DNA from: Candidatus Hydrogenedentota bacterium
GTDB lineage: Bacteria > Hydrogenedentota > Hydrogenedentia > Hydrogenedentales > SLHB01
Length of the DNA: 64,000 nucleotides
Assembly (NCBI GenBank): GCA_963668025.2
Contig: CAXXTH010000018.1
Span: 224,001-288,000 of the forward strand
Direction of reading: 5' to 3'
Shown in pieces: positions 1 through 64,000 of the stretch (within the stretch, counting starts at the first letter, position 1; every line of letters begins with the position of its first letter). Below the pieces are notes generated by a model. It did no database searches, was not told the origin of the DNA, and was given only the letters and a program-made list of their open reading frames with translations. The position numbers were made by a program, and so were the translations under genes.

Positions 1-1175
1 AGACGCCGACATCCGAGGTACAGGCTTTTTGCAGCCACCCGGAAAGCCATCCGCCTAGGATAGGCCCGCCGCCCAGTATGATGATGCCATACACGGTCTG
101 GGCGCTGTGGCGCACATCTTCCTCGGCCAGCCGATCCACATAGATATATGAACCCGCGAAGAAGCAGGCATAACAGAAACCGTGCAGCGCCTGGCTGGAA
201 ACCACCGCCCAGACCGGCAGCATTTCGGAAGACCCAAACACCGCGTAACGGGCGAAATAGGCCAGAATACCCACGACCATGATTTTCCGGAACCCGAGTG
301 AGACCAGCATGCGGCCAAGAATAGCCATGACGGCGATCTCCGCGAATTGGCCAATCGTCATCACTGGGCCAATGTCACTGTCGCGGATGCCCAACGAGGA
401 CAGAAACGGAGCAGTCTGTAGGAAATAGATTTGATGAATCACACTTACGGCGAGGCTTGCCACCACCAGCAGCGTGAAGGAGGGCCAGCGGAATAAGGCA
501 AACGCCTTGGCGAAAGCGAGTGGTTCGCGGGCGTCGCGTTTCGGCGGAGTGGTAGGCAGAAATAAACAAAAAGCTGCGTAGCCAAACGACATTAGCCCGG
601 AGAATTTCAGCGCGTCCACCAAGCGCGCCGTCACCTGGGGCACTTCATCGCCCACCACAAACGGCGGCATCCACTGCAAATGCAGACCCGTTTGCAGCCA
701 AATCATGGGGAAAACCCAGCTCGCGGCGATCCAGCCCAGCGTTCCCCAAACCCGCACCATGGGGAAATCGCGCTTCTGATCTTCAAGATGGGCAAAGGCC
801 ATCGAGTTCGACAGCGCCAGTGTGGGCATATACACTACACTATAAAGTATAGAAAGAATCAACCATGCGGAATAACTCTTCTGATAGGCTATACACCATA
901 TGATGATGCCGCCAGTGAACAAGAGCACGGCAAGACAGCGCTCCGTGCGGAAATACCGATCGGCCACTTGCCCGGCGAGGAATGGGGGCTACGGCCGCGC
1001 CCACGGAGCCCGCAAGGCCTAGAATCATGCCAATTTGCGCGCCGGTGAATCCCAAGCCGCCCTGGCTGGGATCCGCCGCTAGATACCGCGCCGCTAAGGG
1101 CAGCCACGCCCCCCACACGGCATACTGCAAAAACATCATCGTACTGAGTCGAGACTTGATATTTGGCTGCATCAT
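1..1175 (-). pseudogene. MFS nucleoside:H+ symporter-like (NupG family) transporter, split by a +1 frameshift; runs off the window start
   Basis: N-terminus 'RLSTMMFLQYAVWGAW'. Removing one G from GGGGG at 984-988 restores '...VAPFLAGQVADRYFRTER...RVWGTLGWI...TIGQFAEI...QALHGFCY', open to position 1. Could be a sequencing error. Confidence 0.75.
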
Positions 1176-1361
1176 GCACACTCCCAAATTCATTGCCTGC
1201 ACACACTACATTGGAGAAAACGCCACACCTGCGTCGTTGTAAAAACGGCGCTACTCTTTCCCCGAATGGGAGTATAACATGCTTAGAAGGATAATCCGCC
1301 ACTCATCCCATTAGTGAATCTTGGTGACACTTTTGCCATCGGAAGTGAATCAGTGGGACGA

Positions 1362-2507
1362 CTAGACATACCCAGAGGCCGCTGCTGCAATAGAATCCAC
1401 CGCCTGGCGGATATGTTCTTCTGTAGTGAAGCGGCCTAAACTGATTCGGATGGCCGTTCTGGCTTCTTCTTCGTTCATGCCGATGGCGTGCAGAACGTGA
1501 TTTGGCTCTGGATGGATGGAACCGCATGCCGAACCCGCCGATGCGGCTATGCCAGGCATTGACTCAAGGAGCGCTTTGGCCGGAACGCCTGGAAAAGACA
1601 TGCAACTGATATGCGGTGCGCGCGCGCAGGCTTGGCCGTGAATACGTGTACCGGTGATTTTCTCAACCAAGGCCGCCTCGAGGCCATTCCGAAGCTCCGT
1701 GAGACGGGCCGTCTCATGAGAGAGTTCTTGCATCGCCAGCTCGCAGGCGAATCCACATCCCGCTACGCCTGGGGCATTCACGGTTCCGCTGCGTAATCCC
1801 CGTTCCTGGCCGCCGCCGCTAAACAGGGGCTCCAGCCGGACGCGAGGCGCCCGCTCCCGCACATAGAGCGCTCCCACGCCTTTGGGTCCATGGAATTTGT
1901 GCGCCGATATCGCCAGCAGGTCAATGCCCATGCGGTGAACATCAAGCGGAATCTTGCCAACGGCCTGCGTGGCGTCGCAAAAGAACAGCACGCCCCGTTG
2001 TTTGCAAATACGGCCGATGGCTTCAATGGGATTGAGCGTTCCAAGGATATTGTTGGCGGCCATGGCGCATACCAGAAAGGTTTCTTTGCGTATAGCAGAA
2101 GCCGTTTGTTCGGGCGCGATACGGCCATGCGGGTCTGGCTGGAGCCAAGTGATTTCCCATCCGGCGCGCTCCAAATGGCGGCACGATTCAAGCACGGCCT
2201 TATGTTCGGCAAGGGAACAAATGATATGCCTGCCCCGGTTTGAATACGCTGCGGCAGCTCCCTTGATCGCCAGATTCGCACTTTCCGTGGCGCTCGACGT
2301 GAACACGATTTCCCGGGGAGATGCACCGAGCGCATGGGCGGTTTGTATACGCGCTTCTTCCACTCGATCCCGCGCCTGGCGGCCCAGCAGGTGTGTCACA
2401 CTGGCTGGATTGCCATATTCTTCACGCAATATCGAGAACATAAACTCCAAGACACACGGGTCGATGGGAGTGGTCGAGGCGTTGTCCAAATAAATAATGG
2501 CTTCCAT
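1362..2507 (-). CDS. iscS: Cysteine desulfurase, IscS/NifS type
   Basis: YLDNASTT, YGNPAS, SAHKFHGPKG (PLP Lys), SAGSAC (catalytic Cys). Confidence 0.9.
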   Translation of the reverse strand: MEAIIYLDNASTTPIDPCVLEFMFSILREEYGNPASVTHLLGRQARDRVEEARIQTAHALGASPREIVFTSSATESANLAIKGAAAAYSNRGRHIICSLAEHKAVLESCRHLERAGWEITWLQPDPHGRIAPEQTASAIRKETFLVCAMAANNILGTLNPIEAIGRICKQRGVLFFCDATQAVGKIPLDVHRMGIDLLAISAHKFHGPKGVGALYVRERAPRVRLEPLFSGGGQERGLRSGTVNAPGVAGCGFACELAMQELSHETARLTELRNGLEAALVEKITGTRIHGQACARAPHISCMSFPGVPAKALLESMPGIAASAGSACGSIHPEPNHVLHAIGMNEEEARTAIRISLGRFTTEEHIRQAVDSIAAAASGYV

Positions 2508-2625
2508 ATTATCTCATTTTCTTTAAATGCTGAAGGACGTTTTGCACCAGAGGAATACCGGCTACATGAATTTGAGCCTCGACATGCCGCTCTGAACGAT
2601 TGGGCAAGCCCCATCTCACAGCTCT

Positions 2626-3795
2626 TTATTCATTCGAGTTCCGTTTTTTATCCATCGAGCGGTGAACCGTTTCGATCCAACCGCCGCCCAACAGCATGTC
2701 CTCCGCATACACCACCGCCGCTTGGCCCGGGACCGCACAATCCACGGGCGTATCGAAAACAGCTTGAAATCTGCCAGGGCCAAGCAGATGGATCGTGGCG
2801 TCATATGCGTGGGATGCGTACCGAATTTGGACGCTCGCGCGGAAGCACTGAGGGACCGTCTGCTGCCATAGGGCTTCCGCCGCCTCGATGCCATCTGTAC
2901 GTAGCCGTTCCTGATGACCCACCACTAAGGTATTATGCGGCGCGTCAATCGACACTACATAAAGAGGTTCAGGATGGGCGATTCCCAATCCCCGGCGCTG
3001 GCCAGTCGTATACCGGGCGATGCCTTGGTGTTCTCCGAGCAGATGGCCATCCACGCTATAGATAGGCCCCGGCCTTAAGCCGCTTGCGCCACGGCGCTCA
3101 AGCAAACCGGCATAGCCGTTATGCGGCGCGAAACAAATATCCTGGCTTTCCAGCTTGGCGCGCATATCCAGACGGGCTATATCCGCGATGGCCCGGACTT
3201 CGCTTTTGCTGGACACCTCGCCCAATGGCAGCAGCAGGCGCTGCAACAACGCCTTATCGAGGGTAAAAAGGACATAGGATTGATCTTTTTGCCGGCATGC
3301 GGCGCGGCATATGGTCCACTCGCCCGCATGGGCGCGGATACGCGCGTAATGGCCCGTAGCAAGATACGCGGCTCCTATGGAGTCCGCAAAACGGAGCAAA
3401 TGCGCGAATTTCACTTGCGCATTGCACAGCGGGCAAGGATTTGGCGTACGCCCCTGTTCGTAATCATGCACGAAGTAATCAATGATAGGCTTGATGGAAT
3501 CTCCCGCGCTGACAACATGAAAGGGAATTCCTATTTGTTCCGCCGCCCGCCGGGCGTCTTCCGCATCATCTGGCGAACAGCAAGAACGGCTTCCGACGGT
3601 TTGTTCAATAGCCGTGCTCAAACAGAGAAACACGCCATGCACGTCATAACCCGATTCGCGCAGTAAATAGGCCGTAACCGCGGAATCCACGCCGCCGCTC
3701 ATGCCAACGACGACCTGCTTAGGCCCGCTGTAATGAACGCTTATTTCTTGGCGCACGGAACGTTCTCCTTTATTGAAACGCATGGCCTCGCTCAT
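2626..3795 (-). CDS. mnmA: tRNA 2-thiouridine(34) synthase, CxxC ('C-type') subclass
   Basis: MSGGVDS PP-loop, TPNPCPLCN, ATGHYA, KDQSY, ESQDICF, GQRRGLG, PGQAAV. Confidence 0.95.
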   Translation of the reverse strand: MSEAMRFNKGERSVRQEISVHYSGPKQVVVGMSGGVDSAVTAYLLRESGYDVHGVFLCLSTAIEQTVGSRSCCSPDDAEDARRAAEQIGIPFHVVSAGDSIKPIIDYFVHDYEQGRTPNPCPLCNAQVKFAHLLRFADSIGAAYLATGHYARIRAHAGEWTICRAACRQKDQSYVLFTLDKALLQRLLLPLGEVSSKSEVRAIADIARLDMRAKLESQDICFAPHNGYAGLLERRGASGLRPGPIYSVDGHLLGEHQGIARYTTGQRRGLGIAHPEPLYVVSIDAPHNTLVVGHQERLRTDGIEAAEALWQQTVPQCFRASVQIRYASHAYDATIHLLGPGRFQAVFDTPVDCAVPGQAAVVYAEDMLLGGGWIETVHRSMDKKRNSNE

Positions 3796-3908
3796 AAATA
3801 CCTATCCCCCGCTTTGCCGGGGGATACATGTTCGATTCATAGACGCCGCTAAAGTAGTAATTGGCGTTTCCGTTATGCTCCCGATGATGCAACGGTATGG
3901 GGTGTTTG

Positions 3909-5888
3909 CTACAATCCAGCCCCCCGCCCGCTTTTCAAGTTCCATACGGCTGCGGCCAGCGCGTCGATCTCCTCACAAGTGTTGTAGAACGCCAGCGAAG
4001 GGCGCACGGTGCTTTCCAGGCCAAAGCGGCGCAAAACCGGCTGGGCGCAATGATGGCCAGCTCGCACCGCAATCCCTTCACGGCTTAAAGCCTTGCCGAC
4101 ATCCTCCGTGCTGAAACCATCCAACACAAACGATAGGACGCTGGCCTTTTCCCGGGCAGTTCCTATAAGGCGCAACCCAGGAATACGCTGAAGCGCTTGT
4201 ATGCCATACTGCAGCAGATTATGCTCATATCGAGCAATATTCGCCATGCCGATCCGGCTGGCATAGTCAATAGCCGCGCCAAGTCCGGCGGCGTCAGCGA
4301 TGCTGCCGGTTCCAGCTTCAAAACGTGCTGGGGCATCCTGGTAGATGGTCTTCTCGAATGTCACATCCACGATCATGTTGCCTCCTCCTTGCCAAGGGGG
4401 AGTTGATTCGAGCGCCTCCGGTTTTCCGTAAAGCACTCCGATGCCGTTGGGGCCAAACACTTTATGGCCGGAGAAGACATAAAAATCTGCATCCAGCGCC
4501 TGCACATCCACCGGCATGTGGGAAACAGCTTGTGCGCCATCAACAAGCACACGGGCGCCATGCCGGTGTGCGATAGCAATCATTTCCGCCACCGGCGTGA
4601 TGGTTCCCAGCGCATTGGAGACATGCGCCAAGGAAACGAGCCTTGTTCGCGGTGTAAACAGCTTCTCGTATTCATCTAGCAGAATCTGGCCGCTATCGTC
4701 CACCGGAGCGACCCGCAAGCGCGCGTTCTTCTCGGAAGCCAATTGCTGCCAAGGCACAATATTGGCATGATGCTCCAGCCAGGTAATGATGATTTCTTCC
4801 CCTTGCTGGATATAGCGCCGCCCCCAGCTCTGGGCAACCAAGTTGATGCCTTCAGTTGCTCCCCGGACGAACACGATATCGCTGGCCGCGCTGGCGTTGA
4901 GGAATCGAGCGGCTTTTTCGCGCGCCGCTTCGTACGCATCGGTGGAACGCGCCGCCAATTCGTGTGCGGCCCGGTGCACATTGGAGTTCTCATGCTGATA
5001 GAAGTACGTCAAGCGGTCAATGACCGATTGCGGCTTCTGTGTGGTGGCGGCATTATCGAGCCATACCAGTTGCCGCCCTCCAGAAACCTGCTCTTGCAGG
5101 ATCGGGAAATCTCTCCGGACTGAGGCGACATCAAAAGGCGCGGCCAGCGTGTCCGCCAGTGGCTGCACGGCCGTTTTTGCGTCGAGCGGCTCCAATGCGG
5201 GAACTATGTCTAGTAGAGCGATTGGTCGGGCATTATTGATGAAACCATACGTGGCAGGCAGGCCCCGCTGGACATCATGCGTAACGGCTCCCGGAAGCTG
5301 CGGCGCGGTTGGTTCTTGCGGTTTTGCGTTTACCGGAAGCGGAACTGCCCCAGGCAAGGCAGGCGGTTTGCCAGATAATTCTGTTTCCGCGGGAAACGTC
5401 ACCGTCCCGCCAGGCGGAGCCGCAGGAACCGCCTTTGTTGGTTCAGAGGAAAAGAGCGGGCGCACGTCCTCCACGAATCCATAGGATGGGATCGAAGAAA
5501 AATCCGCCACGGAAATGCCGCCTGGAATGCCGTACACCCTCAACTCTGGAACATCAGGGAGCGCTGTTGGGGCTGGTGTGGCAGCGCTTTGAAGCGCTGC
5601 GGGAATTGCAGCCAGATCAGCTTCTGTCAAATCGCCAGCCGCATCAAGGCCACTCCCATATATGGAAAAGGGAGGCCGTGTTGTGGCGGCTGCGGGCCTG
5701 AACAACGCTGCTACATTTTCATTGTCATGGGCAGGCAGCGCTTCAAAAAACTCGTTTGCCAGCCGCTCAAGTGTGGCGGCATCAGGAAATCCCGCAGCGG
5801 CCGCGCTCAACGAGCCGGGTTGCTCCAAGTTTGCTCCTGCTTCCTGGGCCAATCCCACAATCGTGTCATTGAGATTATTTATAATCAT
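3909..5888 (-). CDS. Family 2A encapsulin cargo cysteine desulfurase: SufS-type catalytic domain with a ~250-aa Pro/Ala-rich N-terminal loading domain
   Basis: LERLANEFF motif in a low-complexity N-terminus; LDNAATTQKP, SGHK, RAGHHCA in the C-terminal domain. ATG 5888 overlaps the encapsulin 3' end (track start 5909). Confidence 0.92.
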   Translation of the reverse strand: MIINNLNDTIVGLAQEAGANLEQPGSLSAAAAGFPDAATLERLANEFFEALPAHDNENVAALFRPAAATTRPPFSIYGSGLDAAGDLTEADLAAIPAALQSAATPAPTALPDVPELRVYGIPGGISVADFSSIPSYGFVEDVRPLFSSEPTKAVPAAPPGGTVTFPAETELSGKPPALPGAVPLPVNAKPQEPTAPQLPGAVTHDVQRGLPATYGFINNARPIALLDIVPALEPLDAKTAVQPLADTLAAPFDVASVRRDFPILQEQVSGGRQLVWLDNAATTQKPQSVIDRLTYFYQHENSNVHRAAHELAARSTDAYEAAREKAARFLNASAASDIVFVRGATEGINLVAQSWGRRYIQQGEEIIITWLEHHANIVPWQQLASEKNARLRVAPVDDSGQILLDEYEKLFTPRTRLVSLAHVSNALGTITPVAEMIAIAHRHGARVLVDGAQAVSHMPVDVQALDADFYVFSGHKVFGPNGIGVLYGKPEALESTPPWQGGGNMIVDVTFEKTIYQDAPARFEAGTGSIADAAGLGAAIDYASRIGMANIARYEHNLLQYGIQALQRIPGLRLIGTAREKASVLSFVLDGFSTEDVGKALSREGIAVRAGHHCAQPVLRRFGLESTVRPSLAFYNTCEEIDALAAAVWNLKSGRGAGL

Positions 5889-6825
5889 AGTAATTGCCCA
5901 CATCGACATGTTCGAGAGCGGCGATGGCGTCGTCCACCAGCACGGCCGCCGAGCAATAGAGCGAGATCAGATACGAACCGATGCCTTGTCCATTGATGCC
6001 CATGAATCGAACGGACAACCCAGGCGTCTGTTCACCAGGCAGGCCGGGCTGATACAAGCCAACCACGCCCTGTTTTTTCTCTCCAACACGCAGCAGGAGG
6101 ATATCGGATTTTCCGCCATTACCTACAGGATTGGCCTCCCCATCAACAAGGAGCTTGTTGGTGGGAATGATTGGAATACCACGCCATGTCAGAAATGGCG
6201 AGCCAAACAAGGTGACTGTCGCAGGAGGAACGCCACGCCGGGTGCATTCGCGCCCGAAAGCGGCTATGGCTCGCGGATGGGCCAGGAAGAATGATGGTTC
6301 TTTCCATACTTTCGCGATCAAGTCATCCAAATCATCCGGGGTCGGCGCGCCTTTTCGGGTTGATATGCGCTGTGCGCGGGGAACGTTTTTCAGCAAGCCA
6401 TATTCAACATTGTTGAGCAATTCGTTCTCTTGCTTTTCCTTGATGGCCTCAATGGTCAATCGTAGCTGCTCGCGAATCTGGTCGAACGGATTACTGTATA
6501 AATCCGAAATACGCGTGTGGACATCCAGCACCGTGCTGATGCTGCTTAGCGTATACTCACGCGGTTTTTCCTGGTAATTCACAAATGTGCGGGGAAGAAT
6601 GCTCTCATCCTTTTTACCGCAAACTAAATCGATGGGCTTGTCTTCATCGACTTGGTTAAGCCGGAATGTTCCTGCTTCCAGCGGCTTCCAATCCAACAGC
6701 CGGACGAGCCATCGTGGGGTAATCGCGCCATATTGTGGCGGAGTTTTGGTGACATTGGCGAGCTGGAACGCCGCTGAGTCGCCGAGAATGTGGCTTTGCG
6801 CTTTTGCTGCTTTGATGTCGGACAT
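5875..6825 (-). CDS. Family 2A encapsulin shell protein (SrpI / major membrane protein I family)
   Basis: QLANVTKTPPQ..ITPRWL, PREYTLS, DLYSNP, PTPDDLDDL, FLAHPRAIAAFGRECTRRGVPP, LSVRFMGI; GGAG RBS before ATG 6825. Confidence 0.95.
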   Translation of the reverse strand: MSDIKAAKAQSHILGDSAAFQLANVTKTPPQYGAITPRWLVRLLDWKPLEAGTFRLNQVDEDKPIDLVCGKKDESILPRTFVNYQEKPREYTLSSISTVLDVHTRISDLYSNPFDQIREQLRLTIEAIKEKQENELLNNVEYGLLKNVPRAQRISTRKGAPTPDDLDDLIAKVWKEPSFFLAHPRAIAAFGRECTRRGVPPATVTLFGSPFLTWRGIPIIPTNKLLVDGEANPVGNGGKSDILLLRVGEKKQGVVGLYQPGLPGEQTPGLSVRFMGINGQGIGSYLISLYCSAAVLVDDAIAALEHVDVGNYYDYK

Positions 6826-6968
6826 GTCTGTTCTCCAATAAGGTTGTATCGAGTTTGTTTCGTACAAAATAAAGCTACTGGGTTTACCAATGTGTTTGCC
6901 TACATCCTTGAGATATCCAGCAAAGCCACATTCACCAAAAAAAATACATACTTACATATCTAAATCAC

Positions 6969-8450
6969 TTAATATTTAGGGGTGCTGGGGTCCACTTGGC
7001 CGGACCAGCCCAAAATGCCGTCTTTAAGATTTACGAGACGGCCGCCATATCCCGACGCGCGCAAATCATTAATCGCCTTAGCGCTGCGTATGCCTACTTT
7101 GCAAAAAATGACCGCAACACGGGCGGGGTCGATTTCCGCGGCCCGGTTTACGATTTGCCCTAGCGGAATGAGCTTTTCATAAGGCAAATTTGCAATCGCA
7201 TATTCATGTGGTTCACGTACGTCGATCAGTTGGAAGTCGCGCTGTTCATCGAACCATTGCTTCAATTCGGCTGCCGAGATCTCATCAGGTGTTCCATTAG
7301 CTGTTTCGCCCACGGCTGGCGCGGGCTGGCGGAGTCCGCAGAATTCCTCATAATCGATCAGTTCATGAAGAACCGGCTTTTCGCCGCAGATAGGGCACTT
7401 AGGATTCTTATGCAGCTTCATTTCGCGGAAACGCATCTTCCACGCATCAAACAACAACAGCCGGTTAATAAGCGGTTCACCGCCGCCCAAAATGAGCTTG
7501 ATTGTCTCATTAGCCTGTATCGAGCCAATGATGCCCGGCAAGACGCCAAGCACGCCTCCTTCCGCGCATGAGGGAACCAGCCCTGGGGGCGGTGGTTCAG
7601 TGAATAGGCACCGATAGCAAGCGCCCACTTTTGCCCAGAAGACACTTGCCTGGCCCTCGAATCGAAAAATCGAGCCGTATACATTGGGTTTACCGAGCAG
7701 CACGCAGGCGTCATTGACCAAATACCGCGTCGGGAAATTATCCGTGCCATCCACAATAATGTCGTAATCACGAATGATATCCAGCGCGTTCTGGCTCGTT
7801 AGACGGGTATCATATGCATCCACTTGCACGTGCCGGTTGATGTCGTAGATGCGATCGGCGGCTGAAGCAATTTTAGGGCGCCCGATATCTCTTGTGCCGT
7901 GGATCACTTGGCGCTGTAGATTGGATTCATCCACCACATCAAAATCTACGATGCCCAGATGGCCAATACCCGCCGCCGCTAGGTATAATCCCACGGGCGC
8001 GCCGAGGCCGCCCGTGCCGATCATAAGCACTCGTGCATTTTTCAGTTTACGCTGCCCTTCGACACCGACTTCTGGAAGGATTAGGTGGCGGCTATAACGT
8101 AGGATCTCCTGGTTAGAGAGTTCCGGCAATTTCATATGACTTGACGCTTCCGCGATTTCCGGGGCTTCTTCGGCAACGCCTCCAGCAATGGACGGCACCA
8201 CCATGATCGCAGCCCCATCAGCTACTGGCGTCTCCAATCCTGACTGATACCGGATGTCCTCATCGTTCACATAGATATTGACGAAACTGCGTAATTCCCC
8301 TTTATCATTGAACAAGTGTTTATTCAGTTCGGTATGCTGCGCTACGAGCTGGCCAAGCGCTTCGCCGACGTTTTTTGCATGCACGGCTATCTCGGGTTGA
8401 TTGCCAGTAAAACGGCGCAACGCCGTGGGAATCTGAATTAAAACGGGCAT
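6969..8450 (-). CDS. Fusion of MoaD/CysO-like ubiquitin-like sulfur carrier, MoeB/E1 adenylyltransferase and rhodanese
   Basis: 8450-8178 Ubl (IPTALR..FVNIYVNDEDIR..PSIAGG); RYSRH, GTGGLG, SNLQRQ, CYRC, PSCAEGG, CPIC; rhodanese DVREPHE/FCKVGIRS. Confidence 0.9.
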   Translation of the reverse strand: MPVLIQIPTALRRFTGNQPEIAVHAKNVGEALGQLVAQHTELNKHLFNDKGELRSFVNIYVNDEDIRYQSGLETPVADGAAIMVVPSIAGGVAEEAPEIAEASSHMKLPELSNQEILRYSRHLILPEVGVEGQRKLKNARVLMIGTGGLGAPVGLYLAAAGIGHLGIVDFDVVDESNLQRQVIHGTRDIGRPKIASAADRIYDINRHVQVDAYDTRLTSQNALDIIRDYDIIVDGTDNFPTRYLVNDACVLLGKPNVYGSIFRFEGQASVFWAKVGACYRCLFTEPPPPGLVPSCAEGGVLGVLPGIIGSIQANETIKLILGGGEPLINRLLLFDAWKMRFREMKLHKNPKCPICGEKPVLHELIDYEEFCGLRQPAPAVGETANGTPDEISAAELKQWFDEQRDFQLIDVREPHEYAIANLPYEKLIPLGQIVNRAAEIDPARVAVIFCKVGIRSAKAINDLRASGYGGRLVNLKDGILGWSGQVDPSTPKY

Positions 8451-8454
8451 ATGC

Positions 8455-8883
8455 TCATGCTCCTTTCCGTATTGGCTCTGGGTTGAAACGAGAACGATCT
8501 GCTTCCATTTCCCAAGAAAGCAGGCTGCCTGCTTGGCCTTGGCGTATAGCGACAATGACGTACGAATACGTTGGCCAGGCATGGTCCAAATCAAACTGGG
8601 ACGGCTCCGCCGGATGATCGGGATGCGAGTGATAAAACCCGACCACATCAAGCGCTTTCGAGCGGGCAAGTTTCTCTCCCGCCAGCAACTCATTCGGCGC
8701 TATTAAGAATCGGTTGTGCCGGGAGCCTGTATCGCGCGCATTGGCGATGGGATGTATTTCCACAACGCTTTTTCCATGTTGCGAATCAATACGGCCGATA
8801 AGCAGCCCACAACACTCATGGGGATACTCCGCTTCGCCATGCCGCCGGATTGCATCGAGATGCTCGGTTTGAATCAAAATCAT
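8455..8883 (-). CDS. JAB/MPN+ (M67, Mec-like) metallopeptidase
   Basis: YPHECCGLL and YHSHPDHPAEPSQFD JAMM motif. Confidence 0.92.
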   Translation of the reverse strand: MILIQTEHLDAIRRHGEAEYPHECCGLLIGRIDSQHGKSVVEIHPIANARDTGSRHNRFLIAPNELLAGEKLARSKALDVVGFYHSHPDHPAEPSQFDLDHAWPTYSYVIVAIRQGQAGSLLSWEMEADRSRFNPEPIRKGA

Positions 8884-8885
8884 GC

Positions 8886-9851
8886 TCAACCCTCCTCCCA
8901 AAAGAAATCGCCCACATAACGGGAACCGCTGTCGCAGAGTATGGTGGCCACGACAGATCCAGGCGGCAGCGTGCGGGCCAGCCGGATGGCGGCAAATACA
9001 TTGGCTCCTGAACTGACGCCGACAAACAGCCCTTCACGTCGCGCCAAGCGCCGGGCGGTTTCCTGGGCATCTTCGGTGGAGACCTCCACCTGCTCATCTC
9101 CCAACGAAGCATCATAAATGCCAGGGACAATCGTTGTTTCTAGATGCTTCATCCCCTCCAAACCATGCAGAGGGGAGTCTGGCTGCATGCGAATGGCGCG
9201 CAAGCGGGGATTAAGCTCTTTTAGCCTGCGGACCGTACCGGTGAACGTGCCGGACGTGCCCATACCCGCAACAAAATGCGTCACCCGCCCTTCCGTCTGT
9301 TCCCATATTTCCGGGGCCGTCGTCTCATAATGCGCCCGCCAATTTGCTGGATTGTTATATTGATCTGGATAGAAGTATTTTCCAGGTTCTTTAACGGCTA
9401 ATTCGGCGGCCCGAACCTGTGCTCCGTCAGAACTCTGCAACGGATCGGTTTCAATGATCTGGGCTCCATATGCACGCATAATACGCTTGCGCTCTATACT
9501 GGCATTCTTCGGAAGGCATAATACGACCTGGTAGCCCAGAGTCGCACCGAGCATCGCATAAGCAATACCGGTATTGCCGCTGGTGGCGTCCAGAATAGTC
9601 ATGCCTGGCCGGAGCCGGCCCTCTCGTATTCCTTCTTGGATCATGGACCAGGCAGGCCGGTCTTTCACAGACCCGCCGGGATTCAAGTGCTCGGCTTTCG
9701 CATACACTGCCACCTCTTCAGGCAAATCATCCGCCAGGCGCGTGAGCCGCAATAACGGCGTGCGTCCAATGAGTTCGTATAATCTCCGCCCAATCCGAAC
9801 TGGACCAACAGAGGCGGCGAACTGCGTAGGAAGCGGTGCGGCGCAAACCAT
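8886..9851 (-). CDS. cysM: PLP-dependent cysteine synthase (CysM-like)
   Basis: KAEHLNPGGSVKDR, ATSGNTG, DQYNNPAN, GMGTSGT, GVSSGA. Confidence 0.88.
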   Translation of the reverse strand: MVCAAPLPTQFAASVGPVRIGRRLYELIGRTPLLRLTRLADDLPEEVAVYAKAEHLNPGGSVKDRPAWSMIQEGIREGRLRPGMTILDATSGNTGIAYAMLGATLGYQVVLCLPKNASIERKRIMRAYGAQIIETDPLQSSDGAQVRAAELAVKEPGKYFYPDQYNNPANWRAHYETTAPEIWEQTEGRVTHFVAGMGTSGTFTGTVRRLKELNPRLRAIRMQPDSPLHGLEGMKHLETTIVPGIYDASLGDEQVEVSTEDAQETARRLARREGLFVGVSSGANVFAAIRLARTLPPGSVVATILCDSGSRYVGDFFWEEG

Positions 9852-9982
9852 TGGCTAATACCCTTTCCTTTTCGCTTTGCATCTATCGCCTTCATGTACG
9901 CGTATTTCCATCCGCCCCGCCTTCGTATTAAGAAATGCTTTTACTTGGGCGTGGAATCGTGTAGTATACGCGCTTCAAGGTT

Positions 9983-10017
9983 ATTCTAAAGTATGCAGGT
10001 CGACTTTGTCAAGTATA
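9983..10017 (-). promoter_or_regulatory. Probable sigma70 promoter of the cysM operon, with an Rrf2/IscR-like half-site
   Basis: Minus strand reads TATAC-TTGACA-N18-TAGAAT. Confidence 0.5.
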
Positions 10018-10048
10018 ACGCTAGGGCTGATTCTAGAAGGAGGGCTTT

Positions 10049-10996
10049 ATGAATCCGAATCCGAAAGATGAAATCGCCAATCTGGTGAATACTATCGTCG
10101 CTAGCTACCACGCCGAACCAAAAACACGCCACATTGGCGCGGGCAAACTTCCCAATCACGACGACATTGTCACGGTCATCCATTTGCTGCGGCAGATTTT
10201 GTTTCCGGGCTACTTTGGCAAGCAAGATTTAGAAATAGGCACCGTAGAATACCATGTAGGCGATCTGCTGATTGATATCCATGACCGCCTGCTCGCGCAA
10301 GTGCGCAGTGCGCTGCTTCATGAAGCCGCGCGTTTGGGAGAATCGCCCAGCGACAGTGAAGCCAGGGCGGAGCGTATCGTGAATGATTTTCTTCAGACGA
10401 TTCCGCAATTGCGCGCGGTGCTGGCGACGGATGTCCAAGCGGCTTTCGACGGCGATCCAGCAGCCGGGGACACCGATGAGATCATATTCTCCTATCCTGG
10501 CCTCTTTGCCATTACGGTATACCGGCTTGCCCACGAACTCTACCTGCGTGGAGTGCCGTTAATTCCCCGTATCATGGCCGAGCATGCGCACAGCGCCACG
10601 GGCATTGATATCCATCCAGGCGCTGATATCGATGAATACTTTTTCATTGACCATGGCACAGGCGTTGTCATCGGCGAGACAACCAAGATCGGCAAGCATG
10701 TCAAAATTTATCAAGGAGTCACACTGGGCGCGCTATCCACACGCGGTGGCCAGAAGTTGCGCGGCGTGAAGCGGCATCCTGCGCTCGAAGATGAAGTGAC
10801 CGTCTATTCGGGCGCGTCCATTCTTGGCGGGGAAACTGTCATACGTAAAGGCGTGGTCATTAGCAGCAACGTTTTCGTGACCCAATCCGTTCCGCCCAAT
10901 ACTCGAGTGACCGTGAAAAATCCTGAATTGCAATACCGGGATCAAAAGCCCAAAACATTCAAGCAAGATATGCCGCCTCTCGAATGGCAGATCTAG
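10049..10996 (+). CDS. cysE: Serine O-acetyltransferase (EpsC/CysE type)
   Basis: GDPAA, SYPG, YRLAHEL, TGIDIHPGA, FFIDHGTGVVIGET, YQGVTLG, KRHP. Confidence 0.93.
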   Translation: MNPNPKDEIANLVNTIVASYHAEPKTRHIGAGKLPNHDDIVTVIHLLRQILFPGYFGKQDLEIGTVEYHVGDLLIDIHDRLLAQVRSALLHEAARLGESPSDSEARAERIVNDFLQTIPQLRAVLATDVQAAFDGDPAAGDTDEIIFSYPGLFAITVYRLAHELYLRGVPLIPRIMAEHAHSATGIDIHPGADIDEYFFIDHGTGVVIGETTKIGKHVKIYQGVTLGALSTRGGQKLRGVKRHPALEDEVTVYSGASILGGETVIRKGVVISSNVFVTQSVPPNTRVTVKNPELQYRDQKPKTFKQDMPPLEWQI

Positions 10997-11036
10997 AGCA
11001 GCTCAAGCCCGTGCGCACATGCCGAAGATGAGGCTT

Positions 11037-11175
11037 AGCGCAGCGTAGCCGCAACCAAAGATCCGGATTTTGCACCACGAAGAAACGAAGAACACGAATA
11101 TTTTCCGCAGATGACACAGATGTCACAGATTAAAATCTAGAATTGATATCGTTTTACTTCGTGCTCTTCGTGGTG
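11037..11175. repeat. Extragenic palindromic/short-period repeat element, copy 1
   Basis: AGCGCAGCGTAGCCGCAACCAA; inverted CACCACGAAG../..CTTCGTGGTG arms; internal (CA)CAGAT repeats with 9-bp period. Confidence 0.5.
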
Positions 11176-11352
11176 GAAGTCTGGTCTCTAACGAGTTGAT
11201 GTATATTGATTTACGCAGAAAATCCATGCAAGGAAACTAGATTTCGACAAATAGTAGTTCGAATGAATCATCTCGATATGGCTGCAAGGGCCTTGTCGTT
11301 TTGCCATTCGGATATAGGATGTACGGAAATATCCCTGCCGTCCGTTTTCTAA

Positions 11353-11655
11353 GGGTGTAGCTCTGTTATTACCGCTCCTGGAAGAATATATCATGCGTAC
11401 GTATTGAAGAAATAACGTAAAACCGCCTACCTGTCATCCCCGCGAACGCGGGGATCCAGGGAATTTGCACTGGATTCCCGCTTTCGCGGGAATGACAGCA
11501 AGATAGATTACGGGGTTTTATACAACAAATGCTATTAGGTGGTGAGGCAAATCCACCATGCATTTTGGTTCATCCGCGCGCCCAAGAACGGCTCCAAATA
11601 AGTTGCGGCTATCCCTCGACAAGGCGAACGGAGCGGTAATAACAGAGCTGCACCC
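11353..11655. mobile_element. 303-bp MITE, copy 1, intact
   Basis: 26-bp TIRs GGGTGTAGCTCTGTTATTACCGCTCC / GGAGCGGTAATAACAGAGCTGCACCC; 8-bp TSD TTTTCTAA (11345-11352, 11656-11663); second copy at 48804-49106. Confidence 0.9.
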
Positions 11656-12033
11656 TTTTCTAATAACCTTTGAGCCTTAGCGTCTTTTCGTGTAATAGAA
11701 ATCTAGATTAATTTTACTTATCGCATGAGCCAAAATCATTATGTCCCGCATACTCGTGGCGCGGAAATCCTGAAACACAACGAACGAGTCGTAACTATAT
11801 GCTGAGGAAAAACCTGCTCAAGATGGCCAAAAAGATACCTGATTCTATTCCGCCTCCAATATCATAGAGCCTCCTCCTCCTAATCAGCCGCCTTCTGTTT
11901 CAAAAATAGCCGCCTATTTCCATTTCATTCAAACAAGTAAAAAACCGTAAATATATGTACTTAAAAGACTTACTAGAACTTAGCTTTAAGAAGACAAGGA
12001 TACAGACCGAAAAGAATAAGTATTTCGATTTAT

Positions 12034-12066
12034 ATACTTGACTTTACTCGCTAGGTATGATATTGT
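12034..12066 (+). promoter_or_regulatory. Sigma70 promoter of the nitrogenase-like operon overlapped by an IscR/Rrf2 type-1-like operator
   Basis: TTGACT(12038)-N17-TATTGT(12061) with extended TG; 25-mer ATACTTGACTTTACTCGCTAGGTAT (12034-12058) resembles ATASYYGACTRWWWYAGTCRRSTAT. Confidence 0.55.
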
Positions 12067-12110
12067 TTAGTAATCACAAGTAAATAAATCATATTTATCG
12101 GGTTTACGGT

Positions 12111-12992
12111 ATGGCGATCGATCAACAACACACATTCGCACATCTGGTCCGGCGCCATCCGTGCTACAACCCGGAGGCCCATGGGCGGCTTGGACGTATT
12201 CATCTGCCTGTGAGCTCTTCGTGCAACATCCGGTGCCGTTTTTGCCGGCGCTCCTTCAATGCGGAGGAGCATAGGCCGGGGGTAAGCCGGAAAGTGCTGG
12301 CGCCGGAGCAGGCGATGAAGGTGCTCGAACGGGCGTTGCGGCTTTGCCCGGCGATTTCAGTGGTGCGCGTGGCGGGGCCGGGCGAATCGCTGGCGACGGA
12401 GCATGCGCTTATCACGCTTGCTATGGCGCATGAACGCCACCCAGATTTGATTGGGTGCTTAAGTACGAACGGCCTGCGGCTCGCGGAGCATGTGGATGCG
12501 ATAGTGGCGGCAGGCGTATGCACGGTGTCGGTGACCGTCAATGCCGTCGAGCCGGAGATCTTGCAGCATATATGCGGCGGGGTGGAGGACCAAGGGCGTC
12601 TGAAGACGGGCGTAGAAGGAGCGGAAACGCTGATATCGGCGCAGCTCGAGGGAATTCGTTTGGCGGCAGGCCGGGGCCTTGTGGTGAAAACGAATATGGT
12701 GTTGATTCCAGAGGTGAATGATGGCCATGTCGGAGCGGTGGCGCGGACGATGGCGGAAGCGGGCGCGAGCCTGATTAACGTGCTTCCACTCATCCCTGAA
12801 CATGAAATGGCTTATATGCAAGCGCCGGATTGCCATGCAGTGAATGCGGCGCGGGAAGTAGCGGAGCAGTATTTGCCCGTATTCCGGCATTGCCGACAGT
12901 GCAGGGCGGATGCATGCGGGATTCCAGGAGCAGGCGTGGATTTCGCCGAGCAGTTATACGAGCAGCGAGTGGAAACCTTTTCACATGGGTGA
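12111..12992 (+). CDS. NifB/MarB-like radical SAM cluster-assembly protein, no fused NifX domain
   Basis: HPCY, CNIRCRFC, EHRPG, AGPGE, STNG, TVTVN-like SVTVN, HCRQCRADA. Confidence 0.88.
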   Translation: MAIDQQHTFAHLVRRHPCYNPEAHGRLGRIHLPVSSSCNIRCRFCRRSFNAEEHRPGVSRKVLAPEQAMKVLERALRLCPAISVVRVAGPGESLATEHALITLAMAHERHPDLIGCLSTNGLRLAEHVDAIVAAGVCTVSVTVNAVEPEILQHICGGVEDQGRLKTGVEGAETLISAQLEGIRLAAGRGLVVKTNMVLIPEVNDGHVGAVARTMAEAGASLINVLPLIPEHEMAYMQAPDCHAVNAAREVAEQYLPVFRHCRQCRADACGIPGAGVDFAEQLYEQRVETFSHG

Positions 12993-13001
12993 ATCGAGGA
13001 G

Positions 13002-14477
13002 ATGGTGATTATGCCGCTAGTGAAGCCGGTGGAAACCAGGGAATCGCGTTTACAGTCAACGGTGGCGTATGGGGGCGGATGCCACGGGCTGGCCAATGGC
13101 GGCAAATGCCGTTGCCTGAAGCGCTTGGATAGGCGCTTTTCTCAAGCAACCGTATGCCAGGAATGGTACAGCTTGTTCACGCTGCTGACGGTGCGCAACG
13201 CCGCCGTGGTGGTACATGGGCCGGTGGGATGCGTGAGCAGCGGCGCCACCATGAACATTTTCAGCAGGCTGGGCCAGGAGGCCCGCGGGCATGAAAAAAT
13301 CCGTAGCGCGCGCTGGTTTTCGACCAATTTGGCGGAAATCGACACCATTCATGGCGGCGAGGCGAAACTGCGCGCCACAGTGCATGCCATCGAGCAGCGC
13401 TATCACCCTGAAGCTATTTTCATCTTTACGACGTGCGTGTCTGGAATCATTGGTGATCCGATGGCGGATATCGTGAATCAGCTTCAGGAAGAAGTGCAGG
13501 CGCGGCTGGTCCTCAGCCAATGCGAAGGATTTCGCACATCGGTCTGGGCGACGGGCTTCGATGCGGCGTTTCACGGGATCATTCATTACCTCCTGGAAGA
13601 GCGCCCGGAAAAGGAGCCGGATTTGGTGAATATCATCACACCGCTGACCGTGGGGCGGCTGGATGAATTGGAATTGGAACGATTGCTTCATCAATTGGGC
13701 CTGCGTCCCAATTTCGTACCGTGCTACGCAGGCATTGAAGATTTAAAACGTACGGTAAGCGCGGCGGCGACGGCTGCGGCTTGCTTAACCTATGGCGATT
13801 ATTTCGCACGCGCACTTTCGGAGCGGTATGGCGTGCCCCATATTCGGGAAGTCATGCCATTGGGCATTGCGAGCACGGATCGGTGGCTTCTGGAACTGGC
13901 GCCGCTTTTAGGAAAAGAAGCCGAGGCGGAAGCCTTGATTGCACGGGAGCATGAGCGTATCGCTCCGCGTCTTGAAGAATTGAGGAAACGCTTGGCGGGT
14001 AAGCGGGTGTTTGTCAGCGCGGGACAGGCCCGCGCCACCACGATGGCGGCCATGTCGAAAGAATTGGGCTTCGAGATCGTGGGGGCCACGATTTACCACT
14101 ACGACGAAGTAATTGAACAGAGCATGCAGCGCCTGGCGCAAACGTGCGGCGATTTCGCAGTGAATGTGGCGAATGTGCAGCCGTTCGAGCAGGCGAATTT
14201 GCTCCAGCGGCTGAAACCCGACTTATACATGGCGGATGAGATGACGACGGTATGGGCGGCCCGCCAAGGCATCGCCACAATGATGATCTACGACTATGGC
14301 ATGAATTATTTGGGGTACAACGGCCTTCTGGCCACGGGCGGGCGGATGGCGCAAGCAATGGATAATTCGAGCTTCAATGTGAAGCTGGCCCGGTACAATC
14401 CGCTGCCATACCGCTCATCCTGGTATAACGCGGACCCCTTTAAATACATCACAACGCCAGGAGGCCAGAACATATGA
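13002..14477 (+). CDS. Nitrogenase-like component 1 alpha subunit (group IV NflD, MarD-related)
   Basis: RESRL..FSQ..C52, HGPVGC77, STNL, GGEAKL, TTC145, CEGF..WATGFDA, C261, QPFEQANLL, LPY. Confidence 0.85.
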   Translation: MVIMPLVKPVETRESRLQSTVAYGGGCHGLANGGKCRCLKRLDRRFSQATVCQEWYSLFTLLTVRNAAVVVHGPVGCVSSGATMNIFSRLGQEARGHEKIRSARWFSTNLAEIDTIHGGEAKLRATVHAIEQRYHPEAIFIFTTCVSGIIGDPMADIVNQLQEEVQARLVLSQCEGFRTSVWATGFDAAFHGIIHYLLEERPEKEPDLVNIITPLTVGRLDELELERLLHQLGLRPNFVPCYAGIEDLKRTVSAAATAAACLTYGDYFARALSERYGVPHIREVMPLGIASTDRWLLELAPLLGKEAEAEALIAREHERIAPRLEELRKRLAGKRVFVSAGQARATTMAAMSKELGFEIVGATIYHYDEVIEQSMQRLAQTCGDFAVNVANVQPFEQANLLQRLKPDLYMADEMTTVWAARQGIATMMIYDYGMNYLGYNGLLATGGRMAQAMDNSSFNVKLARYNPLPYRSSWYNADPFKYITTPGGQNI

Positions 14478-15784
14478 GCACAGAACAGCATTTGGTCGAG
14501 AATCCCCGGTATTCGTGCGCGCTCGGCGGCGCACTGGCGACGGCCACGGCCATGCACCGGGTGGTGCCCATCCTGCATGGCGGCCCCGGATGCGGGCTCC
14601 AAGTGTATAACGGACAGAATTATGTAGCAGGCTACCAAGGACCGGCGTATATCGGCGGCTCGGCTGTGCCCAGCACGAACACAGTGGAGCGCGAAGTGGT
14701 GTTCGGCGGCGAACAAAAGCTCCATGCGCTGCTCCGCTCCGCCATCGAGCTTATAGATGGCGATTTGTACCTCGTGCTGACCGGTTGCACGGCGGAGATC
14801 ATCGGCGATGATGTAGCGGCCGTGGTGGCGGAATACCGGCGGGAAGGGCGCAACGTGGCTTATGCGGAAACCGGCGGATTCAAAGGTAATACGCTGCTCG
14901 GTTATGAACTGGTGTGGAAGGGGCTGCTGCGCCAAGTCGTGGAGCGGCGTCCTCGCGATCCCAAGCTGGTGAATCTATTTGGCGTCATACCCGCGCAAGA
15001 TATTTTCTGGGAGGGCGGCCTCCAGGAGATCGCCCGGCTGCTCGAAGCGCTCGGCTTGCACGTACATACGTTTTATACCAACCGGCAAGGCGTCGAGGAA
15101 ATAAAGAATTCGTCCGCCGCCGCGCTCAATATCGTGCTAAATCCTTGGCTGGGCGCGGATCTTGCCGCGCAGTATGAAAAAGCGTACAGAGTTCCATCGC
15201 TTCGGTTTGACGGCATGCCGGTGGGCCCCACGGAAACGAGCGCCTTCTTGCGCACCGTGGGGGAAGCGCTTGGCCTGTCCACGGAGGCAGTGAACGCCGT
15301 AATCGAACGTGAAACGCAGGCGGTGTATGACCAATTCGCCAAGGCGTCGCTGGCGGTGACGGGGTTTGGATTCCAGCACCGGGTGGCCATTATTGGAGAA
15401 AGCGGGCCCGCGCTCAATCTGGCGCGCTTTCTTTCCAATGATTTCGGGCAGATTTTAGCCGCCGTGGCGATCACGGACGATCCGCCGGAGCCGGTGCGGG
15501 AGCGGCTGGCCGCGGCACTCGGCTCTTTGGAATTCGGCCCTATTCCAGAAGTGATCTTCACCTCGGAGCAATCCACGATCTGGGAACACATCCGCCAAAC
15601 GGAGCCGACGTACATTATCGGCAGTTCACTCGATAAGGATCTTGCCCAGGAACTGGGGGTGCTGCATCTGAGCGCCACATTCCCAGTCACGGACCGGGTC
15701 GTGCTTAACCGTTCTTACACAGGGTATCGCGGCTGCGTGACCCTGGTGGAAGACTTCATTGCGCAAGCAATCACGGCGTTATGA
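14474..15784 (+). CDS. Nitrogenase-like component 1 beta subunit (NflK, MarK-related)
   Basis: PRYSC15ALGG, HGGPGC40, PSTNTVEREVVFGGE, LTGC105..IIGDD, ETGGFKG, FPVTDR, GYRG; ATGA overlap with NflD. Confidence 0.85.
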   Translation: MSTEQHLVENPRYSCALGGALATATAMHRVVPILHGGPGCGLQVYNGQNYVAGYQGPAYIGGSAVPSTNTVEREVVFGGEQKLHALLRSAIELIDGDLYLVLTGCTAEIIGDDVAAVVAEYRREGRNVAYAETGGFKGNTLLGYELVWKGLLRQVVERRPRDPKLVNLFGVIPAQDIFWEGGLQEIARLLEALGLHVHTFYTNRQGVEEIKNSSAAALNIVLNPWLGADLAAQYEKAYRVPSLRFDGMPVGPTETSAFLRTVGEALGLSTEAVNAVIERETQAVYDQFAKASLAVTGFGFQHRVAIIGESGPALNLARFLSNDFGQILAAVAITDDPPEPVRERLAAALGSLEFGPIPEVIFTSEQSTIWEHIRQTEPTYIIGSSLDKDLAQELGVLHLSATFPVTDRVVLNRSYTGYRGCVTLVEDFIAQAITAL

Positions 15785-15932
15785 AGGAGTGGCAAAACTG
15801 AACCTACAAGGAGACGAGTCATGTATGAACGATGTCGAATGCAAACGCTGGGCTTAATGGCGAATCGAACGAAGGAATCTATACGGACGCTGCTCATTCG
15901 ATGGCGCGGACCGGGAACAAGGAGAAAAGAAT

Positions 15933-17378
15933 ATGGGCGTCGCAGTAGCACCTGAAACCATTCGAGCAGAGTCATATGGCCTCAAGGACCAAATCCTCTC
16001 GCCACTCGAGACCTTGGCGCAGTCCATTGCAAACATTGCGCCAACGGCCACGCCGACGGTAGTCATTCCATTGGTGTTTGCCTTATCCGGCAATGGAACC
16101 TGGCTTGCCTACCTCATCGCCACCGTCGCCATGCTGTTTGTGGCGTCGAACATCAACCATTTCGCCCGGCGTTCCGCATCGCCTGGCTCGTTGTACACCT
16201 ATATCGCCACGGGGCTAGGCCCAAGCTGGGGCGTTCTGGCGGGTTGGTCGCTGGTGATCGCGTACATCGGATGCGCATCCGCCGTCACCAGCGGATTCGC
16301 CAATTACGCCAATGTGTTTCTCCTAGCTACGGTGGGATTTGAGCTTCCGCCAGTCCTTTTGATCGCGCTCAGCGTGGCGCTTTCGTGGCTGGTGGCGTAT
16401 AAGGACATCCAGCTTTCCGCACGGCTCATGCTGGTGCTCGAGCTGTCCTCCGTGAGCTTGATCCTGTTGCTGGTGGCCATCACCCTCGTGCGGTTTGGCT
16501 TCCGCCTGGATCTTTCGCAAATCACGCTGGAAGGCGTGACTCCCACGAGCCTTCGCCTGGGCTTGGTGCTCGCCATGTTCAGCTTCGTGGGATTCGAGAG
16601 CGCGACAGCATTGGGCACGGAAGCGCGCAATCCACTGCGCAATATCCCCCGGGCCGTTGTCCTCAGTGCGGTAATCGTCGGAAGCTTGTTTGTGATTGCG
16701 ACGTATGCCGAGGTCATTGGCTTCACGGGTTCTAGCGAGACGCTAGGTGCGAGTTCCGCGCCGCTGCATGTGCTCGCGGAACGAGGAGGAGCGCCTTTCT
16801 TGGGCCTTCTCGTGGACCTAGGCGCGGTGGTGAGCCTGTTCGCATGCACGCTCGCCAGCATCAATGCCGGTGCGCGCGTTCTCTTCCTCATGGGCCGCCA
16901 CGGCATTTTCCATGCTTCCGTGGGCGGCGCGCATGATACGAATGAAACGCCTCACATCGCCGTGACCATTTCCACCGTGCTGGCGTTCCTTCCCGCGGCG
17001 TTCCTCGCCCTGCGCGGCGTCGCCATGTTCGACATTTATGGATGGGTGGGCACTGTTTGCACATTGGGATTCCTGGTGGCGTACGTCATCGTTTCGGTGG
17101 CTGCTCCAGTCTATTTGCGCCGCCGAGGCGAACTACGCCTGCACCATGTGGCGGTGGCTGCGCTGGCCGTGGGCCTTTTGGTCCTGGCTATCGCCGGGAA
17201 CCTCTACCCCGTGCCTCCAGCTCCCCTAAATTGGCTCCCCTATCTGTATTTCGGCCTGCTGCTGTCTGGCGCCGTATGGCTCATGGTGCTGCGCTACTTC
17301 GCACCCAATGTGATCATCCGTATCCAAGATGACGTGGCGGCCATCCGTGAACGGTTCAGTGATGGGGGCGGCATTTGA
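15933..17378 (+). CDS. APC-family amino acid/amine permease
   Basis: ~12 hydrophobic segments, AQSIANIAPT, PGSLYTY, FSFVGFESA, EARNPLRNIPRA. Confidence 0.9.
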   Translation: MGVAVAPETIRAESYGLKDQILSPLETLAQSIANIAPTATPTVVIPLVFALSGNGTWLAYLIATVAMLFVASNINHFARRSASPGSLYTYIATGLGPSWGVLAGWSLVIAYIGCASAVTSGFANYANVFLLATVGFELPPVLLIALSVALSWLVAYKDIQLSARLMLVLELSSVSLILLLVAITLVRFGFRLDLSQITLEGVTPTSLRLGLVLAMFSFVGFESATALGTEARNPLRNIPRAVVLSAVIVGSLFVIATYAEVIGFTGSSETLGASSAPLHVLAERGGAPFLGLLVDLGAVVSLFACTLASINAGARVLFLMGRHGIFHASVGGAHDTNETPHIAVTISTVLAFLPAAFLALRGVAMFDIYGWVGTVCTLGFLVAYVIVSVAAPVYLRRRGELRLHHVAVAALAVGLLVLAIAGNLYPVPPAPLNWLPYLYFGLLLSGAVWLMVLRYFAPNVIIRIQDDVAAIRERFSDGGGI

Positions 17379-17430
17379 ATTATCCAGCGTGTGCCGAACA
17401 GGCGGAATAAGCCCGAGGAGGATCATCAAA

Positions 17431-17625
17431 ATGGCATATGCACATAATTATGACAATAGGCCTCCAATTTATCGATGGGAACGGCTGTTTAAGCGATTTC
17501 CAAAAAACGAGGCAAAAAACGAGCCGCATATGCTGCGCTCTCTCGAAGACGCCGTGACGCTTGTTCAACAACAGTACCCACACAATACCCGCACTCTCGT
17601 GGTGAAACTGGGTTCACCCGAGTAA
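17431..17625 (+). CDS. Small hypothetical protein (64 aa)
   Basis: GAGGAGG RBS 9 nt before ATG 17431; co-oriented inside the operon. Confidence 0.45.
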   Translation: MAYAHNYDNRPPIYRWERLFKRFPKNEAKNEPHMLRSLEDAVTLVQQQYPHNTRTLVVKLGSPE

Positions 17626-17706
17626 AGCAGGCCTGGCGGGCGGGACTATTGGGGGGTTGGCCCGCCAGGATTTTGGTCAGAAGAGCAAGAACGAAAGGGA
17701 AGTGCC

Positions 17707-19266
17707 ATGACGAAACGAATCTTATTTCTAACGCTGCTGGCCGGACTTTTGCCGCTGCCCGCCATAGCCGAATTGCAGAACGTCGAGATAGGCGGCAAAC
17801 TCCAAATACGTGGGAATTGGTACACCAATTATTTGGCCAGTCCGGATGGAGCCCGCCTGCGGTGGCCTGGCAATTGGCTTGCTGGGCGCGCCATAGGCTC
17901 CTCGGATGGAAGCATCTGGAGCGCCTTTTCCTGGGACAAAGACAGCAATAGCTCCCGCGATGTGAACCAGCGGACCCGGCTAAGCGCCAAGGCCGATTTT
18001 ACAGGTGAGGTGACAGGGCTCATCGAGTTCGACAGTTATGACACCTGGGGTGAGGATTTCCGCTCGAACCACATCACGGGCGCGGATTTTCGCCAAAACT
18101 CGGCGGCGGATGATGTCTCGGTATATCAAGCTTATATCGAGGCGCGCGAATTAGGCGGATTGCCCCTTACGCTCAAAGTCGGGCGGCAGGAAGTGCTGCT
18201 TGGCAGCGGATGGCTTATCGGAACGAATGACACTGGTTCTATTTTCACCGGGCTTTCGTTTGACGCGGTAGCGCTGGTATACGCTCAAGACCCTGTGCAA
18301 ATCGTTGGCTTCTGGGCAAAAGGCTATGATGGCGGCCTTGCGGAAGAAGACGGCGATGTGGACCTCTACGGCGTATACGGCACGTACACCGGGCTTGAGA
18401 ACCAGGCCTTTGATGCGTACTGGATCTTGGGCCGCGATGCGCGCAGTGTCAATGACACCAATTTTAGCTGGGTGGGGGAAACCGTTGAAGGCTTTCTTGG
18501 GCTAGATGACTATAATGTTACCAATCTGCATACGGTCGGCCTCCGCGGAAGTGGCAAGATCGGCGCGTTTGATTATGAAGCGGAAGCCGCATATCAGTTT
18601 GGAGATGCAAGCCAGGAAGGCTCCCTGTTCAAGTTGGGCTTCTATGGCGATGACGATGCTTCTTTTGATGCGCTGGGTGCGAATTTGGAGTTGGGCTACA
18701 CATTCGACACCGCGTGGTCGCCTCGCTTGTTCTTGGGCGGCGCCTATTTCAGCGGTGAAGACAACCGCTCGACATCGTTCTGGGATCAGTTTAATCCCTT
18801 CCGGGAGCCCAAGGCGAGCGTGAGTTTTGACCGCTTGTTCTCGAACTGGGGCTACAGTGAGTTTCTAGATTTCACGGAACTCTCTAACATCTATGTCTTG
18901 AGATCAGGCGTGGTGGCGAAACCCACGGAAGCGCTGACCTTAAAACTGCTCCTCAGCTACTTCAATACGGTCGAGCCCTTTGAAGCCCCTGTAACCTTCA
19001 ATCTGGGTGGTTATCAGATTCCCATTGCTCCAGGCCTGGGGTGGTGGACCAAGGAAAATCCTTCGGATTTGGGCTGGGAGGCCGAGGTTATCGCCAACTA
19101 TCAGTACACCGAAGACCTGTCTTTCGAGGTGGGCTGGGCGCACTTGTTCGTGGGCGACGGCTTAGCCTCGGGCGCGTTTAATTCCAATAATGGACTGGCT
19201 TTTACGGGCGGTTCAGGAAGCGACGACTCAGATTACCTCTATGCGGAGACCAAACTTAAATTCTAG
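17707..19266 (+). CDS. Outer-membrane beta-barrel porin (alginate-export-like family)
   Basis: Signal peptide, QRTRL, YQAYI, KVGRQE, FDA, amphipathic strands, C-terminal YAETKLKF. Confidence 0.8.
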   Translation: MTKRILFLTLLAGLLPLPAIAELQNVEIGGKLQIRGNWYTNYLASPDGARLRWPGNWLAGRAIGSSDGSIWSAFSWDKDSNSSRDVNQRTRLSAKADFTGEVTGLIEFDSYDTWGEDFRSNHITGADFRQNSAADDVSVYQAYIEARELGGLPLTLKVGRQEVLLGSGWLIGTNDTGSIFTGLSFDAVALVYAQDPVQIVGFWAKGYDGGLAEEDGDVDLYGVYGTYTGLENQAFDAYWILGRDARSVNDTNFSWVGETVEGFLGLDDYNVTNLHTVGLRGSGKIGAFDYEAEAAYQFGDASQEGSLFKLGFYGDDDASFDALGANLELGYTFDTAWSPRLFLGGAYFSGEDNRSTSFWDQFNPFREPKASVSFDRLFSNWGYSEFLDFTELSNIYVLRSGVVAKPTEALTLKLLLSYFNTVEPFEAPVTFNLGGYQIPIAPGLGWWTKENPSDLGWEAEVIANYQYTEDLSFEVGWAHLFVGDGLASGAFNSNNGLAFTGGSGSDDSDYLYAETKLKF

Positions 19267-19340
19267 ATAAGCGCGGAATGGCGGAGCGCCAGGCTTCTTA
19301 ATACGGAAAAGAATGGCGCTCCGCCCTAAGGAGAAGCGTT

Positions 19341-19679
19341 ATGGCGGTGCGGATTGCTATCACGAGCATAGACAATGTGCTGGTCGAACAGCACTTTGGC
19401 GCAGCGGTGCGTTTTCAAGTATATGAAATCGGAGCAGGTGAATACCGCTTCATAGAAGCGCGCGACACATCGCCTTCTTGTGATCGTGGCGAAACCAACG
19501 CCGCCAGGAGAATCCATCACGTGCTTGATGCGCTTTCAGACTGCACGGCCGTGCTGGCGAGCTGCATAGGCCCATGCGCCGCCCAGGAATTACAGGCGCG
19601 AGGAATGCGCTATTACATCACGTATGAATATATTGAAACAGCACTGAGAAAATTGATAACGCAAAAAGTATTCGCTTAG
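19341..19679 (+). CDS. NifB/NifX-family cluster-binding protein
   Basis: RIAITS..VEQHFGAA..F.VY, LSDCTAVL..IGP. Confidence 0.85.
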   Translation: MAVRIAITSIDNVLVEQHFGAAVRFQVYEIGAGEYRFIEARDTSPSCDRGETNAARRIHHVLDALSDCTAVLASCIGPCAAQELQARGMRYYITYEYIETALRKLITQKVFA

Positions 19680-19694
19680 CGGAAAGGGGTTGCA

Positions 19695-20570
19695 ATGTCG
19701 AAGAAGATTAAACAAGTGGCGATTTATGGCAAGGGCGGAATTGGAAAATCCACGACGACATCGAATATCAGCGCGGCGCTAGCCGTGGCGGGCTACCGGG
19801 TTATGCAGTTCGGCTGCGATCCCAAGAGTGATTCCACCAATACATTGCGCGGCGGGCATTATATCCCAACCGTTCTGGATTCTTTGCGCGAACATGAAAA
19901 TGTCCGTCCCGAGGAAGTGGTTTATCAAGGCTTCGGAGGCGTTTACTGTGTGGAAGCAGGCGGGCCAGCGCCCGGCGTGGGTTGCGCGGGGCGCGGCATC
20001 ATCACTGCAGTGGATTTGATGAAACAGCTCCATGTCTTCGAGGACCTCGATATCGATATCGTGATTTATGATGTCCTTGGAGACGTAGTATGCGGCGGAT
20101 TCGCCGTGCCCATCCGGGAAGGCATCGCCGAGCATGTATTCACGGTGTCTTCCGCGGACTTCATGGCCATCTATGCGGCGAATAACCTGTTTAAAGGCAT
20201 TCGGAAATACTCGCATGCTGGCGGCGCACTCTTGGGTGGTGTCATCGCCAACTCGATCAACAAGCCGTATGCACGGGACATTATTGATGACTTCGTATTG
20301 CAGACAAGCACAAAAGTCATCGAATATGTGCCCCGCTCCGTGACCGTGACCCAAAGCGAATTGCAAGGTAAAACAGTCATTGAAGCTGCTCCGGCGTCCG
20401 AACAAGCGCGCATTTATAGCAGTTTGGCTGAACGGCTTGTTCAGCACACCGATTCGCGCATCCCCACGCCTCTCGAAAACCAGGGGCTTCGGGAATGGGC
20501 GGAAAAATGGGCCGAAGTGCTGTTGTCCATCGAAATAGGAGAAGTGCAGGGAACCGCCGCCAGTATCTAA
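19695..20570 (+). CDS. Nitrogenase iron-protein-like ATPase, MarH-like
   Basis: YGKGGIGKSTT, GCDPKSDST, EAGGPAPGVGCAGRG, DVLGDVVCGGF; MQFGCDPK..NTLRGG and IAEHVFTVSS recall MarH rather than NifH. Confidence 0.9.
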   Translation: MSKKIKQVAIYGKGGIGKSTTTSNISAALAVAGYRVMQFGCDPKSDSTNTLRGGHYIPTVLDSLREHENVRPEEVVYQGFGGVYCVEAGGPAPGVGCAGRGIITAVDLMKQLHVFEDLDIDIVIYDVLGDVVCGGFAVPIREGIAEHVFTVSSADFMAIYAANNLFKGIRKYSHAGGALLGGVIANSINKPYARDIIDDFVLQTSTKVIEYVPRSVTVTQSELQGKTVIEAAPASEQARIYSSLAERLVQHTDSRIPTPLENQGLREWAEKWAEVLLSIEIGEVQGTAASI

Positions 20571-20776
20571 TGTTTCATTCTCCTCAAAAGCGTCTTCCGT
20601 TGTCTGCCACTGTTGGGTAGAGCTTGCCCCACCGTTCAAGGTTTGAGCTTCCCCCGCATCAGCCAGCTTGAGTGCTGCAAGTTTTGCTTGTTTGCTGGCA
20701 GGCATTCATGGTATTGCATCGCGGCGAAACAAGAAGCCTTACGGTGAATAACATGAACCGCTTTGGAGAAAATACC

Positions 20777-21673
20777 ATGAAGCCTGGCTACGCCCGCATC
20801 TATACGCGGGATGATGATACATTCCATATTCTTCAGATTACGGACCTTCATACGGATCAAAGCGAAGAAGCGAACACGAAGACCTGGAACGATATTCACG
20901 CCATGTGCGCACAGTTCCAGCCGGATTTCCTGGCTGTGACGGGCGATATCTGGTGCGGCGATGCGCGCCCAACAGAAGCGCCATCATGGATGGCCCGGGA
21001 TATCGAGCGTATCGGTGCGCTGGGCATTCCATGGGGTTTCGCCTGGGGCAATCATGACTGGGGCGTTGACACTCCCGCAGCCCAGCGGCAAATCGCCGCC
21101 GCACCCAACGCCGTGGTTCCCGAAGGCGACGGCCAGGGTAATTATCGCGTGGAAATCGTTTCGCCCCAGGCCAGCGAATGCTTGTGGGATCTCTTTTTCC
21201 TCAATTCACACACAATATGCCTGCTCCCCGAGGATGTGGCCTGGCTCGCGGAAGAAGCCCAGCGGCTGCGCACGGCGCGCGGCCGCACAGTTCCAGCAAT
21301 CGTCTTTTTCCACATCCCCCTGCTACAATACGAAACCGCACGCGCCGAAGGGCGCATCCATGGCCCCGGGCCGGAAGACGTGGCTTATTGGGGAGACGAT
21401 GGGACGCGCATCGAGGGCATCCAGCGCGCGGGCAGCGTGCGCGCCTGTTTCGTGGGCCATAGCCACCGCAATGATTTTTGGTTCGAGGATGGCGGCATCG
21501 TGTTCGCGTATGGCCGCGCCACGGGCCATGGTGGGTATGGCGGCGAGGAACTGCCCAAAGGCTGCAAACTGATCAAGCTGGGCGCTGAAAGCGCGTTCCA
21601 GTTCGCCACGGTGTTTCCCAATGGCCGAAGCGAAAACCACGCCATGTTCGGCCTCATGGGGTCGGATACATGA
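20777..21673 (+). CDS. Calcineurin-like metallophosphoesterase
   Basis: TDLH, TGD, GNHD, FFHIP, GHSH; GGAG RBS before ATG 20777 (track start 20672). Confidence 0.85.
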   Translation: MKPGYARIYTRDDDTFHILQITDLHTDQSEEANTKTWNDIHAMCAQFQPDFLAVTGDIWCGDARPTEAPSWMARDIERIGALGIPWGFAWGNHDWGVDTPAAQRQIAAAPNAVVPEGDGQGNYRVEIVSPQASECLWDLFFLNSHTICLLPEDVAWLAEEAQRLRTARGRTVPAIVFFHIPLLQYETARAEGRIHGPGPEDVAYWGDDGTRIEGIQRAGSVRACFVGHSHRNDFWFEDGGIVFAYGRATGHGGYGGEELPKGCKLIKLGAESAFQFATVFPNGRSENHAMFGLMGSDT

Positions 21674-22818
21674 ATGCTCCCGCCAAACAAAAGAATACGC
21701 GCGACGTAGCGCTTATCTCCGCCGCGTTTTTCTTCGCCTTCATCGGCACGGGCGCAAGCCAGCCCTTTATCATCGACTATGTTGCGGAGGCGAAAAGCAT
21801 TCCTCGGGAGCAAGCCTCGCTCGTGCTCGCCACGGTATATTTCTCGTTTCTTTTCTTCCGTTTTTTCAGCGATTACGTCATCCGTTTCCTAGGCGTCCAT
21901 CGCGCTAAAATCATAGGCGCAGCCGCGTATGCCCTGTTTCCACTGCTGGTGCGGTATGCGCCGTCCTTGCCGTGGCTGCTGGCGGGAAGCTGCTTCTGGG
22001 GATTGGGAGCGATGTTATTGTGGAACAGCTCACTCGTCCAGGTGATGAATACCTCCGCACCGGAGCGGTATAGCGCCAGCACGGGCTATGTGCGCGGGAC
22101 CGTCGTTATCGCGAATTTCCTCGGGGCTTATCTGCTGTCCTTTATTTATGCCCGCCGGGGATATGAAATCCTTCTGTATGCGGCCGCGTTGCTGGGTGCG
22201 GCGGGCATCATATTCATGCTGTTATCGCCCCGGCGCGTCATCGAGGTGGCCAAACCCCATCCTCGCCGTTTTATCGCCCTGATGCGCGAGGGAGACCCCC
22301 TTCTCGTCGGCCTGCTATTTCTCTGCTCCGCCATGGCGTATGGCATCGTGTTGAATGGAATCAAAGGCCATATCGAAGCGGTGAACGGCAAATTCTGGCT
22401 TGAATGGACTATGCCCGCATTCTGGATTGCGGGTATTGTGGCGAATTTCGGCGGCGGGCGCTATTGCGACCGGGCAGGACGGTGGCCGGTTATGATCGCG
22501 GGCTTCACCGTGGGAGCGGCGGGCATGCTGCTCCTTGCCCTCAGCCTTCATCCCCTGGTTATCATGGCCGCCCTGGCTTGCCTGGGCTTTCAACTATCTA
22601 TCGTGCCCTTATCCGTGTTTGGCTGGATAGGCGACCGCGCGGGCCACGCGGAACGCACTGCGGTAGTCGGCTATATCTTTTGCTTCAACGACCTAGGCGT
22701 CGCATTATCCATACAGATGCGCGGCTTGTTCCCCTCCGTGCCCGCCGCCGCTTGGGCTTTTTTCGCGATCTACCTATGCTGCGCCATAGCGGCCCTGGTA
22801 GTGCATATGCGCAAATAA
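21670..22818 (+). CDS. MFS transporter
   Basis: ~12 TM segments, GGRYCDRAGR motif; ATGA overlap with upstream gene. Confidence 0.8.
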   Translation: MNAPAKQKNTRDVALISAAFFFAFIGTGASQPFIIDYVAEAKSIPREQASLVLATVYFSFLFFRFFSDYVIRFLGVHRAKIIGAAAYALFPLLVRYAPSLPWLLAGSCFWGLGAMLLWNSSLVQVMNTSAPERYSASTGYVRGTVVIANFLGAYLLSFIYARRGYEILLYAAALLGAAGIIFMLLSPRRVIEVAKPHPRRFIALMREGDPLLVGLLFLCSAMAYGIVLNGIKGHIEAVNGKFWLEWTMPAFWIAGIVANFGGGRYCDRAGRWPVMIAGFTVGAAGMLLLALSLHPLVIMAALACLGFQLSIVPLSVFGWIGDRAGHAERTAVVGYIFCFNDLGVALSIQMRGLFPSVPAAAWAFFAIYLCCAIAALVVHMRK

Positions 22819-22861
22819 AGCCAGTCCAAACGCTACATTAGCTTTGGATCCTCATATGGAG

Positions 22862-24226
22862 CTATTCATTTAAAAACAACTCAATCACTGGAATTTCCGT
22901 ATTCGGCTTGATAACAGGCAGGCTCAGATTAAGATCATTTTTAGCTTCTTTTGGTTCGTTTTCAGACTGTTCAATGATCTTGATCTCAGATCCGTCGTGC
23001 AGGAATTGTGCATAATTGATTTTGCCCTTGTAATTGGGCAGTCTTAAATTTTGAAGCGGATAATCAATCAAATGAATGTACAAGCGGTTTGTTTTGGGAT
23101 TGTAAGTCAATAGGCTATGCTCAGGAGCTTCAAATGCCGCCGGAGCTTGGGTGCAACCATAAATGGACCTGCTGTTATGCGCCATCCACTTCCCTATAGA
23201 TTCAAGCGCCTGATCGGCCCGCCAATCGAATTCACCCCTTGCCGTAGGGCCCACATTCAGCAAAATATTTCCGCCTTTGCTCACTGTTTCTATCAAAAGA
23301 ACCAAAAGTTGCTGCGTATTTTTCCACGTGTTCTCGTCCCGGTGGTATCCCCATGAACCGCTGAATGTCTGGCAGGTCTCCCAGGGAACTTGCTTCCCGT
23401 TAATCTCAGGCCATTTGGCCACTTTATATTGCTCCGGTGTAATAAAGTCCCAGCCACCCTCATAATCGCTTAGGTTTAGCCGGTCGTTCACTATGATGCC
23501 CGGCTGTAATTCCCGGACCATTGCCAGTAAATTCTTGGAGTCCCAGTCTTTTTCGCCTTTGCCATATTCGCCCGGATACGAGAAATCGAGCCAGATGATA
23601 TCGATCTTCCCGTAATTGGCCAGAAGCTCACGCACCTGGTTATGAAGGTATTCCCGGTATTTATTCATGTCACGGCCCTTGTTTAGGTTTTCATATTCCT
23701 TGGGATCACCGGGCCGTTGAGGATGAATTTGGTCGATCGTGAAGTCAGGATGGTGCCAGTCGATCAGCGAATAGTAAAACCCGACGCCCAGCCCTTCCGC
23801 CCTAAAAGCATCTACATATTCTTTGATCAGGTCTCTGCCAGCAGGTGTGTTGGTGGCCTTATAATCGGTATACTTTGAATCAAAAAGGCAGAAGCCATCA
23901 TGATGCTTGGCCGTGATAACGGCATATTTCATTCCGGCCTGCTTTGCTTTTTTTGCCCATTCTTTCGGATTGTAGAGGTCTGGATCAAAATGCTCAAAAT
24001 ATTTTTGATACTCTTCATTGGTCATTCGCTCATTGTGCTTCACCCATTCATGACGAGCAGGCAAGGCATAGATGCCCCAATGAATGAACATCCCAAAGCG
24101 ATCCTGGGTCCACCACGCCATGCGTTCCTTTTTTTGTTCTTCAGTTTCCGTTCCCAGCCGGTTCTGTGCAGAAGCAGCTCCCCATACGGATAACATCACT
24201 ACACACGGGAGAATGATTTTTTCCAT
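22862..24226 (-). CDS. Alpha-L-fucosidase (GH29), secreted
   Basis: FGMFIHWG, KHHDGF, YYSLIDWHH, IIWLD, WETCQT, GGNILLNVGP; signal peptide. Confidence 0.93.
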   Translation of the reverse strand: MEKIILPCVVMLSVWGAASAQNRLGTETEEQKKERMAWWTQDRFGMFIHWGIYALPARHEWVKHNERMTNEEYQKYFEHFDPDLYNPKEWAKKAKQAGMKYAVITAKHHDGFCLFDSKYTDYKATNTPAGRDLIKEYVDAFRAEGLGVGFYYSLIDWHHPDFTIDQIHPQRPGDPKEYENLNKGRDMNKYREYLHNQVRELLANYGKIDIIWLDFSYPGEYGKGEKDWDSKNLLAMVRELQPGIIVNDRLNLSDYEGGWDFITPEQYKVAKWPEINGKQVPWETCQTFSGSWGYHRDENTWKNTQQLLVLLIETVSKGGNILLNVGPTARGEFDWRADQALESIGKWMAHNSRSIYGCTQAPAAFEAPEHSLLTYNPKTNRLYIHLIDYPLQNLRLPNYKGKINYAQFLHDGSEIKIIEQSENEPKEAKNDLNLSLPVIKPNTEIPVIELFLNE

Positions 24227-24317
24227 CGGTTACATTCCTGTTTATATTATCCGCGCCCCACTTACTGTATCAAAAGCACAAATAAATTACAGGACCATTT
24301 GCATTACGTCCCGAGGC

Positions 24318-24986
24318 CTATTTTCCGCTTTTTTTGAGCAGCGGTTCAAGCGGGCAGCATGCGCATTTGGGCGCGCGGCGGCAGAATTCCTTGCCCGTGT
24401 AGACAATCAGGCCGTGATACTCCTTGTATACATGCAGATCCGTTTCCAGTGCATGTTCAAAAAGCGCGCGCAGCTCTTCATATCCGATGGCCTGTTCGCA
24501 TAGCCCATGCCGGCTCAGAATCCGCCGGGTGTAAGCGTCCACCACGAAGACCGGCTTTTCGCAGGTGTATAACAAGATATCATCCGCCGTTTCCGGGCCA
24601 ATGCCAGGCACGTGGAGCAATTCGGACCGTAAAGATTCAAGAGGTTCTTCGGCCATGCGCGCCATCGAGCCACCGTAACGTTCCACTAGATATTGGCAGA
24701 AGGCGCGCAGCCGAACGCTCTTGACCCGGAAGAAGCCCGAAGGCCGCAGATATCCGTGCAGCTCTTCCTCCAAGCATTCCAGAATCGCCCCAGGCGACAG
24801 CATGTCCGCCTGCTTCAGATTCTCGATGGCGCACTCGACATTGCCCCAGGCCGTATTCTGCGTGAGAATAGCCCCAACGGCGATCTCAAACGGCGTGTCG
24901 CCCGGCCACCAATGGGTAGGGCCGAAATGGGCTTCGAGCCGCTGATATATCTCACGCAGCATGCCGCGCGCACTGGCTGGCCTCAC
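24318..24986 (-). CDS. Endonuclease III-like HhH-GPD DNA glycosylase with Fe-S motif
   Basis: WWPG, GAILTQNT, PGIGPETAD, VDAY, CRRAPKCACCPL. Confidence 0.88.
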   Translation of the reverse strand: MRPASARGMLREIYQRLEAHFGPTHWWPGDTPFEIAVGAILTQNTAWGNVECAIENLKQADMLSPGAILECLEEELHGYLRPSGFFRVKSVRLRAFCQYLVERYGGSMARMAEEPLESLRSELLHVPGIGPETADDILLYTCEKPVFVVDAYTRRILSRHGLCEQAIGYEELRALFEHALETDLHVYKEYHGLIVYTGKEFCRRAPKCACCPLEPLLKKSGK

Positions 24987-25885
24987 TTGCCTTCGGCCTT
25001 CTTCAGTGTGACCGGCGCTTCCACGCCCTCACCGATTTCCTTGACGAGATCACCCAGATTAACGGCAAACTCGATATGGCCCGAGCTTTGCACCATCGCT
25101 AGTTTGCCGCTTTTTTCGACATCACTGTACGTGTTTTTGTATGGCGCGGTGAAATGGGCCTTGCCAATCGTGACATCAAGCAGCCCATCCCGCTTCAGAC
25201 CCGCTTGCGCCATGTCCTCTTCGGTGATATTCGAGACCATGTTGCCATAATCATCCACCCGGTAGATGGCTCCCGTAATGGCCCCATCCTTTATGGTGCA
25301 ACGGGGTATATCAAGCTTGATCATATCCGTTATGATCGGGCCTACATCCTCATACGAGCGGCCACTGGCCAGGCTGGCCGAAATGGGGCCGAAAATATCA
25401 CGCCCATGAAACGTGGAAGAAATGCCCCCTTCCCGCCAGTACGCATGGTTCGTGCATTCCCGCACTTCCTTGACGCCTTGCTGTTGAGCCACAATGGTCA
25501 GCAAGCCATTGTCCGGCCCCACATAAAAATAACCCGCGTCCGTTTCGAGCGCAATAGGCCGCCGCGCTGAGCCCACTCCCGGGTCCACGATACAACAAAA
25601 CACCGTGCCTTTCGGGTACAGCTTCGAAGCCTCGGCAAGCATGAACGACCCCGTCAGCACATCAAACGGAGGAATGCTGTTCGTGATGGAATCCACCCGC
25701 ACCTGCAAACTCTTCTCGTAGATCGCGCCTTTGATCTCGCCGACATATACGCTGTCCGCACCGTAGTCGGTATGCAAGATGACCAGGCCATTGGGCTTCT
25801 CCGCCCACGCGGCTCCCGCCAGCAGAATGGCCGCTAACAACATGGAAGCTGTACTTGTTTTCATGGGATGCTTCTCCATATCCAT
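24983..25885 (-). CDS. SAM hydroxide adenosyltransferase / SAM hydrolase (DUF62 family) with signal peptide
   Basis: TDYG, VDPGVGSAR, GPDNG, STFHGRDIF, DDYGN; N-terminal MKTSTASMLLAAILLAGAAWA. Confidence 0.85.
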   Translation of the reverse strand: MDMEKHPMKTSTASMLLAAILLAGAAWAEKPNGLVILHTDYGADSVYVGEIKGAIYEKSLQVRVDSITNSIPPFDVLTGSFMLAEASKLYPKGTVFCCIVDPGVGSARRPIALETDAGYFYVGPDNGLLTIVAQQQGVKEVRECTNHAYWREGGISSTFHGRDIFGPISASLASGRSYEDVGPIITDMIKLDIPRCTIKDGAITGAIYRVDDYGNMVSNITEEDMAQAGLKRDGLLDVTIGKAHFTAPYKNTYSDVEKSGKLAMVQSSGHIEFAVNLGDLVKEIGEGVEAPVTLKKAEGK

Positions 25886-26234
25886 ATGCTTTCCTAGCGA
25901 TTGGCGTTCCGTGAATGCCAGAGTCTACATCAGACGCCCACGAGAATGCATCTGGAATGCATAGCCCGGATTCATCCCTCTATTCAAACTTCATTTGCCA
26001 CTTGATCTTCCCTGTGGCGGGACTGTCAATGACCAGCGTCGTAAGGCCGCAAGAGGGATTGTCGTTTCGCTCAATTGCAGCCCTAGCTCCATGGGCCTTA
26101 CAGCGTAATGGCATATGGCCGTTAGTCGCAATGGTGATTTTGCTGGGCTGGCCGCCTATTACCTGAGACTGGCCAGCCAAGGTGCGTGTCAAACCGTGCC
26201 AGCGGCAGTTTTCATCACCTTGCATACTCTGGTT

Positions 26235-27604
26235 GGGTGTTCCCGCAGAATGCTAAAGAAATCCTCGTGTCGGGTCGATAAGTATGCCGGACCCTTAACG
26301 GAGGAAGACCGATGGCAGCGATGGTGACAAGGCGCGACGGCGACACGTTCGAGGTGAGTTTCTCGCTGAGGCTGCGTGGTTCGATGCTCGATATGGAGGA
26401 GGCGGTCCAGGAGGCCCTGAACGGGGTGGGGCGCGCAGTCATGGCCGAGGCCCTGGCCCGTTTCGACACAGACGGCTCGCCCATCCGCGTCGGCGCCACC
26501 ACCTTCAAAACCAAGGGGCGCTTCGGCCAGACCTACGAGACGCCCCACGGCCCGGTCCGCGTCGAGCGGCACGTCTACCAGAACACCGCCACGGGCGGGC
26601 GCACCTTCTGCCCGCTGGAGCGGGACGCGCGAATGGTCATGAACGCCACGCCGCGCTACGCCCGGATCGTCAGCGGAAAATACTCCCGCATGGGCGCCGA
26701 TGTCATGCGCCGCGACCTGCTCGAGTCGACAGGCCGCGCAATCTCGCGCGACTATGTGAAGAAGATCGGCGATTTTGTGGGCGCCCTGGCGCAGGCCAGG
26801 GAGGAGACGTGGGAGTACGAGCTGCCGGAATTGGACAGGCCGGTCGCGTCGGTGGCCGTGGGCCTGGACGGCACCTGCATGCTGCTCAGGGAGGACGGCT
26901 GGCGTCAGGCGATGTGCGGGTCCATCAGCCTGTACGACAAGGACGGGGAGCGGCTGCACACGATCTACGCGGGCGCATCGCCCGAGTACGGCAAGCAGAC
27001 TTTCCTCGAGCGCTTCGGCCGCGAGGTGGAGCGCGTGAGGGCGAGGCACCCGGCGGCGCTGTATATCGGCCTGGCCGACGGCGCGCCGGACAACTGGAAG
27101 TTTTTGACGCCGCGCACGGACCGGCAGATGCTGGATTTCTATCACGCGCGGGAATACGTGGGGAAGGCGGCGGAGGCGATTCACGGTCATGGCGCGCGCC
27201 GCCGGGAGTGGGAGGCGGACTGGAGTCACCGGCTGAAGCACACGAGGGGCGCAGCCGGACGCTTGCTGGAGGAGATGAAGGCGAGCTTGCCAAGCGTGCG
27301 CGCCCAGGCTTGCCGCGAGGAACTCGGCAAGGCGATCACCTACTTCGGCAATCACCGCTCGAAGATGCAATACTGGCGGCACACGGCGGAGCGCCTTCCC
27401 ATCGGCAGCGGAGTGACGGAGGCGGCGTGCAAGACGCTGATCAAGCAACGCCTGGCATGCTCCGGGATGCGGTGGAAGGAAGCGGGCGCGAGCGCGGTGA
27501 TCGCGCTCAGGTCGCTGGAGATGACCGAGGGCCGTTGGGACCAGTTCTGGCAACACGTGGCCCGCCACGGGGTCAATTGAGGTTATCATATTGAGGGAGC
27601 ACCC
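26235..27604 (+). mobile_element. IS element, ISKra4/ISLre2-like, 1370 bp, copy 1
   Basis: TIRs GGGTGTTCCCGCA / TGAGGGAGCACCC; TSD CTCTGGTT (26227-26234, 27605-27612). Confidence 0.92.
26312..27580 (+). CDS. DDE transposase (ISKra4/ISLre2-like)
   Basis: LDGT, ADGA, LDFYHAREY, PIGSGVTEAACK, SGMRW. Confidence 0.92.
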   Translation: MAAMVTRRDGDTFEVSFSLRLRGSMLDMEEAVQEALNGVGRAVMAEALARFDTDGSPIRVGATTFKTKGRFGQTYETPHGPVRVERHVYQNTATGGRTFCPLERDARMVMNATPRYARIVSGKYSRMGADVMRRDLLESTGRAISRDYVKKIGDFVGALAQAREETWEYELPELDRPVASVAVGLDGTCMLLREDGWRQAMCGSISLYDKDGERLHTIYAGASPEYGKQTFLERFGREVERVRARHPAALYIGLADGAPDNWKFLTPRTDRQMLDFYHAREYVGKAAEAIHGHGARRREWEADWSHRLKHTRGAAGRLLEEMKASLPSVRAQACREELGKAITYFGNHRSKMQYWRHTAERLPIGSGVTEAACKTLIKQRLACSGMRWKEAGASAVIALRSLEMTEGRWDQFWQHVARHGVN

Positions 27605-29286
27605 CTCTGGTTGATGGCGTGTTTTAAGGACAGGAATTGTGGATGGTCTTGAGCTTCACGAATGGAAAACAACCGAATCTCGCCAGGCTGTAGCACTTCC
27701 TGTAAACATGCCGAACCGTTCATGCGCCCCACCAAACACTCGCTGCTGATATCGTAAACATAATATGCCTTAAGAGGATTCAGCCGGAGTCCGCCAATTG
27801 CGGCATCGCCAGACAAATGAACACTGACCAGTGCCGGAAGCGGGAGGCCCGAGAAGCGCTCTTTACCAGGAATCATCATCCCATCGCCTGGCCAAACGCC
27901 CCCTGTTGGCGGGGAATTATACAAAGTGACCATATGCCAAGTTGGATCGACTTCAAAATCATACACATTCGAATTCCGGTTCACTGTATCGGCCTGGGCC
28001 GCGCCCATGGAAAGCAAGGCAATCTCATTTACCATACAGTTCGTCACCTGGGTACATGCGCGGCTGTTGCCATCCGACCATAGCTTGGCTCCAGGCTGGA
28101 GTCCAATATCTCCCGCGAAATCACAATGGTCTACATTAAGAATTGGAGCGGCTGATGGTTCTTCCGTCAAATAGATAAACGAAGACGAACAGCAATTCCA
28201 AAAAGCGCAATAACTCAAATTGACCGTTGGTGAATTGGGATGGATAAAGATCGACCATTCGCCAGCCTTTTCGAAGGTCGAGTGGGTGGCATTGACCGTT
28301 CCGGCGCTGATGGTGATGTGCCGTCCGCCATATTTAAATGTAGTTCCATCTACATTCACCGTACAACCGGCATTCGGATTGTAGATATACTGGCAAGCGC
28401 CACCCTCGATTGACGCGCCAAACCGGCAGTTTTTTATGTTAAGCGTGGCGCCGGTGTTGGCTGCCGGGCAACTGTATACCGCGAAGGGATTATTACTGCC
28501 ACTCGCGATATCGAAGAAGTCACAATTGTCGACGATGGTCGTGCTGTTGGTGGCATTATTGGTAATCAGCCCGCCGCCTTTCCACTGGTTTTGGCCATTG
28601 GCATCCGCGCCGGTGAATACGCAATGCTCAATCCTGAGTGTCGCGCCATTGGGCATGGTATTCGATGTGATGCAATAGATGCCATCTTGCCTCGACCGCA
28701 TGATGAGCGGGCCGCCCTCGTTTGTGCCGATCTGGACCCCATCGGCGGCCGGGGCCAGGCCACCCCAAGCTTCTTTCTGCTCCATATTGATCACGGGCAT
28801 CTGGCCGGTCTTGGCGCACAATGTCATTCCCGCTTTCCACTGGCTCTGGATCGCATGCGTTTCGGAATAGACCAAGCTGTCCTGAATCTCGATGATATCA
28901 CCTGGTGCGGCGTTGCCTATCGCCGCACTCAAGACGCCTTCGCCACCGCCACTGACCGGCACAACCGCGCCATGGCCCGCGAGTGTCAACCCCGTCCAAA
29001 TGAATGCACACAACATTCCCACTCGCTTATTAATATTCATTCTATCGCTCCTCAATCGGCTCCAAGTATCAACCGAGATGGATATATCCAGATTTCGTGG
29101 CCTTTGTAATCAGTACCCTACACTCCAGCTTCTACAAGAAAAAATAAGAAGTTTTTCGCCTACAGACGCAAGTAACTTTTTTTTACAATTTTTCGGCGAG
29201 TGCTAAAATCGCCAGATTCATGGCGTTTTATTGGCCGATGGCCAATATCCGCGCCCCGGTATAAAGCGGCCTCAAAATCCAGCTTG

Positions 29287-29418
29287 TTGATTGCGGTTAT
29301 GCCGCGCATTGAACCTTGTATTCTTTGCGGCTTCGTGGCTTTGCGTGAAATATACTATTGAAGATTGAACATGATACTACCACCCGTACGCCCAACCAAT
29401 TCATACTCACGCAAAGCC
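29287..29418. repeat. Extragenic palindromic/short-period repeat element, copy 2
   Basis: TTGATTGCGGTTATGCCGCGC resembles the reverse complement of 11037-11058; 12-bp IR GGCTTTGCGTGA (29337) / TCACGCAAAGCC (29407). Confidence 0.45.
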
Positions 29419-29537
29419 GCCAAGAAGAATGCAAAGGTAAACGTGGATAAACACTGTTATGCCGTTCCATTGGGTTATGGGCAACGCCCATGCCAGGTCC
29501 ACTTAACGAACGTCGGGACAGCGGTGCCCATTCTCGA

Positions 29538-32123
29538 CTATTTAAATTGCATTGTCCACTCGACCGTTGCATTGTCAGGGCGGTCTATAGCCAGGGCCGC
29601 TAGGCCGCTCGACGCATCATATGCTTCGATCCGTGCCGTTGCGCCTTTGGCCTTACAGGCAATCGGCGTGCGTCCGTTGGTGGCGACGATGACCTTGTAG
29701 GTTTCGCCGCCGATGACTTTGGAGCGTCCGGCCAGGATGCGCCTCAGCCCGTGCCAGCGACAGCTCTCCATATCTAGATAGCCCTGCATGATGTGGCGAT
29801 TTGTGGAAATGAACTGGGGATGGGGTTGCACTTCATGAATGGAATACATCCTCGCTTCGCCGGGGCGAAGCTCTTCCTGCAAGCGCGCCGAGCCAGCTAT
29901 CTGCCCTACAAAGCGTTCATTCCAGAAATCATAAACATAATAGGACTTTTGAGGGTCGAGCCCCAGGCCGCCGAAGGCGGGATCGCGGGACAAATCTGCG
30001 CCTATCTCCGCTGGAACAAGCCGGCCCGCCGCTTTTTCTTGATTCAGCAATGACATCCAGTCGGAGGACCACGTAGCGCCCTCCAGCGTGGTATTGTAGA
30101 ACGTCAACAAATGCCATGAGGGATCGACTGCGAAATCATACACCTGTGGATACGGCGCTCCAGTGAAAGCATCGACTGGCCGGGCCGATTGAGGCGTTGC
30201 ATGGTAGGGAACCGTGCGCGTAAGGTCATACAGATTATCGTCGGTCATTTTTTCAAAACTGCGGCCCAGTAGCAGGCGGCCGCCCGCCACGTAGCACATC
30301 GTAAACATCGCACGCACGCCGTCGCGGTTATTCGGAAAAGCATGATCGGGATTCTTTGCATCCATGTCATAACTGAACAATACGCGGTTCTTGTACCAGC
30401 GTAATCCCGGAACAGAGGCTATGGCCGGGTTGATGCGGTCGTTATCGCCCATCGTGCGTTGGGAGGCCACCAGTCCGGCCGTGATATCAGACCCGACTCC
30501 GATGTTGCGCTCATGCACCCAGTTGGGCTGGCCCAGGCCACGATAAGGTAACTCGAATATTCTACGATACGCCGCCGCGGTGGTGGCGTATGGGTCTTCA
30601 AAGCCTCCTTCGCTGGCCCAGCCCGTATCAGGATAATCGAACATCAGCCCCTTGATACCTCCCCGCTTCATGTTGGCGTACACATCCTCCATGTGCTTGA
30701 GAAAATCGGGATCAGTGAAATCATAGCCCCATAAAGAAGGCCGATTGAGCCGTTCATCCCACCAACACGGAACCGGCCGGATATGGGTGGAGTCATTATT
30801 GAAAAGCATATGGCCGGGATACTGGGCGCAATAATCGTCGGAGCGCCTGGAGGTTTGAACATACATCAAGGGAACGCCGCCCCGTTCCGTCACGGCCTGG
30901 CCCCATTTCTCGGAGGTTTCATAGGGCGGGCAATAACACGGTAGATTGTGGTCGGAGTTGGCGATTTTTTGCCAGTGTGCATCATCCCACCATCCCTGCT
31001 GATTGTTCTCGTCGTAGTTGTCGGGAACCAGCCGGATTCCTAAGCGGGAGTATTTGAGGAAACCGCGCCGAATCGCTTCGTCCAACTCCCAAACGGCTCC
31101 GGCTGAAGTATTGTTGCGACGGCCGTTCCCAAAAGTGGGATGCGCCGAGTACCAGAGGCAGAGCGTGGGAAAATCATAAATGGCCGGATTAGCCTGTTGC
31201 GCCGCGCGCACCGCCAAGGCGTAGCGTTCAAGGGCCTGGAACGGATTGCGCGTTGTAAAGTCCACATAATAACGGTCATCGGGCAAATAGCGGACGCCCG
31301 CATCCACCCGCTTGCCCACGGGATCCTTGCTCGTGATTTCACATGCCAGCGAGCCAGCTTGCCGCCGGATGATCACGAACTTTTCGAACTCATGATAGGT
31401 AAGACCGCCGATCACCAATGAATGATTGGCGCCTTCGGGCCCAAAGGTGGCCAGCAGATTATTTTTACTGGACAGTACATCATCATGGCTCACTTGGGTG
31501 GGGTCACCGCCGCTATTGCCATCGAGCAGGGAAAAGTTACGTGTCAGGCCGGCCCCCCGGAACGCCTTGCCAACAAGCGGACGCAGCATCTTGATTTGAA
31601 GGGGCTGGGGCATCGTATTCACCAGACCGCAATTGAGGGCCAGAAAGCCCTGCCCGCGATAGAGTGTGATTTCCAGAATCTGAGTGGGCCTGTCCGGTGC
31701 GGAACAAGTGATGGCCAGCGCCTTGCCCTGGCCGAGCGGATCTTTCACGGCGCGGCTGGTCCACGTGCGCGTCTGGCCGGGATCCATTGAACTCTGTTCG
31801 TCGATCAACGAGAAGGCCTCTTCAATGACTGCCTGGGCCGATTCACCGTCATAGATCGCATAAGACCCTTTGGCCAGATCATATTCGACCCGTACAATCC
31901 CATTTTCAATGCAAGCCTTGTCTGTATTCTGGCGAACAGCTACGCCACCCACGGGCGTTGCAGAACTCTTCAGCGCTACCGCAGACATCAAGACCAAAAA
32001 AACCAATAGAACGGAAACACTCCTGGCCCAGTTCGCGAATTTTTCAAAATGATTCATGTGCGCTTTCTCCTCCCCAACGGTGCAAGAAATTTTTATGGCA
32101 ATGCGACATTCCACACTCAACAC
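29538..32123 (-). CDS. Large secreted glycoside hydrolase-like protein (GH27/GH36 clan-like)
   Basis: Signal-like N-terminus, YDFTDPDF, GIKGLMFDY, YYVYDFW, HPQFISTNRH; family assignment tentative. Confidence 0.6.
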   Translation of the reverse strand: MLSVECRIAIKISCTVGEEKAHMNHFEKFANWARSVSVLLVFLVLMSAVALKSSATPVGGVAVRQNTDKACIENGIVRVEYDLAKGSYAIYDGESAQAVIEEAFSLIDEQSSMDPGQTRTWTSRAVKDPLGQGKALAITCSAPDRPTQILEITLYRGQGFLALNCGLVNTMPQPLQIKMLRPLVGKAFRGAGLTRNFSLLDGNSGGDPTQVSHDDVLSSKNNLLATFGPEGANHSLVIGGLTYHEFEKFVIIRRQAGSLACEITSKDPVGKRVDAGVRYLPDDRYYVDFTTRNPFQALERYALAVRAAQQANPAIYDFPTLCLWYSAHPTFGNGRRNNTSAGAVWELDEAIRRGFLKYSRLGIRLVPDNYDENNQQGWWDDAHWQKIANSDHNLPCYCPPYETSEKWGQAVTERGGVPLMYVQTSRRSDDYCAQYPGHMLFNNDSTHIRPVPCWWDERLNRPSLWGYDFTDPDFLKHMEDVYANMKRGGIKGLMFDYPDTGWASEGGFEDPYATTAAAYRRIFELPYRGLGQPNWVHERNIGVGSDITAGLVASQRTMGDNDRINPAIASVPGLRWYKNRVLFSYDMDAKNPDHAFPNNRDGVRAMFTMCYVAGGRLLLGRSFEKMTDDNLYDLTRTVPYHATPQSARPVDAFTGAPYPQVYDFAVDPSWHLLTFYNTTLEGATWSSDWMSLLNQEKAAGRLVPAEIGADLSRDPAFGGLGLDPQKSYYVYDFWNERFVGQIAGSARLQEELRPGEARMYSIHEVQPHPQFISTNRHIMQGYLDMESCRWHGLRRILAGRSKVIGGETYKVIVATNGRTPIACKAKGATARIEAYDASSGLAALAIDRPDNATVEWTMQFK

Positions 32124-32135
32124 ATTGTGGACAGT

Positions 32136-33293
32136 TTATTTCATGCCCATGATGCCCTCACATGGCGGTTTTATTTCATGCTTACCACACCACTCTTTGG
32201 CATGGTTTCCCGTGATGGCCTCGATCATGGCGTTAAAATTCTCAATCGGCGTGTCTAGTTGCACGTGATGCGTGGGGCCAAGAATCAAGCCGCCGCCCCG
32301 CCCCACCGTGCGCAACCGCTCGTGAACTTCCGCAGCCACCTGTGCAGGCGTGCCGAAAGGCAGGGTGTGTTGTTCGTCGATTGATCCCCAAAAACAGAGC
32401 CTGCCGCCAAATTCCCGTTTCAGCCGCGCCGGGTCCATGCAAGCGGGCTGCACGGGATTGAGCACATCCAAACCAATTTCAATCAATTCGGGAATGATTG
32501 GGTAGATATCTCCATCGGAATGATAGGCCACCTTGATGGCCGAATTGATCCCTTTGAGGGTGGCGATGAACTCGGCCATGCGCGGCTTGAGGAATCGCCG
32601 CCATAGCTCCGGCGACAGGATCATCCCTTTTTGCGAACCGACATCGTCGCCCATCCATATCATGTCTACACCCATGCGGACCAGCCTGCTGGCGGCGGCC
32701 AGATGATACCGGAATGGAATATCGAGCAAGGCGTCGGCAAAATCCGGCTCAGCCAGAACATCCATCAGCAGCCGTTCCATGCCACGCAAGGCCATTGCAG
32801 TCTCCCAGATCGTAGTAACCGTGACTCCCACGATCCAGTAATCGGCCCGGTATTGCCGGATCATACGCCCAGCTTCCAGGTAAAGCTCGGCCCGATTGGG
32901 ATCGGGCACCCGATATCGCGCCAGATCCTCAGCCGTGGAGATCGGATGACGGTACACCTCGGTGTAATAGCCTGTTCCAAATGGGGTCTGATAGCGCGCC
33001 GGACGCCACTCGACGCCCCATTCGTCGGTGTATGGCTCGCGGCTTTGATAATAACAATTGGCCCACCCCACCGAGGTCAGCAACAGATCCTGCCCCAGCG
33101 CTCGCTCAAGGCAGTAGCTGTTGCCGCTACCGTGTGGATTATGTCCATTATCATTAGTTACGCCCATGACGGTTCGCAGCCGGGCGGCAAATTCCGGCGT
33201 GAAACTGATTTGCATCGGGCACCGGTCGGGCTGCTCATGATTTAGCGCCGCTATTACTCGTTCACGATGATTCATGCATTCTTTAAATATCAT
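32136..33293 (-). CDS. Uroporphyrinogen decarboxylase / cobamide methyltransferase (MtaA/CmuA) family protein
   Basis: RERVIAAL..PDR, DEWGV, GDDVG, YHSDG, LNPVQP, FWGSID, LGPTH. Confidence 0.85.
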   Translation of the reverse strand: MIFKECMNHRERVIAALNHEQPDRCPMQISFTPEFAARLRTVMGVTNDNGHNPHGSGNSYCLERALGQDLLLTSVGWANCYYQSREPYTDEWGVEWRPARYQTPFGTGYYTEVYRHPISTAEDLARYRVPDPNRAELYLEAGRMIRQYRADYWIVGVTVTTIWETAMALRGMERLLMDVLAEPDFADALLDIPFRYHLAAASRLVRMGVDMIWMGDDVGSQKGMILSPELWRRFLKPRMAEFIATLKGINSAIKVAYHSDGDIYPIIPELIEIGLDVLNPVQPACMDPARLKREFGGRLCFWGSIDEQHTLPFGTPAQVAAEVHERLRTVGRGGGLILGPTHHVQLDTPIENFNAMIEAITGNHAKEWCGKHEIKPPCEGIMGMK

Positions 33294-33443
33294 TCAAATA
33301 ACCTCTTAGATAATTTTTACATATATGTATAGTTATACACATATCTTACTGAATTGCTAATATGCAGAAAATGCATTCATAAAATTGAAACGCACTAGGC
33401 TTTGATCCCCTTTCCAGTTTCAAGATAGTATGCTTGTTGAACG

Positions 33444-34436
33444 ATGGAATTATACGTCACCATAAAAGGCAAGAAAATGGACCGAAAAGACAAAATGATG
33501 GACAAAACGGCCATCAATGAATACCATCGGATCATGAGCACCCCGCGCGCGAAAGCTTGGGGCATCCAAGTCAGTGCGACGGGCAGGCGGCTGATCCCCC
33601 CTCACCACAATTACTTTCGTGATCACGAAACCCAATACCCCTGGCGCAAAGGCCGGATACTGCCCGAATACGGCATGGTCTATTTGACGAAAGGCCAGGG
33701 CGTTTTCCGCTCACATCAGAGTGCGGAGATCACGGTTCAGGCGGGAGACCTGTTTTTTCTCTTCCCCGATATTTGGCATCTTTACCATCCGCACAAAGAA
33801 ACCGGCTGGGAGGAATACTGGATTACCTTTGATGGCGCGATCATCCGGCACCTGGCAAATCATCAAATCCTGAAACCCGGCCAGCCGTTATTAAGGCCAG
33901 GCATCACCGTTTCTTTGTGCGATGCATTCAAGAAAATAATCGAGCTAGCAGATGATCGCCCGACGCATTTCGAGGGAACGCTGGCTGTAAATGTCATGCA
34001 ACTCATCATACGCGCACATGAGCTGTGCGCGGCGGGAAATGCACCTTCATCCCAGATCTGCCCAGCCATCCAGAATGCAAAAGATTATATCGAGGAGCAT
34101 TGCAATGAACCACTGAGTATTGATGAATTGGCGAATCTATCGCATATGAGCGAGCGCCATTTTTCCAGAGTTTTTAAGGACACTACTGGCCTTCCACCCA
34201 AACAGTATTATAATCAAGTGCGTATTCACCAAGCCAAGGCGTTGCTGGCTCGAGGCGATCAGACCGTCAGCCAGGTGGCCCATGCTCTAGGCTTCGAAGA
34301 CGCTTACTATTTCTCAAAACTCTTTAAAAAGCTGGCGGGCCGAGCCCCATCTGCTTGGCGCGAGATCGGGCCCGAGACCAGGAATATGCTCGATAGCAAA
34401 ACGGAACCGGGCCCCGGTGTGAAGCGAAAACAATAA
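33444..34436 (+). CDS. AraC-family transcriptional regulator
   Basis: Cupin sensor (WHLYHP..GWEEYW) and HTH (FSRVFK..P..Y; LGFEDAYYFSKLFKK). Confidence 0.93.
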   Translation: MELYVTIKGKKMDRKDKMMDKTAINEYHRIMSTPRAKAWGIQVSATGRRLIPPHHNYFRDHETQYPWRKGRILPEYGMVYLTKGQGVFRSHQSAEITVQAGDLFFLFPDIWHLYHPHKETGWEEYWITFDGAIIRHLANHQILKPGQPLLRPGITVSLCDAFKKIIELADDRPTHFEGTLAVNVMQLIIRAHELCAAGNAPSSQICPAIQNAKDYIEEHCNEPLSIDELANLSHMSERHFSRVFKDTTGLPPKQYYNQVRIHQAKALLARGDQTVSQVAHALGFEDAYYFSKLFKKLAGRAPSAWREIGPETRNMLDSKTEPGPGVKRKQ

Positions 34437-34512
34437 AGATGGCGGTTGCCTATGTTCGAGTTCCGCGCTCATTTTGAAGGACATGGAAACCGAAACGCAG
34501 GTTTGACCGCAT

Positions 34513-34542
34513 AAAAAATGGGCCGTGCGTGACGGCCCATTT
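34513..34542 (-). terminator. Intrinsic terminator between convergent genes
   Basis: AAATGGGCCGT-GCGTG-ACGGCCCATTT 11-bp stem; A6 gives a U-tract on the minus strand. Confidence 0.7.
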
Positions 34543-36692
34543 CCCGAATCAATAGTAGTGTGGCCATTCAGCTTATTTGCGTTGCAGCCCGCATCGCCGG
34601 AGCATACAAACACCTATCCCGGACAGCAACAACATAGCCAAAGGCCACCATGTTATTGCCAATGGCGGAATACTGGTAGGATCATATGGGTCGCTGTTCC
34701 TGGCCCGTTCCACGGCGTCCGGGATTCCGTCATCATCACTGTCCAGGTCGAAGTAATTGGGTATCGTATCGCCATCCGGATCGCCTTCGCCTTCGACGCT
34801 GTCCACGATGCCGTCGCCGTCCGAGTCCGCGGTAGCCGAGTCGTATTCATACGCGCCCATATCGTAACCAGCTCCTTGCGGACGCACTACGCCCGTGATA
34901 TCCGTGTCGGGAGCGTCATTGTCGGTTCCGGCGTCTACACACGGCGACGTGGGCAGCAGTCGAAGGTCGCCATTTGCTACATCAACAAACTGAGGATCTT
35001 CGGCAGTGTTCCCTTCGCCAGTATAACCACCTTGCACACACGAATAGGTGGCTTTGCTATCATATAATTCTTGTGGCGAGTTACCCCAGAAAATGCAGTT
35101 CGTTGCTGTTTTGTAACGCATCCCACCGCCGTAGCTAGATGCCTTATTTCCGGTGAAAGTGCAGTTGGTAGCTTTTACGAAGCACGTTCCACCGCCAGTG
35201 CTATCTGACATATTTCTTATGAACAAGCAGCTTATGGCTATTCCATAATACATACCACCACCACTGATCGTTGCCGAGTTATCCGTGAAAATGCAGTTAA
35301 TAACCGTTCCACCGCACATCCCTCCGCCGTAGTTCGCCGTATTATTCGCGAACGAACAATTTGTAGCCCTTACGCCATACATTCCCCCGCCGTGTAATGC
35401 CGTGTTGTCCTTGAATGTGCAGTTGGTAGCAGTATCGCCCCAGATACCGCCACCACTTAAATCCGCCGAGTTGCCCGTGAACGTACAGTTTACCGCTGTT
35501 CCACCATACATACCGCCGCCGTCCTCGTTTCCGTAACTGTTATTATAGTCGGCTTTGCCACAAGTTATAGTACATCCGTCCACAAGACAGGTGGCATCAG
35601 CGATAATACAGCGCCATTCTCCCCGTCCATGAATGATGGTCTTGCCATTATCACTATCGCGCTGCCCACGGGTAGTTTCCGTGCCTGTAAAGCCACCGTA
35701 GAGAGTCGTGCCCATTGGTAGATCCACCACGGCATTGCCTGTGGCTGATGTGTAAACACCTTGGGCTACCCAGAGTTCGGTGCCATAACCTGCACGATCA
35801 TGGTCAGCGGCGGCTTGCAGTGTGGGGTAGGCAGTAGCCCAGGTCAAGCCGTCGGGTTCAACAGCAGTCGACGAAGCGTTCACCCGCAATAGGGGCACTG
35901 GATCCACCGCATCTGTATCGTCCCCAGCATAATATTCATATGCGCCCATATCTACGTTCAAAACCTCAGACCGCACTCGCCCGAGGATATCACTGGCCGG
36001 AGCACCGATCTGCGTTCCAGCGCTTATGCAGGGCGAATCACTCCGCAACCGAAAATCACCGGCCCAAGGATTTACAAAACGAGGCATTCCAACAACATTG
36101 CCTGTACCGGGATGTGGTGTGGGCAACAACGAATACGTTACGGTCGTATCATCCTCAAAAAGTTCACTTGGCCTGTTACCCCAGAGTATGCAATTTGTGG
36201 CGGTTCCTCCAGAGATTCCACCGCCGCCCGTTTCCGATGTGTTGCCTGTGAATGTACAGTTCATAGCTATTCCGTTAAACATTCCGCCGCCGTTTAAATA
36301 CGATAGATTACCCGTTAATATGCAGTTTGTCGCAGTTGTTTCATAGATACCTCCACCAAAACCACATGATCTGTTATTTATAAAAGTACAGTTCATGGCG
36401 GTTCCCTTACTCATCCCGCCACCATATTGTGCCGCCGTATTGTTTGTGAACGTGCAATTCATGGCCGTTCCGCCAAACATACCGCCGCCGTCCGTTTCCG
36501 CTCTGTTGCCCGTGAATGTACAGTTTGTGGCGGTTCCCCAATATATACCGCCACCATTACTTGCCGCCGTGTTGCCCCTGAACATGCAGTTCATCGCCAT
36601 TCCGCCAAGCATACCACCGCCGTTGCCGTTTTTTCTCAGCCCTTTACCGTTGACGATGGTACAACCATCCACGAGGCAGGTGGCATCAGCAA

Positions 36693-38062
36693 GGGTGCTC
36701 CCTCAATATGATAACCTCAATTGACCCCGTGGCGGGCCACGTGTTGCCAGAACTGGTCCCAACGGCCCTCGGTCATCTCCAGCGACCTGAGCGCGATCAC
36801 CGCGCTCGCGCCCGCTTCCTTCCACCGCATCCCGGAGCATGCCAGGCGTTGCTTGATCAGCGTCTTGCACGCCGCCTCCGTCACTCCGCTGCCGATGGGA
36901 AGGCGCTCCGCCGTGTGCCGCCAGTATTGCATCTTCGAGCGGTGATTGCCGAAGTAGGTGATCGCCTTGCCGAGTTCCTCGCGGCAAGCCTGGGCGCGCA
37001 CGCTTGGCAAGCTCGCCTTCATCTCCTCCAGCAAGCGTCCGGCTGCGCCCCTCGTGTGCTTCAGCCGGTGACTCCAGTCCGCCTCCCACTCCCGGCGGCG
37101 CGCGCCATGACCGTGAATCGCCTCCGCCGCCTTCCCCACGTATTCCCGCGCGTGATAGAAATCCAGCATCTGCCGGTCCGTGCGCGGCGTCAAAAACTTC
37201 CAGTTGTCCGGCGCGCCGTCGGCCAGGCCGATATACAGCGCCGCCGGGTGCCTCGCCCTCACGCGCTCCACCTCGCGGCCGAAGCGCTCGAGGAAAGTCT
37301 GCTTGCCGTACTCGGGCGATGCGCCCGCGTAGATCGTGTGCAGCCGCTCCCCGTCCTTGTCGTACAGGCTGATGGACCCGCACATCGCCTGACGCCAGCC
37401 GTCCTCCCTGAGCAGCATGCAGGTGCCGTCCAGGCCCACGGCCACCGACGCGACCGGCCTGTCCAATTCCGGCAGCTCGTACTCCCACGTCTCCTCCCTG
37501 GCCTGCGCCAGGGCGCCCACAAAATCGCCGATCTTCTTCACATAGTCGCGCGAGATTGCGCGGCCTGTCGACTCGAGCAGGTCGCGGCGCATGACATCGG
37601 CGCCCATGCGGGAGTATTTTCCGCTGACGATCCGGGCGTAGCGCGGCGTGGCGTTCATGACCATTCGCGCGTCCCGCTCCAGCGGGCAGAAGGTGCGCCC
37701 GCCCGTGGCGGTGTTCTGGTAGACGTGCCGCTCGACGCGGACCGGGCCGTGGGGCGTCTCGTAGGTCTGGCCGAAGCGCCCCTTGGTTTTGAAGGTGGTG
37801 GCGCCGACGCGGATGGGCGAGCCGTCTGTGTCGAAACGGGCCAGGGCCTCGGCCATGACTGCGCGCCCCACCCCGTTCAGGGCCTCCTGGACCGCCTCCT
37901 CCATATCGAGCATCGAACCACGCAGCCTCAGCGAGAAACTCACCTCGAACGTGTCGCCGTCGCGCCTTGTCACCATCGCTGCCATCGGTCTTCCTCCGTT
38001 AAGGGTCCGGCATACTTATCGACCCGACACGAGGATTTCTTTAGCATTCTGCGGGAACACCC
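36693..38062 (-). mobile_element. IS element, ISKra4/ISLre2-like, 1370 bp, copy 2 (inverted)
   Basis: Same TIRs and identical transposase translation; TSD ATCAGCAA (36685-36692, 38063-38070). Confidence 0.92.
36717..37985 (-). CDS. DDE transposase (ISKra4/ISLre2-like)
   Basis: Protein identical to 26312-27580. Confidence 0.92.
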   Translation of the reverse strand: MAAMVTRRDGDTFEVSFSLRLRGSMLDMEEAVQEALNGVGRAVMAEALARFDTDGSPIRVGATTFKTKGRFGQTYETPHGPVRVERHVYQNTATGGRTFCPLERDARMVMNATPRYARIVSGKYSRMGADVMRRDLLESTGRAISRDYVKKIGDFVGALAQAREETWEYELPELDRPVASVAVGLDGTCMLLREDGWRQAMCGSISLYDKDGERLHTIYAGASPEYGKQTFLERFGREVERVRARHPAALYIGLADGAPDNWKFLTPRTDRQMLDFYHAREYVGKAAEAIHGHGARRREWEADWSHRLKHTRGAAGRLLEEMKASLPSVRAQACREELGKAITYFGNHRSKMQYWRHTAERLPIGSGVTEAACKTLIKQRLACSGMRWKEAGASAVIALRSLEMTEGRWDQFWQHVARHGVN

Positions 38063-40003
38063 ATCAGCAACAATACCTCGCCGTGCTCCTTGTCCGTCAA
38101 TGATGGTCAATGCATTATTTGTACTACGTTGATCTCGGGTGGTTTCCGTGCCGGTGAAACCGCCATAAATGGCTGTACAAGGCCGTATGTGAACCACGGC
38201 ATCACCTGTAGCCGCTGTATAAGTCCCTAGGGCAATCCAGAGTTCTGTGCCGTAGCCCGCATGTGCATCGTTTGCGGCTGCTTGCAGTGTGGGATAGGCC
38301 GTAGCCCAGGTCAAGCCATCAGGATGAGTAGCTGTTGATGCCACATTTACTCGAAGCACGGGCACTGGATCAACGGCATCTGTATCGTCTCCTGTGTGGT
38401 ATTCATAAGCGCCCATATCTATGCCTACGCCCTCAGGCCGTGTCCGCCCGAGAATGTCTGAGGCCGGAGCGCCGGTCTGCGTGCCCACATCAATGCCTGG
38501 CGAATCGCTCCGCAAGCGGAAATCACCCGCCCAGGGATTCACAAAACGTGGCGTTCCGATGATGTTGCCATTGCCGGGGTGTTGCGTGGACAGCAGCGAA
38601 TATGTCACCGTTGTATGATATGTATAAATATCAATATCGGTTGGGCTGTTGCCCCAGAAGACGCAATTTGTAGCTGTTCCGGAACTAATACCCCCGCCGT
38701 AACCTGCCAAGTTGCTCGTGAACGTACAATTCGTTGCTGTTCCGCCACAGACCCCGCCGCCGAGGTTCGCCGAATTGCCCATGAATATGCAGTTCGTCGC
38801 GGTTCCCCAAAACATACCACCACCACATTCCGATGCCTCGTTATCCATAAATGTACAATTCACAGCGGTTCCATGATACATACCAGCGCCAGAACTTAAA
38901 GTAAACTGAGAGCCGCTTCGGCTAGATAAACACTTACCCCCACTAATTGTAAAACCATCCAATACTGCATCATCTGCGCCTACCACTACATGATAGGCAT
39001 TTCTACTTCCACGCGCGGTGGAGCCATCGAGAATGGTCTCGTGGGATTTCCAATCGCGGGAAGAACGTTCCGTCTCATTTCCGGCAAAGCCGCCGTACAG
39101 TTGGACGTCTTCTTTCATTAGGATGGAACCGGTGTTGATATCGGGATACTCCGCATGCGGGTAACTCGTTCGAGTCTCCCCATAGGTTCCTTCAGCGACC
39201 CATATTTCCCCGCCGCCATCGGTTGAAGCGGCGTCTATGACGGGCTGGATGGTAGTGAAGGCGGTGGCCCAGGAAAGGCCGTCTTTTGTACTGGAGGAGT
39301 TATCTTTATCTACATACCAGACTGCACCGAAAGCCGGTGAGGCGCACCCTAGAATGATCCCCAAACAGATGATCCGTACGCTCATGAGAAGAACTCCTGT
39401 GTATTGAACCAAAGAAAAGGCTTTTAGTTTCCCCAACTCTCTTCTCTTTGGTCCGCTTCCACCCGTCGCATGGCTGACAACCAGCCATACGAATGTTCAA
39501 AATGCTGTTTTTCAGCACCATGAATCCCATGGAACGCCGGGAGGAATCGTATGGCAGCCGCCACCCGAGTACTTTCCCCTAAGCATTCCACATCTGCACT
39601 GTTCCCTGGAAGCTTCAGCGCATTTTATTATTACATCAGCTACTGCATACTAATCATACCCCCAGATAAGCCGATAATGCAATAGATCGATTTAAAATCT
39701 TTGAAATGACAAATGGTGTAGTCTTGTAAACTATTTTCACCGGGAACGTAGTAAACGGGACAAGCTGAGCGCTAGGACTTCACCGTTGATTTGAAACAAG
39801 GCCAATAATCTTTAATGTGGCTCCTCTCCCGCCAACAGGTGGTGATTTGCGCGATGAGTGTGCGGCGCAAATTCAACGACGCCCGGTCGAGCGCACCTGA
39901 GCCCGCCCACGCATGCTTGCGTTTATCAGGCGCGGGCGATGAAACCTCGATCAGGCAATGGAAGGACTTGGCGATACTCCAGTATTTGACAAAGAGTGTC
40001 CCA

Positions 40004-41897
40004 ATCGAGTAGGGGGGTTCCTCACGGTCCCCCCCTCTCACACCACCGGGCATACCTGCTCGGTACCACGGCGGTTTCGGTCATTTTTGAACGTTTCGTA
40101 CCGTTGAACCGGGTCTATCAGTTTTTGTTTCGCGAACCATTGTTTGTCCATGGCGTGTTGCGCGGGAGGACTCCCCGCTTTGCGCCACCAGCCCTTCCCG
40201 GACCCTGCGAGTATCCACGCCTGAAATTGCGGCACGCCTAGTTTTCTAAGGAAGTCCGCTATGGTTTTCGTGCGCTTGAGGCGTTTGAGGATGACGCAGC
40301 GCAGTTTGCGCCGCATCCATTCCCCGAGGCGTTCCAGATGGCCCTTTGCTTCGGCAAACCGATAGTAGGTTATCCAGCCGCTCAGGAAGCTGTTGAGCTC
40401 CTCAATCATCTGGCGCACTTTGGCGTCGCCGCGGTTGCGTCGCGTGATGTCGCGGATGCGGTCTTTCGCCCGGTCGAGGCTCTTGGGCGCGATGCCCAAT
40501 CGCCCCCCACCCAGCAAGCGATAACCCAAAAATTTCCGCTCTCCCACGAACGCCACCGCGCTCTTCTCGCGGTTCACGCGTAGTTTCAGTTTCCCCTCAA
40601 GGAACTGCGTGACCGATGTCAGGACACGTTCTCCCGCGCGTATCGTCTGCACGTAAATGTTGCAGTCGTCCGCATAGCGGCAAAAACGATGCCCTCGTTT
40701 CTCCAACTCCTTGTCCAGGTCGTCCAAGAGCAGGTTGGCCAGCAGCGGCGATAGAGGACCGCCTTGCGGGGTCCCTTCGTATCGTTCGATGCATACGCCG
40801 TTCTGCATCATGCCCACTTCAAGAAACCAGCGGATGAGTCGGAGTACGCGTTTGTCTGACACGTGCCGCGCCACGCGCGCCATCAGGATGTCGTGGTTGA
40901 CCCGGTCGAAGAATTTTTCCAGGTCCATGTCCACAACAATGCAGCGGCCTTCGCTTACGTACGTGCTGGCTTGCCGCAGCGCCTGATGTGCATTGTGCCT
41001 TGGACGAAATCCATAACTGCTTTCCGAGAAGGCCGGGTCTAGAAGCGGTTCGAGAGCCTGCAAGAGCGCTTGTTGCACGACTCGGTCCACCACCGTCGGA
41101 ATGCCCAGTTGCCGCATCCCCCCGCCCGGCTTGGGGATTTGCACTCCCAACACCGGTTGGGGACGGTAGCGCCCTGCCGTCAGTTCCTCTTGCAGTCCCC
41201 GCCAGTGTTCCGGAAACCAACGCTTCAGGTCGCGTACGCTCATGACGTCCGCACCCGCCGCGCCTTTGTTCCGTTGCACCCGGCGTACCGCTTCCGTCAG
41301 GTTCGCAAGACTCGCGACCCGTTCCATCAAGTCTTGCGTCAAGGCTCGCCTCTTGTTCGCCGCCGGAAATAGTTGCCGCGCCTCGAACGCATCCGATTCG
41401 GTTCCGCCTTCTCCGATTGCGCCGTGGCAAGCCGACTCCAGTGGGAACTCCATCTGGCAACCTGCTACTTCCTGCCGCTCCCTATCCCACGAGACGTTCA
41501 ATGCTGCTCCTTGAATGATCGATTCGGCCCTTCCCCTTGCGGGTATTATGGCCTCGGCTGACTCCTGCCCACCCCTCGCGACATGTTGCCATCCCGCTAG
41601 TCTGGCTCTTCCAGACAGATGAACAGGTCTCCCAAGGTAAGACGCGCCTCTTTCCGCCGGGCCTCGCCGGATTTACCAAGGTGTGTGTCCGAATGGTTAT
41701 TGGGCGTCGCCATCCATTGCTGGCTTGCCCCGCCACCCCGGCCTTCTATCCGGTTTCTGTGCGTCGAGTCCGACTTTTGCCTCCTGCTTCCTCCAGACCC
41801 CGCCTCGCGGCGACGCCCTTGCTCTTGGCTAGCAATTCCCACCATCAGGGCTTGCAGGGGACTTACACCCCTTAGATCCGCGCCATGCTTGGCACAC
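40004..41897 (-). mobile_element. Group II intron, class IIC
   Basis: 5' GUGUGCC at 41897 directly after a terminator hairpin and U-run; domain V/VI GAACCGCCG..GGTGGTGTGAGAGGGG..CCCCCCTACTCGAT ending at 40004. Confidence 0.9.
40038..41501 (-). CDS. ltrA: Group II intron reverse transcriptase/maturase, no endonuclease domain
   Basis: RQLGIPTVVDR, SYGFRP, DLEKFFD, GTPQGGPLSP, RYADD, FLGY; maturase GWITYY. Confidence 0.95.
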   Translation of the reverse strand: MNVSWDRERQEVAGCQMEFPLESACHGAIGEGGTESDAFEARQLFPAANKRRALTQDLMERVASLANLTEAVRRVQRNKGAAGADVMSVRDLKRWFPEHWRGLQEELTAGRYRPQPVLGVQIPKPGGGMRQLGIPTVVDRVVQQALLQALEPLLDPAFSESSYGFRPRHNAHQALRQASTYVSEGRCIVVDMDLEKFFDRVNHDILMARVARHVSDKRVLRLIRWFLEVGMMQNGVCIERYEGTPQGGPLSPLLANLLLDDLDKELEKRGHRFCRYADDCNIYVQTIRAGERVLTSVTQFLEGKLKLRVNREKSAVAFVGERKFLGYRLLGGGRLGIAPKSLDRAKDRIRDITRRNRGDAKVRQMIEELNSFLSGWITYYRFAEAKGHLERLGEWMRRKLRCVILKRLKRTKTIADFLRKLGVPQFQAWILAGSGKGWWRKAGSPPAQHAMDKQWFAKQKLIDPVQRYETFKNDRNRRGTEQVCPVV

Positions 41898-41942
41898 AAA
41901 AATATGCACAGATCCCAATAACTGTGGCATCTGTGCATATTT
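41898..41942 (-). terminator. Intrinsic terminator of the MBL hydrolase gene; intron target site
   Basis: AAATATGCACAGAT / ATCTGTGCATATTT 14-bp stem followed by T5 on the minus strand. Confidence 0.8.
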
Positions 41943-42010
41943 GCTATTTTTCTTGGCGCTGCTTTATGCCTTGTCCGGCATTCTTCCGGAATTCCTATAT
42001 TCTGACTATC

Positions 42011-43258
42011 TTATGTCTGTGGCGTCGCATTATAGACATCAGGCGAGATAGTGTGGCTCAACAACTCGTCGCTAAGCTGTGCCGTCGGCGTATCATACAT
42101 GGGGTCCGCCAGTTGATCGGCAGGGTATACTTTAGGATTCGGTGGATACCATGCTTCTGGGGATACGATAGCTCTGCGCTGGCGGATTTCATCCGCGGAA
42201 ACGTTAATGACCAAAAAGTCGGTTGCAATGGTGACAGGGCCTTGGTACCACTCCCGGATATCCTCGAGCGCTGGGCCATTGGTGTCCGCTTCGGCCTGGA
42301 AATGCGTGGCTACGCCCAACCGCGGCGTGGTCTGGCTAAGGATATAACCGAACGCTTTTTGGGGCGTGTGGGACGAGTCTTGAATGTCCGTGGCCGCTTG
42401 CACCGCTTGCGTATACCCCGTATCGCCCTCTTCAAGGCCCGTGTTTTTAGTGGCCCACACCTCGGGCGGCACCACCATTTCATGAATCAACACGTCCACA
42501 TTTTTCGCATTCTGGATCATAAAATCGTTTGGTTTCGTGTCACCCGAGAACACCATCGAGAGTCCGTTCCATTCGAGTTTGTAGCTAATGGACCCGTTCC
42601 GCGCATGCACGGCAGGGAAATGCGTGATCGTTACGCCAGTGGCGTCATTCTGATATGCAATTCCCCCCTCGGTCATATAGGGCAATTCCGTCGCGATGAT
42701 GTCAAATCCGTCGCTTTGCCCTTCCACAACCGGCTTCAGGCCCGTTTTCAAGAAGCTAAAGCTGTGCCGGTGCCATGTCATCATTTTGTAGAGGGAGTCG
42801 CAGAACGCCTGTGTCCCTTGCTCGGGCTCATCAGCGGACGGCCCCCAGACTTTAAGCGGCACTTTTCGGTCCACGGAAGGCCCGAAACAATAAATGGTGA
42901 CAATATCGCTCGTATGATCGCCATGCAGATGCGTCAAGAAAATCTTGTCCATGCGCGAATATTGAATCTGCATGGCGTTGTACTTGCTCGATACTCCGGA
43001 ACCACAATCAAACACGAAGCTGTCTCCGCTGCCCACCTCGACAAACACGCTGTTGCACTGCTGTTTGAGGCGTGGCACCACGGATGTGCCTAAGAATGTG
43101 ATGCGCATTTCATCCGCGGCCAGCTCCTCCTGAAGCGGGAATATGCCATCAAGCTCGACTGCTGGCGGACATCCCGGCAAACTGCCTGCCACGGCCAATC
43201 CGCCAATGGCCAAACCGGAGGCTTTCAACACATCTCGACGCGAAATATCGTTCCCCAT
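42011..43258 (-). CDS. Tat-exported MBL-fold hydrolase (RNase Z/AtsA/GntH-like)
   Basis: SRRDVLK twin-arginine, possible lipobox LPGC, FLGT, FDCG, THLHGDH, FSGDT, LIHE, SHT, ATH. Confidence 0.85.
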   Translation of the reverse strand: MGNDISRRDVLKASGLAIGGLAVAGSLPGCPPAVELDGIFPLQEELAADEMRITFLGTSVVPRLKQQCNSVFVEVGSGDSFVFDCGSGVSSKYNAMQIQYSRMDKIFLTHLHGDHTSDIVTIYCFGPSVDRKVPLKVWGPSADEPEQGTQAFCDSLYKMMTWHRHSFSFLKTGLKPVVEGQSDGFDIIATELPYMTEGGIAYQNDATGVTITHFPAVHARNGSISYKLEWNGLSMVFSGDTKPNDFMIQNAKNVDVLIHEMVVPPEVWATKNTGLEEGDTGYTQAVQAATDIQDSSHTPQKAFGYILSQTTPRLGVATHFQAEADTNGPALEDIREWYQGPVTIATDFLVINVSADEIRQRRAIVSPEAWYPPNPKVYPADQLADPMYDTPTAQLSDELLSHTISPDVYNATPQT

Positions 43259-43496
43259 TGCTTGCTCCCTTCTTTACTCCATGTTTCCCAGCATAGTCCC
43301 CAATTTTTTCTTGCCCGTTCAGCGCAAACTGGACACCTGCTGGATAGTTCACAGGCCACAAACAGTTATAACCCATCCGCTGGGATTATTTCATAGAGTA
43401 TCGACTTAAAGCTACACTCATGACCCAGAAGTCCAGGGCTTACGCATCTAATAGTGCTCAAGAGTCGATTTATCCTGTTGTGCATGATTTTTTCTG

Positions 43497-43796
43497 TCAA
43501 CGTGGCCTGGGATTTTTCGCTTGGGGGAAGGTCTTTGCGCGCTCACGGCGGGTTTGCTTGACGACTTCGTCCACGTAGCGTTCAGCCAGCTTCATGAAAG
43601 CCTGGTAGCCATTGATGGCCTCTTTTAGGAACTCGGTTTCGCGCGCCGGCACATAGCGAACCACGTTCTTCTCGTTCTCCCAGCTCTGGTGGTTAAAGTG
43701 GGGACGCCCGCCCATTTGACAGAGCTTTCCGCGCTCCATCCGCTCAATCTGCGCCATGCGCTCCAGCAATGCTTGCATCTTTTTGGTGTGCTTCAT
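43497..43796 (-). CDS. Small basic IS-associated protein (DUF6788-like)
   Basis: MERGKL..HQSW...NVVRYV; lies inside the IS ends. Confidence 0.6.
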   Translation of the reverse strand: MKHTKKMQALLERMAQIERMERGKLCQMGGRPHFNHQSWENEKNVVRYVPARETEFLKEAINGYQAFMKLAERYVDEVVKQTRRERAKTFPQAKNPRPR

Positions 43797-43867
43797 GGAT
43801 TTTAATATATAGAATTCTATATACTAGAGTCAACAGTGCTTCGGCGCATGAATGAAAGGAGCACCCC

Positions 43868-45025
43868 ATGACCGCTGAAAAGAAATCCCTGCCCAAGCCC
43901 AAGCCTATTATCGAGTGTTTCGCGGGCCTGCCTGATCCCCGCATGGACCGGACCCGCAGGCACAACTTCATTGACATCTTGGTGATTGGGCTATGCTCAG
44001 CCCTCGTGGGCGGAGAGAGCTTTTCGGATATGGAGCGCTTCGGCCGGCTCCGGGAGGATTGGCTGAAGGGCTTCCTGGAATTGCCCGGCGGCATCCCCTC
44101 GCACGACACCTTCAACCGGGTCTTTTCCGCCCTCGACCCCCATGCCTTTCTGGAATGCTTCGGCCAATGGGTGCAGGGCATTTGCCCCAATCTGAGCGAT
44201 GAGGTCGCCGCCATTGACGGCAAAGCCCTGCGGCGCGCCTTGAATCAGGGGGAGGCCATCCCCTACATCGTCAGCGCATGGGCTTGCGAGCACGGCCTGG
44301 CGCTGGGGCAGGTCAAGGTGGACGAGAAATCCAACGAAATCACCGCCGTCCCCAAACTCCTCAACGCCTTAAAGCTCAAGGGAGCCATCGTCACCCTGGA
44401 CGCCATGGGCTGCCAGAAGGATATCGCCTCCCACATTATCCAACGGCAGGCCGACTACGTGCTGGCCCTCAAAGGCAACCACGCCACCGCCCTAGAAGAA
44501 GTGAAGGCCTTTTTCAAGGACGCCGTTCCCCCTTGCGCCACCCAGTGCGCGCCAACAGCCGACGCCACACGGATGGATTTCCACCAGACCATCGACAAGG
44601 GGCATGGCCGCATCGAAACCCGCCGATACTGGCAATCCACCGACTTGGGCTGGTTCGAGGACAAAGGACTTTGGAAGGGCCTCAAGAGTTTCGGCATGGT
44701 CGAGTCCATCCGCAAGGAAAAAGGGAAGAACACCATCGAGCGGCGCTACTACTTGAGCAGCCTGCCCCTCGACGCACGACGATTCGCCCACGCCGTGCGT
44801 GGACACTGGGGCGTGGAAAACAATTTGCACTGGTGCCTAGACATTATCTTTCGCGAAGACGACAACCGCGCCCGAACAAGAAACGCCGCCCAGAATCTCG
44901 CCTCCTTGAGGAGAATTACACTCAACCTCCTCAAGAAAGACAAGACCAACAAAGATTTCCTCAGGGGCAAGCGCTTCGCTGCTGCACTCGACCCCGAATA
45001 CCTTCTACGTTTACTGGGAATTTAG
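43868..45025 (+). CDS. ISAs1-family transposase
   Basis: PDPR, GIPSHDTF, IDGK, KSNEITA, DAMGCQ, LKGN, GHGRIE, HWGVEN.LHW. Confidence 0.96.
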   Translation: MTAEKKSLPKPKPIIECFAGLPDPRMDRTRRHNFIDILVIGLCSALVGGESFSDMERFGRLREDWLKGFLELPGGIPSHDTFNRVFSALDPHAFLECFGQWVQGICPNLSDEVAAIDGKALRRALNQGEAIPYIVSAWACEHGLALGQVKVDEKSNEITAVPKLLNALKLKGAIVTLDAMGCQKDIASHIIQRQADYVLALKGNHATALEEVKAFFKDAVPPCATQCAPTADATRMDFHQTIDKGHGRIETRRYWQSTDLGWFEDKGLWKGLKSFGMVESIRKEKGKNTIERRYYLSSLPLDARRFAHAVRGHWGVENNLHWCLDIIFREDDNRARTRNAAQNLASLRRITLNLLKKDKTNKDFLRGKRFAAALDPEYLLRLLGI

Positions 45026-45307
45026 ATGCGTAAGCCCTGCCCAGAAGTCCTGGGCCACGCCGGAGTGACGCCTAGGATGGCATACTGCCTGTGTTCCTGC
45101 ATGCGGCCGAGTATGAAATAGGCCATCCAGCCATATGAACATGCCGCGATAAGTTAAAAATCGAGCCGGAGCTCCGAGCCGGCTTCGCGAATTCAATGAA
45201 TGTGCATAGATTACAGCTATCTTCTATAATGCAGTCAAACTCAATAAAAAGGAGGCTCGATATCATGTATTTTGAGTGGTTGTGCGATAAAGCTGCCGTA
45301 ACGTTTA

Positions 45308-46429
45308 ATGAGTAAACACCCCATGCCCCAACGCCCCTTTCAATTGCTCATCAAGCCTGTTGGCGCGGATTGCAACATGAGGTGCGCATATTGTTTCTAT
45401 CTACGCGCGGAAGAATTGTATGCCGAATCGGGCCGCCGTTGCATGTCCCCCGAAGTGCTTGAATGCATCATTCGCGGCCTAATGGGCTACCGCTTCGCCG
45501 AGACCGTGTTTTCCTGGCAAGGCGGCGAACCTACGCTGGCAGGATTGGATTTCTACCATCGCGCCGTGGAATTGGAACAGCAGTATGGCGCACCCGGGCA
45601 GGCCGTAGGCAATGCCTTTCAAACCAATGGCTTTCTCATTGACGACGCATGGTGCCGCTTTTTCAACCAGTTCAAATTCCTCATCGGCTTGAGCCTGGAC
45701 GGCCCGGCGGAGATGCATGATCTGCACCGGCGCAATGCCGCAGGCATGGGCTCATGGGAGCGGGCCATGTCCGCCGCCGAACGGATGCGCGCCCATGGCG
45801 TCGAATTCAACATCCTGTGCGTGGTGAACCGGGACAATGTCCGGCTGGGCGCGGACCTCGTGCGCTGGTTTGTGGAACAAGGCTTTTTTCATCTCCAATT
45901 GATCCCCTGCGTCGAGCGGGATTCGCCGTTCAATGTCCCACCCGAGGATTATGGCGCATTCTTGTGCGATATCTTCGATTATTGGTCAAAGGAAGGGCTG
46001 GGCCGCGTGTCGATCCGTGAATTCGATAGTTTGCTGGCGGCGCGGGCGGGCGAAGCAGGGGCGATGTGTACGTTCGCGGACCGCTGCAATTCGTACATTG
46101 TCATTGAACATGACGGAAGCGTCTACCCGTGCGACTTCTTTGTTTATGACGAATGGCGTCTGGGAAACGCCATGGACGCCTCCCTACATACCTTCCTCGA
46201 ACATCCCCGTTATAAGGAATTCGCCTACCAAAAAGATAAAGTGGCCTCGTGCAGGGGATGCGCTTGGCGCGCCTTATGCCACGGCGGATGCCAAAAAGAT
46301 CGGCGGGCGGCGGGCGGCCCGGGGGAGCGCACCGCGTTATGCGGTGCATACCAGCGCTTTTTCGCCCACGCCGCGCCACGGCTCAATGCCCTGGCCAAAC
46401 GGGTGCGCACGCGCCGGAGCGGACGTTAA
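45308..46429 (+). CDS. Anaerobic sulfatase maturase-like radical SAM/SPASM enzyme
   Basis: IKP..CNMRCAYCFY, WQGGEPTL, QTNG, SLDGP, YPCDF, C..C.....C.GGC. Confidence 0.9.
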   Translation: MSKHPMPQRPFQLLIKPVGADCNMRCAYCFYLRAEELYAESGRRCMSPEVLECIIRGLMGYRFAETVFSWQGGEPTLAGLDFYHRAVELEQQYGAPGQAVGNAFQTNGFLIDDAWCRFFNQFKFLIGLSLDGPAEMHDLHRRNAAGMGSWERAMSAAERMRAHGVEFNILCVVNRDNVRLGADLVRWFVEQGFFHLQLIPCVERDSPFNVPPEDYGAFLCDIFDYWSKEGLGRVSIREFDSLLAARAGEAGAMCTFADRCNSYIVIEHDGSVYPCDFFVYDEWRLGNAMDASLHTFLEHPRYKEFAYQKDKVASCRGCAWRALCHGGCQKDRRAAGGPGERTALCGAYQRFFAHAAPRLNALAKRVRTRRSGR

Positions 46430-46433
46430 GCGC

Positions 46434-48353
46434 CTACGTATTCACGCCTACGGCGAGGAGCGTAGGCAGGGTGATGCGCCCGGCGCTGGTCACAAAATCA
46501 TCTATAAATTCCGCCAACTCGACTTGCGTGAAGAATTGCCCCATGAGCGCCCGCAGGCTCGCGGCGGTGAACCGCTGGAAATGCTCATTGATATCTTCGT
46601 GGCCCAGCAGGTTATTTGGCACGGATACAATCACCACCCGGCCCACGCGGGCCAATTCGGCCAGCACGGCGCCTGGATGCTGGAAGTGTTCGAGAAACTC
46701 GGTAGCCACGGCAACATCCACACTCTGGCTTGCGAAGGGGATGTAAGGCGCCTGGGCTGCCACGCCATGGATGCCGTGTGCGGCGCGCATCGCCCGCACA
46801 GCAGCGTCACTAATGTCAAGCCCGTAAACAACATTACCCGCATCACGTATTTGGGCCGCTAGAACTCCCAGGCCGCATCCCACATCGAGCACGCGCTTTC
46901 CCGCGCCGATGACTTCGCAAACCATGTGGAAACAAGTTGGATACCGCCGCCAGGTGTCCGCCCCCTCGGCCTTCCATACGGCGTTCCAGTATTCGCGCGT
47001 ATTCGTATTCTCCTGCTCGGACGCAAGCTCCCCTGGCTTTACAGCTTCAAGATTCACCTGCGCCGAGTGAAACCAGGGAACCAGCGCCAATGCGCGCTCG
47101 AAACAGGCTCGCGCCGAGGCCGTATCGCCAAGAGCATTCTGCGCCACGCCCGCATCATTGTGCAGCACATGGTCAAACGGATCCGCTTCGAGTCCAGCCG
47201 CAAACAGGCGCAATGCCCCCAAGATGTCGCCCGCGCAAAACGCCGCTTCCCCTTCCACTCGCGCCTGGAAAGCCTCGATGCGCTTGCGCACCTCTGGCGC
47301 CGTCGGCGCTATGGCCGCCGCCTGGTCGAGCTGCGCGCGCACGCCATCCTGGTCTTCCAGCAGATCGAGCACGCGCGCCAGGGAAAGGCGCGCCACGACC
47401 AAGCGCGGCGATGCCGCGAGAACCGCCTCGAGCATGCGCCGCGCCGTTTTCATATCGCCTTCGAACATCGCTACGTGGGCAAGGCGCAGCTTTACCTGGG
47501 AGCCTGCAGGTTCTGACTTGGACAGCGGGGCCAGCGCGTTGCGCACGCCAACCACATCGCCACGTTTGAACAGCAAATCCGCTAGAGCTATGGCCGCATC
47601 TGGAAAAGACGGTGCGAGACGCACCGCACGGCGCAAGGCTTCTTCACACTCGGGTTCATCACTGCCCTGCAAGCAAGCCCCTATCTCATACCACGCCTTG
47701 GCGTCATTGGGATTTTCCGCTGCTTTGCGGCGTCCAATGGCCAGATACCGCTGCACCTTGGCGTCATATCCATCTAACCCGGAACGGTATCCATAATGGT
47801 GGACCAATACCGCTTCACGCCGGATACGCCCGCCTTGCGCCCGCACGCTCTCTTCGATGATTTCATGGATGCGCCCTCGATAATAGTAGCCGCGCCGGTT
47901 GCGGAACATGCGGTGGGCGGGCACGGCGACATATCCCGCATGCCCACGCGCTAGGGGATCATTCAATTCACAGGCCACCCAGCGCCATGAAGCAGAGGTG
48001 TCCACATAGTTCGCCTGAATCACCTCGATGACATCCGCGCCCGCCCCATCCCGGTCCGCCAATTCACGCAACCGGCGCGCCCCAGCCGCGTCAAGGGCTT
48101 CATCGGCGTCCAGCATAAGCAGCCAATCGCCCGTTGCTTTCGCCATACAGGCATTGCGCGCCGCCGCGAAATCATCGGCCCACGGGAGAGAGAACACCAT
48201 GGCCCCGTAACGCTGGGCTATCGCCACGGTTCCATCCGTCGAGCCCGTGTCGGCAATGACCATTTCGTCCACGATGCCTCGCACGCTATCAAGGCAATCG
48301 GCCAGGCATCGCTCTTCATTCTTGACGATCATGAACAGGCTGAGACTCGGCAT
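46434..48353 (-). CDS. GT2 glycosyltransferase + TPR + class I SAM methyltransferase fusion
   Basis: MIVKNEE, DTGSTDGT, DFAAARN, LDADE, IHE, HYGY; TPR helices; VLDVGCGLG, EFLEH. Confidence 0.85.
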   Translation of the reverse strand: MPSLSLFMIVKNEERCLADCLDSVRGIVDEMVIADTGSTDGTVAIAQRYGAMVFSLPWADDFAAARNACMAKATGDWLLMLDADEALDAAGARRLRELADRDGAGADVIEVIQANYVDTSASWRWVACELNDPLARGHAGYVAVPAHRMFRNRRGYYYRGRIHEIIEESVRAQGGRIRREAVLVHHYGYRSGLDGYDAKVQRYLAIGRRKAAENPNDAKAWYEIGACLQGSDEPECEEALRRAVRLAPSFPDAAIALADLLFKRGDVVGVRNALAPLSKSEPAGSQVKLRLAHVAMFEGDMKTARRMLEAVLAASPRLVVARLSLARVLDLLEDQDGVRAQLDQAAAIAPTAPEVRKRIEAFQARVEGEAAFCAGDILGALRLFAAGLEADPFDHVLHNDAGVAQNALGDTASARACFERALALVPWFHSAQVNLEAVKPGELASEQENTNTREYWNAVWKAEGADTWRRYPTCFHMVCEVIGAGKRVLDVGCGLGVLAAQIRDAGNVVYGLDISDAAVRAMRAAHGIHGVAAQAPYIPFASQSVDVAVATEFLEHFQHPGAVLAELARVGRVVIVSVPNNLLGHEDINEHFQRFTAASLRALMGQFFTQVELAEFIDDFVTSAGRITLPTLLAVGVNT

Positions 48354-48803
48354 CTGTTGGCGGACTCCTCTTCCCCATGGTTTCAGAATAGCTTCAGCAT
48401 ACCAATTGCCCCGAATGGCCACAAATGAGCACATGCACGATAACGTTATGCGCTGGATACGCCCGCGCCTTTTTCCACCACGGGGACACGGGGAAGCACG
48501 GAGAATTGAATAGCACTCAACAATGAGTGCGAAAAAGCACGGTGAAGAATGACCGGCGGGGGTGCTGGTCCCACACATTGCTTACTAGAAAAAAGTGTGG
48601 GACCGACGCCCTCGTCGGTCATTACATGGAATATGGCGTTTCAATACCGATGCAATACAATAAACAAGGCAAAAAACCTCAGATGCTGCTTCAGTTAGTT
48701 AAAGTGTTACGAAATCTATAATACCAGGGAATACAGCATGCCTTCCCCGCGCCTCCCCGTATCCCGGGGCGAAAAAATAACTGCATAAGTCTATTTCTAC
48801 TTT

Positions 48804-49106
48804 AGGTGTAACACTGTTATTACTGATCACGTAAAAATATATCATGTGTACGTATTGAAGAAATAATGTAAAACCGCCTCCCTGTCATCCCCGCGAACGC
48901 GGGGATCCAGAGAATTTGCACTGGATTCCCGCTTTCGCGGGAATGACAACGAGGTAGTTTACGTTTTTTTTTAGAACGGATGCTATTAGTCGGTGGGGCA
49001 AATCCACCATGTATTTTGGTTCATCCGCGCACCCAAGAACGGCTCCAAATAAGTTACGGCTATCACTCGGTAAGACGAATGGAGCGGTAATAACAGAGCT
49101 GCACTC
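48804..49106. mobile_element. 303-bp MITE, copy 2 (degenerate left TIR, no TSD)
   Basis: Colinear with 11353-11655, including the central palindrome. Confidence 0.85.
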
Positions 49107-49248
49107 TATGCTATCACGTCCCGCGCCCAGTTGTTTACCGGGCAAGTGGCAATAGTATTTTGACTATTGCGCAACAAACTTCATTGATATAAACTAGCAT
49201 ACGGTTCAGATTGGGATTGCGGGCCAAAATATAAAGAAGGGTTTTAGT

Positions 49249-49647
49249 ATGAAAATGACGTATTACATTCTGAATATCGATATCTACAAGATTCATCTGC
49301 ACGTAAATAATGATGATGACAAGACATTCGAAGTTCTTAATGAGGCGGAAGATCATGGGATAAAACTGGGGGGAACCTACTCTGCCCTAAAACACAAACC
49401 GCATACTGTCAACAATGATTACCACTTGCACATTAGAAATAAAGGAACGGAAATAGCCGCCCTAAATTTTGACGGGACGGCACATGATGGTTATCACAAC
49501 TTTAGACTTCCGAATACTGTTGTAAAAGGAATACAGAAGTGTTTCCCGAAGTGTAATATACCATCAAACGGACTCATAGAGACCGCGTCTAGCAGTATAC
49601 AACAAGAGTTTGCGCTTCTCTTTAAGGGTGTCTTGAATGAGGATTAA
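49249..49647 (+). CDS. Hypothetical protein, AT-rich, His-rich motif
   Basis: 132-aa ORF with YHLHI..ALNFDGTAHDG. Confidence 0.6.
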   Translation: MKMTYYILNIDIYKIHLHVNNDDDKTFEVLNEAEDHGIKLGGTYSALKHKPHTVNNDYHLHIRNKGTEIAALNFDGTAHDGYHNFRLPNTVVKGIQKCFPKCNIPSNGLIETASSSIQQEFALLFKGVLNED

Positions 49648-49893
49648 GCAGACAGAACAACCATTATTATTTTCTGACATTGTTTGATATGTTAATCTTT
49701 AATATAATATATTGATTATCTCGTGTTGCCATGGGATATATTAAATTGCAGGATGTCAAGCCAAAGAGCTTACACATCGAATTCTGGATGACGAGAGAAA
49801 CGGCATTACCTTAACTTTTTTGGAAGAAACTTGAAGTAATACTATTAAACACTGGAGGCGTTAGTCGAGTTAATCCGAGGAGAAAGTATTACA

Positions 49894-50133
49894 ATGACAA
49901 GCTCAGTATGGGAAAGCAAAGTCGAAAGTGCAAAGAATGCGGCAACCATGTATGCTCAAAACATGAAAAATCCGTTTCATAGCAGCACCATCGAGAAGAT
50001 TGACCCCGAGGATGAAAATGCAACCGTGTATTATGTGCTTGTAAAGAACGGCACAGGGCTCGGAAAAATTGGAGTGAAGGTTGAGTTCCATGAACTGGGA
50101 AATTCAATTCTTATTATCCGAGATAAGCCGTAA
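49894..50133 (+). CDS. Small hypothetical protein
   Basis: GAGGAG upstream; 79-aa AT-rich ORF. Confidence 0.45.
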   Translation: MTSSVWESKVESAKNAATMYAQNMKNPFHSSTIEKIDPEDENATVYYVLVKNGTGLGKIGVKVEFHELGNSILIIRDKP

Positions 50134-50296
50134 TCTAATACGAAAAGTATTATTCTGCGCATGAAAAAGATACGTCTTCTTGTGGGATGAGGCTCTTGTC
50201 CGCCAGGATCTCACGGAATATACGGTCGAATATACTCGCTTGAACAGCCAGGAGCACAGACGGTCTGGGCTATTGCAGTCGAGAATCATAAAAGAA

Positions 50297-50733
50297 ATCT
50301 CTGCCTGCGCCAACCAGATGGCTCCGTCGAAGCCTTGGCTACACATGATACTAATTATTTTGAACATATGCTCCTGGTTGCACTGAATGACTTAGGCCAA
50401 GTCGCGTGGTTGGGCAAAAATGATGAAGGCACGCCGACGGTCTACCTGCGCGGCCCCGTGGACACCCTCACGGACACGGACGGCGATGCGCGGTCCGACG
50501 CCATCGAGGGCAAGGGGGATGACAAAGCGGCCAGCCGCGATACGGATGGCGATACCACGCCGGATTATCTGGACCTCGATAGCGACAACGACGGCTTGCC
50601 GGACACCTATGATCCCACGGCCTACGATATGGACAATCCCACCCCGCTACCCCTCACCACTGCACCGCTGGCGCTGGTTTTAACGGTTGTATGTGTATGG
50701 CGTAGAAAAACGAAAACATCAACCATTCGTTGA
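50297..50733 (+). pseudogene. Orphan C-terminal fragment paralogous to the 3' end of 50743-52272
   Basis: ICLRQPDGSVE vs IYLRQPDGSVE; 50389-50655 near-identical to 51931-52197. Confidence 0.8.
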
Positions 50734-50742
50734 ACGTTTTTT

Positions 50743-52272
50743 ATGAAAAGGGGATGTGATATGAAAAGGCAGTTTGTAATAATGATGGTCTGCTTGTCCG
50801 CGATAACCGGAACCGCTTGGTCGGAAGATATTACCATCGAAATCGGGCCGTACGAGGGCTCCATTTTCTTATCGCCCGTTGGGGATGTATTTTGTGCATG
50901 GAAGGACCTTGCGCGTGGCGACTATACGCCGCATCTATATGTCTGGCGGCTTTCACGCGGGGTTCAAGACATCGGAGATATACTCGACAAAATACGCCAT
51001 CATGTTAGTGAAGTTACAGTCCCCACGGTCATCTTTGGCGGTGGATATGCCACTTGGCAGCGCATCATTAAAGATAGTGCCTTGCATCCACCAGTGGTCC
51101 GGGATCCAGCAGGTGCGCTCCATGAGCTTCCTTTTTCTGGTTATACCTATAGCATCAATGGTTCTGGTGAATTAGTTGGGAGTGAAGAAAAAAATTTTGT
51201 ATATTCTGCCTTTGCCTGGAGCCTGCTTGGCGGACTGAGCATGCCACCGTATGCTGGTGCGGATTATTCCTTTGGATGCTCCGTAAACGAATCCGGCGAT
51301 ATAGCAGGCATTGCACAGACTGGAGACGATACCCACACCGTCATTTGGATGAAAGATGGAACCCAACTCGATTTGGGCTCTGGAGGCACAGCGAATCTTT
51401 ACAATTCGCCATTACTGAATGATGCAGACACATCGCTATTTCTTGGGACGGATGAGTCAAAAAATCCTAAGCTTTTATATAGGCAATCGAATGGCGTTGT
51501 ACACGATCTGGGCAATAAGGCTGACAACAGCAACGGACGTTACATTCTACGCTTGAATGATGCGGGATTAGCGGTGTGGAACCGTGTAACGGAGGCCGGA
51601 AATCGGCAAGCCGTGGCGTGGGATCCCGTGAATGGGCTCATGGAGATTACGCCTGACGAGGCTGGCGATGCTTACGTTACCGATCTGAACGAGGCAGGCC
51701 AAGTCGTGGGCACCTGGAAGGGCAAAGCGTTTGTATGGGATCAGACAAATGGCTTGCATATACTTACCGAAAATAATGGCGTCCAGTATGTGAGAATAGA
51801 TAGTCTGGGACGAATTGCCTGGTGCCAGTATGGCTATGTGATTTATTTGCGGCAGCCGGATGGCTCCGTTGAGACTCTATCGACGCTAGATAGCAATTAT
51901 AATGAATACGCGCCCATTGTTGCGCTAAACGACTTAGGCCAAGTCGCCTGGTTGGGCAAAAATGATGAAGGCACGCCCACGGTCTATCTGCGCGGCCCCG
52001 TGGACACCCTCACGGATACGGACGGCGATGCGCGGTCCGACGCCATCGAAGGCAAGGGGGATGACAAAGCGGCCAGCCGCGATACGGATGGCGATACCAC
52101 GCCGGATTATCTGGACCTCGATAGCGACAACGACGGCTTGCCGGACGCCTATGATCCCACGGCCTACGATATGGACAATCCCACTCCGCTACCCCTCGCC
52201 ACCACGCCGCTCATCCTGGCTTTGGCGGCCACCATGGTGTGGCGCAGGAAAAAACTACCGGTGGCGTCCTAG
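50743..52272 (+). CDS. Secreted beta-propeller (HAF-like repeats) protein with acidic Ca-binding-like repeats and a C-terminal TM anchor
   Basis: Signal peptide, repeated IN..G..VG/AF.W, DTDGD repeats, PTPLPL-TM-RRKK. Confidence 0.75.
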   Translation: MKRGCDMKRQFVIMMVCLSAITGTAWSEDITIEIGPYEGSIFLSPVGDVFCAWKDLARGDYTPHLYVWRLSRGVQDIGDILDKIRHHVSEVTVPTVIFGGGYATWQRIIKDSALHPPVVRDPAGALHELPFSGYTYSINGSGELVGSEEKNFVYSAFAWSLLGGLSMPPYAGADYSFGCSVNESGDIAGIAQTGDDTHTVIWMKDGTQLDLGSGGTANLYNSPLLNDADTSLFLGTDESKNPKLLYRQSNGVVHDLGNKADNSNGRYILRLNDAGLAVWNRVTEAGNRQAVAWDPVNGLMEITPDEAGDAYVTDLNEAGQVVGTWKGKAFVWDQTNGLHILTENNGVQYVRIDSLGRIAWCQYGYVIYLRQPDGSVETLSTLDSNYNEYAPIVALNDLGQVAWLGKNDEGTPTVYLRGPVDTLTDTDGDARSDAIEGKGDDKAASRDTDGDTTPDYLDLDSDNDGLPDAYDPTAYDMDNPTPLPLATTPLILALAATMVWRRKKLPVAS

Positions 52273-52319
52273 CGTTCTCCAGGCGTTTACATAAGAAATA
52301 CATGCATCTCATATGGACT

Positions 52320-52346
52320 GCGGCAGCTTGCTGCCGCTTTTTTTTT
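52320..52346 (+). terminator. Intrinsic terminator
   Basis: GCGGCAGC-TT-GCTGCCGC followed by T9. Confidence 0.75.
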
Positions 52347-52526
52347 ATTCTCTTTTGTTACCTTAACCCGCTTTCAGCCCTGTGGCTTGAAAGTTGCACA
52401 AAGCATACAATGCGTTGGCTGCCCAGCGCTTGAGGTTTGGATTGCTTGGCGGCGGGCGAGTCCCTATAATCAACACGCCTGGAGGTGGGACATTTGGCGG
52501 CGGCGTAATAGCAGCAAGAGGTTCGG

Positions 52527-53630
52527 GTGGAGCAAGCATTTGATTTCATACGGGTTCCCCGGCCAGATATGGCGGCGATACTAATCACGTTGGGGATATT
52601 GGTGGGCTTGTTTTTCTTGGCCATCATCTTGGAGATATCCCGCCGCGCCAAGGACCGGGTTGCCCGCATCGAGGCCGAGTGGTTATCGGTAAAAGATATC
52701 GTCCGCGACAAGGATTTATCAAAAGGGGAATGGAACACCCTCGATGCCATGATCAAGGAGTACGCCCCCACTCGCCCGCTCGATGCCATCACTACACGAA
52801 AACGCTTCAATGAGTGCGTTTCCTCATATATGGACGCCGTATTCGAAACAGGCAATATGCAGCAATATGAACAGGTGGGCCTTCTTCTTCGTGATTTGCG
52901 CATTCGGCTTGCCTTGGACTATGCGCCCTACGGCCAGCGGCTCGAAACCACGCGTGAATTTTCGGAGCCCCTATCCTTTCTCGCCGCCCGTATGGGCGAT
53001 GCGCGGCCTCATTGGTGCCGATTGCATATCATGCATCTCGATGAAGCCTATCTATGCGTCAGTGTTGAACGCCTCAAAACCGATGACCATATGCCTGCCT
53101 GGGCCAAGGGCGACACCCTGCAATGCCGCATGTGGCGCGAAGACGACGCCCGGTATACCTTCGAGATCCACGTGGCTAAAGTGGACCTCGAAGAAGGGCA
53201 GGCATGGCTCTATCATACTGAAGAACTCACCCGGGTCCAGTCTCGAGCCTATTATCGCGTTGGACACAACCAGCCGGTGAGTATTGCCATGGTAAGCTAT
53301 CCGGCCAATGGAGATTTTGATGATATCGAAAGCCGGCCGGCAGGCGCCCATGTCCGCGGGCGCATCACCAGCATCAGCGCAGGCGGGCTCGCCATCGAGA
53401 CGCTCCAAAGCATTCCATCGCACGTACTCATGCGCCTTACCCTCGACTTGCCGGGAGCGGAACCAATCACTGTACATGTGGCCATTGTAGGGGAATCACG
53501 CCTCGCGGCAGGACGTATGCTCATTCGCGGGTATTATGCCGGGATGGATGATCCTACACGCGATATCATCGCACAATATATTTGGAGGAGGCAGCAGCCT
53601 CTGCTAAAGAAAGAAGATGGAGCCCATTAG
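52527..53630 (+). CDS. Membrane-anchored PilZ-domain (YcgR-like) protein
   Basis: N-terminal TM; QSRAYYRV (RxxxR) and SISAGG motifs. Confidence 0.75.
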   Translation: MEQAFDFIRVPRPDMAAILITLGILVGLFFLAIILEISRRAKDRVARIEAEWLSVKDIVRDKDLSKGEWNTLDAMIKEYAPTRPLDAITTRKRFNECVSSYMDAVFETGNMQQYEQVGLLLRDLRIRLALDYAPYGQRLETTREFSEPLSFLAARMGDARPHWCRLHIMHLDEAYLCVSVERLKTDDHMPAWAKGDTLQCRMWREDDARYTFEIHVAKVDLEEGQAWLYHTEELTRVQSRAYYRVGHNQPVSIAMVSYPANGDFDDIESRPAGAHVRGRITSISAGGLAIETLQSIPSHVLMRLTLDLPGAEPITVHVAIVGESRLAAGRMLIRGYYAGMDDPTRDIIAQYIWRRQQPLLKKEDGAH

Positions 53631-54345
53631 CCCCCCCGAATCATTTCTCGAAGCCATGCACGGCGTGCGGCGCAACCTATCCGCAGCAGCCGTGTTCATC
53701 GGATTTGCGCTGGCAGGCAGCCTGGCGCTCATGCTGGTTCATTATTTTACGCCAGAAGGAGATGCTTCGCCGCCCCTCTACTGGCGTCTGCTGGCTACCT
53801 TATCTGATCTGGTTCAAGCCGCCATGGCCTCCCTGGGCGCATGTATCGGCCTCGGTCGCATGGGCCGCGATTTGGACCGGCCCCTCTGGAAAATCCGCAC
53901 CGACGGCGAATCAATACGCCGCTTTTTCCTGCCCTGGTTCATCCTGATCGCGGGAGACAGCGCCGTAAACCGCCTTCTCGCATTAAACATTGACGCCGAA
54001 GCCCACCCGGAATCCATCCTCTTATATATGTTGTTCTGCTGCGCCTTGTCGGCCTGGATCATCCCCATAGGCGCATGCATTATGTTTCATGGGCGTCTTA
54101 AATGGACGCAGGTGGGAGAAGCGCTCGCCCCACTCACTCGCAGCTTCTCCCTCACGGCGTTTTTTCTGCTCTTCGGCTTTATATCCAGCCTTATGCTGAC
54201 ATTCGTCGCTCTTTCCCTGCCCCTTCCGTATCGGCTGATAATAGAAACGGCGGACAACTTTTGCGGATGCATCATCTTCGCGGGCATCTGGGAGCTCTGC
54301 CGCTTCAATCGGAACCATCCACCGGAGCACGATTTCGATTTCTAG
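53617..54345 (+). CDS. Hypothetical integral membrane protein
   Basis: ~6 hydrophobic segments; overlaps the PilZ gene end. Confidence 0.65.
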   Translation: MEPISPPESFLEAMHGVRRNLSAAAVFIGFALAGSLALMLVHYFTPEGDASPPLYWRLLATLSDLVQAAMASLGACIGLGRMGRDLDRPLWKIRTDGESIRRFFLPWFILIAGDSAVNRLLALNIDAEAHPESILLYMLFCCALSAWIIPIGACIMFHGRLKWTQVGEALAPLTRSFSLTAFFLLFGFISSLMLTFVALSLPLPYRLIIETADNFCGCIIFAGIWELCRFNRNHPPEHDFDF

Positions 54346-54359
54346 GCCATCCGCCAAGC

Positions 54360-55514
54360 TCAGCTATAGGTTTCGCGCATGCGCTCGCAGTAATACCGCA
54401 CATTATCCCATTTAGCATCTGGCGCGATACGGTGGTCCACGCAGGGCACATAACCGCCCAGCGCCACCAGCGGCTTCAGCCGTTCAATCTCCGCATCCAC
54501 GGCCGCATGGTCCTGCGAGAAGACGACTTTGTTCATACCGCCCACGCCGCGCAGTTCCTGGCCATATTGTTCCCGCCAGGGGGCGATGCTGGCGTTCCAA
54601 GTGCCCACCTCGATGGGGAACATGGTGTTGACGCCGTTTTTCAGCCATATGGGCAATAACGCGTCAATGCATCCATCGCAATCCAGCGATACGATGTTGA
54701 GGCCATGCTCGTTCATGAGGCTAGTGATGCGCTTATAATGCGGCCCCACCTTCTCCGCGAACACATCCGGGATGATCAGCGGCCCATTCTTAAAGCAAAT
54801 ATCTTCCCAGAAATGCCCATAATCGAACTTCGCACCACTTTCGAGGGCGTATTTGGCCGCTTGGTACACCAGTTCTCCTTGCGTATTGACGATCTCGGTG
54901 AACAACTCGTCATCTTCCGCGAACAGATAACTCGCGCCCACAACGCCTAGTACATTGCGAATGTTGCCGAACAGGCTGCCTGCATATAAGCTTATCGTGT
55001 AATCGCGCTCGCCAGACTGCAAAAACTCCAGGCCTCCGTCTTTCCACGGAATCATCTGGCCATTCACGAGCACCGGCGTATTGAGAATCCGATCTTCATG
55101 AAAGACGTAGCGATGCTTATAATGTTGTTCCCAGCTCGCCCGATCTTTCAGCAGATGCTCGAATTCCATGGGGATCGAGCCTGCTTCGGGCTTCTGCAAC
55201 ACCACGACGCCATCTCCATTCCTGATTTTCTTCGAACCATCCGGCATTTCTACCAGCACTTCGAACGGAAAACAGGGCTGCAAATGCGTATTGGGGCAAA
55301 ATGTCGTGAAAAAATTCATGTCAAAACCCAGCAGGCGGGTGAGCTCCGCATCCGCTGGATTGCCATCGCCCCACGCCTTGGCTAATTCGCGCGGAATATG
55401 CCCCTCATCCGCCCAGATGTCCAACGTCTCATTCCAGAAGCCAAAATGCACGATGGGCAATCGATCATACGGCTTGTAGTTCAGCACCGCCAGTAAACGT
55501 TCCCGATTATTCAT
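54360..55514 (-). CDS. Uroporphyrinogen decarboxylase family protein
   Basis: RERLLAVL..YDR, WEDICFKNGP, DCDG, FPIEV, GGMNK, GGYVPCVDH; AGGAGG RBS. Confidence 0.85.
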   Translation of the reverse strand: MNNRERLLAVLNYKPYDRLPIVHFGFWNETLDIWADEGHIPRELAKAWGDGNPADAELTRLLGFDMNFFTTFCPNTHLQPCFPFEVLVEMPDGSKKIRNGDGVVVLQKPEAGSIPMEFEHLLKDRASWEQHYKHRYVFHEDRILNTPVLVNGQMIPWKDGGLEFLQSGERDYTISLYAGSLFGNIRNVLGVVGASYLFAEDDELFTEIVNTQGELVYQAAKYALESGAKFDYGHFWEDICFKNGPLIIPDVFAEKVGPHYKRITSLMNEHGLNIVSLDCDGCIDALLPIWLKNGVNTMFPIEVGTWNASIAPWREQYGQELRGVGGMNKVVFSQDHAAVDAEIERLKPLVALGGYVPCVDHRIAPDAKWDNVRYYCERMRETYS

Positions 55515-55868
55515 GTTTCCTCCTGTAATCCTATGAATGCCTATGGTTTCGTTTACAATGCTATGGTTCATTGGCGGATGTCAAATTTTTCACTGAGCTG
55601 GTTTCATATCAAGCCCTTGTATTTTAAGACGCCACGCTCCCAGTATATTTAATGGATAATATATCTAATTTTGAAAGATATTCCCAGCATATTTGATAGA
55701 AATTGAAGCCGGCTGCTTTTCAAAAAACAACCCCGCCTTTATCCCGCACGAACCCATATCGAAGAACAGCCCGAAGTCTTGACAATTCAAATGGATGCCA
55801 GGAAAACATGGCCATGTAAAATGGATACACACCGGCTATTCCCGAGATGCAAGCATCCGCTTATTAAT

Positions 55869-55884
55869 TGGCACATGCATTGCT
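55869..55884 (+). promoter_or_regulatory. Sigma54 (-24/-12) promoter
   Basis: TGGCAC-ATGCA-TTGCT with exact spacing, downstream of an AT-rich region. Confidence 0.75.
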
Positions 55885-56292
55885 CTTCTTGAGCAGACAG
55901 GCAGGGAGTACTTTGTCTAGGGGAGCCATTCCATTCAAATAAGCCCGCCTGTCCAGTTAAGTCTGAAGTGAGTAATTCTGTTTGGTGTTACTTGGGCTCT
56001 CATCGGATGCTTGCGGACTCCTAATCGAGTGCTAACATTTCTGATGTAGCCTTTCGCCTGTTTGTGGGGCTGGTCTCACCTCGTTGCGAAAATGGGAAGC
56101 GGCATGAGCACTAAGCGGCCGAGGCGTTCCGCCAAAGCCGCAAGCCGGATGGGTGGGAAATACACGAGATGCGGGAGTGCTGCAGCTCTGTTTCTCTCCG
56201 GTAATGTGGAATCGCGGCGGGGTGAAGCGCATTAAAGCGGGAAATAGCCGTTGAGGTGTGCGCTCATGTCGAAATCACGGTAAGGAGAAACA

Positions 56293-57714
56293 ATGATGAA
56301 GAGAATCGGAAGGGGAGCCCTTCTGGGCATGCTCTTGGCCGCCATCACGGCCACGGGCGCGTTTGCCCAGCAAGGCGATCCAGCAACCAGCAAGGAGAAA
56401 GAACTCCTTGCGGTCATCGAGTCCTTGAAAGCGCGCGTCGAAGCGCTCGAGGGCAAAGTGGGCCAGGAGAAGGCAACTCCTCCCCAGCTCGAGAACCGCC
56501 TCGCGCTGATCGAAGACAAACTTACCAAAGCGGAACCAGATGACAAAGACTTCAATGTGTTCTGGAAAGACAGCCTTCGCTTCGAGACAGCGGACGGCTC
56601 GATTAAGCTGCGGCTTGGCGGTAGTACGGCTATAGATTATTTATGGGCCAGCCAGGACCGCAATTCCACCTGGTGGCGTAGCGACATCCAAGATGGCGTG
56701 GAGTTCCGCCGTGCGCGTTTGTATATGGAAGGTTCACTTTACGACAGCGTCGATTTCAAATGGCAATACGACTTCGCGAATGACGGCCTGGCCAAATGGA
56801 AAGACTTTTACCTCGATTTTAAAGAGATCCCCTATGCCAAACTACGAGTAGGCCAATATTTGCAGCCGTTCAGCCTGGATCGGTTAATCAGTTCAAATGA
56901 TTCGACGTTCCTTGAAGTCGCGCTGCCGACGGATGCTTTTACGCCGGATCGCCAAACGGGCGTGATGCTGTTCAACTCCATGTTTGAAGACCGTTTGAAC
57001 TGGGGCGTGTCGTTGTATAAGCACGATTCGAGCAACTTCGGCGACCAGTTTGACGAAGATACGGGCTGGGATGTCGCGGCTCGTGTCGCAGGCCTGCCCT
57101 GGTATGAAAACAAAGGCGAGCAGTTGCTGCATTTGGGCGTGAGCTATAGCCTCCAAAATCCCGATGGCCGCGATCGCTTCCAGACCCGTCCGGAATATCA
57201 TGGCACCGCATTCCGCTTTGTTGATACGCGCAACCCCCTTATCGCCACGGTAAATCGCGATTTCTGGGCGGATAGCATCAACATGTATAACGCCGAAGCC
57301 GCGCTGGTCTATGGGCCATTCTCGGTGCAAGGCGAATACACCTACACCGAAGCCGACACCATGGACGCCGACACGGTGGACATGAGCGGCTACTACGTGA
57401 TGGCGAGCTGGTTCATCACGGGTGAACACCGCGCATATAAAGAAGGCGTCTTCAAAAACCCGAAACCCAACAAAAACTTCAGCCTGAAAGACGGCGGCTT
57501 GGGCGCATGGGAACTGGCGCTTCGCTATTCGTATGTGGACCTGGAAGACACCGGCGTGTGGGGCGGCGAACAGACGGACTATACGGCTGGCATCAATTGG
57601 TACCTGAATCCGAACACGCGCATCATGTTCAATTACATCCATGCGGAAATTGAACACGGCTTATCAGATGACAACATCGATATGTTCGCGACACGGTTCC
57701 AGTTCAACTTCTAG
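56293..57714 (+). CDS. Phosphate-selective porin OprO/OprP family with N-terminal coiled coil
   Basis: Signal peptide, EFRRARL, YDFA, LHLG, QGEY, SWFITGE, GAWELALRYS, NWYLN, C-terminal F. Confidence 0.9.
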   Translation: MMKRIGRGALLGMLLAAITATGAFAQQGDPATSKEKELLAVIESLKARVEALEGKVGQEKATPPQLENRLALIEDKLTKAEPDDKDFNVFWKDSLRFETADGSIKLRLGGSTAIDYLWASQDRNSTWWRSDIQDGVEFRRARLYMEGSLYDSVDFKWQYDFANDGLAKWKDFYLDFKEIPYAKLRVGQYLQPFSLDRLISSNDSTFLEVALPTDAFTPDRQTGVMLFNSMFEDRLNWGVSLYKHDSSNFGDQFDEDTGWDVAARVAGLPWYENKGEQLLHLGVSYSLQNPDGRDRFQTRPEYHGTAFRFVDTRNPLIATVNRDFWADSINMYNAEAALVYGPFSVQGEYTYTEADTMDADTVDMSGYYVMASWFITGEHRAYKEGVFKNPKPNKNFSLKDGGLGAWELALRYSYVDLEDTGVWGGEQTDYTAGINWYLNPNTRIMFNYIHAEIEHGLSDDNIDMFATRFQFNF

Positions 57715-57838
57715 TGAAGACTGCCTAGCCCAGGCCAGCCCCCCGGACAAGGCGGAAAAACATAGCGAAATCAATTGCTTTAGCATACCTTGGCACCGAA
57801 ACATGTTAATTGAAACAGAAGCACAAAGGAGAAACACG

Positions 57839-57991
57839 ATGAAACACATGACGATCATTTCCAAAGAAGCTCCCGCGAAAGCCGAAAACCTGCTGGCGAA
57901 AGCCCAGTGGCTGGCCAATATGGGCACAGGCGTGACGGTTGCCACAAACATCTTCAAACTCTTCGATTCGATTACTTCAAAAGAAGCGTAA
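57839..57991 (+). CDS. 50-aa peptide of unknown function
   Basis: AAAGGAG RBS, MKHMTIISKEAPAKA.., followed by its own terminator. Confidence 0.75.
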   Translation: MKHMTIISKEAPAKAENLLAKAQWLANMGTGVTVATNIFKLFDSITSKEA

Positions 57992-58010
57992 TCGCACGCC
58001 AGTTAACACG

Positions 58011-58051
58011 AAACCGGCGGTTTCAGCAATAGCGCTGAAACCGCCGGTTTT
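58011..58051 (+). terminator. Intrinsic terminator
   Basis: Perfect 17-bp stem AAACCGGCGGTTTCAGC / GCTGAAACCGCCGGTTT. Confidence 0.8.
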
Positions 58052-58052
58052 C

Positions 58053-58084
58053 TTAACACAAATCAAACACTTCCATGCTAGAAT
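58053..58084 (+). promoter_or_regulatory. Putative Pho-box-like direct repeat with extended -10
   Basis: TTAACAC(58053)/CAAACAC(58064) 11 bp apart, then TG-C-TAGAAT; upstream of phoU. Confidence 0.5.
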
Positions 58085-58240
58085 CCATTACTTTAGCACG
58101 GTATGCGAATGCGATTGATTCGCTTCTGTATCAGATACTTCAGACACTATATTCGGCATATGTGATTCGCTGGATTTGCGGCTCAAAAGCGCCATGCATC
58201 GCAATGCGCCAGGCATCCCAGGCGAACAGAGGAGGCGGCA

Positions 58241-58921
58241 ATGTCATTCCACCTGCAAAAGGCCATCCAAAATCTAAAAAAGAAAATCCTCACCCTGGGC
58301 GGCTACGTAGAAGAAAATGTAGGCCTAGCGGTAAAGGCCCTCGAACGGCGCAATGCCGCCCTTGCCCAGGAAGTCATCAAAAACGATGACCGCATCGACC
58401 AAATGGAAGTCGAGGTCGAGGAAGAAGGCCTCAAAATGCTCGCCCTCTACCAGCCCGTCGCCATCGACCTCCGCTTTATCGTCGTCGTGATCAAAATCAA
58501 TAATGAATTGGAACGCATAGGCGACATCGCGGTGAATATCGCGGAGCGCGCCCTCTTCTTATCGAGCCATGAACCGTTGAAGCTATATTTCGATTTCCCC
58601 GAAATGGCCGATAAAGCCCAAGCCATGCTCAAGAATAGCCTCGACGCCCTGGTCAATATGGATGCCGCGCTCGCCAAAAAGGTCTGCGCCGATGATGACG
58701 AGGTCGACGCCATGAACCGGGAAAACTACGAGAAAGTAAACAAGGGCGTGAAGCAATACCTTGATGATGTAGATGCGCTCATCCATTTGCTCAATGTATC
58801 GCGCCATCTGGAGCGAATCGCGGATTTAGCCAGCAATATCGCGGAAGATGTCGTGTATATGGTGACCGGTGAGATTATCCGCCATCGCTTGGAGGATTTT
58901 TCAAAATCATCAGAAAGCTGA
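58241..58921 (+). CDS. phoU: Phosphate signalling protein PhoU
   Basis: DDRID, QPVAIDLR, ELERIGD, DDEVD, LERIADLASNIAE. Confidence 0.95.
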   Translation: MSFHLQKAIQNLKKKILTLGGYVEENVGLAVKALERRNAALAQEVIKNDDRIDQMEVEVEEEGLKMLALYQPVAIDLRFIVVVIKINNELERIGDIAVNIAERALFLSSHEPLKLYFDFPEMADKAQAMLKNSLDALVNMDAALAKKVCADDDEVDAMNRENYEKVNKGVKQYLDDVDALIHLLNVSRHLERIADLASNIAEDVVYMVTGEIIRHRLEDFSKSSES

Positions 58922-59078
58922 TCCGGCGGTAAGTAGTGGCGCGCGACAACATGCCCCTACGCCGAGGGGCAAGCAATATGCGAAGCCAAATACATAAAAT
59001 CAAATAATACAATGTTTTACCGATTTCCGCCATTCTAGAAACAAAAAGGTGGACAAGGTCTGTCCGGGATGCTAAAAT

Positions 59079-60296
59079 GTGCGCGCCCTTAGACTTAGGA
59101 ATCTCGAGTATGGGGAATATAAGGAGAATCCTGTGGGAGCGACATACCGTTTATCTGTTCATTCCGGGGAACACCGGCGCTCCTATTGCCCTGTAAGTTT
59201 TTTATTGCCATGGAGTTATGCGGAATTTCCCGCAGCTTCCCTCACCGATGCCGATACAGGCGCCGCTATCCCTTGCCAAGTCTCCGATACGCCAGAAGGC
59301 GCGGTGCTCTCTTGGCTCATTCATGGCCTTCAAGCCCACGAGGTGCAACAGCTAATCGTTGAACCTCAATCCCAAGTCCTCCCATATGAAGGAGGCGTTC
59401 ATTTCGCTAAAAACACCGATTCGAAAACGGTGGGTGTGTTTCTTCACGGGGAGCTTTTTACGACGTATCATTATGGCACGGAATGGGTTAGGCCTTTTTT
59501 ACATCCCATCATCGGCCCAAACGGAGCCAAAGCCACCCGGAGCTGGCCGGTAGACACAAGCATTGCTGGTGAAACAGAAGACCATCCGCATCACAAATCG
59601 GTTTGGGTGGCTTATGGCGATTACAGCGGTGTGGATAATTGGAGCGAATCTCCCGGCCATGGCTTCCAGCGCCATCGTGAATGGCTGCGCATGGAGTCCG
59701 GCCCGGTATTTGGGCGCATCCAGGTGCGCAATGATTGGTGCAATTCCGAGGAAGTGAAGCAATTCGAAGAAGTGCGCGATATGCGTTTCCACGCACTGCC
59801 CGGCGGCGTGCGGCTTTTTGATATCGCGGTTACGTTCCATATGAGCGAACGGGAAATCACGTTTCGCGACACCAAGGAGGGCGGCATTGTCGCCGTACGG
59901 GTGGCCACCTCCATGGATGTGCCGCAAGGCGGACATATCGAAAATGGGTATGGAGGCATCAACGAAGAAGAAACCTGGGGCAAGCAAGCGCCCTGGTGCG
60001 ATTATAACGGCATGGTGAATGGCCATCATGTGGGAATTGCAATTCTCGATCACGATACGAATCCCCGTTATCCAACGGCATGGCATGTCCGCGATTACGG
60101 TCTTATGGCCGCTAATTGCTTTGCGTGGAGCCATTACCGGCCTGAGGCTGGCATGCATGGCGATATGGCCTTTGAACAGGGAAGCCGCACGACATGGAAA
60201 TACCGGCTATATGTTCATGAAGGCGGTGCGAAACAAAGCGGCGTGAATGGCCGGTTCATCGATTTCATCGCGCCGCCAAAAATATTCGTGGAGTAA
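59079..60296 (+). CDS. DUF6807/'PmoA-like' family protein
   Basis: RPFLHP, DHPHHKS.W, DTKEGG, WCDY, WHVRDYGL. Confidence 0.7.
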   Translation: MRALRLRNLEYGEYKENPVGATYRLSVHSGEHRRSYCPVSFLLPWSYAEFPAASLTDADTGAAIPCQVSDTPEGAVLSWLIHGLQAHEVQQLIVEPQSQVLPYEGGVHFAKNTDSKTVGVFLHGELFTTYHYGTEWVRPFLHPIIGPNGAKATRSWPVDTSIAGETEDHPHHKSVWVAYGDYSGVDNWSESPGHGFQRHREWLRMESGPVFGRIQVRNDWCNSEEVKQFEEVRDMRFHALPGGVRLFDIAVTFHMSEREITFRDTKEGGIVAVRVATSMDVPQGGHIENGYGGINEEETWGKQAPWCDYNGMVNGHHVGIAILDHDTNPRYPTAWHVRDYGLMAANCFAWSHYRPEAGMHGDMAFEQGSRTTWKYRLYVHEGGAKQSGVNGRFIDFIAPPKIFVE

Positions 60297-60359
60297 CCTG
60301 CCGCTGGGGCAGGTTCATATAGGCATGGACCACACACGGGCGAAAACGCCAATGGGGCA

Positions 60360-61544
60360 GTGATGGCCACAACAAAGCCGAAGAAAGACACCGATACAGG
60401 CGAAAAAAAGCCTGTATCAAAAATAGGGAACACGAAAAGCGGCATGATGGGCCCGGCGCAAAAAAACAGCGTTCAGGTGAAGAGTGGGCCCTCTCCTAAA
60501 AAAAACAACGGGACCTCGGCCCAGGCCGTATCTGTATCCGATGCGGCTCCTGCCGCCGCTAAAAAAGTGCGCCCGCTCGATCGCGTTTTCCTCTTCGGCT
60601 TGGCTGAGGCGATCCGTGAAGCGGTGCATCCCTATGTCGCCGCGGCAAAAGGCCGCGAAATTGTAGGCAGCGCCACGAGCGGCGACGCCACATTTGAACT
60701 CGACCGGGTCGCGGAACGCGCCTTGCTCAGTTATCTTCGCAACGCAAAACTTCCCATCGCCTATTACTCCGAAGACGCTGGCTATACAACATTTTCCGGC
60801 GGACAGCCCCAGCATCTTATTGTAGTGGACCCTATCGACGGCACGCGGGCCGCAAAAAGCGGCTTCGAAGCCTGCGTCATATCGGTAGTGAGCACCCGGG
60901 TGATTGAACGCCCCACGATGGCGGATGTGGACAACGCCTGCGTAATGGAAATCATGAATCCGCGCACTTTCTACGCCGAGCGCGGCAAAGGCGCCCGTAT
61001 CTATTCAGGTAGCCAGACCAAAAAGCCGAAGCTGTCCAAAAACACAGACCTTGAAATGATCTCGTGGTCCATGACCGTTCCCGCGCGCCCTGCGGAACTC
61101 ATCTTTCCAACCGCCGCCAAGCTCATTGATCTCACCAGCCTGAAAGGCGGTTTTTTCGCCTGCAACAGCACCGCGTTCAGCTTGACCCGCCTCCTCACCA
61201 ACCAGCTCGACGCCTGTGTCGATTTCGCGAATCGCTATTTGCGCGATATCTACGACGCGGTGGAAGACCACTTCATCAACGCCGGGCGCGGCACGGTGCT
61301 GGGCATAGCCCCATATGACCTTGCGGGCGCTTTGCTCATCTGCAATGAATCGGGCTGCATCGTAACCGATGCATATGGCAAAAACTTCGATGATGTGCTC
61401 TTGCTCGATAGCTCCGTGGCCAACCAGCATTCCTTAATCGCCGCCGCGAATGCGGAACTCCATGAAAAACTCATGAGTTTCTTCGACTTGCGCATCCGGC
61501 AATTCGAGAAACTGCTGCAGCACCGCGCCGAAAAAATAAACTAA
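60360..61544 (+). CDS. Inositol monophosphatase/FBPase superfamily enzyme with a Lys-rich N-terminal extension
   Basis: SED, VDPIDGT, PYDLAG. Confidence 0.8.
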   Translation: MMATTKPKKDTDTGEKKPVSKIGNTKSGMMGPAQKNSVQVKSGPSPKKNNGTSAQAVSVSDAAPAAAKKVRPLDRVFLFGLAEAIREAVHPYVAAAKGREIVGSATSGDATFELDRVAERALLSYLRNAKLPIAYYSEDAGYTTFSGGQPQHLIVVDPIDGTRAAKSGFEACVISVVSTRVIERPTMADVDNACVMEIMNPRTFYAERGKGARIYSGSQTKKPKLSKNTDLEMISWSMTVPARPAELIFPTAAKLIDLTSLKGGFFACNSTAFSLTRLLTNQLDACVDFANRYLRDIYDAVEDHFINAGRGTVLGIAPYDLAGALLICNESGCIVTDAYGKNFDDVLLLDSSVANQHSLIAAANAELHEKLMSFFDLRIRQFEKLLQHRAEKIN

Positions 61545-61661
61545 CAGCACAAGCTCACTACATGCGAAAATGCCTCAAAAGAAGGTGCTTTGTTTTTTAT
61601 TCACCGCAGCACAGCCTCGCGACACCTCCGGCCTTATGACTGCGCATGAATTGGAGCCTAC

Positions 61662-64000
61662 ATGGAAATACGTCTGACTCCCACGGGACACTTGCGTTGG
61701 GATTTATCCGAAGAAGACACACTGCACGGCGTTCTAGAGCACATTCGTAGCGCATTTCTATCCGACTGGCGCGAAGGGCTGTTTCTACTCGCAGCGGAAA
61801 AAACCTCCCCTGAGAATTCATTGACGTTCCGCTATTGGCGCGGGCTTGCGGAGCGCTTCTTGACCGGCTTGTGCCATATTCCGGGCTCCTCGGCGGAATT
61901 CCAGGTGGAAACGCCCTCCGATGCGGACTATGCCACGTTGGTGCTGACCGCACCGCCGATGCCAGGCGGCGAGTATCTGTCCTCCGAAGTGTTGAGCGGC
62001 ATCTGGTCTGCGCTCGATACATGGGCGCATGAAGCCGTCTCGGCTTCGGGCGGTCTTGATGCTTTTTTTCAATCTCGTGCGCCTCAATGGAGGCAGGTCG
62101 GGCGGGTCTGTTTCCATCTGGCGGAAAACAAGAATGATATCGAGCGGCCGTTCGCATTTATGGCGACATACTCTTCCGGCTTCGGTGCGGCGGGCCAGCT
62201 TAAGCATCTTCCATTAGGCAAAGCCCTGGAACAATACGCGGGCGCAAAGAACAAATCCGCCCTGATCAAGCTTTTATCGCCCGTCCAGCAAGCATCAGAA
62301 CGCTGCGCGTGGGTCAAGCAGATGGCCGATTCGGGCGAGATCTACCGGCCAGTGGCGTGGCGTGCGCCGCAGGCGTACGTACTGCTGCGCAGTGTTCCCG
62401 AATTGGAAGAAAGCGGATTATCCGTCCGGCTGCCGAATTGGTGGAAAAAACGCCCCCGGCCAAAAGTCAGCGTCACCATTGGCGAAGAGAAACAATCCCG
62501 CCTGGGGATCGATGCCCTCCTCGATTTCGATGTGCAATTCGCGTTGGGCGATACCTCGTTGACACGGAGCGAGATAGCGGAATTGCTGCAATGCGGGGAC
62601 GGCTTAGTGCTGTTCAAGGGCCAATGGATCGAGGTGGACCGGGAGAAGCTCCAGGAAGCCATCGCCCATTGGGAAAAGGTTGGCCAGCAAGCAAAAGAGG
62701 GTGCGATCTCGTTCATCGAAGGCATGCGCCTGCTGGCAGGGGCCTCGCCGGATCTAAAAGAGGAAGAACAAACCGAGGAAGAACGCTCTTGGGTGCATAT
62801 ATCCGCAGGCGATGCCATGCGTGAAATGTTGGCCCGGCTACGGGAGCCTGGCCAGTTGGACGCCATCGAATTGGGAGGAGCCTTGCACGCTACGCTACGC
62901 CCTTACCAGCGGGAAGGCTTGTCATGGCTGCACTTTCTGACCGGGCTGGGCTTGGGGGCTTGCCTGGCGGATGATATGGGCCTGGGCAAAACGATCCAAG
63001 TGCTGGCGCTGCTGCTGGCGGCGCGCCAGGATGCCCCCGCGCCAGAACGTACAACTTCGCTGCTCGTGGTTCCCGCGTCGCTGATAGGCAACTGGCGCAA
63101 CGAAGCCGCCCGGTTCGCGCCATCATTGAAACTGGCCTTTCTGCATCCCGCCGAGAATGACCGCCAAACACTCGACGCCATCGCGCAAGCGCCAGAAAAG
63201 CATCTGCGCGGTGTGGATCTGGCCATTACGACCTACGCCATGCTGGCGCGGCAGCATTGGCTGTCAGCATATCCTTGGCGAATAACCATACTCGATGAGG
63301 CGCAAGCCATCAAAAATCCCTCCGCCCAGCAAACAAAAACCGTGAAGAAACTGTCCGCCCACGCCCGCATCGCCCTCACGGGAACGCCCGTCGAGAACCG
63401 CCTGGGCGATCTATGGTCGATTTTCGATTTCATCAATCCCGGCCTGCTCGGTTCGGCGCAGACGTTCAAATCGTTCACTTCCTCGTTACAGTCGCGCACG
63501 GTGAATCCCTTCGCGCCGCTACGAAAACTCGTGGGGCCATACATATTGCGCCGTATGAAAACGGACCGGGCGATCATCTCCGATTTGCCAGAGAAGATCG
63601 AATCGCCCTGTTATTGCAGCCTGTCCAAGCAGCAAGTGCGCTTGTATGAGCACGCCGTGAAGAATATGAAGGACGCCCTCGAATCCGCCAGCGGCATCGC
63701 GCGGCGCGGGTTGGTGTTGCAAGTGTTGATGCAGCTCAAGCAAATCTGCAATCATCCCTGCCAATTCACCGGTGAAGCGGAGTATAAACCCGATGAAAGC
63801 GGCAAATTCCAGCGCATCGCCGAGGTGCTCGAGGAAATCGCGGAGCGGCAGGAAAAAGTGTTGATATTCACCCAATTCCGGGAAATCATCGCCCCGCTGG
63901 CGGCCCATATCGAGGGCATTTTCTGGCGGCCAGGGCTGATGCTGCATGGGGGCACGAGCGTGCAGAAGCGCAAAGAGATCGTGAACCAGTTCCAAGATGA
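61662..64000 (+). CDS. SNF2-family helicase, partial (runs off the window end; absent from the ORF track)
   Basis: Own translation from ATG 61662: VCFHLAEN, LRPYQREG, LADDMGLGKT, LDEAQAIKN, LTGTPVEN, ILRRMK, LKQICNHP. Confidence 0.92.
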   Translation, partial: MEIRLTPTGHLRWDLSEEDTLHGVLEHIRSAFLSDWREGLFLLAAEKTSPENSLTFRYWRGLAERFLTGLCHIPGSSAEFQVETPSDADYATLVLTAPPMPGGEYLSSEVLSGIWSALDTWAHEAVSASGGLDAFFQSRAPQWRQVGRVCFHLAENKNDIERPFAFMATYSSGFGAAGQLKHLPLGKALEQYAGAKNKSALIKLLSPVQQASERCAWVKQMADSGEIYRPVAWRAPQAYVLLRSVPELEESGLSVRLPNWWKKRPRPKVSVTIGEEKQSRLGIDALLDFDVQFALGDTSLTRSEIAELLQCGDGLVLFKGQWIEVDREKLQEAIAHWEKVGQQAKEGAISFIEGMRLLAGASPDLKEEEQTEEERSWVHISAGDAMREMLARLREPGQLDAIELGGALHATLRPYQREGLSWLHFLTGLGLGACLADDMGLGKTIQVLALLLAARQDAPAPERTTSLLVVPASLIGNWRNEAARFAPSLKLAFLHPAENDRQTLDAIAQAPEKHLRGVDLAITTYAMLARQHWLSAYPWRITILDEAQAIKNPSAQQTKTVKKLSAHARIALTGTPVENRLGDLWSIFDFINPGLLGSAQTFKSFTSSLQSRTVNPFAPLRKLVGPYILRRMKTDRAIISDLPEKIESPCYCSLSKQQVRLYEHAVKNMKDALESASGIARRGLVLQVLMQLKQICNHPCQFTGEAEYKPDESGKFQRIAEVLEEIAERQEKVLIFTQFREIIAPLAAHIEGIFWRPGLMLHGGTSVQKRKEIVNQFQD

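Follow-up and report, generated by a model that had tools for sequence, protein, structure and literature searches.

Do the nitrogenase-like reductase (NFL) genes and the encapsulin genes that lie side by side at positions 1362–20570 of a 64,000-nucleotide stretch of a Candidatus Hydrogenedentota genome (the window; genome G000) serve one sulfur metabolism? Searches against Pfam, NCBIfam, and PDB recovered all the functions named there by an initial annotation, in ORFs with exactly the same limits, which directly establishes the identities of the genes, and the sulfur role it had assigned to both arms, as we call the left and right gene sets of this region, holds as well. The left arm comprises cysE and, on the opposite strand, the genes for CysM, JAB, Ubl-E1-rhodanese, family 2A encapsulin (Enc2A), cargo desulfurase, MnmA, and an IscS-like protein, while the right arm runs in the order marB-like, nflD, nflK, APC permease, porin, nifX-like, and nflH, beginning with the maturase gene and ending with nflH (Table 1). 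In the host genome, with a completeness of 93.75%, the NIR_SIR, PAPS_reduct, and COX1 profiles all found no match, and the host appears, from its gene content, to be an anaerobe without assimilatory sulfate reduction. We consider, with a probability of about 0.5, that the region is a neighborhood for sulfur acquisition and sulfur economy in such an anaerobe.

Table 1. Features of the two arms and of the gap between them, in window coordinates
Feature	Position	Strand	Evidence
IscS/NifS-like class-V cysteine desulfurase, 381 aa	1362..2507	-	Pfam Aminotran_5, 264 bits
MnmA, tRNA 2-thiouridylase, second divergent copy	2626..3795	-	three MnmA domains, all present
Hairpin between desulfurase and mnmA, terminator-like, weak T tail	3803..3826	-	9-bp stem, 6 G-C pairs
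Encapsulin cargo, SufS-type cysteine desulfurase with long disordered N-terminal loading domain	3909..5909	-	Aminotran_5
Enc2A shell protein, SrpI-like, no cNMP domain	5875..6867	-	PF19307, 355 bits
ThiS/MoaD-like Ubl + E1 adenylyltransferase + rhodanese, in-frame fusion (CysO-MoeZ-type)	6969..8450	-	Pfam ThiS, ThiF, Rhodanese
JAB/JAMM peptidase (Mec-like)	8455..8901	-	Prok-JAB, 93.7 bits
CysM-type cysteine synthase	8886..9851	-	PALP, 257 bits
Sigma-70-like promoter match upstream of cysM	9983..10012	-	TTGACA-18-TAGAAT, 11/12 positions
Serine O-acetyltransferase CysE	10049..10996	+	NCBIfam cysE
MITE, 307 bp, 28-nt terminal inverted repeats, in 1.1-kb inter-arm gap	11351..11657	.	inverted repeat 96% complementary
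MarB/NifB-like radical SAM maturase without NifX domain	12111..12992	+	Radical_SAM
NflD, catalytic alpha subunit, uncharacterised Group IV clade	13002..14477	+	PDB match, alignment, tree
NflK, beta subunit	14474..15784	+	PDB MarK (9d9u_C), 320 bits
APC-family amino-acid-type permease	15933..17378	+	AA_permease
Outer-membrane porin, lineage-specific multigene family	17707..19266	+	Alginate_exp, 106 bits
NifX-like cofactor carrier (NflX)	19341..19679	+	Nitro_FeMo-Co, 70 bits
NflH, ATP-dependent reductase, Mar-type	19695..20570	+	Fer4_NifH, 332 bits

Linkage of the two arms in other genomes

The initial annotation had let its proposal stand or fall with the co-location of the arms elsewhere, and such co-location was found. 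NFL and Enc2A/desulfurase genes adjoin each other in a Solibacteraceae MAG (L007/L066), where three nflDK pairs precede, at a distance of no more than about 5 kb, a rhodanese gene and the genes for a desulfurase with 59% and an Enc2A with 69% identity; in a metagenome (L031), which has the same arrangement as far as the contig end; and in a Lentisphaerae MAG (L067), where nifX, nflH, marB, PP-loop ATPase, cysK, cysM, JAB, Ubl-E1-Rhd, Enc2A, a second Enc2A, desulfurase, and cysE genes line up on one strand. This recurrent linkage is a direct observation. Enc2A was found in three of the five genomes with this NflD clade among those examined, every time next to the NFL genes, and was not found in the other two (G043 and G138); the association gave a Fisher p of 0.003–0.004 with the discovery genome excluded, a value that is overstated because kin are not independent. 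At the level of loci, Enc2A lies within 2 of the 16 others of the NflD clade, many of which are short.

A linkage of this kind might also arise if two independent sulfur-starvation modules shared a neighborhood by common regulation or joint horizontal spread and exchanged no sulfur, the encapsulin acting as in Acinetobacter/Synechococcus and the NFL enzyme feeding cysteine or methionine synthesis directly. We think this unlikely, though it deserves serious weight. Two genomes, G025 and G039, have the left arm or its core but not the NFL genes. The former, from a relative within the same order, encodes the desulfurase, a fragment of an encapsulin, and the Ubl-E1-Rhd fusion (78% identity), whereas NflD is absent, and therefore the left arm works without the right. 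Conversely, NFL clusters of the same clade lack Enc2A in G043 and G138 and, over 20 kb, at L030 and L033, and NFL loci often have cysK/cysM or MetY-like genes of their own. The arms are divergent in the window. The three linked arrangements do not share a gene order, and their Enc2A proteins are 64–69% identical among themselves versus 65% to that of an NFL-less relative, so the linkage is not one conserved operon. Against independence, however, both sets are rare in relatives of the hosts (NflD in 0/160 genomes and Enc2A in 2–3/160; NflD in 1/135 genomes of the phylum) and yet are adjacent in all three genomes that have both, and in L067 a single co-directional run contains both the encapsulin genes and those for the NFL reductase and maturase.

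The nitrogenase-like reductase and its partners

The closest solved structures to the D, K, and H subunits are all R. rubrum Mar proteins (302 bits for NflD with MarD, 9fmg_A, the runner-up having 120 bits; 320 bits for NflK; and 482 bits for NflH with MarH, 9fmg_D, its sole PDB match at E<=1e-90), and the genes present (B, X, H, D, and K) correspond to the nflX/marBHDK layout published in PMC13753814 (available part). The enzyme could therefore be a true methylthio-alkane reductase (MAR), which would convert DMS, ethyl methyl sulfide, or (2-methylthio)ethanol into methanethiol, but we regard this as improbable. The residues Arg428-His429 have been proposed as the MAR hallmark (PMC12552129) and are kept in every Group IV-C MarD according to the available part of PMC13753814, whereas in NflD a gap stands opposite R428 and D412 opposite H429 (Cys/Asp instead of Cys/His), a replacement found in 17/17 clade members. 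By this published hallmark, membership of NflDK among the methylthio-alkane reductases was rejected. The 17-row clade (SH-aLRT 100) is split with full support from the MarD-nearest “RH” clade, in a tree without reference MarD, where that proximity was judged using PDB scores as proxies, a caveat of the placement; “RH” paralogues adjoining orthologues of the window NflD reached 442 and 425 bits against MarD. In addition, MAR activity is little or absent in groups outside IV-C (PMC13753814, available part), and an APC permease would be unneeded for volatile thioethers. The term “Mar-like” in the initial annotation thus suits NflH but not NflD. Because the histidine ligand of the cluster is aspartate in this clade, we expect the substrate of NflDK, judged by its ligands, to differ from the known MAR substrates.

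MarBHDK of R. rubrum (Group IV-C; PDB 9fmg/9d9u) nevertheless shares with the window a two-component layout, a MarB-type maturase, a separate NifX-like gene, and a sulfur-metabolism gene context. C52, C77, C145, and C261 of NflD align with C66, C91, C158, and C270 of MarD, and C15, C40, and C105 of NflK with C32, C56, and C121 of MarK; none of the six P-cluster cysteines has been lost, and the equivalent of Cys270 is retained as well. The window clade differs from MarBHDK in occurring at other loci often as an extra DK next to an “RH” pair and in having an APC permease as a frequent partner. Another Group IV enzyme, the isethionate-assimilating NFL of Rhodobacter capsulatus (Group IV-F), likewise serves under anoxia to obtain sulfur from an organosulfur compound that is non-volatile and imported (PMC11423573, available part), but Group IV-F is described as divergent at the P-cluster and cofactor ligands (PMC13474568, section 2.4), unlike the P-cluster cysteines kept in the window. 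Synthase genes for cysteine and methionine are known neighbors of Group IV NFL genes (PMC13753814, Introduction). The host genome contains a single DK pair, and therefore NflDK must be catalytic itself rather than serve another enzyme as scaffold.

The maturase scored 254.5 bits against NCBIfam nifB over profile positions 5–278 of 441. The closest NCBIfam models of the permease were BcaP and a Met/BCAA transporter, with all scores far under the cut-offs, and its orthologues (41–66% identity) occur in 7 of the 16 other loci of the NflD clade. The porin, which had been taken as the operon's own, turned out to belong to a native multigene family of the lineage, present in 40/41 related genomes, with six copies in the host and none at the 16 other NFL loci.

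The left arm and the gap between the arms

The best PDB matches of the shell protein were 8t6r_A (453 bits) and 6x8m_A (SrpI, 448.5 bits), while 2B-type chains with a Crp-like domain scored lower. In the cargo desulfurase, Aminotran_5 covers residues 282–651 (489.5 bits) and the top PDB match, 8kg1_A (596.8 bits), spans residues 258–661 only, preceded by a Pro/Ala-rich extension of about 255–280 aa. Which start codon this gene uses is uncertain. The available part of PMC10836720 describes CD-encapsulin operons, such as those of S. elongatus (SrpI) and A. baumannii (R-AT-Enc-CD), as encapsulin plus desulfurase, with rhodanese and serine acetyltransferase optional. The sulfur store proposed earlier for the left arm is supported to the extent that the arm fits such an operon, in shell, long-N-terminal-domain desulfurase, serine O-acetyltransferase, and rhodanese function, together with a CysO-type cassette. 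It differs from the operons described there in that a Ubl-E1 fusion, encoded together with JAB and CysM, carries the rhodanese at its C-terminal end, that NFL genes are adjacent, and that the host is probably an anaerobe without sulfate reduction.

The fusion matched NCBIfam MoeZ with 501 bits and reads through without a stop after the Ubl part, which ends in SIAGG; fusion as such is common, the three-domain architecture being shared by all of the 120 homologues listed. CysM (366 bits against NCBIfam cysM, under the cut-off of 394) and JAB have orthologues in L067, with 69% and, at the same position, 52% identity, respectively. CysE scored under both cut-offs (157 bits for cysE, cut-off 210.65; 141 bits for EpsC-type SAT, cut-off 150) and is 58% identical over 315 aa to the L067 cysE that comes after the desulfurase. 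In Mycobacterium tuberculosis, CysO-CysM-Mec-MoeZ forms a protein-thiocarboxylate route to cysteine. The window has the same kinds of component, that is, a GG-ending ThiS-like Ubl, E1 and rhodanese, JAB peptidase, and CysM-type synthase, but its Ubl and E1 are translated as one chain, and therefore JAB or another protease must free the Ubl. The presence of cysE suggests O-acetylserine rather than O-phosphoserine.

Delivery to s2U, the last step proposed earlier, is weak because mnmA/iscS genes accompany NFL in 0/16 loci and in none of L066–L068. The other MnmA copy of the host (contig 23) is closer to the MnmA of relatives (52–56% identity versus 44–46%), and the iscS-like gene, one of six strong PF00266 matches in the host genome, has no counterpart next to NFL or Enc2A in other loci. 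The hairpin before mnmA is only a hint, as such sites were overall no more numerous than in shuffles, and the promoter upstream of cysM is a consensus match from a scan that gave 18 sites versus 14.2 expected.

In parallel with nifS/nifU/cysE1 of nif clusters, the left arm might alternatively be a private sulfur supply for the sulfur-rich NFL clusters. Two cysteine desulfurases and cysE do lie beside the gene of a maturase whose task must be the assembly of an [8Fe-9S-C]-type cluster, and in L067 nifX-nflH-marB are immediately upstream of the cys/encapsulin genes, but this idea seems doubtful indeed, since the genes scanned included no NifU/IscU-type scaffold, the same left-arm genes are present in NFL-less genomes, and the published model keeps the desulfurase inside the shell away from acceptors (PMC10836720, available part).

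The MITE in the gap has 70 matches in the host genome, about 12 of them near full length (80–95% identity), and an Rfam scan gave one match in this region, mir-670, inside the MITE and far under the gathering score. Logan contigs (runs X1 and X2) end at 11061–11080 and restart at 11632 with short pieces only between, so that no independent contig bridges the repeat and the junction of the arms is that of the MAG assembly. A misjoin of two contigs at this multi-copy element, which the break and a summed depth of 700–840 within it might indicate, is nonetheless very improbable, because short pieces of genome-like depth (6.5–8.7) tile 11069–11399 and 11468–11622 with 0–2 differences, contig 18 spans 577,762 bases, and a chance misjoin would hardly unite just the two gene sets whose linkage recurs in two other phyla.

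A possible route of sulfur through the locus

If the region is a neighborhood for sulfur acquisition and economy, as we favor, an organosulfur compound would cross the outer membrane via the recruited native porin and the inner membrane via the APC permease. Since import would be by this generic permease, our guess is that the substrate is probably amino-acid-like. An ATP-driven two-component reductase, composed of a Mar-type NflH dimer and NflDK, would then cleave a carbon-sulfur bond reductively, using a P-type cluster and a NifB-co-type cluster, the latter presumably made by the MarB-like maturase and NflX. Cysteine would be formed by CysE and CysM with sulfur carried, by homology, as a Ubl-thiocarboxylate, which the fused E1-rhodanese would charge and the JAB peptidase would free. 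The encapsulated SufS-type desulfurase might store surplus cysteine sulfur as S0 within the shell, and a plausible exit from the store is the rhodanese-E1-Ubl route. A desulfurase feeding a cysteine-making rhodanese would be circular unless a store intervenes. We infer the substrate, the co-regulation of the arms, and the direction in which sulfur passes between them, while the ligand residues and the clade placement are observed directly. We found no paper that links an NFL enzyme with an encapsulin sulfur store, and the pairing of the two in three phyla suggests one system, not previously described, by which these organisms would both acquire and store sulfur.

Gene content and the encapsulin–cysteine cassette

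The initial annotation had described a sulfur island at positions 1362-20570, and its gene content was fully recovered, with ORFs of identical limits in the ORF list and all of the named functions found again (see table). A 1.1-kb, AT-rich gap separates the left arm, i.e., the run from the IscS-like gene to cysM together with cysE, from the right arm, which is the nitrogenase-like (NFL) operon with its permease and porin. The flanking genes, a nucleoside symporter, Lon-like ORFs, and ABC genes on the left and a metallophosphoesterase, an MFS transporter, and a fucosidase on the right, have no link to sulfur. Directly upstream of the window, on contig 18 of the host genome, a Lon-like protease is split into two overlapping ORFs (L076:14742-17025), with the substrate-binding domain and the first part of the AAA domain in one, the remaining AAA part in the other, and no Lon_C match; to judge from its reading frames, this gene may be disrupted. 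No tRNA genes were found in positions 1-26000, and the island therefore has no tRNA-linked boundary there. In the same interval no riboswitch was found with Rfam at E<=1, and the sole match, mir-670, was rejected because its 31 bits fall short of the gathering score (95) and it lies inside a MITE. Scans for promoters (18 sites versus 14.2 in shuffles) and terminators (20 versus 21.6) gave no excess, and the one promoter and one terminator-like site listed from them are only hints.

Table. Genes of the two arms, with positions in the window
Feature	Position	Direction	Remarks
IscS/NifS-like desulfurase	1362-2507	leftward	
mnmA	2626-3795	leftward	
SufS-type desulfurase	3909-5909	leftward	catalytic domain from ~residue 258-282, preceded by a Pro/Ala-rich extension
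Family 2A encapsulin	5875-6867	leftward	PF19307 355 bits; 8t6r_A 453 bits, 6x8m_A 448 bits
ThiS-like Ubl + E1 adenylyltransferase + rhodanese, single frame	6969-8450	leftward	
JAB peptidase	8455-8901	leftward	
cysM	8886-9851	leftward	
cysE	10049-10996	rightward	
MarB/NifB-like radical SAM gene	12111-12992	rightward	no NifX domain
nflD	13002-14477	rightward	
nflK	14474-15784	rightward	
APC permease	15933-17378	rightward	
Alginate_exp-type porin	17707-19266	rightward	
NifX-like gene	19341-19679	rightward	
nflH	19695-20570	rightward	

The shell protein of the family 2A encapsulin (Enc2A), which is 330 aa long, has SrpI-like (PF19307) as its sole Pfam match and lacks a cNMP-binding insertion, and its top PDB matches are 2A shells, with 2B chains (470-477 aa) ranking lower. 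Desulfurase encapsulins of family 2A are characterized by induction under sulfur starvation and by storage of S0. As expected of a 2A system, the shell gene is adjoined by that of a PF00266 desulfurase whose N-terminal loading domain is long and disordered, and the accessories of such systems are present in the form of cysE and a rhodanese domain (residues 473-565 of the fusion ORF). Encapsulin–desulfurase operons, with or without rhodanese and serine O-acetyltransferase, have been published, and rhodanese has been put forward in the same paper as a possible sulfur remobilizer (PMC10836720). The left arm also holds components of a CysO/CysM/Mec/MoeZ-type system: besides a JAB peptidase, there is a ThiS-like Ubl with Gly-Gly and an E1 that carries a rhodanese. 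The Ubl part of the fusion runs to SIAGG and then reads through without a stop, so the Gly-Gly is internal and processing would be required. Such fusions are common, as all three domains occur in 120 of 120 listed homologues. The CysM of the window, which in such a pathway would have to accept the thiocarboxylate, scored 366 bits against the NCBIfam cysM model, which is under the cut-off of 394.2.

The catalytic pair and its relation to methylthio-alkane reductase

The minimal gene set of methylthio-alkane reductase (MAR), marB, marH, marD, and marK, is represented together with nflX within 12111-20570. MARs reduce DMS, EMS, or MT-EtOH, yielding methanethiol and a hydrocarbon. In PDB searches, NflD matched 9fmg_A with 302 bits (next chain, 120 bits), NflK matched MarK with 320 bits, and NflH matched MarH with 482 bits as the sole chain at E<=1e-90. 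Based on the ligand numbering in the structure paper (PMC12552129), the alignment shows that the ligands of the P-type (mar1) cluster are kept in both NflD (C52, C77, and C145, corresponding to MarD C66, C91, and C158) and NflK (C15, C40, and C105, corresponding to MarK C32, C56, and C121). NflD C261 corresponds to MarD Cys270, a ligand of the [8Fe-9S-C]-type (mar2) cluster, and is invariant in a 27-sequence alignment. His429 of MarD, in loop I, is replaced by Asp412, and Arg428 stands opposite a gap. Arg428 and His429 have been proposed as a possible hallmark of MAR (PMC12552129), and according to PMC13753814 all Group IV-C MarD retain His429.

The search for NflD relatives gave 98 proteins at E<=1e-30, including 17 at 61-71% identity, as well as 22 genome loci and 35 metagenome loci. 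Across 89 aligned NflD-type sequences, Asp occupies the ligand column in all 17 rows of the clade of the window, which was seen in MAGs labeled Myxococcales, Solibacteraceae, Lentisphaerae, and Fibrobacteraceae, whereas Arg-His ("RH") is found in 15/15 rows of a second clade, the one nearest MarD. In a maximum-likelihood tree of 85 rows, from which five truncated or duplicate rows had been removed, the 17-row clade of the window stands apart from a 14-row RH clade, each with an SH-aLRT support of 100. The tree does not include the reference MarD, and nearness to it was judged by bit scores, with two members of the RH clade reaching 442 and 425 bits against 302 bits for the window NflD. The Mar-like identity initially assigned to the catalytic pair was thus not borne out, with a gap and Asp in place of Arg428-His429 and a position outside the RH clade; by the published hallmark, as read from the alignment, the enzyme is no MAR. 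The Asp column and the separate clade place the catalytic pair in a different, uncharacterized Group IV clade, with H, B, and X of the Mar type. Physiologically relevant MAR activity is described as confined to IV-C (PMC13753814, mBio).

In six other loci (L007, L009, L031, L032, L033, and L038), a DK pair of the window's clade lies beside one or two RH pairs with one shared X-H-B set, an arrangement that looks like substrate specialization among isozymes. A further, sister clade at 40-50% identity (L010-L020, L022-L026, and L040-L053, on genome and metagenome contigs) has Gly-His at the ligand column and is widespread in MAGs labeled Methanosarcina, Methanobacterium, Methanoregula, and Methanospirillum, often as two or three DK pairs; one of its loci, L013, has cysM and cysE adjoining.

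Because NifE, too, has no His ligand, a scaffold role of the NifEN kind was considered for NflDK; it was rejected, as this NflD and its NflK are the only two matches in the host genome (93.75% complete), which has no other DK pair. Given this single pair, the gene content implies that NflDK must be catalytic in its own right.

Linkage of the two arms in other genomes

Co-location of the two arms, on which the initial annotation had staked its reading, was also found beyond the window. In a Solibacteraceae MAG (L007/L066, a contig of 5.3 Mb), three nflDK pairs are followed within ~5 kb by rhodanese, a cargo-type desulfurase (59% identity), and Enc2A (69%), with a MetY-like gene farther out, and a similar arrangement is repeated up to the contig end in a metagenome locus, L031. 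In a Lentisphaerae MAG, L067 carries, all encoded in one direction with little space between them, nifX, nflH, marB, a PP-loop ATPase, cysK, cysM (69%), JAB (52%), the Ubl–E1–rhodanese fusion (65%), two Enc2A (64%), desulfurase (61%), cysE (58%), radical SAM/BATS, and Cys_Met_Meta_PP; the nflDK pairs of this MAG are on L009, not on L067. Enc2A was present in three of the five genomes examined that carry the NflD clade of the window, always adjoining NFL genes, and was not found in the remaining two (G043 and G138) or in any of four genomes with other NflD clades. Among 40 relatives of the host, NflD was absent and Enc2A occurred in two, and NflD was found in 1/135 genomes of the phylum. In 60 relatives of each of the two MAGs, NflD was found in none, and Enc2A in none, or in one if a partial 23.7-bit match is counted. 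Fisher tests gave p = 0.003-0.004 when the discovery genome was left out and p = 0.0001-0.0003 when it was counted, values that overstate the case because related genomes are not independent. Since gene orders differ among the linked loci and their Enc2A proteins are not especially close (64-69% identity among themselves), the comparison points to repeated juxtaposition of the NFL and Enc2A sets, not to one recently moved block. The left arm can also stand alone: NflD is missing from G025, a relative of the same order in which the desulfurase, a fragment of an encapsulin, and the fusion (78% identity) are present. Judged from these gene neighborhoods, an NFL organosulfur enzyme is recurrently, and probably functionally, coupled to the encapsulin–cysteine cassette.

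Some further features of these loci were observed. The Lentisphaerae locus (L067:6404-8347 and 12435-13265) has its two Enc2A genes in tandem and a PP-loop (HUP-domain) ATPase of 276 aa between marB and cysK, and its radical SAM/BATS gene comes after cysE. The APC permease of the Solibacteraceae MAG and one of its NflK are each spread over two adjacent frames (L007:5793-7162 and 11474-12762; L066:9233-10948), which may be frameshifts or long-read errors, and a DDE transposase is located ~3 kb past Enc2A.

A chance misjoin of the two arms in the assembly has to be weighed at the junction. A 307-bp MITE with 28-nt terminal inverted repeats lies between cysE and the NFL operon (11351-11657); it has 70 matches in the host genome, of which ~12 are nearly complete (80-95% identity), and another copy is at ~48805-49113 of the window (contig 18, 272805-273113). 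The Logan contigs of the two best sequencing runs end at 11061-11080 and resume at 11632, with only short pieces between, and none of the Logan contigs aligned to the window spans 11080-11632; those of the left arm end well before the MITE. Given the NFL/Enc2A linkage in other phyla, the two arms are unlikely to have been misjoined by chance. In each of the runs X2 and X3, one contig passes directly from 11069 to 20615, leaving out the whole 9.5-kb NFL operon, and may represent a strain variant without it, although a joint whose short side is 22 letters is too weak to serve as evidence.

The remaining genes of the window differ in how widely they are shared. Of the 16 other loci of the clade, 7 have an orthologue of the APC permease (41-66% identity), and several of those without it span only 1.5-5 kb; in a protein atlas the permease fell in generic APC clusters only. 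The porin has no counterpart in these 16 loci, but its family is found in 40 of 41 related genomes, at 2-10 copies in nearly each, and in six copies in the host, five of them outside the window; a native gene has thus been recruited into an acquired operon. This Alginate_exp-type family is probably the main general porin family of the phylum. The mnmA and IscS-like genes have no counterpart in the 16 loci or in L066-L068, the mnmA of the window is a second copy (44-46% identity to the gene of relatives versus 52-56% for the copy on contig 23), and a hairpin lies between it and the desulfurase gene; on these grounds, the membership of both genes in the system is possible but unproven. The single route initially drawn from import to tRNA thiolation therefore holds in part: all of its genes are present and the NFL/encapsulin–cysteine coupling recurs, but the MAR identity lacks its hallmark, and the porin and tRNA-thiolation genes are local additions.

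Implications for sulfur metabolism

NIR_SIR, PAPS_reduct, and heme-copper oxidase all went unmatched in the host genome (93.75% complete), while control genomes were positive, which fits an anaerobe that would be unable to reduce sulfate and would depend on reduced or organic sulfur. One joint reading, to which we assign a probability of only about 20%, is that the Asp clade represents a new nitrogenase-family reductase, with a NifB-co-type cluster held by Cys and a carboxylate, that cleaves an imported sulfur amino acid or similar non-volatile organosulfur compound. Together with the desulfurase encapsulin, it would form a closed economy of sulfur acquisition, storage, and release in anaerobes without sulfate reduction, and rhodanese–E1–Ubl–JAB–CysM would be the long-sought route from stored S0 to cysteine. 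Both the substrate of the NFL enzyme and the direction of sulfur flow are those that we infer.

Group IV NFL genes beside cysteine and methionine synthase genes are already in print, and Group IV-C is presented as the only clade with a proven sulfur function and known substrates, the other clades being described as open (PMC13753814). The combination of genes appears to be new, as a full-text search of main articles found no paper connecting encapsulins with NFL systems and no Asp-bearing clade with a permease. The MAR papers and the 2026 review nowhere contain the word "encapsulin", and none of the 11 papers found to contain both "encapsulin" and "nitrogenase" addresses this link, as judged by title and the start of the abstract.

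The Asp clade offers three handles toward a new anaerobic C-S cleavage: a changed cofactor ligand, an amino-acid-type importer, and MAR-like paralogues, whose co-residence in several genomes suggests substrate specialization. For encapsulins, the Discussion of PMC10836720 names the release of stored sulfur, and its purpose, as an open question. A rhodanese within the Ubl-activating enzyme, with CysM adjacent, provides a testable release route for encapsulin sulfur, and the tie to an organosulfur-scavenging enzyme would give encapsulins a physiological setting outside aerobes.

What the first reader, a model, noticed from the sequence alone, without database searches (positions are those of the whole stretch)
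13002..15784. Divergent NflDK: P-cluster cysteines kept, but the His cluster ligand appears replaced by acidic residues
Seen: NflD has C52/C77/C145 (P-cluster spacing) and C261 (NifD Cys275-like), NflK has C15/C40/C105, and NflD has extra N-terminal C27/C36/C38. After 'LLQRLKPD' the sequence is LYMA-D412-E413-MT (14235-14240), with no His from there to the C-terminus. From memory, MarD has an Arg-His here whose His ligates the active-site cluster, and its segment after the first Cys (SEQMVECQ-like) differs from 'QEWYSLFT' here. Inference: a different cluster ligation and substrate pocket, i.e. a new nitrogenase-like activity served by a very MarH-like Fe protein.
Basis: partly seen in the sequence, partly recalled or inferred. 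Interest (0 to 1): 0.85.

Follow-up and report, generated by a model that had tools for sequence, protein, structure and literature searches.

The report
Nitrogenase-like sulfur enzyme with aspartate ligand
A sulfur-scavenging relative of nitrogenase keeps all its cluster-binding cysteines but carries a conserved aspartate where its closest solved relative uses a histidine to hold the catalytic iron-sulfur-carbon cluster, marking an uncharacterised enzyme subfamily.

Summary
NflD (13002/13011-14477) and NflK (14474-15784) align end to end with R. rubrum MarD/MarK (PDB 9fmg; E 5e-89 and 2e-94). The six P-cluster cysteines and the MarD Cys270 equivalent (C261) are present. D412 sits in the column of MarD His429, the published Fe8 ligand of the [Fe8S9C] cluster. 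The loop is one residue shorter and has no Arg428.

This is a clade trait. Asp is found in 22 of 22 close relatives and in 11 of 11 metagenome loci, and Glu in two 53-57% relatives. The clade (100/99) lies outside the Arg-His clade (100/100) that holds MarD.

Four channel residues and MarD His194 differ from MarD but are invariant within the clade. An Arg at column 344 appears to stand in for Arg428.

The genome has only this DK pair. It also encodes a NifB-like maturase, a NifX-like protein and a very MarH-like Fe protein. The cluster lies in a sulfur-starvation island (CysE, CysM, ThiS-ThiF-rhodanese, JAMM, desulfurase encapsulin) next to a co-conserved amino-acid permease.

Best reading: an ATP-driven C-S reductase with a carboxylate-anchored cofactor and a non-Mar substrate. 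Ligation and substrate are inferred, not shown.

The parts
12111..12992 (+). nflB: NifB-like radical SAM maturase without a NifX domain
   Evidence: TIGR01290 nifB 254 bits over profile positions 5-278. 258 bits to the NifB structures 7jmb/7bi7 along its full length, with the CNIxCxFC and CxQCRADA motifs aligned.
13002..14477 (+). nflD: catalytic alpha-type subunit (probable start 13011)
   Evidence: PF00148 278 bits. Best PDB hit is MarD 9fmg_A, E 4.6e-89. The AF2 model's top Foldseek hit is 9fmg_A with TM 0.85/0.89. It scores below every NCBIfam equivalog cut-off.
14235..14240 (+). Codons for D412 and E413, in the column of MarD His429 and Asn430
   Evidence: Sequence; alignments. D is invariant in 22 of 22 clade members and position 413 is E (14) or D (8).
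14474..15784 (+). nflK: beta-type subunit; its ATG overlaps the nflD stop (ATGA)
   Evidence: E 2e-94 to MarK 9d9u_C. C15/C40/C105 are invariant in 15 of 15 clade NflK sequences. The overlap is seen.
15933..17378 (+). APC-family amino-acid permease, co-conserved with the clade
   Evidence: PF00324/PF13520 and TIGR00909 130 bits. The same family is present in 9 of 13 sources. It lies directly after nflK in L003, L073 and L074 at 55-65% identity.
17707..19266 (+). Alginate-export-type outer-membrane porin
   Evidence: PF13372 106 bits. Not found in the related loci.
19341..19679 (+). NifX-like cofactor carrier
   Evidence: PF02579 70 bits; TIGR02663 nifX 55 bits. Adjacent to nflH in L003, L068, L070, L072, L076 and L079.
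19695..20570 (+). nflH: ATP-dependent Fe protein of MarH type
   Evidence: TIGR01287 404 bits, above the 394.35 cut-off. 482 bits to MarH 9fmg_D. It is the only full NifH-family match in the genome.
10049..10996 (+). Putative cysE (serine acetyltransferase), by my own reading
   Evidence: ORF, named from its translation by eye; no family search was run on it. A tblastn homologue sits beside the cluster in L007.
8886..9851 (-). CysM/CysK-type PLP cysteine synthase (context)
   Evidence: PF00291 257 bits. 40% homologues flank the cluster in L003 and L004.
8455..8901 (-). JAMM/Mov34 peptidase (context; Mec-like)
   Evidence: PF14464 94 bits.
6969..8693 (-). ThiS-ThiF-rhodanese fusion, a sulfur-carrier activation protein (context)
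   Evidence: PF02597, PF00899 and PF00581. The ThiS domain begins at residue 86, so the true start is probably about 80 codons inside the listed ORF.
5875..6867 (-). SrpI-like family 2A encapsulin shell (context)
   Evidence: PF19307 355 bits. The same pair lies beside the cluster in L002.
3909..5909 (-). 666-aa cysteine desulfurase with a long N-terminal extension, probably the encapsulin cargo (context)
   Evidence: PF00266 at residues 282-651. Homologues in L002 and L071.

Best explanation
The locus encodes a complete, self-contained two-component nitrogenase-like reductase for sulfur acquisition. It is related to, but not a member of, the methylthio-alkane reductases.

Inferred mechanism:
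- NflB builds a NifB-co/L-type [Fe8S9C] cluster.
- The NifX-like protein carries it to NflDK.
- NflH, a MarH-type Fe protein, uses ATP to pass electrons to a P-cluster held by three Cys from NflD and three from NflK.
- The P-cluster passes them to the active-site cluster.

That cluster is anchored at Fe1 by Cys261. At the opposite end I propose that the carboxylate of Asp412 takes the place of the His used by MarD, and that Arg344 takes over the belt-sulfide contact of MarD Arg428.

The remodelled aromatic pocket (W55, Y56, F59, M84, F87, V181) and the co-conserved amino-acid permease point to a substrate other than the small volatile thioethers of Mar. A likely candidate is an amino-acid-like organosulfur compound whose C-S bond is reductively cleaved. 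The released reduced sulfur would feed the adjacent cysteine-synthesis genes.

Shown: the homology, the residue columns, the conservation, the phylogenetic position and the gene context. Inferred: the cofactor identity, the Asp ligation, the Arg344 role and the substrate class.
For: - Full-length homology to MarD, MarK, MarH and NifB structures, and the best fold match is 9fmg_A.
- All seven Cys ligand columns are kept in D and K.
- D412 occupies the His429 column in three alignment methods.
- Asp is present in 22 of 22 clade members and in 11 of 11 loci L068-L078. L079 and L080/P0101 have Glu.
- The clade formed by the Asp members, the Glu members and two sequences with Arg-Asp at these columns has 97/92 support, and none of its 12 rows has His.
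- Arg344 is present in every short-loop group (Asp 22/22, methanogen 30/31, loop-deleted 10/10, bacterial Gly-His 33/33). It is Tyr or Phe in the Arg-His groups.
- The own genome has only this DK pair and one NifH-type gene, so NflB and NifX have no other client.
- nflB lies in 8 of 17 clade loci; most of the remaining loci are short contigs.
- The permease family is present in 9 of 13 sources.
- The context is sulfur-related.
- No PF01077 or PF01507 match was found in the 93.75%-complete genome.
- There is precedent for non-His or oxygen ligands in this superfamily: NifE Gln419 on the L-cluster and BchB Asp on the DPOR NB-cluster.
Against: - No coordinates were available, so the Asp-Fe8 distance was not measured.
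- Asp is shorter than His, and the model has only pLDDT 73 overall.
- The sister clade has deleted this part of the loop altogether (10 sequences). The loop I ligand may therefore have become dispensable in this lineage, or another residue such as the invariant C38 may serve.
- MarD H429L and H429F are inactive, but no Asp variant has been tested.
- The substrate guess rests on a generic APC permease, which is missing from 4 of 13 sources.
- In 6 of 17 loci the Asp-type pair sits beside Arg-His-type pairs and shares one H/B/X set with them. This would also fit an accessory role.
- No RNA data were found.
Confidence: 0.55

Rival explanations
1. It is the same kind of enzyme, but Asp412 is not a ligand. 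The active-site cluster would be held by Cys261 plus some other residue (C38, a loop II Tyr or Asp, or an exogenous ligand). Alternatively the site holds a different cofactor from MarD, and the acidic pair shapes the pocket or binds a cationic substrate group.
For: - The sister clade lacks the loop residues altogether yet keeps C261, R344 and the P-cluster Cys.
- C38 is invariant in all short-loop groups. It lies 14 residues before the first P-cluster Cys; NifE Cys25, the outer L-cluster ligand, lies 12 residues before NifE Cys37.
- Position 413 is also always acidic in the Asp clade.
Against: - The Asp/Glu exchange falls exactly at the ligand column, and His is absent from the whole 97/92 clade.
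- The column lies at the N-terminus of a confidently modelled helix (block pLDDT 82), as expected for a cluster ligand.
- Every His-bearing neighbour uses this same column.
Confidence: 0.22
2. It is an ordinary methylthio-alkane reductase acting on DMS, EMS and MT-EtOH, and merely uses a variant apical ligand.
For: - Its best solved relatives are MarD, MarK and MarH.
- It has a marBHDK-like gene set in a sulfur context.
- W182, F186 and H366, the equivalents of MarD W195, F199 and H375, are kept.
Against: - It lies outside the 100/100 Arg-His clade that holds the IV-C anchors.
- It lacks the proposed Arg428-His429 hallmark.
- M70, C73, Y98, I101 and H194 of MarD are replaced by Y, F, M, F and V.
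- In the mBio screen only Group IV-C systems gave physiological Mar activity. I could not see whether this clade was among those tested.
Confidence: 0.1
3. It is a NifEN-like assembly scaffold or cofactor store that matures or donates the L-type cluster to neighbouring Arg-His-type NflDK enzymes.
For: - It sits in tandem with Arg-His-type DK pairs and shares one H/B/X set with them in L002, L004, L071, L072, L073 and L078.
- NifE likewise lacks the His and uses a weak O/N ligand, Gln419, together with N-terminal Cys residues.
Against: - The window's genome has no other DK pair to serve (93.75% complete).
- NflK keeps all three P-cluster Cys in 15 of 15 sequences. In NifEN the corresponding cluster is ligated by three NifE Cys, with NifN Cys44 only hydrogen-bonded.
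- The pocket residues are invariant, as expected for a substrate site.
Confidence: 0.08
4. It is a decaying or non-functional paralogue that has lost its cofactor ligand.
For: - The essential His is absent.
- One relative, L080, carries an in-frame stop.
Against: - The reading frames are intact and translationally coupled.
- 75% mean column identity is kept across members from at least four phyla.
- The maturase genes are retained.
Confidence: 0.03

Closest known systems
Methylthio-alkane reductase MarBHDK of Rhodospirillum rubrum (Group IV-C; PDB 9fmg, 9d9u)
   Same: It has the same two-component architecture: a NifB-like maturase, a MarH-type Fe protein, six P-cluster Cys and the Cys270 equivalent. 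MarD W195, F199 and H375 are kept. The fold matches at TM 0.85/0.89, and the context is sulfur limitation.
   Different: MarD His429 is Asp here, and Arg428 is absent from a loop one residue shorter. M70, C73, Y98, I101 and H194 of MarD are Y, F, M, F and V. It belongs to a different clade. The genes are split by a permease and a porin, and there is a separate NifX-like gene.
NifEN with inward-bound L-cluster (PDB 9onk; PMC13031127)
   Same: The L-cluster is held by the Cys275-equivalent at one end and by a non-His oxygen/nitrogen donor (Gln419) at the other. N-terminal Cys residues lie near the first cluster Cys.
   Different: The NifE ligand is on loop II and is a neutral amide. The partner NifN lacks the full Cys triad. 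NifEN is a scaffold rather than a reductase. NflD scores only 172 bits against the 505-bit NifE cut-off.
DPOR BchNB/ChlNB NB-cluster
   Same: It is a member of the same superfamily in which an aspartate carboxylate is a proven Fe-S cluster ligand (review passages).
   Different: There the Asp is on the B subunit, at a P-cluster Cys position, and binds a [4Fe-4S] cluster, not the far end of an 8Fe cofactor.
Uncharacterised Gly-His short-loop NflD groups (methanogen clade at about 47% identity; bacterial clade including one Heliophilum fasciatum paralogue)
   Same: They share the loop length, C38, Q342/R344, the Y365-H366-Y367-D368 motif, W55, F87, V181 and W182.
   Different: They keep His at the ligand column. 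They have L at position 56, I at 84, Y at 186, and F-N-L in place of Y430-D431-Y432.

Membership tests
Methylthio-alkane reductase MarD (Group IV-C) | Six P-cluster cysteines (three in D, three in K) | tested here: met
   C52/C77/C145 and K C15/C40/C105 align to MarD 66/91/158 and MarK 32/56/121.
Methylthio-alkane reductase MarD (Group IV-C) | Cys270 ligand to Fe1 of the [Fe8S9C] cluster | tested here: met
   C261 aligns to it and is invariant in 22 of 22 clade members.
Methylthio-alkane reductase MarD (Group IV-C) | Arg428-His429 on the extended loop I (the proposed hallmark) | tested here: not met
   The loop is one residue shorter, has no Arg, and has Asp at the His column.
Methylthio-alkane reductase MarD (Group IV-C) | Phylogenetic placement with verified MarD | tested here: not met
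   The IV-C anchor P0089 (667 bits to 9fmg_A) lies in a 100/100 Arg-His clade that excludes the window clade. AU test of forcing the two together: delta lnL 26.2, p 0.045. This test is weak because the group was named after a first tree had been seen.
Methylthio-alkane reductase MarD (Group IV-C) | Conserved residues around S2B and the channel (H194, W195, S196, F199, F374, H375; M70, C73, Y98, I101) | tested here: not met
   W195, F199 and H375 are kept. H194 is V, S196 is A, F374 is Y, M70 is Y, C73 is F, Y98 is M and I101 is F. This was mapped by hand and the conservation comes.
Methylthio-alkane reductase MarD (Group IV-C) | Cleavage of DMS, EMS or MT-EtOH to methanethiol plus hydrocarbon | not testable with these tools
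   Needs an assay.
Group IV nitrogen-fixation-like (NFL) system, broad sense | NifD/K-like pair with NifH-like and NifB-like partners, lacking the nitrogenase His442 and homocitrate residues, in a sulfur-metabolism context | tested here: met
True nitrogenase NifD/VnfD/AnfD | Score above the family cut-off, and a loop II His442 | tested here: not met
   nifD scores 155 bits against a 653.55 cut-off. There is no His after residue 412.
NifEN scaffold | NifE family score, and a partner lacking the full P-cluster Cys triad | tested here: not met
   nifE scores 172 bits against a 505.1 cut-off. NflK has all three Cys.

The most novel reading that the evidence does not exclude
This clade may be the first nitrogenase-family reductase whose carbide-centred [Fe8S9C] cofactor is anchored by a protein carboxylate (Asp, or Glu in basal members) instead of His. 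In this reading the harder, possibly hemilabile ligand and the rebuilt aromatic pocket adapt the cofactor to a reaction not yet described for the family: reductive desulfurisation of an imported amino-acid-type organosulfur compound.
Probability: 0.3. Interest if true: 0.85.

Novelty: new variant of a known kind. Interest (0 to 1): 0.62.

Why it matters
The 2026 review of NFL enzymes states that MarD Cys270, His429 and Arg428 are conserved in nearly all Group IV systems, and that finding functions for the uncharacterised clades is the field's main challenge (passages).

This work defines a coherent clade, present in at least four phyla, that breaks that motif in a chemically meaningful way: His is replaced by Asp or Glu. 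It comes with a complete maturation set and, in this genome, no competing paralogue.

That gives a clean natural experiment on how the apical ligand tunes an L-type cofactor. It also gives a concrete candidate for a new anaerobic C-S cleavage reaction in sulfur scavenging.

The mutually exclusive placement of the Arg (column 344 versus loop I) is a second testable structural prediction.

Tried and rejected
- **Riboswitch:** an Rfam scan of the whole window found none upstream of nflB, only group II intron domains at about 41.5 kb. The 1.1-kb gap before nflB holds no ORF of 80 aa or more.
- **RNA evidence:** no RNA holder was listed among the sequencing runs, and read laying was not used.
- **Model coordinates:** they are not exposed, so no Asp-to-Cys261 distance or superposition on 9fmg could be computed.
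- **Outgroup:** ten distant representatives checked with NCBIfam all fell below the nitrogenase cut-offs. The trees are therefore rooted only on remote NFL sequences, and the order of events is not established.
- **Subgroup labels:** the H. fasciatum locus L019 could not be used as a IV-A (Nfa) label. That organism has five NflDK paralogues and no nflH was found in L019. The lettered subgroup stays unassigned. A literature search for 'Group IV-D/IV-E' found only the mBio paper.
- **Prior description:** the searches and the 'aspartate' passages of the review showed no description of an Asp or Glu variant at this column. Supplements were closed and may list such sequences.
Full report
**1. Observation**

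- NflD (13002-14477, 491 codons) has C27, C36, C38, C52, C77, C145 and C261.
- After LLQRLKPD it reads LYMA-D412-E413-MTT. The codons GAT GAG lie at 14235-14240.
- No His follows up to the C-terminus.
- NflK (14474-15784) has C15, C40 and C105.

The start is more likely the ATG at 13011. A GGAG lies 9 nt before it but directly abuts the 13002 ATG. The gene-called protein P0001 and all homologues begin at that position.

**2. Gene set**

| Gene | Coordinates | Key evidence |
|---|---|---|
| nflB | 12111-12992 | NifB-like radical SAM enzyme without a NifX domain; 258 bits to the NifB structures 7jmb/7bi7 |
| nflD, nflK | 13002-15784 | translationally coupled through an ATGA overlap |
| permease | 15933-17378 | APC-family amino-acid permease |
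| porin | 17707-19266 | alginate-export-type |
| nifX-like | 19341-19679 | separate NifX-like gene |
| nflH | 19695-20570 | see below |

NflH passes the NifH equivalog cut-off (404 against 394 bits). It is much closer to R. rubrum MarH (482 bits to 9fmg_D) than to any true NifH (281 bits at best).

NflD and NflK fall below every NCBIfam equivalog cut-off.

**3. Closest solved relatives**

NflD matches 9fmg_A and 9d9u_A (MarD) at E 5e-89 over residues 18-489. NflK matches MarK at 2e-94.

An AlphaFold2 model was built on the 18-sequence clade alignment. It has mean pLDDT 73.2 and pTM 0.74. Its best Foldseek hit is 9fmg_A (TM 0.85/0.89, 36% identity), ahead of NifD and NifE at TM of about 0.73.

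**4. The ligand column**

The MarDK paper (passages read) gives these ligands:
- MarD Cys66/91/158 and MarK Cys32/56/121 hold the P-cluster.
- Cys270 binds Fe1 of the [Fe8S9C] cluster.
- His429 binds Fe8. It sits on an extended loop I, next to Arg428, which hydrogen-bonds belt sulfide S5A.
- Arg428-His429 is proposed as a Mar hallmark.

Counting through the printed alignment gives:

| MarD residue | Window residue |
|---|---|
| C66 | C52 |
| C91 | C77 |
| C158 | C145 |
| C270 | C261 |
| H429 | D412 |
| R428 | one-residue gap |
| N430 | E413 |

MAFFT auto (93 sequences) and L-INS-i put D412 in the same column as the His of MarD-type and Gly-His-type relatives.

In the model, this residue is the first after strand 405-408 and caps helix 410-417 (P0001 numbering). 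The block pLDDT there is 82.

**5. Conservation**

- The 17 nearest proteins (60-71% identity) and the window protein all have [A/S]-D-[D/E] (18 of 18).
- Adding four named genome loci gives D412 in 22 of 22. They come from Myxococcales, Solibacteraceae, Lentisphaerae and an unclassified lake MAG.
- Eleven metagenome loci, L068-L078, also have Asp (11 of 11). Some are probably the same proteins as P-entries.
- Two more distant relatives have Glu at that column: L079 (57% identity, 'LILAEGAT') and L080 (53%, 'LYVGEPAT'). L080 has one in-frame stop, and the fragment P0101 carries the same motif.
- Among 219 aligned relatives, 163 keep all four NflD Cys. Their ligand column reads His 105, Asp 28, gap 15, Glu 4, Gly 3, Asn 2, Arg 2, Ser 2, Val 1, Pro 1. 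This sample was collected around the query and is biased.
- NflK's three Cys are invariant in 15 of 15 clade sequences.

**6. Phylogeny**

A careful IQ-TREE run used 44 rows and LG+C20+F+G4 by PMSF; support is given as UFBoot/SH-aLRT.

| Grouping | Support |
|---|---|
| Asp clade | 100/99 |
| Asp + Glu + a long-branched pair with Arg-Asp at these columns | 97/92 |
| the above + a loop-deleted clade | 87/93 |
| the above + a methanogen Gly-His clade | 56/74 (weak) |
| Arg-His clade | 100/100, separate |

The Arg-His clade contains the IV-C anchors. The anchor P0089 scores 667 bits to 9fmg_A.

Quick trees agree. Forcing the Asp clade and the Arg-His clade together costs 26.2 lnL, with AU p 0.045. 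This test is weak because the grouping was named after a first tree had been seen.

Roots are on remote NFL sequences only, so I do not claim the direction of change.

**7. Pocket and covariation**

I mapped by hand, the residues that the literature names as lining the Mar channel and the S2B site.

| MarD residue | Window residue |
|---|---|
| M70 | Y56 |
| C73 | F59 |
| Y98 | M84 |
| I101 | F87 |
| H194 | V181 |
| W195 | W182 |
| S196 | A183 |
| F199 | F186 |
| F374 | Y365 |
| H375 | H366 |
| H450 | G433 |

- Within the Asp clade these residues are invariant in 22 of 22, with two exceptions: A183 (19) and H366 (19).
- Column 344 (SAGQAR) covaries with the loop type. It is Arg in all short-loop groups: Asp 22/22, methanogen 30/31, loop-deleted 10/10, bacterial Gly-His 33/33.
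- The same column is Tyr in all 8 IV-C sequences and Phe or Tyr in 20 of the 27 other Arg-His sequences. Those groups instead carry the loop I Arg.
- I read this as two alternative placements of the same cluster-contacting Arg. That is an inference.
- C38 is invariant in all short-loop groups. It lies 14 residues before C52. NifE's outer L-cluster ligand Cys25 lies 12 residues before NifE Cys37. A role in cluster docking is a hypothesis only.

**8. Context and distribution**

- **Own genome.** It is 6.1 Mb and 93.75% complete. It has only this D/K pair and one full NifH-type gene.
- **Relatives.** None of 60 other genomes sampled from the same order has a match at E 1e-30 or better. Together with the cross-phylum clade membership, this points to horizontal spread.
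- **Upstream genes.** These are a putative cysE (named from its translation only), a cysM-type synthase, a JAMM peptidase, a ThiS-ThiF-rhodanese fusion, an SrpI-like encapsulin shell and a 666-aa cysteine desulfurase.
- **Recurrence in relatives.** The encapsulin/desulfurase pair recurs beside the cluster in L002. PF01053 Cys/Met PLP enzymes flank it in L002 and L004. The L068 and L070 members of that gene cluster were grouped by BLAST only.
- **Sulfate assimilation.** The genome gave no PF01077 (sulfite reductase) and no PF01507 (PAPS reductase) match. It has one ATP sulfurylase. Because the assembly is incomplete, this is only a suggestion that the organism depends on reduced or organic sulfur.
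- **Permease.** The APC permease family is present in 9 of 13 sources (the window plus 12 loci). It lies directly after nflK in L003, L073 and L074.
- **Maturase.** nflB is found in 8 of 17 clade loci. Most of the others are short contigs.
- **Tandem pairs.** In 6 of 17 loci the Asp-type pair sits in tandem with Arg-His-type pairs and shares one H/B/X set with them.

**9. Mechanism**

The homology, the ligand columns, the clade, the pocket differences and the context are shown. The following chain is inferred:
- NflB makes an L-type cluster and the NifX-like protein delivers it.
- NflH drives ATP-coupled electron transfer through a P-cluster to an [Fe8S9C]-type cofactor.
- That cofactor is bound by Cys261 and by the Asp412 carboxylate, with Arg344 on a belt sulfide.
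- The substrate is not a Mar thioether but an imported, probably amino-acid-like, organosulfur compound.
- The released reduced sulfur enters the adjacent cysteine pathway.

Non-His ligation has precedent in this superfamily. NifE Gln419 binds the terminal Fe of the inward L-cluster. BchB Asp binds the DPOR NB-cluster.

**10. Rivals**

- Asp is not a ligand. The loop-deleted sister clade and the conserved C38 keep this possibility open.
- It is an ordinary Mar. The clade position, the missing hallmark and the changed pocket speak against this.
- It is a NifEN-like scaffold. The tandem arrangement elsewhere fits. The single pair in this genome and the full Cys triad of NflK speak against it.
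- It is a relic. The conservation speaks against this.

**11. Literature status**

The review states that Cys270, His429 and Arg428 are conserved in nearly all Group IV systems and that H429L and H429F are inactive. The R. palustris preprint reports the His in all three of its paralogues (section 5). The mBio study found Mar activity only in IV-C.

I found no description of an Asp or Glu variant in the searches or in the 'aspartate' passages. Figures and supplements were not visible and may contain members of this clade. The lettered subgroup therefore stays unassigned.

Noticed in passing
window 3909-6867 (-): An SrpI-like family 2A encapsulin shell gene followed by a 666-aa cysteine desulfurase with a roughly 280-residue N-terminal extension, probably the cargo. 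This is a desulfurase encapsulin operon directly beside the sulfur-carrier and cysteine-synthesis genes. The same pair lies next to the NFL cluster in L002.
   Followed up: partly
alignment column of window NflD R344, against MarD R428: The Arg placement is mutually exclusive. All short-loop Group IV clades have Arg at column 344 and none in loop I. Arg-His clades have Tyr or Phe at column 344 and Arg in loop I.
   Followed up: partly
window NflD C38 (and C27): C38 is invariant across all short-loop NflD groups, and C27 is present in 16 of 18 clade members. Their spacing to the first P-cluster Cys resembles that of NifE Cys25 and Cys15, the outer L-cluster ligands.
   Followed up: partly
P0050-P0058, P0103, P0109, P0112, L082, L097, L099: A sister clade (Treponema and other MAGs) has deleted three to four residues of loop I, including the ligand column, yet keeps C261, R344 and all P-cluster Cys. 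What holds Fe8 there is unexplained.
   Followed up: no
P0119, P0113, P0106, P0082 (the last named Clostridium kluyveri): A clade next to the Arg-His group has T-C-P-F or T-G-C motifs in loop I. This raises the possibility of a Cys apical ligand. The alignment there is uncertain.
   Followed up: no
L005-L016 and P0019-P0047: A large methanogen clade (Methanosarcina, Methanobacterium, Methanobrevibacter MAGs) of NflDK pairs with full P-cluster Cys and a Gly-His loop. It is the nearest His-bearing relative of the window clade, at about 47% identity.
   Followed up: partly
L002, L072, L073: Up to three or four paralogous NflDK pairs of different loop types sit in one locus and share a single nflH/nflB/nifX set.
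   Followed up: partly
window 10997-12110: A 1.1-kb stretch upstream of nflB has no ORF of 80 aa or more and no Rfam match. The 10-12 kb region has lower G+C (0.485). It may be a regulatory region.
   Followed up: partly
window 41527-41814 (-): Group II intron domain RNA matches: RF02001 at 122 bits and RF01998 at 53 bits.
   Followed up: no
own genome G000: No PF01077 (sulfite reductase) and no PF01507 (PAPS/APS reductase) match, but one ATP sulfurylase, in a 93.75%-complete assembly. No NflD homologue in 60 other genomes sampled from the same order.
   Followed up: partly
L080:271-1707: This Glu-type relative carries one in-frame stop codon within an otherwise intact nflD. It could be a pseudogene or a sequencing error.
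   Followed up: no
window 6969-8693 (-) and 8455-8901 (-): The listed 574-aa ThiS-ThiF-rhodanese ORF overlaps the JAMM gene by about 240 nt. The ThiS domain starts at residue 86, so the true start is probably just after the JAMM stop.
   Followed up: no

Follow-up and report, generated by a model that had tools for sequence, protein, structure and literature searches.

Why should an amino acid-type permease and an outer-membrane barrel lie in the middle of a set of nitrogenase-like reductase genes? The question is raised by a locus in a stretch of 64,000 nucleotides from a Candidatus Hydrogenedentota bacterium (GCA_963668025.2, CAXXTH010000018.1:224001-288000), here called the window. The initial annotation described transport genes that split the reductase genes within one co-oriented run. 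This arrangement was confirmed, and the open reading frames fall exactly where they had been placed. On the plus strand the order is nifB-like, nflD, nflK, APC permease, AlgE-like porin, nifX-like and nifH-like. The locus and its surroundings comprise the following features:

6969..8693, minus strand: ThiS-ThiF-rhodanese fusion, a MoeZ/MoeB-like sulfur-carrier activating enzyme (Pfam ThiF 278.5, ThiS 41.1, Rhodanese 33.3 bits; NF005646 542 bits, below the cut-off of 633)
8886..9851, minus strand: CysM-like cysteine synthase, PALP (Pfam PALP 257 bits; TIGR01138 cysM 366 bits, cut-off 394)
10049..10996, plus strand: serine O-acetyltransferase-like, CysE (TIGR01172 157 bits, below the cut-off of 210.65)
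10997..12110, no strand: 1.1-kb non-coding gap 5' of the nifB-like gene, with a MITE-like element (no ORF of at least 80 aa)
12111..12992, plus strand: nifB-like radical SAM maturase without NifX domain (Radical_SAM 57.9 bits; TIGR01290 nifB 254.5 bits over model positions 5-278 of 441)
13002..14477, plus strand: NflD, catalytic alpha-like subunit of a distinct clade by tree and alignment (PF00148 278 bits; best solved chain 9fmg_A, 302 bits)
14474..15784, plus strand: NflK, beta-like subunit (PF00148 237 bits)
15933..17378, plus strand: APC-superfamily permease, candidate substrate importer, 481 aa (Pfam AA_permease 86.3 and AA_permease_2 76.7 bits, both above cut-off)
17632..17675, plus strand: G+C-rich hairpin and short U-run, possible terminator or attenuator (fold -33.7 kcal/mol, z -2.98)
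17707..19266, plus strand: AlgE-like (Alginate_exp) outer-membrane beta-barrel, 519 aa (Pfam Alginate_exp 106.4 bits, cut-off 25.2)
19341..19679, plus strand: NifX-like cofactor carrier (Nitro_FeMo-Co 70 bits; TIGR02663 55 bits, cut-off 112)
19695..20570, plus strand: NifH-like ATP-dependent reductase (Fer4_NifH 332 bits; TIGR01287 404 bits, cut-off 394.35)
20672..21673, plus strand: calcineurin-like phosphoesterase, membership uncertain (Metallophos 45.9 bits)
21670..22818, plus strand: MFS transporter, membership uncertain, overlapping the phosphoesterase gene by 4 bp (MFS_1 88.4 bits)

The intergenic distances are 9 bp (nifB/nflD), -4 bp (nflD/nflK), 148 bp (nflK/APC), 328 bp (APC/porin), 74 bp (porin/nifX) and 15 bp (nifX/nifH). 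Between the APC and porin genes the G+C-rich hairpin, which has a stem of 10 bp and is followed by AUUUUGG, lies about 30 nt 5' of the porin start, so the co-oriented run may represent two transcripts. The gap preceding nifB carries inverted repeats of 28 nt (11351-11378 and 11630-11657; 96% complementary). No riboswitch or other known RNA was detected 5' of nifB at the Rfam gathering score, and positions 11412-11521 gave, at the E-value threshold, only below-cut-off Rfam matches to unrelated hairpin families. Neither the phosphoesterase (searched at E 1e-8 in the related loci L001-L085) nor the MFS transporter had a detectable counterpart in the related loci, whose genes were assigned by tblastn and by clustering of open reading frames across loci.

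The genome encodes no PF00148 proteins besides NflD and NflK, according to a search whose control genomes included no purple bacterium. The local nifB, nifX and nifH genes thus serve NflDK. NflK is 54-57% identical to the partner genes of L001, L003 and L004, and the NifH-like protein is 75% identical to the L003 copy. The sulfur genes have relatives in similar surroundings: in L008 and L009 a ThiF gene with 50% identity to the ThiS-ThiF-rhodanese gene adjoins the APC gene, and in L003 and L004 the latter is flanked by PALP genes with about 40% identity to the CysM-like gene.

The initial annotation used the known substrates of methylthio-alkane reductase (Mar) as its point of comparison, but closer analysis showed that the window NflD does not belong to a canonical Mar. 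In a FastTree phylogeny of 164 NflD rows the protein falls in a clade of 22 rows (support 99), together with a 62% identical protein from a Fibrobacteraceae MAG (P0167). The Arg-His clade is found across the tree from it. The position of MarD relative to this tree is indirect: MarD is not among the rows, and its place was judged from the bit scores of eight queries against the MarD chain 9fmg_A, whose residue numbering matches that of Rhodospirillum rubrum MarD in PMC12552129. P0007, from the Arg-His clade, reached 456 bits, the window protein 302 and the other representatives 209-260. Solved NifD and NifE chains gave at most 120 bits with the window NflD. In the pairwise alignment with 9fmg_A the window protein has a gap at Arg428 and Asp412 at the position of His429. 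This position is occupied by Asp in all 16 window-clade rows and by His in 49 of 61 other rows, while the Arg-His pair is present in 25 rows of the MarD-like clade. Across 77 aligned rows, 97-100% retain the P-cluster cysteines Cys52, Cys77 and Cys145 as well as Cys261; Cys174 is also kept, and Cys261 aligns with the cofactor cysteine, Cys270 of MarD. The Mar gene set (marB, marH, marD, marK) is matched by the nifB-like gene, the nifH-like gene and the two PF00148 genes; the nifX-like gene is separate. In the accessible part of PMC12552129, His429 of MarD is described as a ligand of the [Fe8S9C] cluster and the Arg428-His429 pair is proposed as a hallmark of Mar.

Is the permease a regular companion of such enzymes? 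The protein has about 12 hydrophobic segments in a crude hydropathy scan. Its co-conservation with this NflD clade, a point on which the initial annotation could have failed, was found in six of six informative loci (the window, L002, L003, L004, L064 and L069), all of which encode a window-clade NflD (61-68% identity) and an APC permease within 7 kb. L001 was left out of this count, its contig stopping 113 bp past nflK. The Myxococcales MAG that carries L001 counts against linkage, however, because no APC gene was found in it at E 1e-30; its completeness is not given. Among 40 relatives of the host neither NflD nor the APC permease (at E 1e-20) was found, so they were acquired together. The permease gene came with the nfl genes and not with the cys genes, and the island appears to be of horizontal origin.

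A tree of the APC family comprised 82 rows (75 distinct sequences), of which 17 (15 distinct) have nfl or nif genes within 5 kb. Mapping of this linkage required at least seven changes on starred branches, and none of 500 shuffles gave a number as low. The NflD proteins beside linked permeases belong to three different clades; in L069-L077 and L084 it is the Arg-His (MarD-like) clade. The APC gene lies between nifB and nflD in L002, L069, L070, L072, L074, L075, L076, L077 and L084, and directly 3' of nflK in five further loci. The window permease itself sits in a subclade of 20 rows (SH-aLRT 88) made up of 15 rows with an aminotransferase module, four nfl rows and one short contig. It counts against linkage that the nearest permeases (63-67% identity) are mostly not encoded beside nfl genes; none occur in the roughly 9-10 kb available to either side in L007, L009, L011 and L012. 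Marker neighbours were missing in 20 of the 82 rows, about half of these on contigs too short to judge. A phylum-wide search around a Solibacteraceae genome found NflD in one of 401 genomes, the search centre itself, and hence yielded no additional genomic contexts. Five records in a plasmid collection matched NflD, all below 60% identity and none alphaproteobacterial.

The neighbours of the permease family give a hint of what is carried. A class-III omega-aminotransferase, an AhpD-fold CxxC protein and MetY lie beside the APC gene in 16 of 82 rows, a copper primary-amine oxidase in 21 (NF008559 912 bits, cut-off 651) and a gamma-glutamyl-amine-ligase-like (glutamine-synthetase-like) protein in eight. 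The match of the last to gamma-glutamylputrescine synthetase is below cut-off; a glutamine-synthetase-like gene also accompanies nflDK in L038, L039 and L059. Such surroundings speak more for a primary amine than for an alpha-amino acid or a sulfonium compound. The initial annotation had proposed a non-volatile substrate resembling an amino acid or amine, and the amine half of this proposal is strengthened by the amine enzymes of the family, whereas the alpha-amino acid half is not favoured. Likewise, of the charged organosulfur candidates, the family contexts speak for the cysteamine type (or a methylthio-alkylamine) and not for methionine, S-alkyl-cysteine or a sulfonium compound. The best reading of the gene neighbourhood is that the substrate would be a non-volatile, nitrogen-bearing organosulfur compound.

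Some similarities count against an amine. The nearest named NCBIfam models are amino acid carriers (TIGR00909 129.7 bits, cut-off 556.8; BcaP 97.6, cut-off 690; YjeH 40.6, cut-off 284), although the permease reaches the cut-off of none of the named amino acid carrier equivalogs (BcaP, YjeH, GabP, CAT, LAT). The nearest solved relatives are also amino acid transporters (GkApcT, 6f34, 41 bits). With GkApcT (PDB 6f34/5oqt), BcaP and TIGR00909 the window permease shares superfamily, fold class and about 12 membrane segments, but the scores are weak and the partners of its own family are amine enzymes. The ESM Atlas returned only generic 'APC family permease' clusters. Among the papers searched, none joins nitrogenase-like enzymes, an amino acid permease and sulfur. 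Papers on methylthiopropylamine and bacteria, among the matches listed, treat DMSP, SAM or food chemistry as far as their accessible text goes, and in the part of PMC13474568 available the sole passage on this amine concerns decarboxylated SAM. A permease is not mentioned there, nor are permease and porin in PMC13753814 or in the Rhodopseudomonas palustris preprint (bioRxiv 10.64898/2026.08.20.746119). The Mar/Nfl clusters of R. rubrum and R. palustris adjoin methionine transporters, which are not regarded as substrate carriers in the accessible portions of PMC13474568 and the preprint.

The porin does not share the history of the permease. Nor is it part of the conserved system: it belongs to a family of the host lineage, with six copies in this genome and 2-10 copies each in 39 of 40 relatives, and so behaves as the lineage's general type. 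Its N-terminus carries a signal-like hydrophobic segment, its last residue is Phe, and no PDB sequence match was found. These features and the Pfam match agree with the AlgE alginate-export family (PF13372); unlike AlgE, however, it has no alginate genes nearby, its neighbours being nfl/nif and transport genes. In the window and in L017 alike the APC gene is followed by a gene for an outer-membrane protein, nifX and nifH, the outer-membrane protein being AlgE-like in the former and secretin-like in the latter. L016 ends within or at a secretin-like gene, in L003 such a gene lies 5' of nifX, and in L009 an Alginate_exp protein (39.9 bits) closes the aminotransferase module. All that recurs at this slot of the operon is an outer-membrane channel of one kind or another, not the porin itself.

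How the host obtains its sulfur bears on the same question. No PAPS reductase (PAPS_reduct) or sulfite reductase (NIR_SIR) was detected in the genome, which is 93.75% complete, so that the missing 6% could hide cysH or cysI; the NIR_SIR search was positive in 11 of 14 control genomes. In 19 of 20 relatives both genes are present, as direct neighbours. MetY is encoded elsewhere in the genome (668 bits, cut-off 495). Sulfonates (taurine, hypotaurine, isethionate) were set aside as substrates, being unlikely in a genome in which no sulfite reductase was found. One relative (G003) also lacks detectable PAPS_reduct and NIR_SIR, and has no NflD.

The explanation for the arrangement may lie in sulfur salvage. 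The gene content, the co-transfer, the recurrent linkage, the family contexts, the ligand substitution and the failure to find sulfate-reduction genes are observations; they would fit a horizontally acquired island in which NflDK is coupled to its own uptake route for a sulfur-bearing amine, a proposal to which we give an even chance. A non-volatile sulfur-bearing amine would cross the outer membrane through the channel, for which a copy of the host's AlgE-like porin would have been recruited, and enter through an APC permease of a subfamily that would carry primary amines. Candidates are aminoalkyl thioethers or thiols such as 3-(methylthio)propylamine, 2-(methylthio)ethylamine and cysteamine/cystamine. 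NflDK, matured by the NifB-like and NifX-like proteins and reduced by the NifH-like protein with ATP, would then cleave the C-S bond at an L-cluster-like cofactor held by Cys261 and possibly by Asp412 in place of the MarD histidine. The sulfide or methanethiol set free could be fixed by the adjoining CysE, CysM and ThiS-ThiF proteins and by MetY. Direction of transport, substrate, reaction and product are what we infer here, the substrate through guilt by association.

The permease and porin might instead provide general uptake of methionine, cyst(e)ine or another sulfur amino acid during sulfur starvation, co-regulated with NflDK but not feeding it. The nearest named models (amino acid and methionine carriers, below cut-off) and solved chains would suit such a role, as would the possible terminator between the two genes and the abundance of MetX, MetY, CBS-type PALP, cystathionine gamma-synthase/lyase and CysK in the loci of the closest permeases. 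Purple-bacterial Mar/Nfl loci also adjoin sulfur-assimilation genes besides the methionine transporters, as the accessible part of PMC13474568 has it. We nevertheless consider general uptake rather unlikely, since the permease gene separates nifB from nflD in nine loci and comes directly 3' of nflK in five others, its linkage arose at least seven times, the rest of its family is tied to primary-amine and not to alpha-amino acid enzymes, and it was acquired with the nfl rather than the cys genes.

NflDK might also be a conventional methylthio-alkane reductase for dimethylsulfide, ethyl methyl sulfide or (2-methylthio)ethanol, all volatile and membrane-permeant, with a permease that is irrelevant to it or that exports or exchanges a product. 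This is improbable given the absence of Arg428, the Asp in place of His429 and the position of the clade outside that of MarD's closest representative; PMC13753814, in its accessible part, reports physiologically relevant Mar activity only in Group IV-C. Yet MarD is by far the best solved match, the permease adjoins MarD-like NflD in L069-L077 and L084, and the gene set fits the 'nflX plus truncated marB' form that, according to the same text, works in Fibrobacter succinogenes and Ruminiclostridium hungatei, the Fibrobacteraceae protein P0167 being a member of the window clade. A still different role, in nitrogen metabolism, would have the imported amine processed by the enzyme through C-N chemistry or for nitrogen supply, with the sulfur genes nearby by coincidence. 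The amine-catabolic partners of the family, the glutamine-synthetase-like gene by nflDK in three loci and the implication of a Group IV-A system in nitrogen acquisition (PMC13753814, section 3, as far as available) point this way, but nearly all nfl-linked loci hold a CysK/CysM-type PALP and MetY or cystathionine gamma-synthase, the operon of the window adjoins CysE, CysM and ThiS-ThiF-rhodanese, and no sulfate-reduction genes were found in the host. We regard such a role as very improbable.

Salvage of a sulfur-bearing amine would have consequences beyond this host. For most nitrogenase-like clades of Group IV a substrate has yet to be assigned, and the screens described in the accessible part of PMC13753814 used only volatile sulfides; the recurrent and positionally conserved link to a permease whose family otherwise serves amine catabolism offers a concrete candidate substrate class that is cheap to test. 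The change from His to Asp marks a clade whose cofactor chemistry may differ from that of both Mar and nitrogenase. If the proposal is true, sulfur-bearing amines join the compounds that feed anaerobic sulfur assimilation, and the sulfur source of a lineage member without detected sulfate-reduction genes is explained. Tentatively, and with somewhat more doubt than belief, we suggest that the window clade is a new functional class of nitrogenase-like enzyme, with an L-cluster-type cofactor at which a clade-invariant Asp takes the place of the histidine ligand, and that it would reductively cleave the C-S bond in aminoalkyl thioethers or thiols taken up from outside; together with a dedicated APC amine importer and an outer-membrane channel it would make up a three-part module for uptake and cleavage, which would have spread by gene transfer among anaerobes, allowing a host without sulfate assimilation to live on organic sulfur.

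Three known systems invite comparison (each as described in the accessible text of its sources). MarBHDK of R. rubrum (PDB 9fmg, 9d9u; PMC12552129, PMC13753814) is likewise a two-component nitrogenase-like system with a NifB-type maturase; besides being the best solved match, it shares with the window locus a sulfur-assimilation context, the P-cluster-type cysteines and the cofactor cysteine. It differs in the MarD clade with its Arg428 and His429, whereas the window has a permease and an outer-membrane channel within the gene run, and the known Mar substrates are volatile and neutral, unlike the one proposed here. A nitrogenase-like enzyme with a charged substrate has already been published in the isethionate reductase IsrBHDK of Rhodobacter capsulatus (Group IV-F; PMC11423573, PMC13474568), which acquires sulfur from a non-volatile charged organosulfur compound and, as in the window, adjoins a dedicated transporter and cysE/cysK-type genes. 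IsrBHDK, however, has an ABC sulfonate transporter and a product at the level of sulfite, while the window has an APC permease, no ABC sulfonate genes in its gene run and no sulfite reductase that could be found. NflDK3 of R. palustris (RPA2363-64; bioRxiv 10.64898/2026.08.20.746119) is a Mar-like D/K pair without an assigned substrate; according to the preprint it is 52-56% identical to Mar1 and keeps His429, where the window enzyme has Asp412.

The APC permease and an outer-membrane barrel do lie between nflDK and nifX/nifH, as claimed in the initial annotation: gene coordinates and Pfam matches place both inside a single co-oriented run on the plus strand (12.1-22.8 kb), which extends from a nifB-like gene to an MFS transporter gene.

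12111-12992 (+), nifB-like radical SAM gene without NifX domain
13002-14477 (+), nflD (nitrogenase-like, alpha-like subunit)
14474-15784 (+), nflK (nitrogenase-like, beta-like subunit)
15933-17378 (+), APC permease (AA_permease, 86 bits)
17707-19266 (+), Alginate_exp outer-membrane barrel (106 bits)
19341-19679 (+), nifX-like gene
19695-20570 (+), nifH-like gene (TIGR01287, 404 bits; cut-off 394)
20672-21673 (+), phosphoesterase
21670-22818 (+), MFS transporter

NflD and NflK are the sole PF00148 proteins of the genome, so the run is not a diazotroph's nif cluster. Intergenic distances are 148 bp between nflK and APC, 328 bp between APC and the porin gene, and 74 bp from there to nifX. Since a stable hairpin (-33.7 kcal/mol, z -2.98) followed by AUUUUGG stands immediately before the porin start, the run may be more than one transcript. 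Upstream are a CysE-like gene (+) and, divergently oriented, a CysM-like gene adjoining a gene for a 574-aa fusion of ThiS, ThiF and rhodanese domains (6969-8693 (-)), an arrangement that presumably resembles protein-thiocarboxylate-dependent cysteine synthesis. Ahead of the nifB-like gene, a 1.1-kb non-coding stretch contains an element of about 307 bp (11351-11657) whose ends are 28-nt inverted repeats (96% complementary) and which looks like a MITE-type insertion; Rfam matches in its centre (11412-11521), to hairpin RNAs of unrelated kinds, stayed below threshold. A gene resembling SAM hydroxide adenosyltransferase/(R)-SAM hydrolase is found on the opposite strand 2 kb past the end of the run (24983-25885 (-)), and group II intron domains (RF02001, 122 bits; RF01998, 52.7 bits; both above the gathering score) were found at 41527-41814 (-).

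The best solved match of NflD was chain 9fmg_A/9d9u_A (302 bits; NifD and NifE at most 120 bits), whose numbering (Cys270, Arg428, His429) is that of R. rubrum MarD, the D subunit of methylthio-alkane reductase (Mar), according to the accessible part of PMC12552129. A HMMER search of 1.84 billion representatives returned only 161 with E 1e-30 or better and one full-length representative of the window's NflD type (61%); a search of 90% clusters gave 17 clusters at 61-71%, one of them from a Fibrobacteraceae MAG, and a next tier of 29 clusters at 45-50%. In a FastTree phylogeny of 164 rows the window NflD falls into a 22-row clade (support 99; hereafter the window clade), and Arg-His occupies MarD positions 428-429 in the members of a separate 55-row clade. 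Because a representative of this Arg-His clade (P0007) scored 456 bits against the MarD chain, while representatives of other clades reached 209-260 bits and the window protein 302, MarD is assigned to the Arg-His clade rather than to the window clade. Across 77 aligned NflD rows, Cys52, Cys77, Cys145, Cys174 and Cys261 (equivalent to MarD Cys270) are conserved. The His429 column holds Asp in 16/16 window-clade rows (Asp412 in the window) and His in 49 of the 61 others; only three clade-invariant positions are rare outside the window clade, Asp412 among them. In the accessible part of PMC12552129, His429 is a ligand of [Fe8S9C] and Arg428-His429 a possible Mar hallmark, and the portions consulted of bioRxiv 10.64898/2026.08.20.746119 and PMC13753814 describe the ligand histidine as conserved in Mar homologs and nearly all sequences of Group IV, the nitrogenase-like families. 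With Asp in all 16 of its aligned rows, the window clade departs from the reported near-universal His. Asp412 may ligate the cluster in its place. Precedents exist: an aspartate ligates the Fe-S cluster in the NB protein of protochlorophyllide reductase, and NifE is without the histidine.

In species-representative genomes, a scan turned up NflD at 61-67% identity in four loci, from MAGs labelled Myxococcales, Solibacteraceae, 'bacterium' and Lentisphaerae. Their gene orders were determined by tblastn with the window proteins as queries.

L001: contig stops 113 bp past nflK
L002: nifB, APC (48% and 39%, two frames), three nflDK pairs
L003: secretin-like gene, nifX, nifH, nifB, nflD, nflK, APC (66% identical), cysK, cystathionine gamma-synthase-like gene
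L004: MetY, nflDK, second nflDK, PALP, APC 5' end (70%, 117 residues) at contig edge

In addition, window-clade NflD adjoins APC in the metagenome loci L064 and L069. The permease therefore accompanies window-clade NflD in 6/6 informative loci, none of which bears out the possibility, allowed for in the initial annotation, that close orthologs lack it. No APC was detected at E 1e-30 in the Myxococcales MAG with L001, a MAG of unstated completeness. NflD and APC were each found in 0/40 genomes from the host's family and order, and NflD in none of 400 further genomes from the phylum of the Solibacteraceae MAG, which argues that the nfl genes and the permease form a rare, patchy, co-transferred unit. 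APC adjoins NflD of three clades.

Window clade: window, L003, L064
Arg-His clade: L069-L077, L084, L002
Gly-His clade, with a glutamine-synthetase-like gene: L038, L039, L059

Four nflDK pairs from three clades lie within 17 kb of L064 (a 21.4-kb contig) together with one APC and one nifX-nifH-nifB set, which suggests that several paralogous reductases share a single maturase and reductase set. Just downstream of the three nflDK pairs of the Solibacteraceae locus, a gene for a SrpI-type 2A encapsulin shell is found beside a long cysteine desulfurase and a rhodanese (L002:17022-19776 (-)).

The APC protein has about 12 hydrophobic segments. Metagenomes were scanned with an APC alignment, and the best 80 of 134 confirmed relatives yielded 79 loci at 40-67% identity. 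ORFs within 7 kb of APC were clustered across loci, recurrent neighbours only were counted and representatives were annotated.

Neighbours within 5 kb of 82 APC genes of at least 400 aa (75 distinct); metagenome loci are the best 80 of 134
nfl/nif genes: 17 rows, 15 distinct
class-III omega-aminotransferase module: 16 rows, 12 distinct
copper primary-amine oxidase (NF008559, 912 bits; cut-off 651): 21 rows, 20 distinct
glutamine-synthetase-like gene only: 8 rows, 8 distinct
none of these: 20 rows, 20 distinct, about half on contigs too short to judge

The aminotransferase module also comprises MetY (TIGR01326, 615 bits; cut-off 495) and a 192-aa protein, always located between the two enzymes. 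The latter gave no match in Pfam or NCBIfam; it has an invariant CxxC (alignment A2, L010:6387-6965 and 10 homologs) and a predicted fold of the AhpD/carboxymuconolactone-decarboxylase type (pLDDT 87.5; Foldseek TM 0.70, E 7e-6). The glutamine-synthetase-like protein best matched type III glutamine synthetase and gamma-glutamylputrescine synthetase, both below cut-off. Primary amines are the substrates of omega-transaminases, copper amine oxidases and gamma-glutamyl ligases. With such neighbours the APC family is best read as amine carriers and, in sulfur-gene contexts, as a carrier of a sulfur-bearing amine. On a tree of the 82 APC rows the nfl label changes at least seven times on well-supported branches, a number as low in 0/500 shuffles. 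The window APC belongs to a 20-row subclade (SH-aLRT 88) in which 15 rows have the aminotransferase module, 4 are nfl rows and 1 is a short contig; sister to it are the L003 pair and a group of 17 amine-oxidase rows.

The porin did not hold up as a conserved part of the system. The barrel, with a signal-like N-terminus and Phe as last residue, had no tblastn counterpart in L001-L004, and the metagenome loci (best 80 of 134) contained one distant counterpart only (24% identity by tblastn; Alginate_exp, 39.9 bits), the last gene of the aminotransferase module in L009. Its family occurs in 2-10 copies, up to 61% identical, in 39/40 relatives and in 6 copies in the host genome, so the barrel is the host lineage's ordinary porin type, locally recruited. 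The five other host paralogs (50-57% identical) are at C17:1153086-1154636, C3:111033-112562, C18:289579-291147, C10:308926-310455 and C10:894646-896181, one of them just past the window end. Window and L017 share the order APC, outer-membrane protein, nifX, nifH, the outer-membrane protein of L017 being secretin-like (PF00263); a secretin-like gene precedes nifX in L003, and the contig of L016 stops in one. These short secretin-family proteins (about 500 aa; L003:4425-5933, L017:2947-4461, L016:2594-3667) are without type II secretion or pilus genes, and a solitary secretin directly beside nifX/nifH or APC in nitrogenase-like sulfur loci is an unusual location. A 1,140-aa OMP_b-brl_4 barrel flanks the nfl genes in L069, L072, L074, L075, L077 and L084. 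Three unrelated outer-membrane families beside the same APC type are suggestive of a solute needing help across both membranes.

Searches of the host genome (93.75% complete) detected neither PAPS_reduct nor NIR_SIR; among 14 well-known control genomes they were detected in 14/14 and 11/14, respectively. The two genes are side by side in 19/20 relatives, and the sole relative without both (G003) is also without NflD. That no sulfite reductase was found speaks against sulfonates or sulfinates as substrates and favours a sulfide- or thiol-level product, which the neighbouring CysE/CysM/ThiS-ThiF or MetY, encoded elsewhere in the genome, would probably take up. An AhpD-like protein was not found in the host, and the aminotransferase is represented there by paralogs at 28-38% identity only.

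What survives of the initially proposed substrate is an imported, nitrogen-bearing organosulfur compound, to which the APC linkage and the amine-enzyme contexts point; the porin as conserved partner is lost. At roughly even chances of being right, we propose that a sulfur-bearing primary amine would enter through the outer-membrane channel and APC, that NifH-like protein and NflDK would reductively cleave its C-S bond, and that the resulting sulfide or methanethiol would feed cysteine or methionine synthesis. Chemical reasoning puts 3-(methylthio)propylamine, 2-(methylthio)ethylamine and cysteamine/cystamine forward as leading candidates; by such reasoning the transaminase of the sister module without nfl genes would convert 3-(methylthio)propylamine to methional, from which methanethiol, the MetY substrate, would then be lost. 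Among HMMs and solved structures, amino-acid carriers are the closest named relatives of APC, each of them falling far short of the family cut-offs. They would suit a co-regulated importer of sulfur amino acids, unconnected with the NflDK substrate, which we think unlikely, if worth keeping in mind, beside the recurrent amine enzymes. A role directed at nitrogen we regard as very improbable.

A canonical Mar working on volatile sulfides would accord with the best solved match of NflD and seems improbable to us, for the window protein differs from Mar in clade placement and in the Arg-His pair, two features tested for Mar membership. Transporters next to nitrogenase-like enzymes have already been published: sulfonate ABC carriers beside isethionate reductase (Isr) genes in the accessible part of PMC13474568, and methionine carriers near Mar and NflDK3 in the parts consulted of bioRxiv 10.64898/2026.08.20.746119 and PMC13474568. 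In the literature searched, no APC permease, amine-type substrate or His-to-Asp clade was found for nitrogenase-like enzymes. The likeness to Mar and Isr would lie in a nitrogenase-like C-S reductase serving anaerobic sulfur acquisition.
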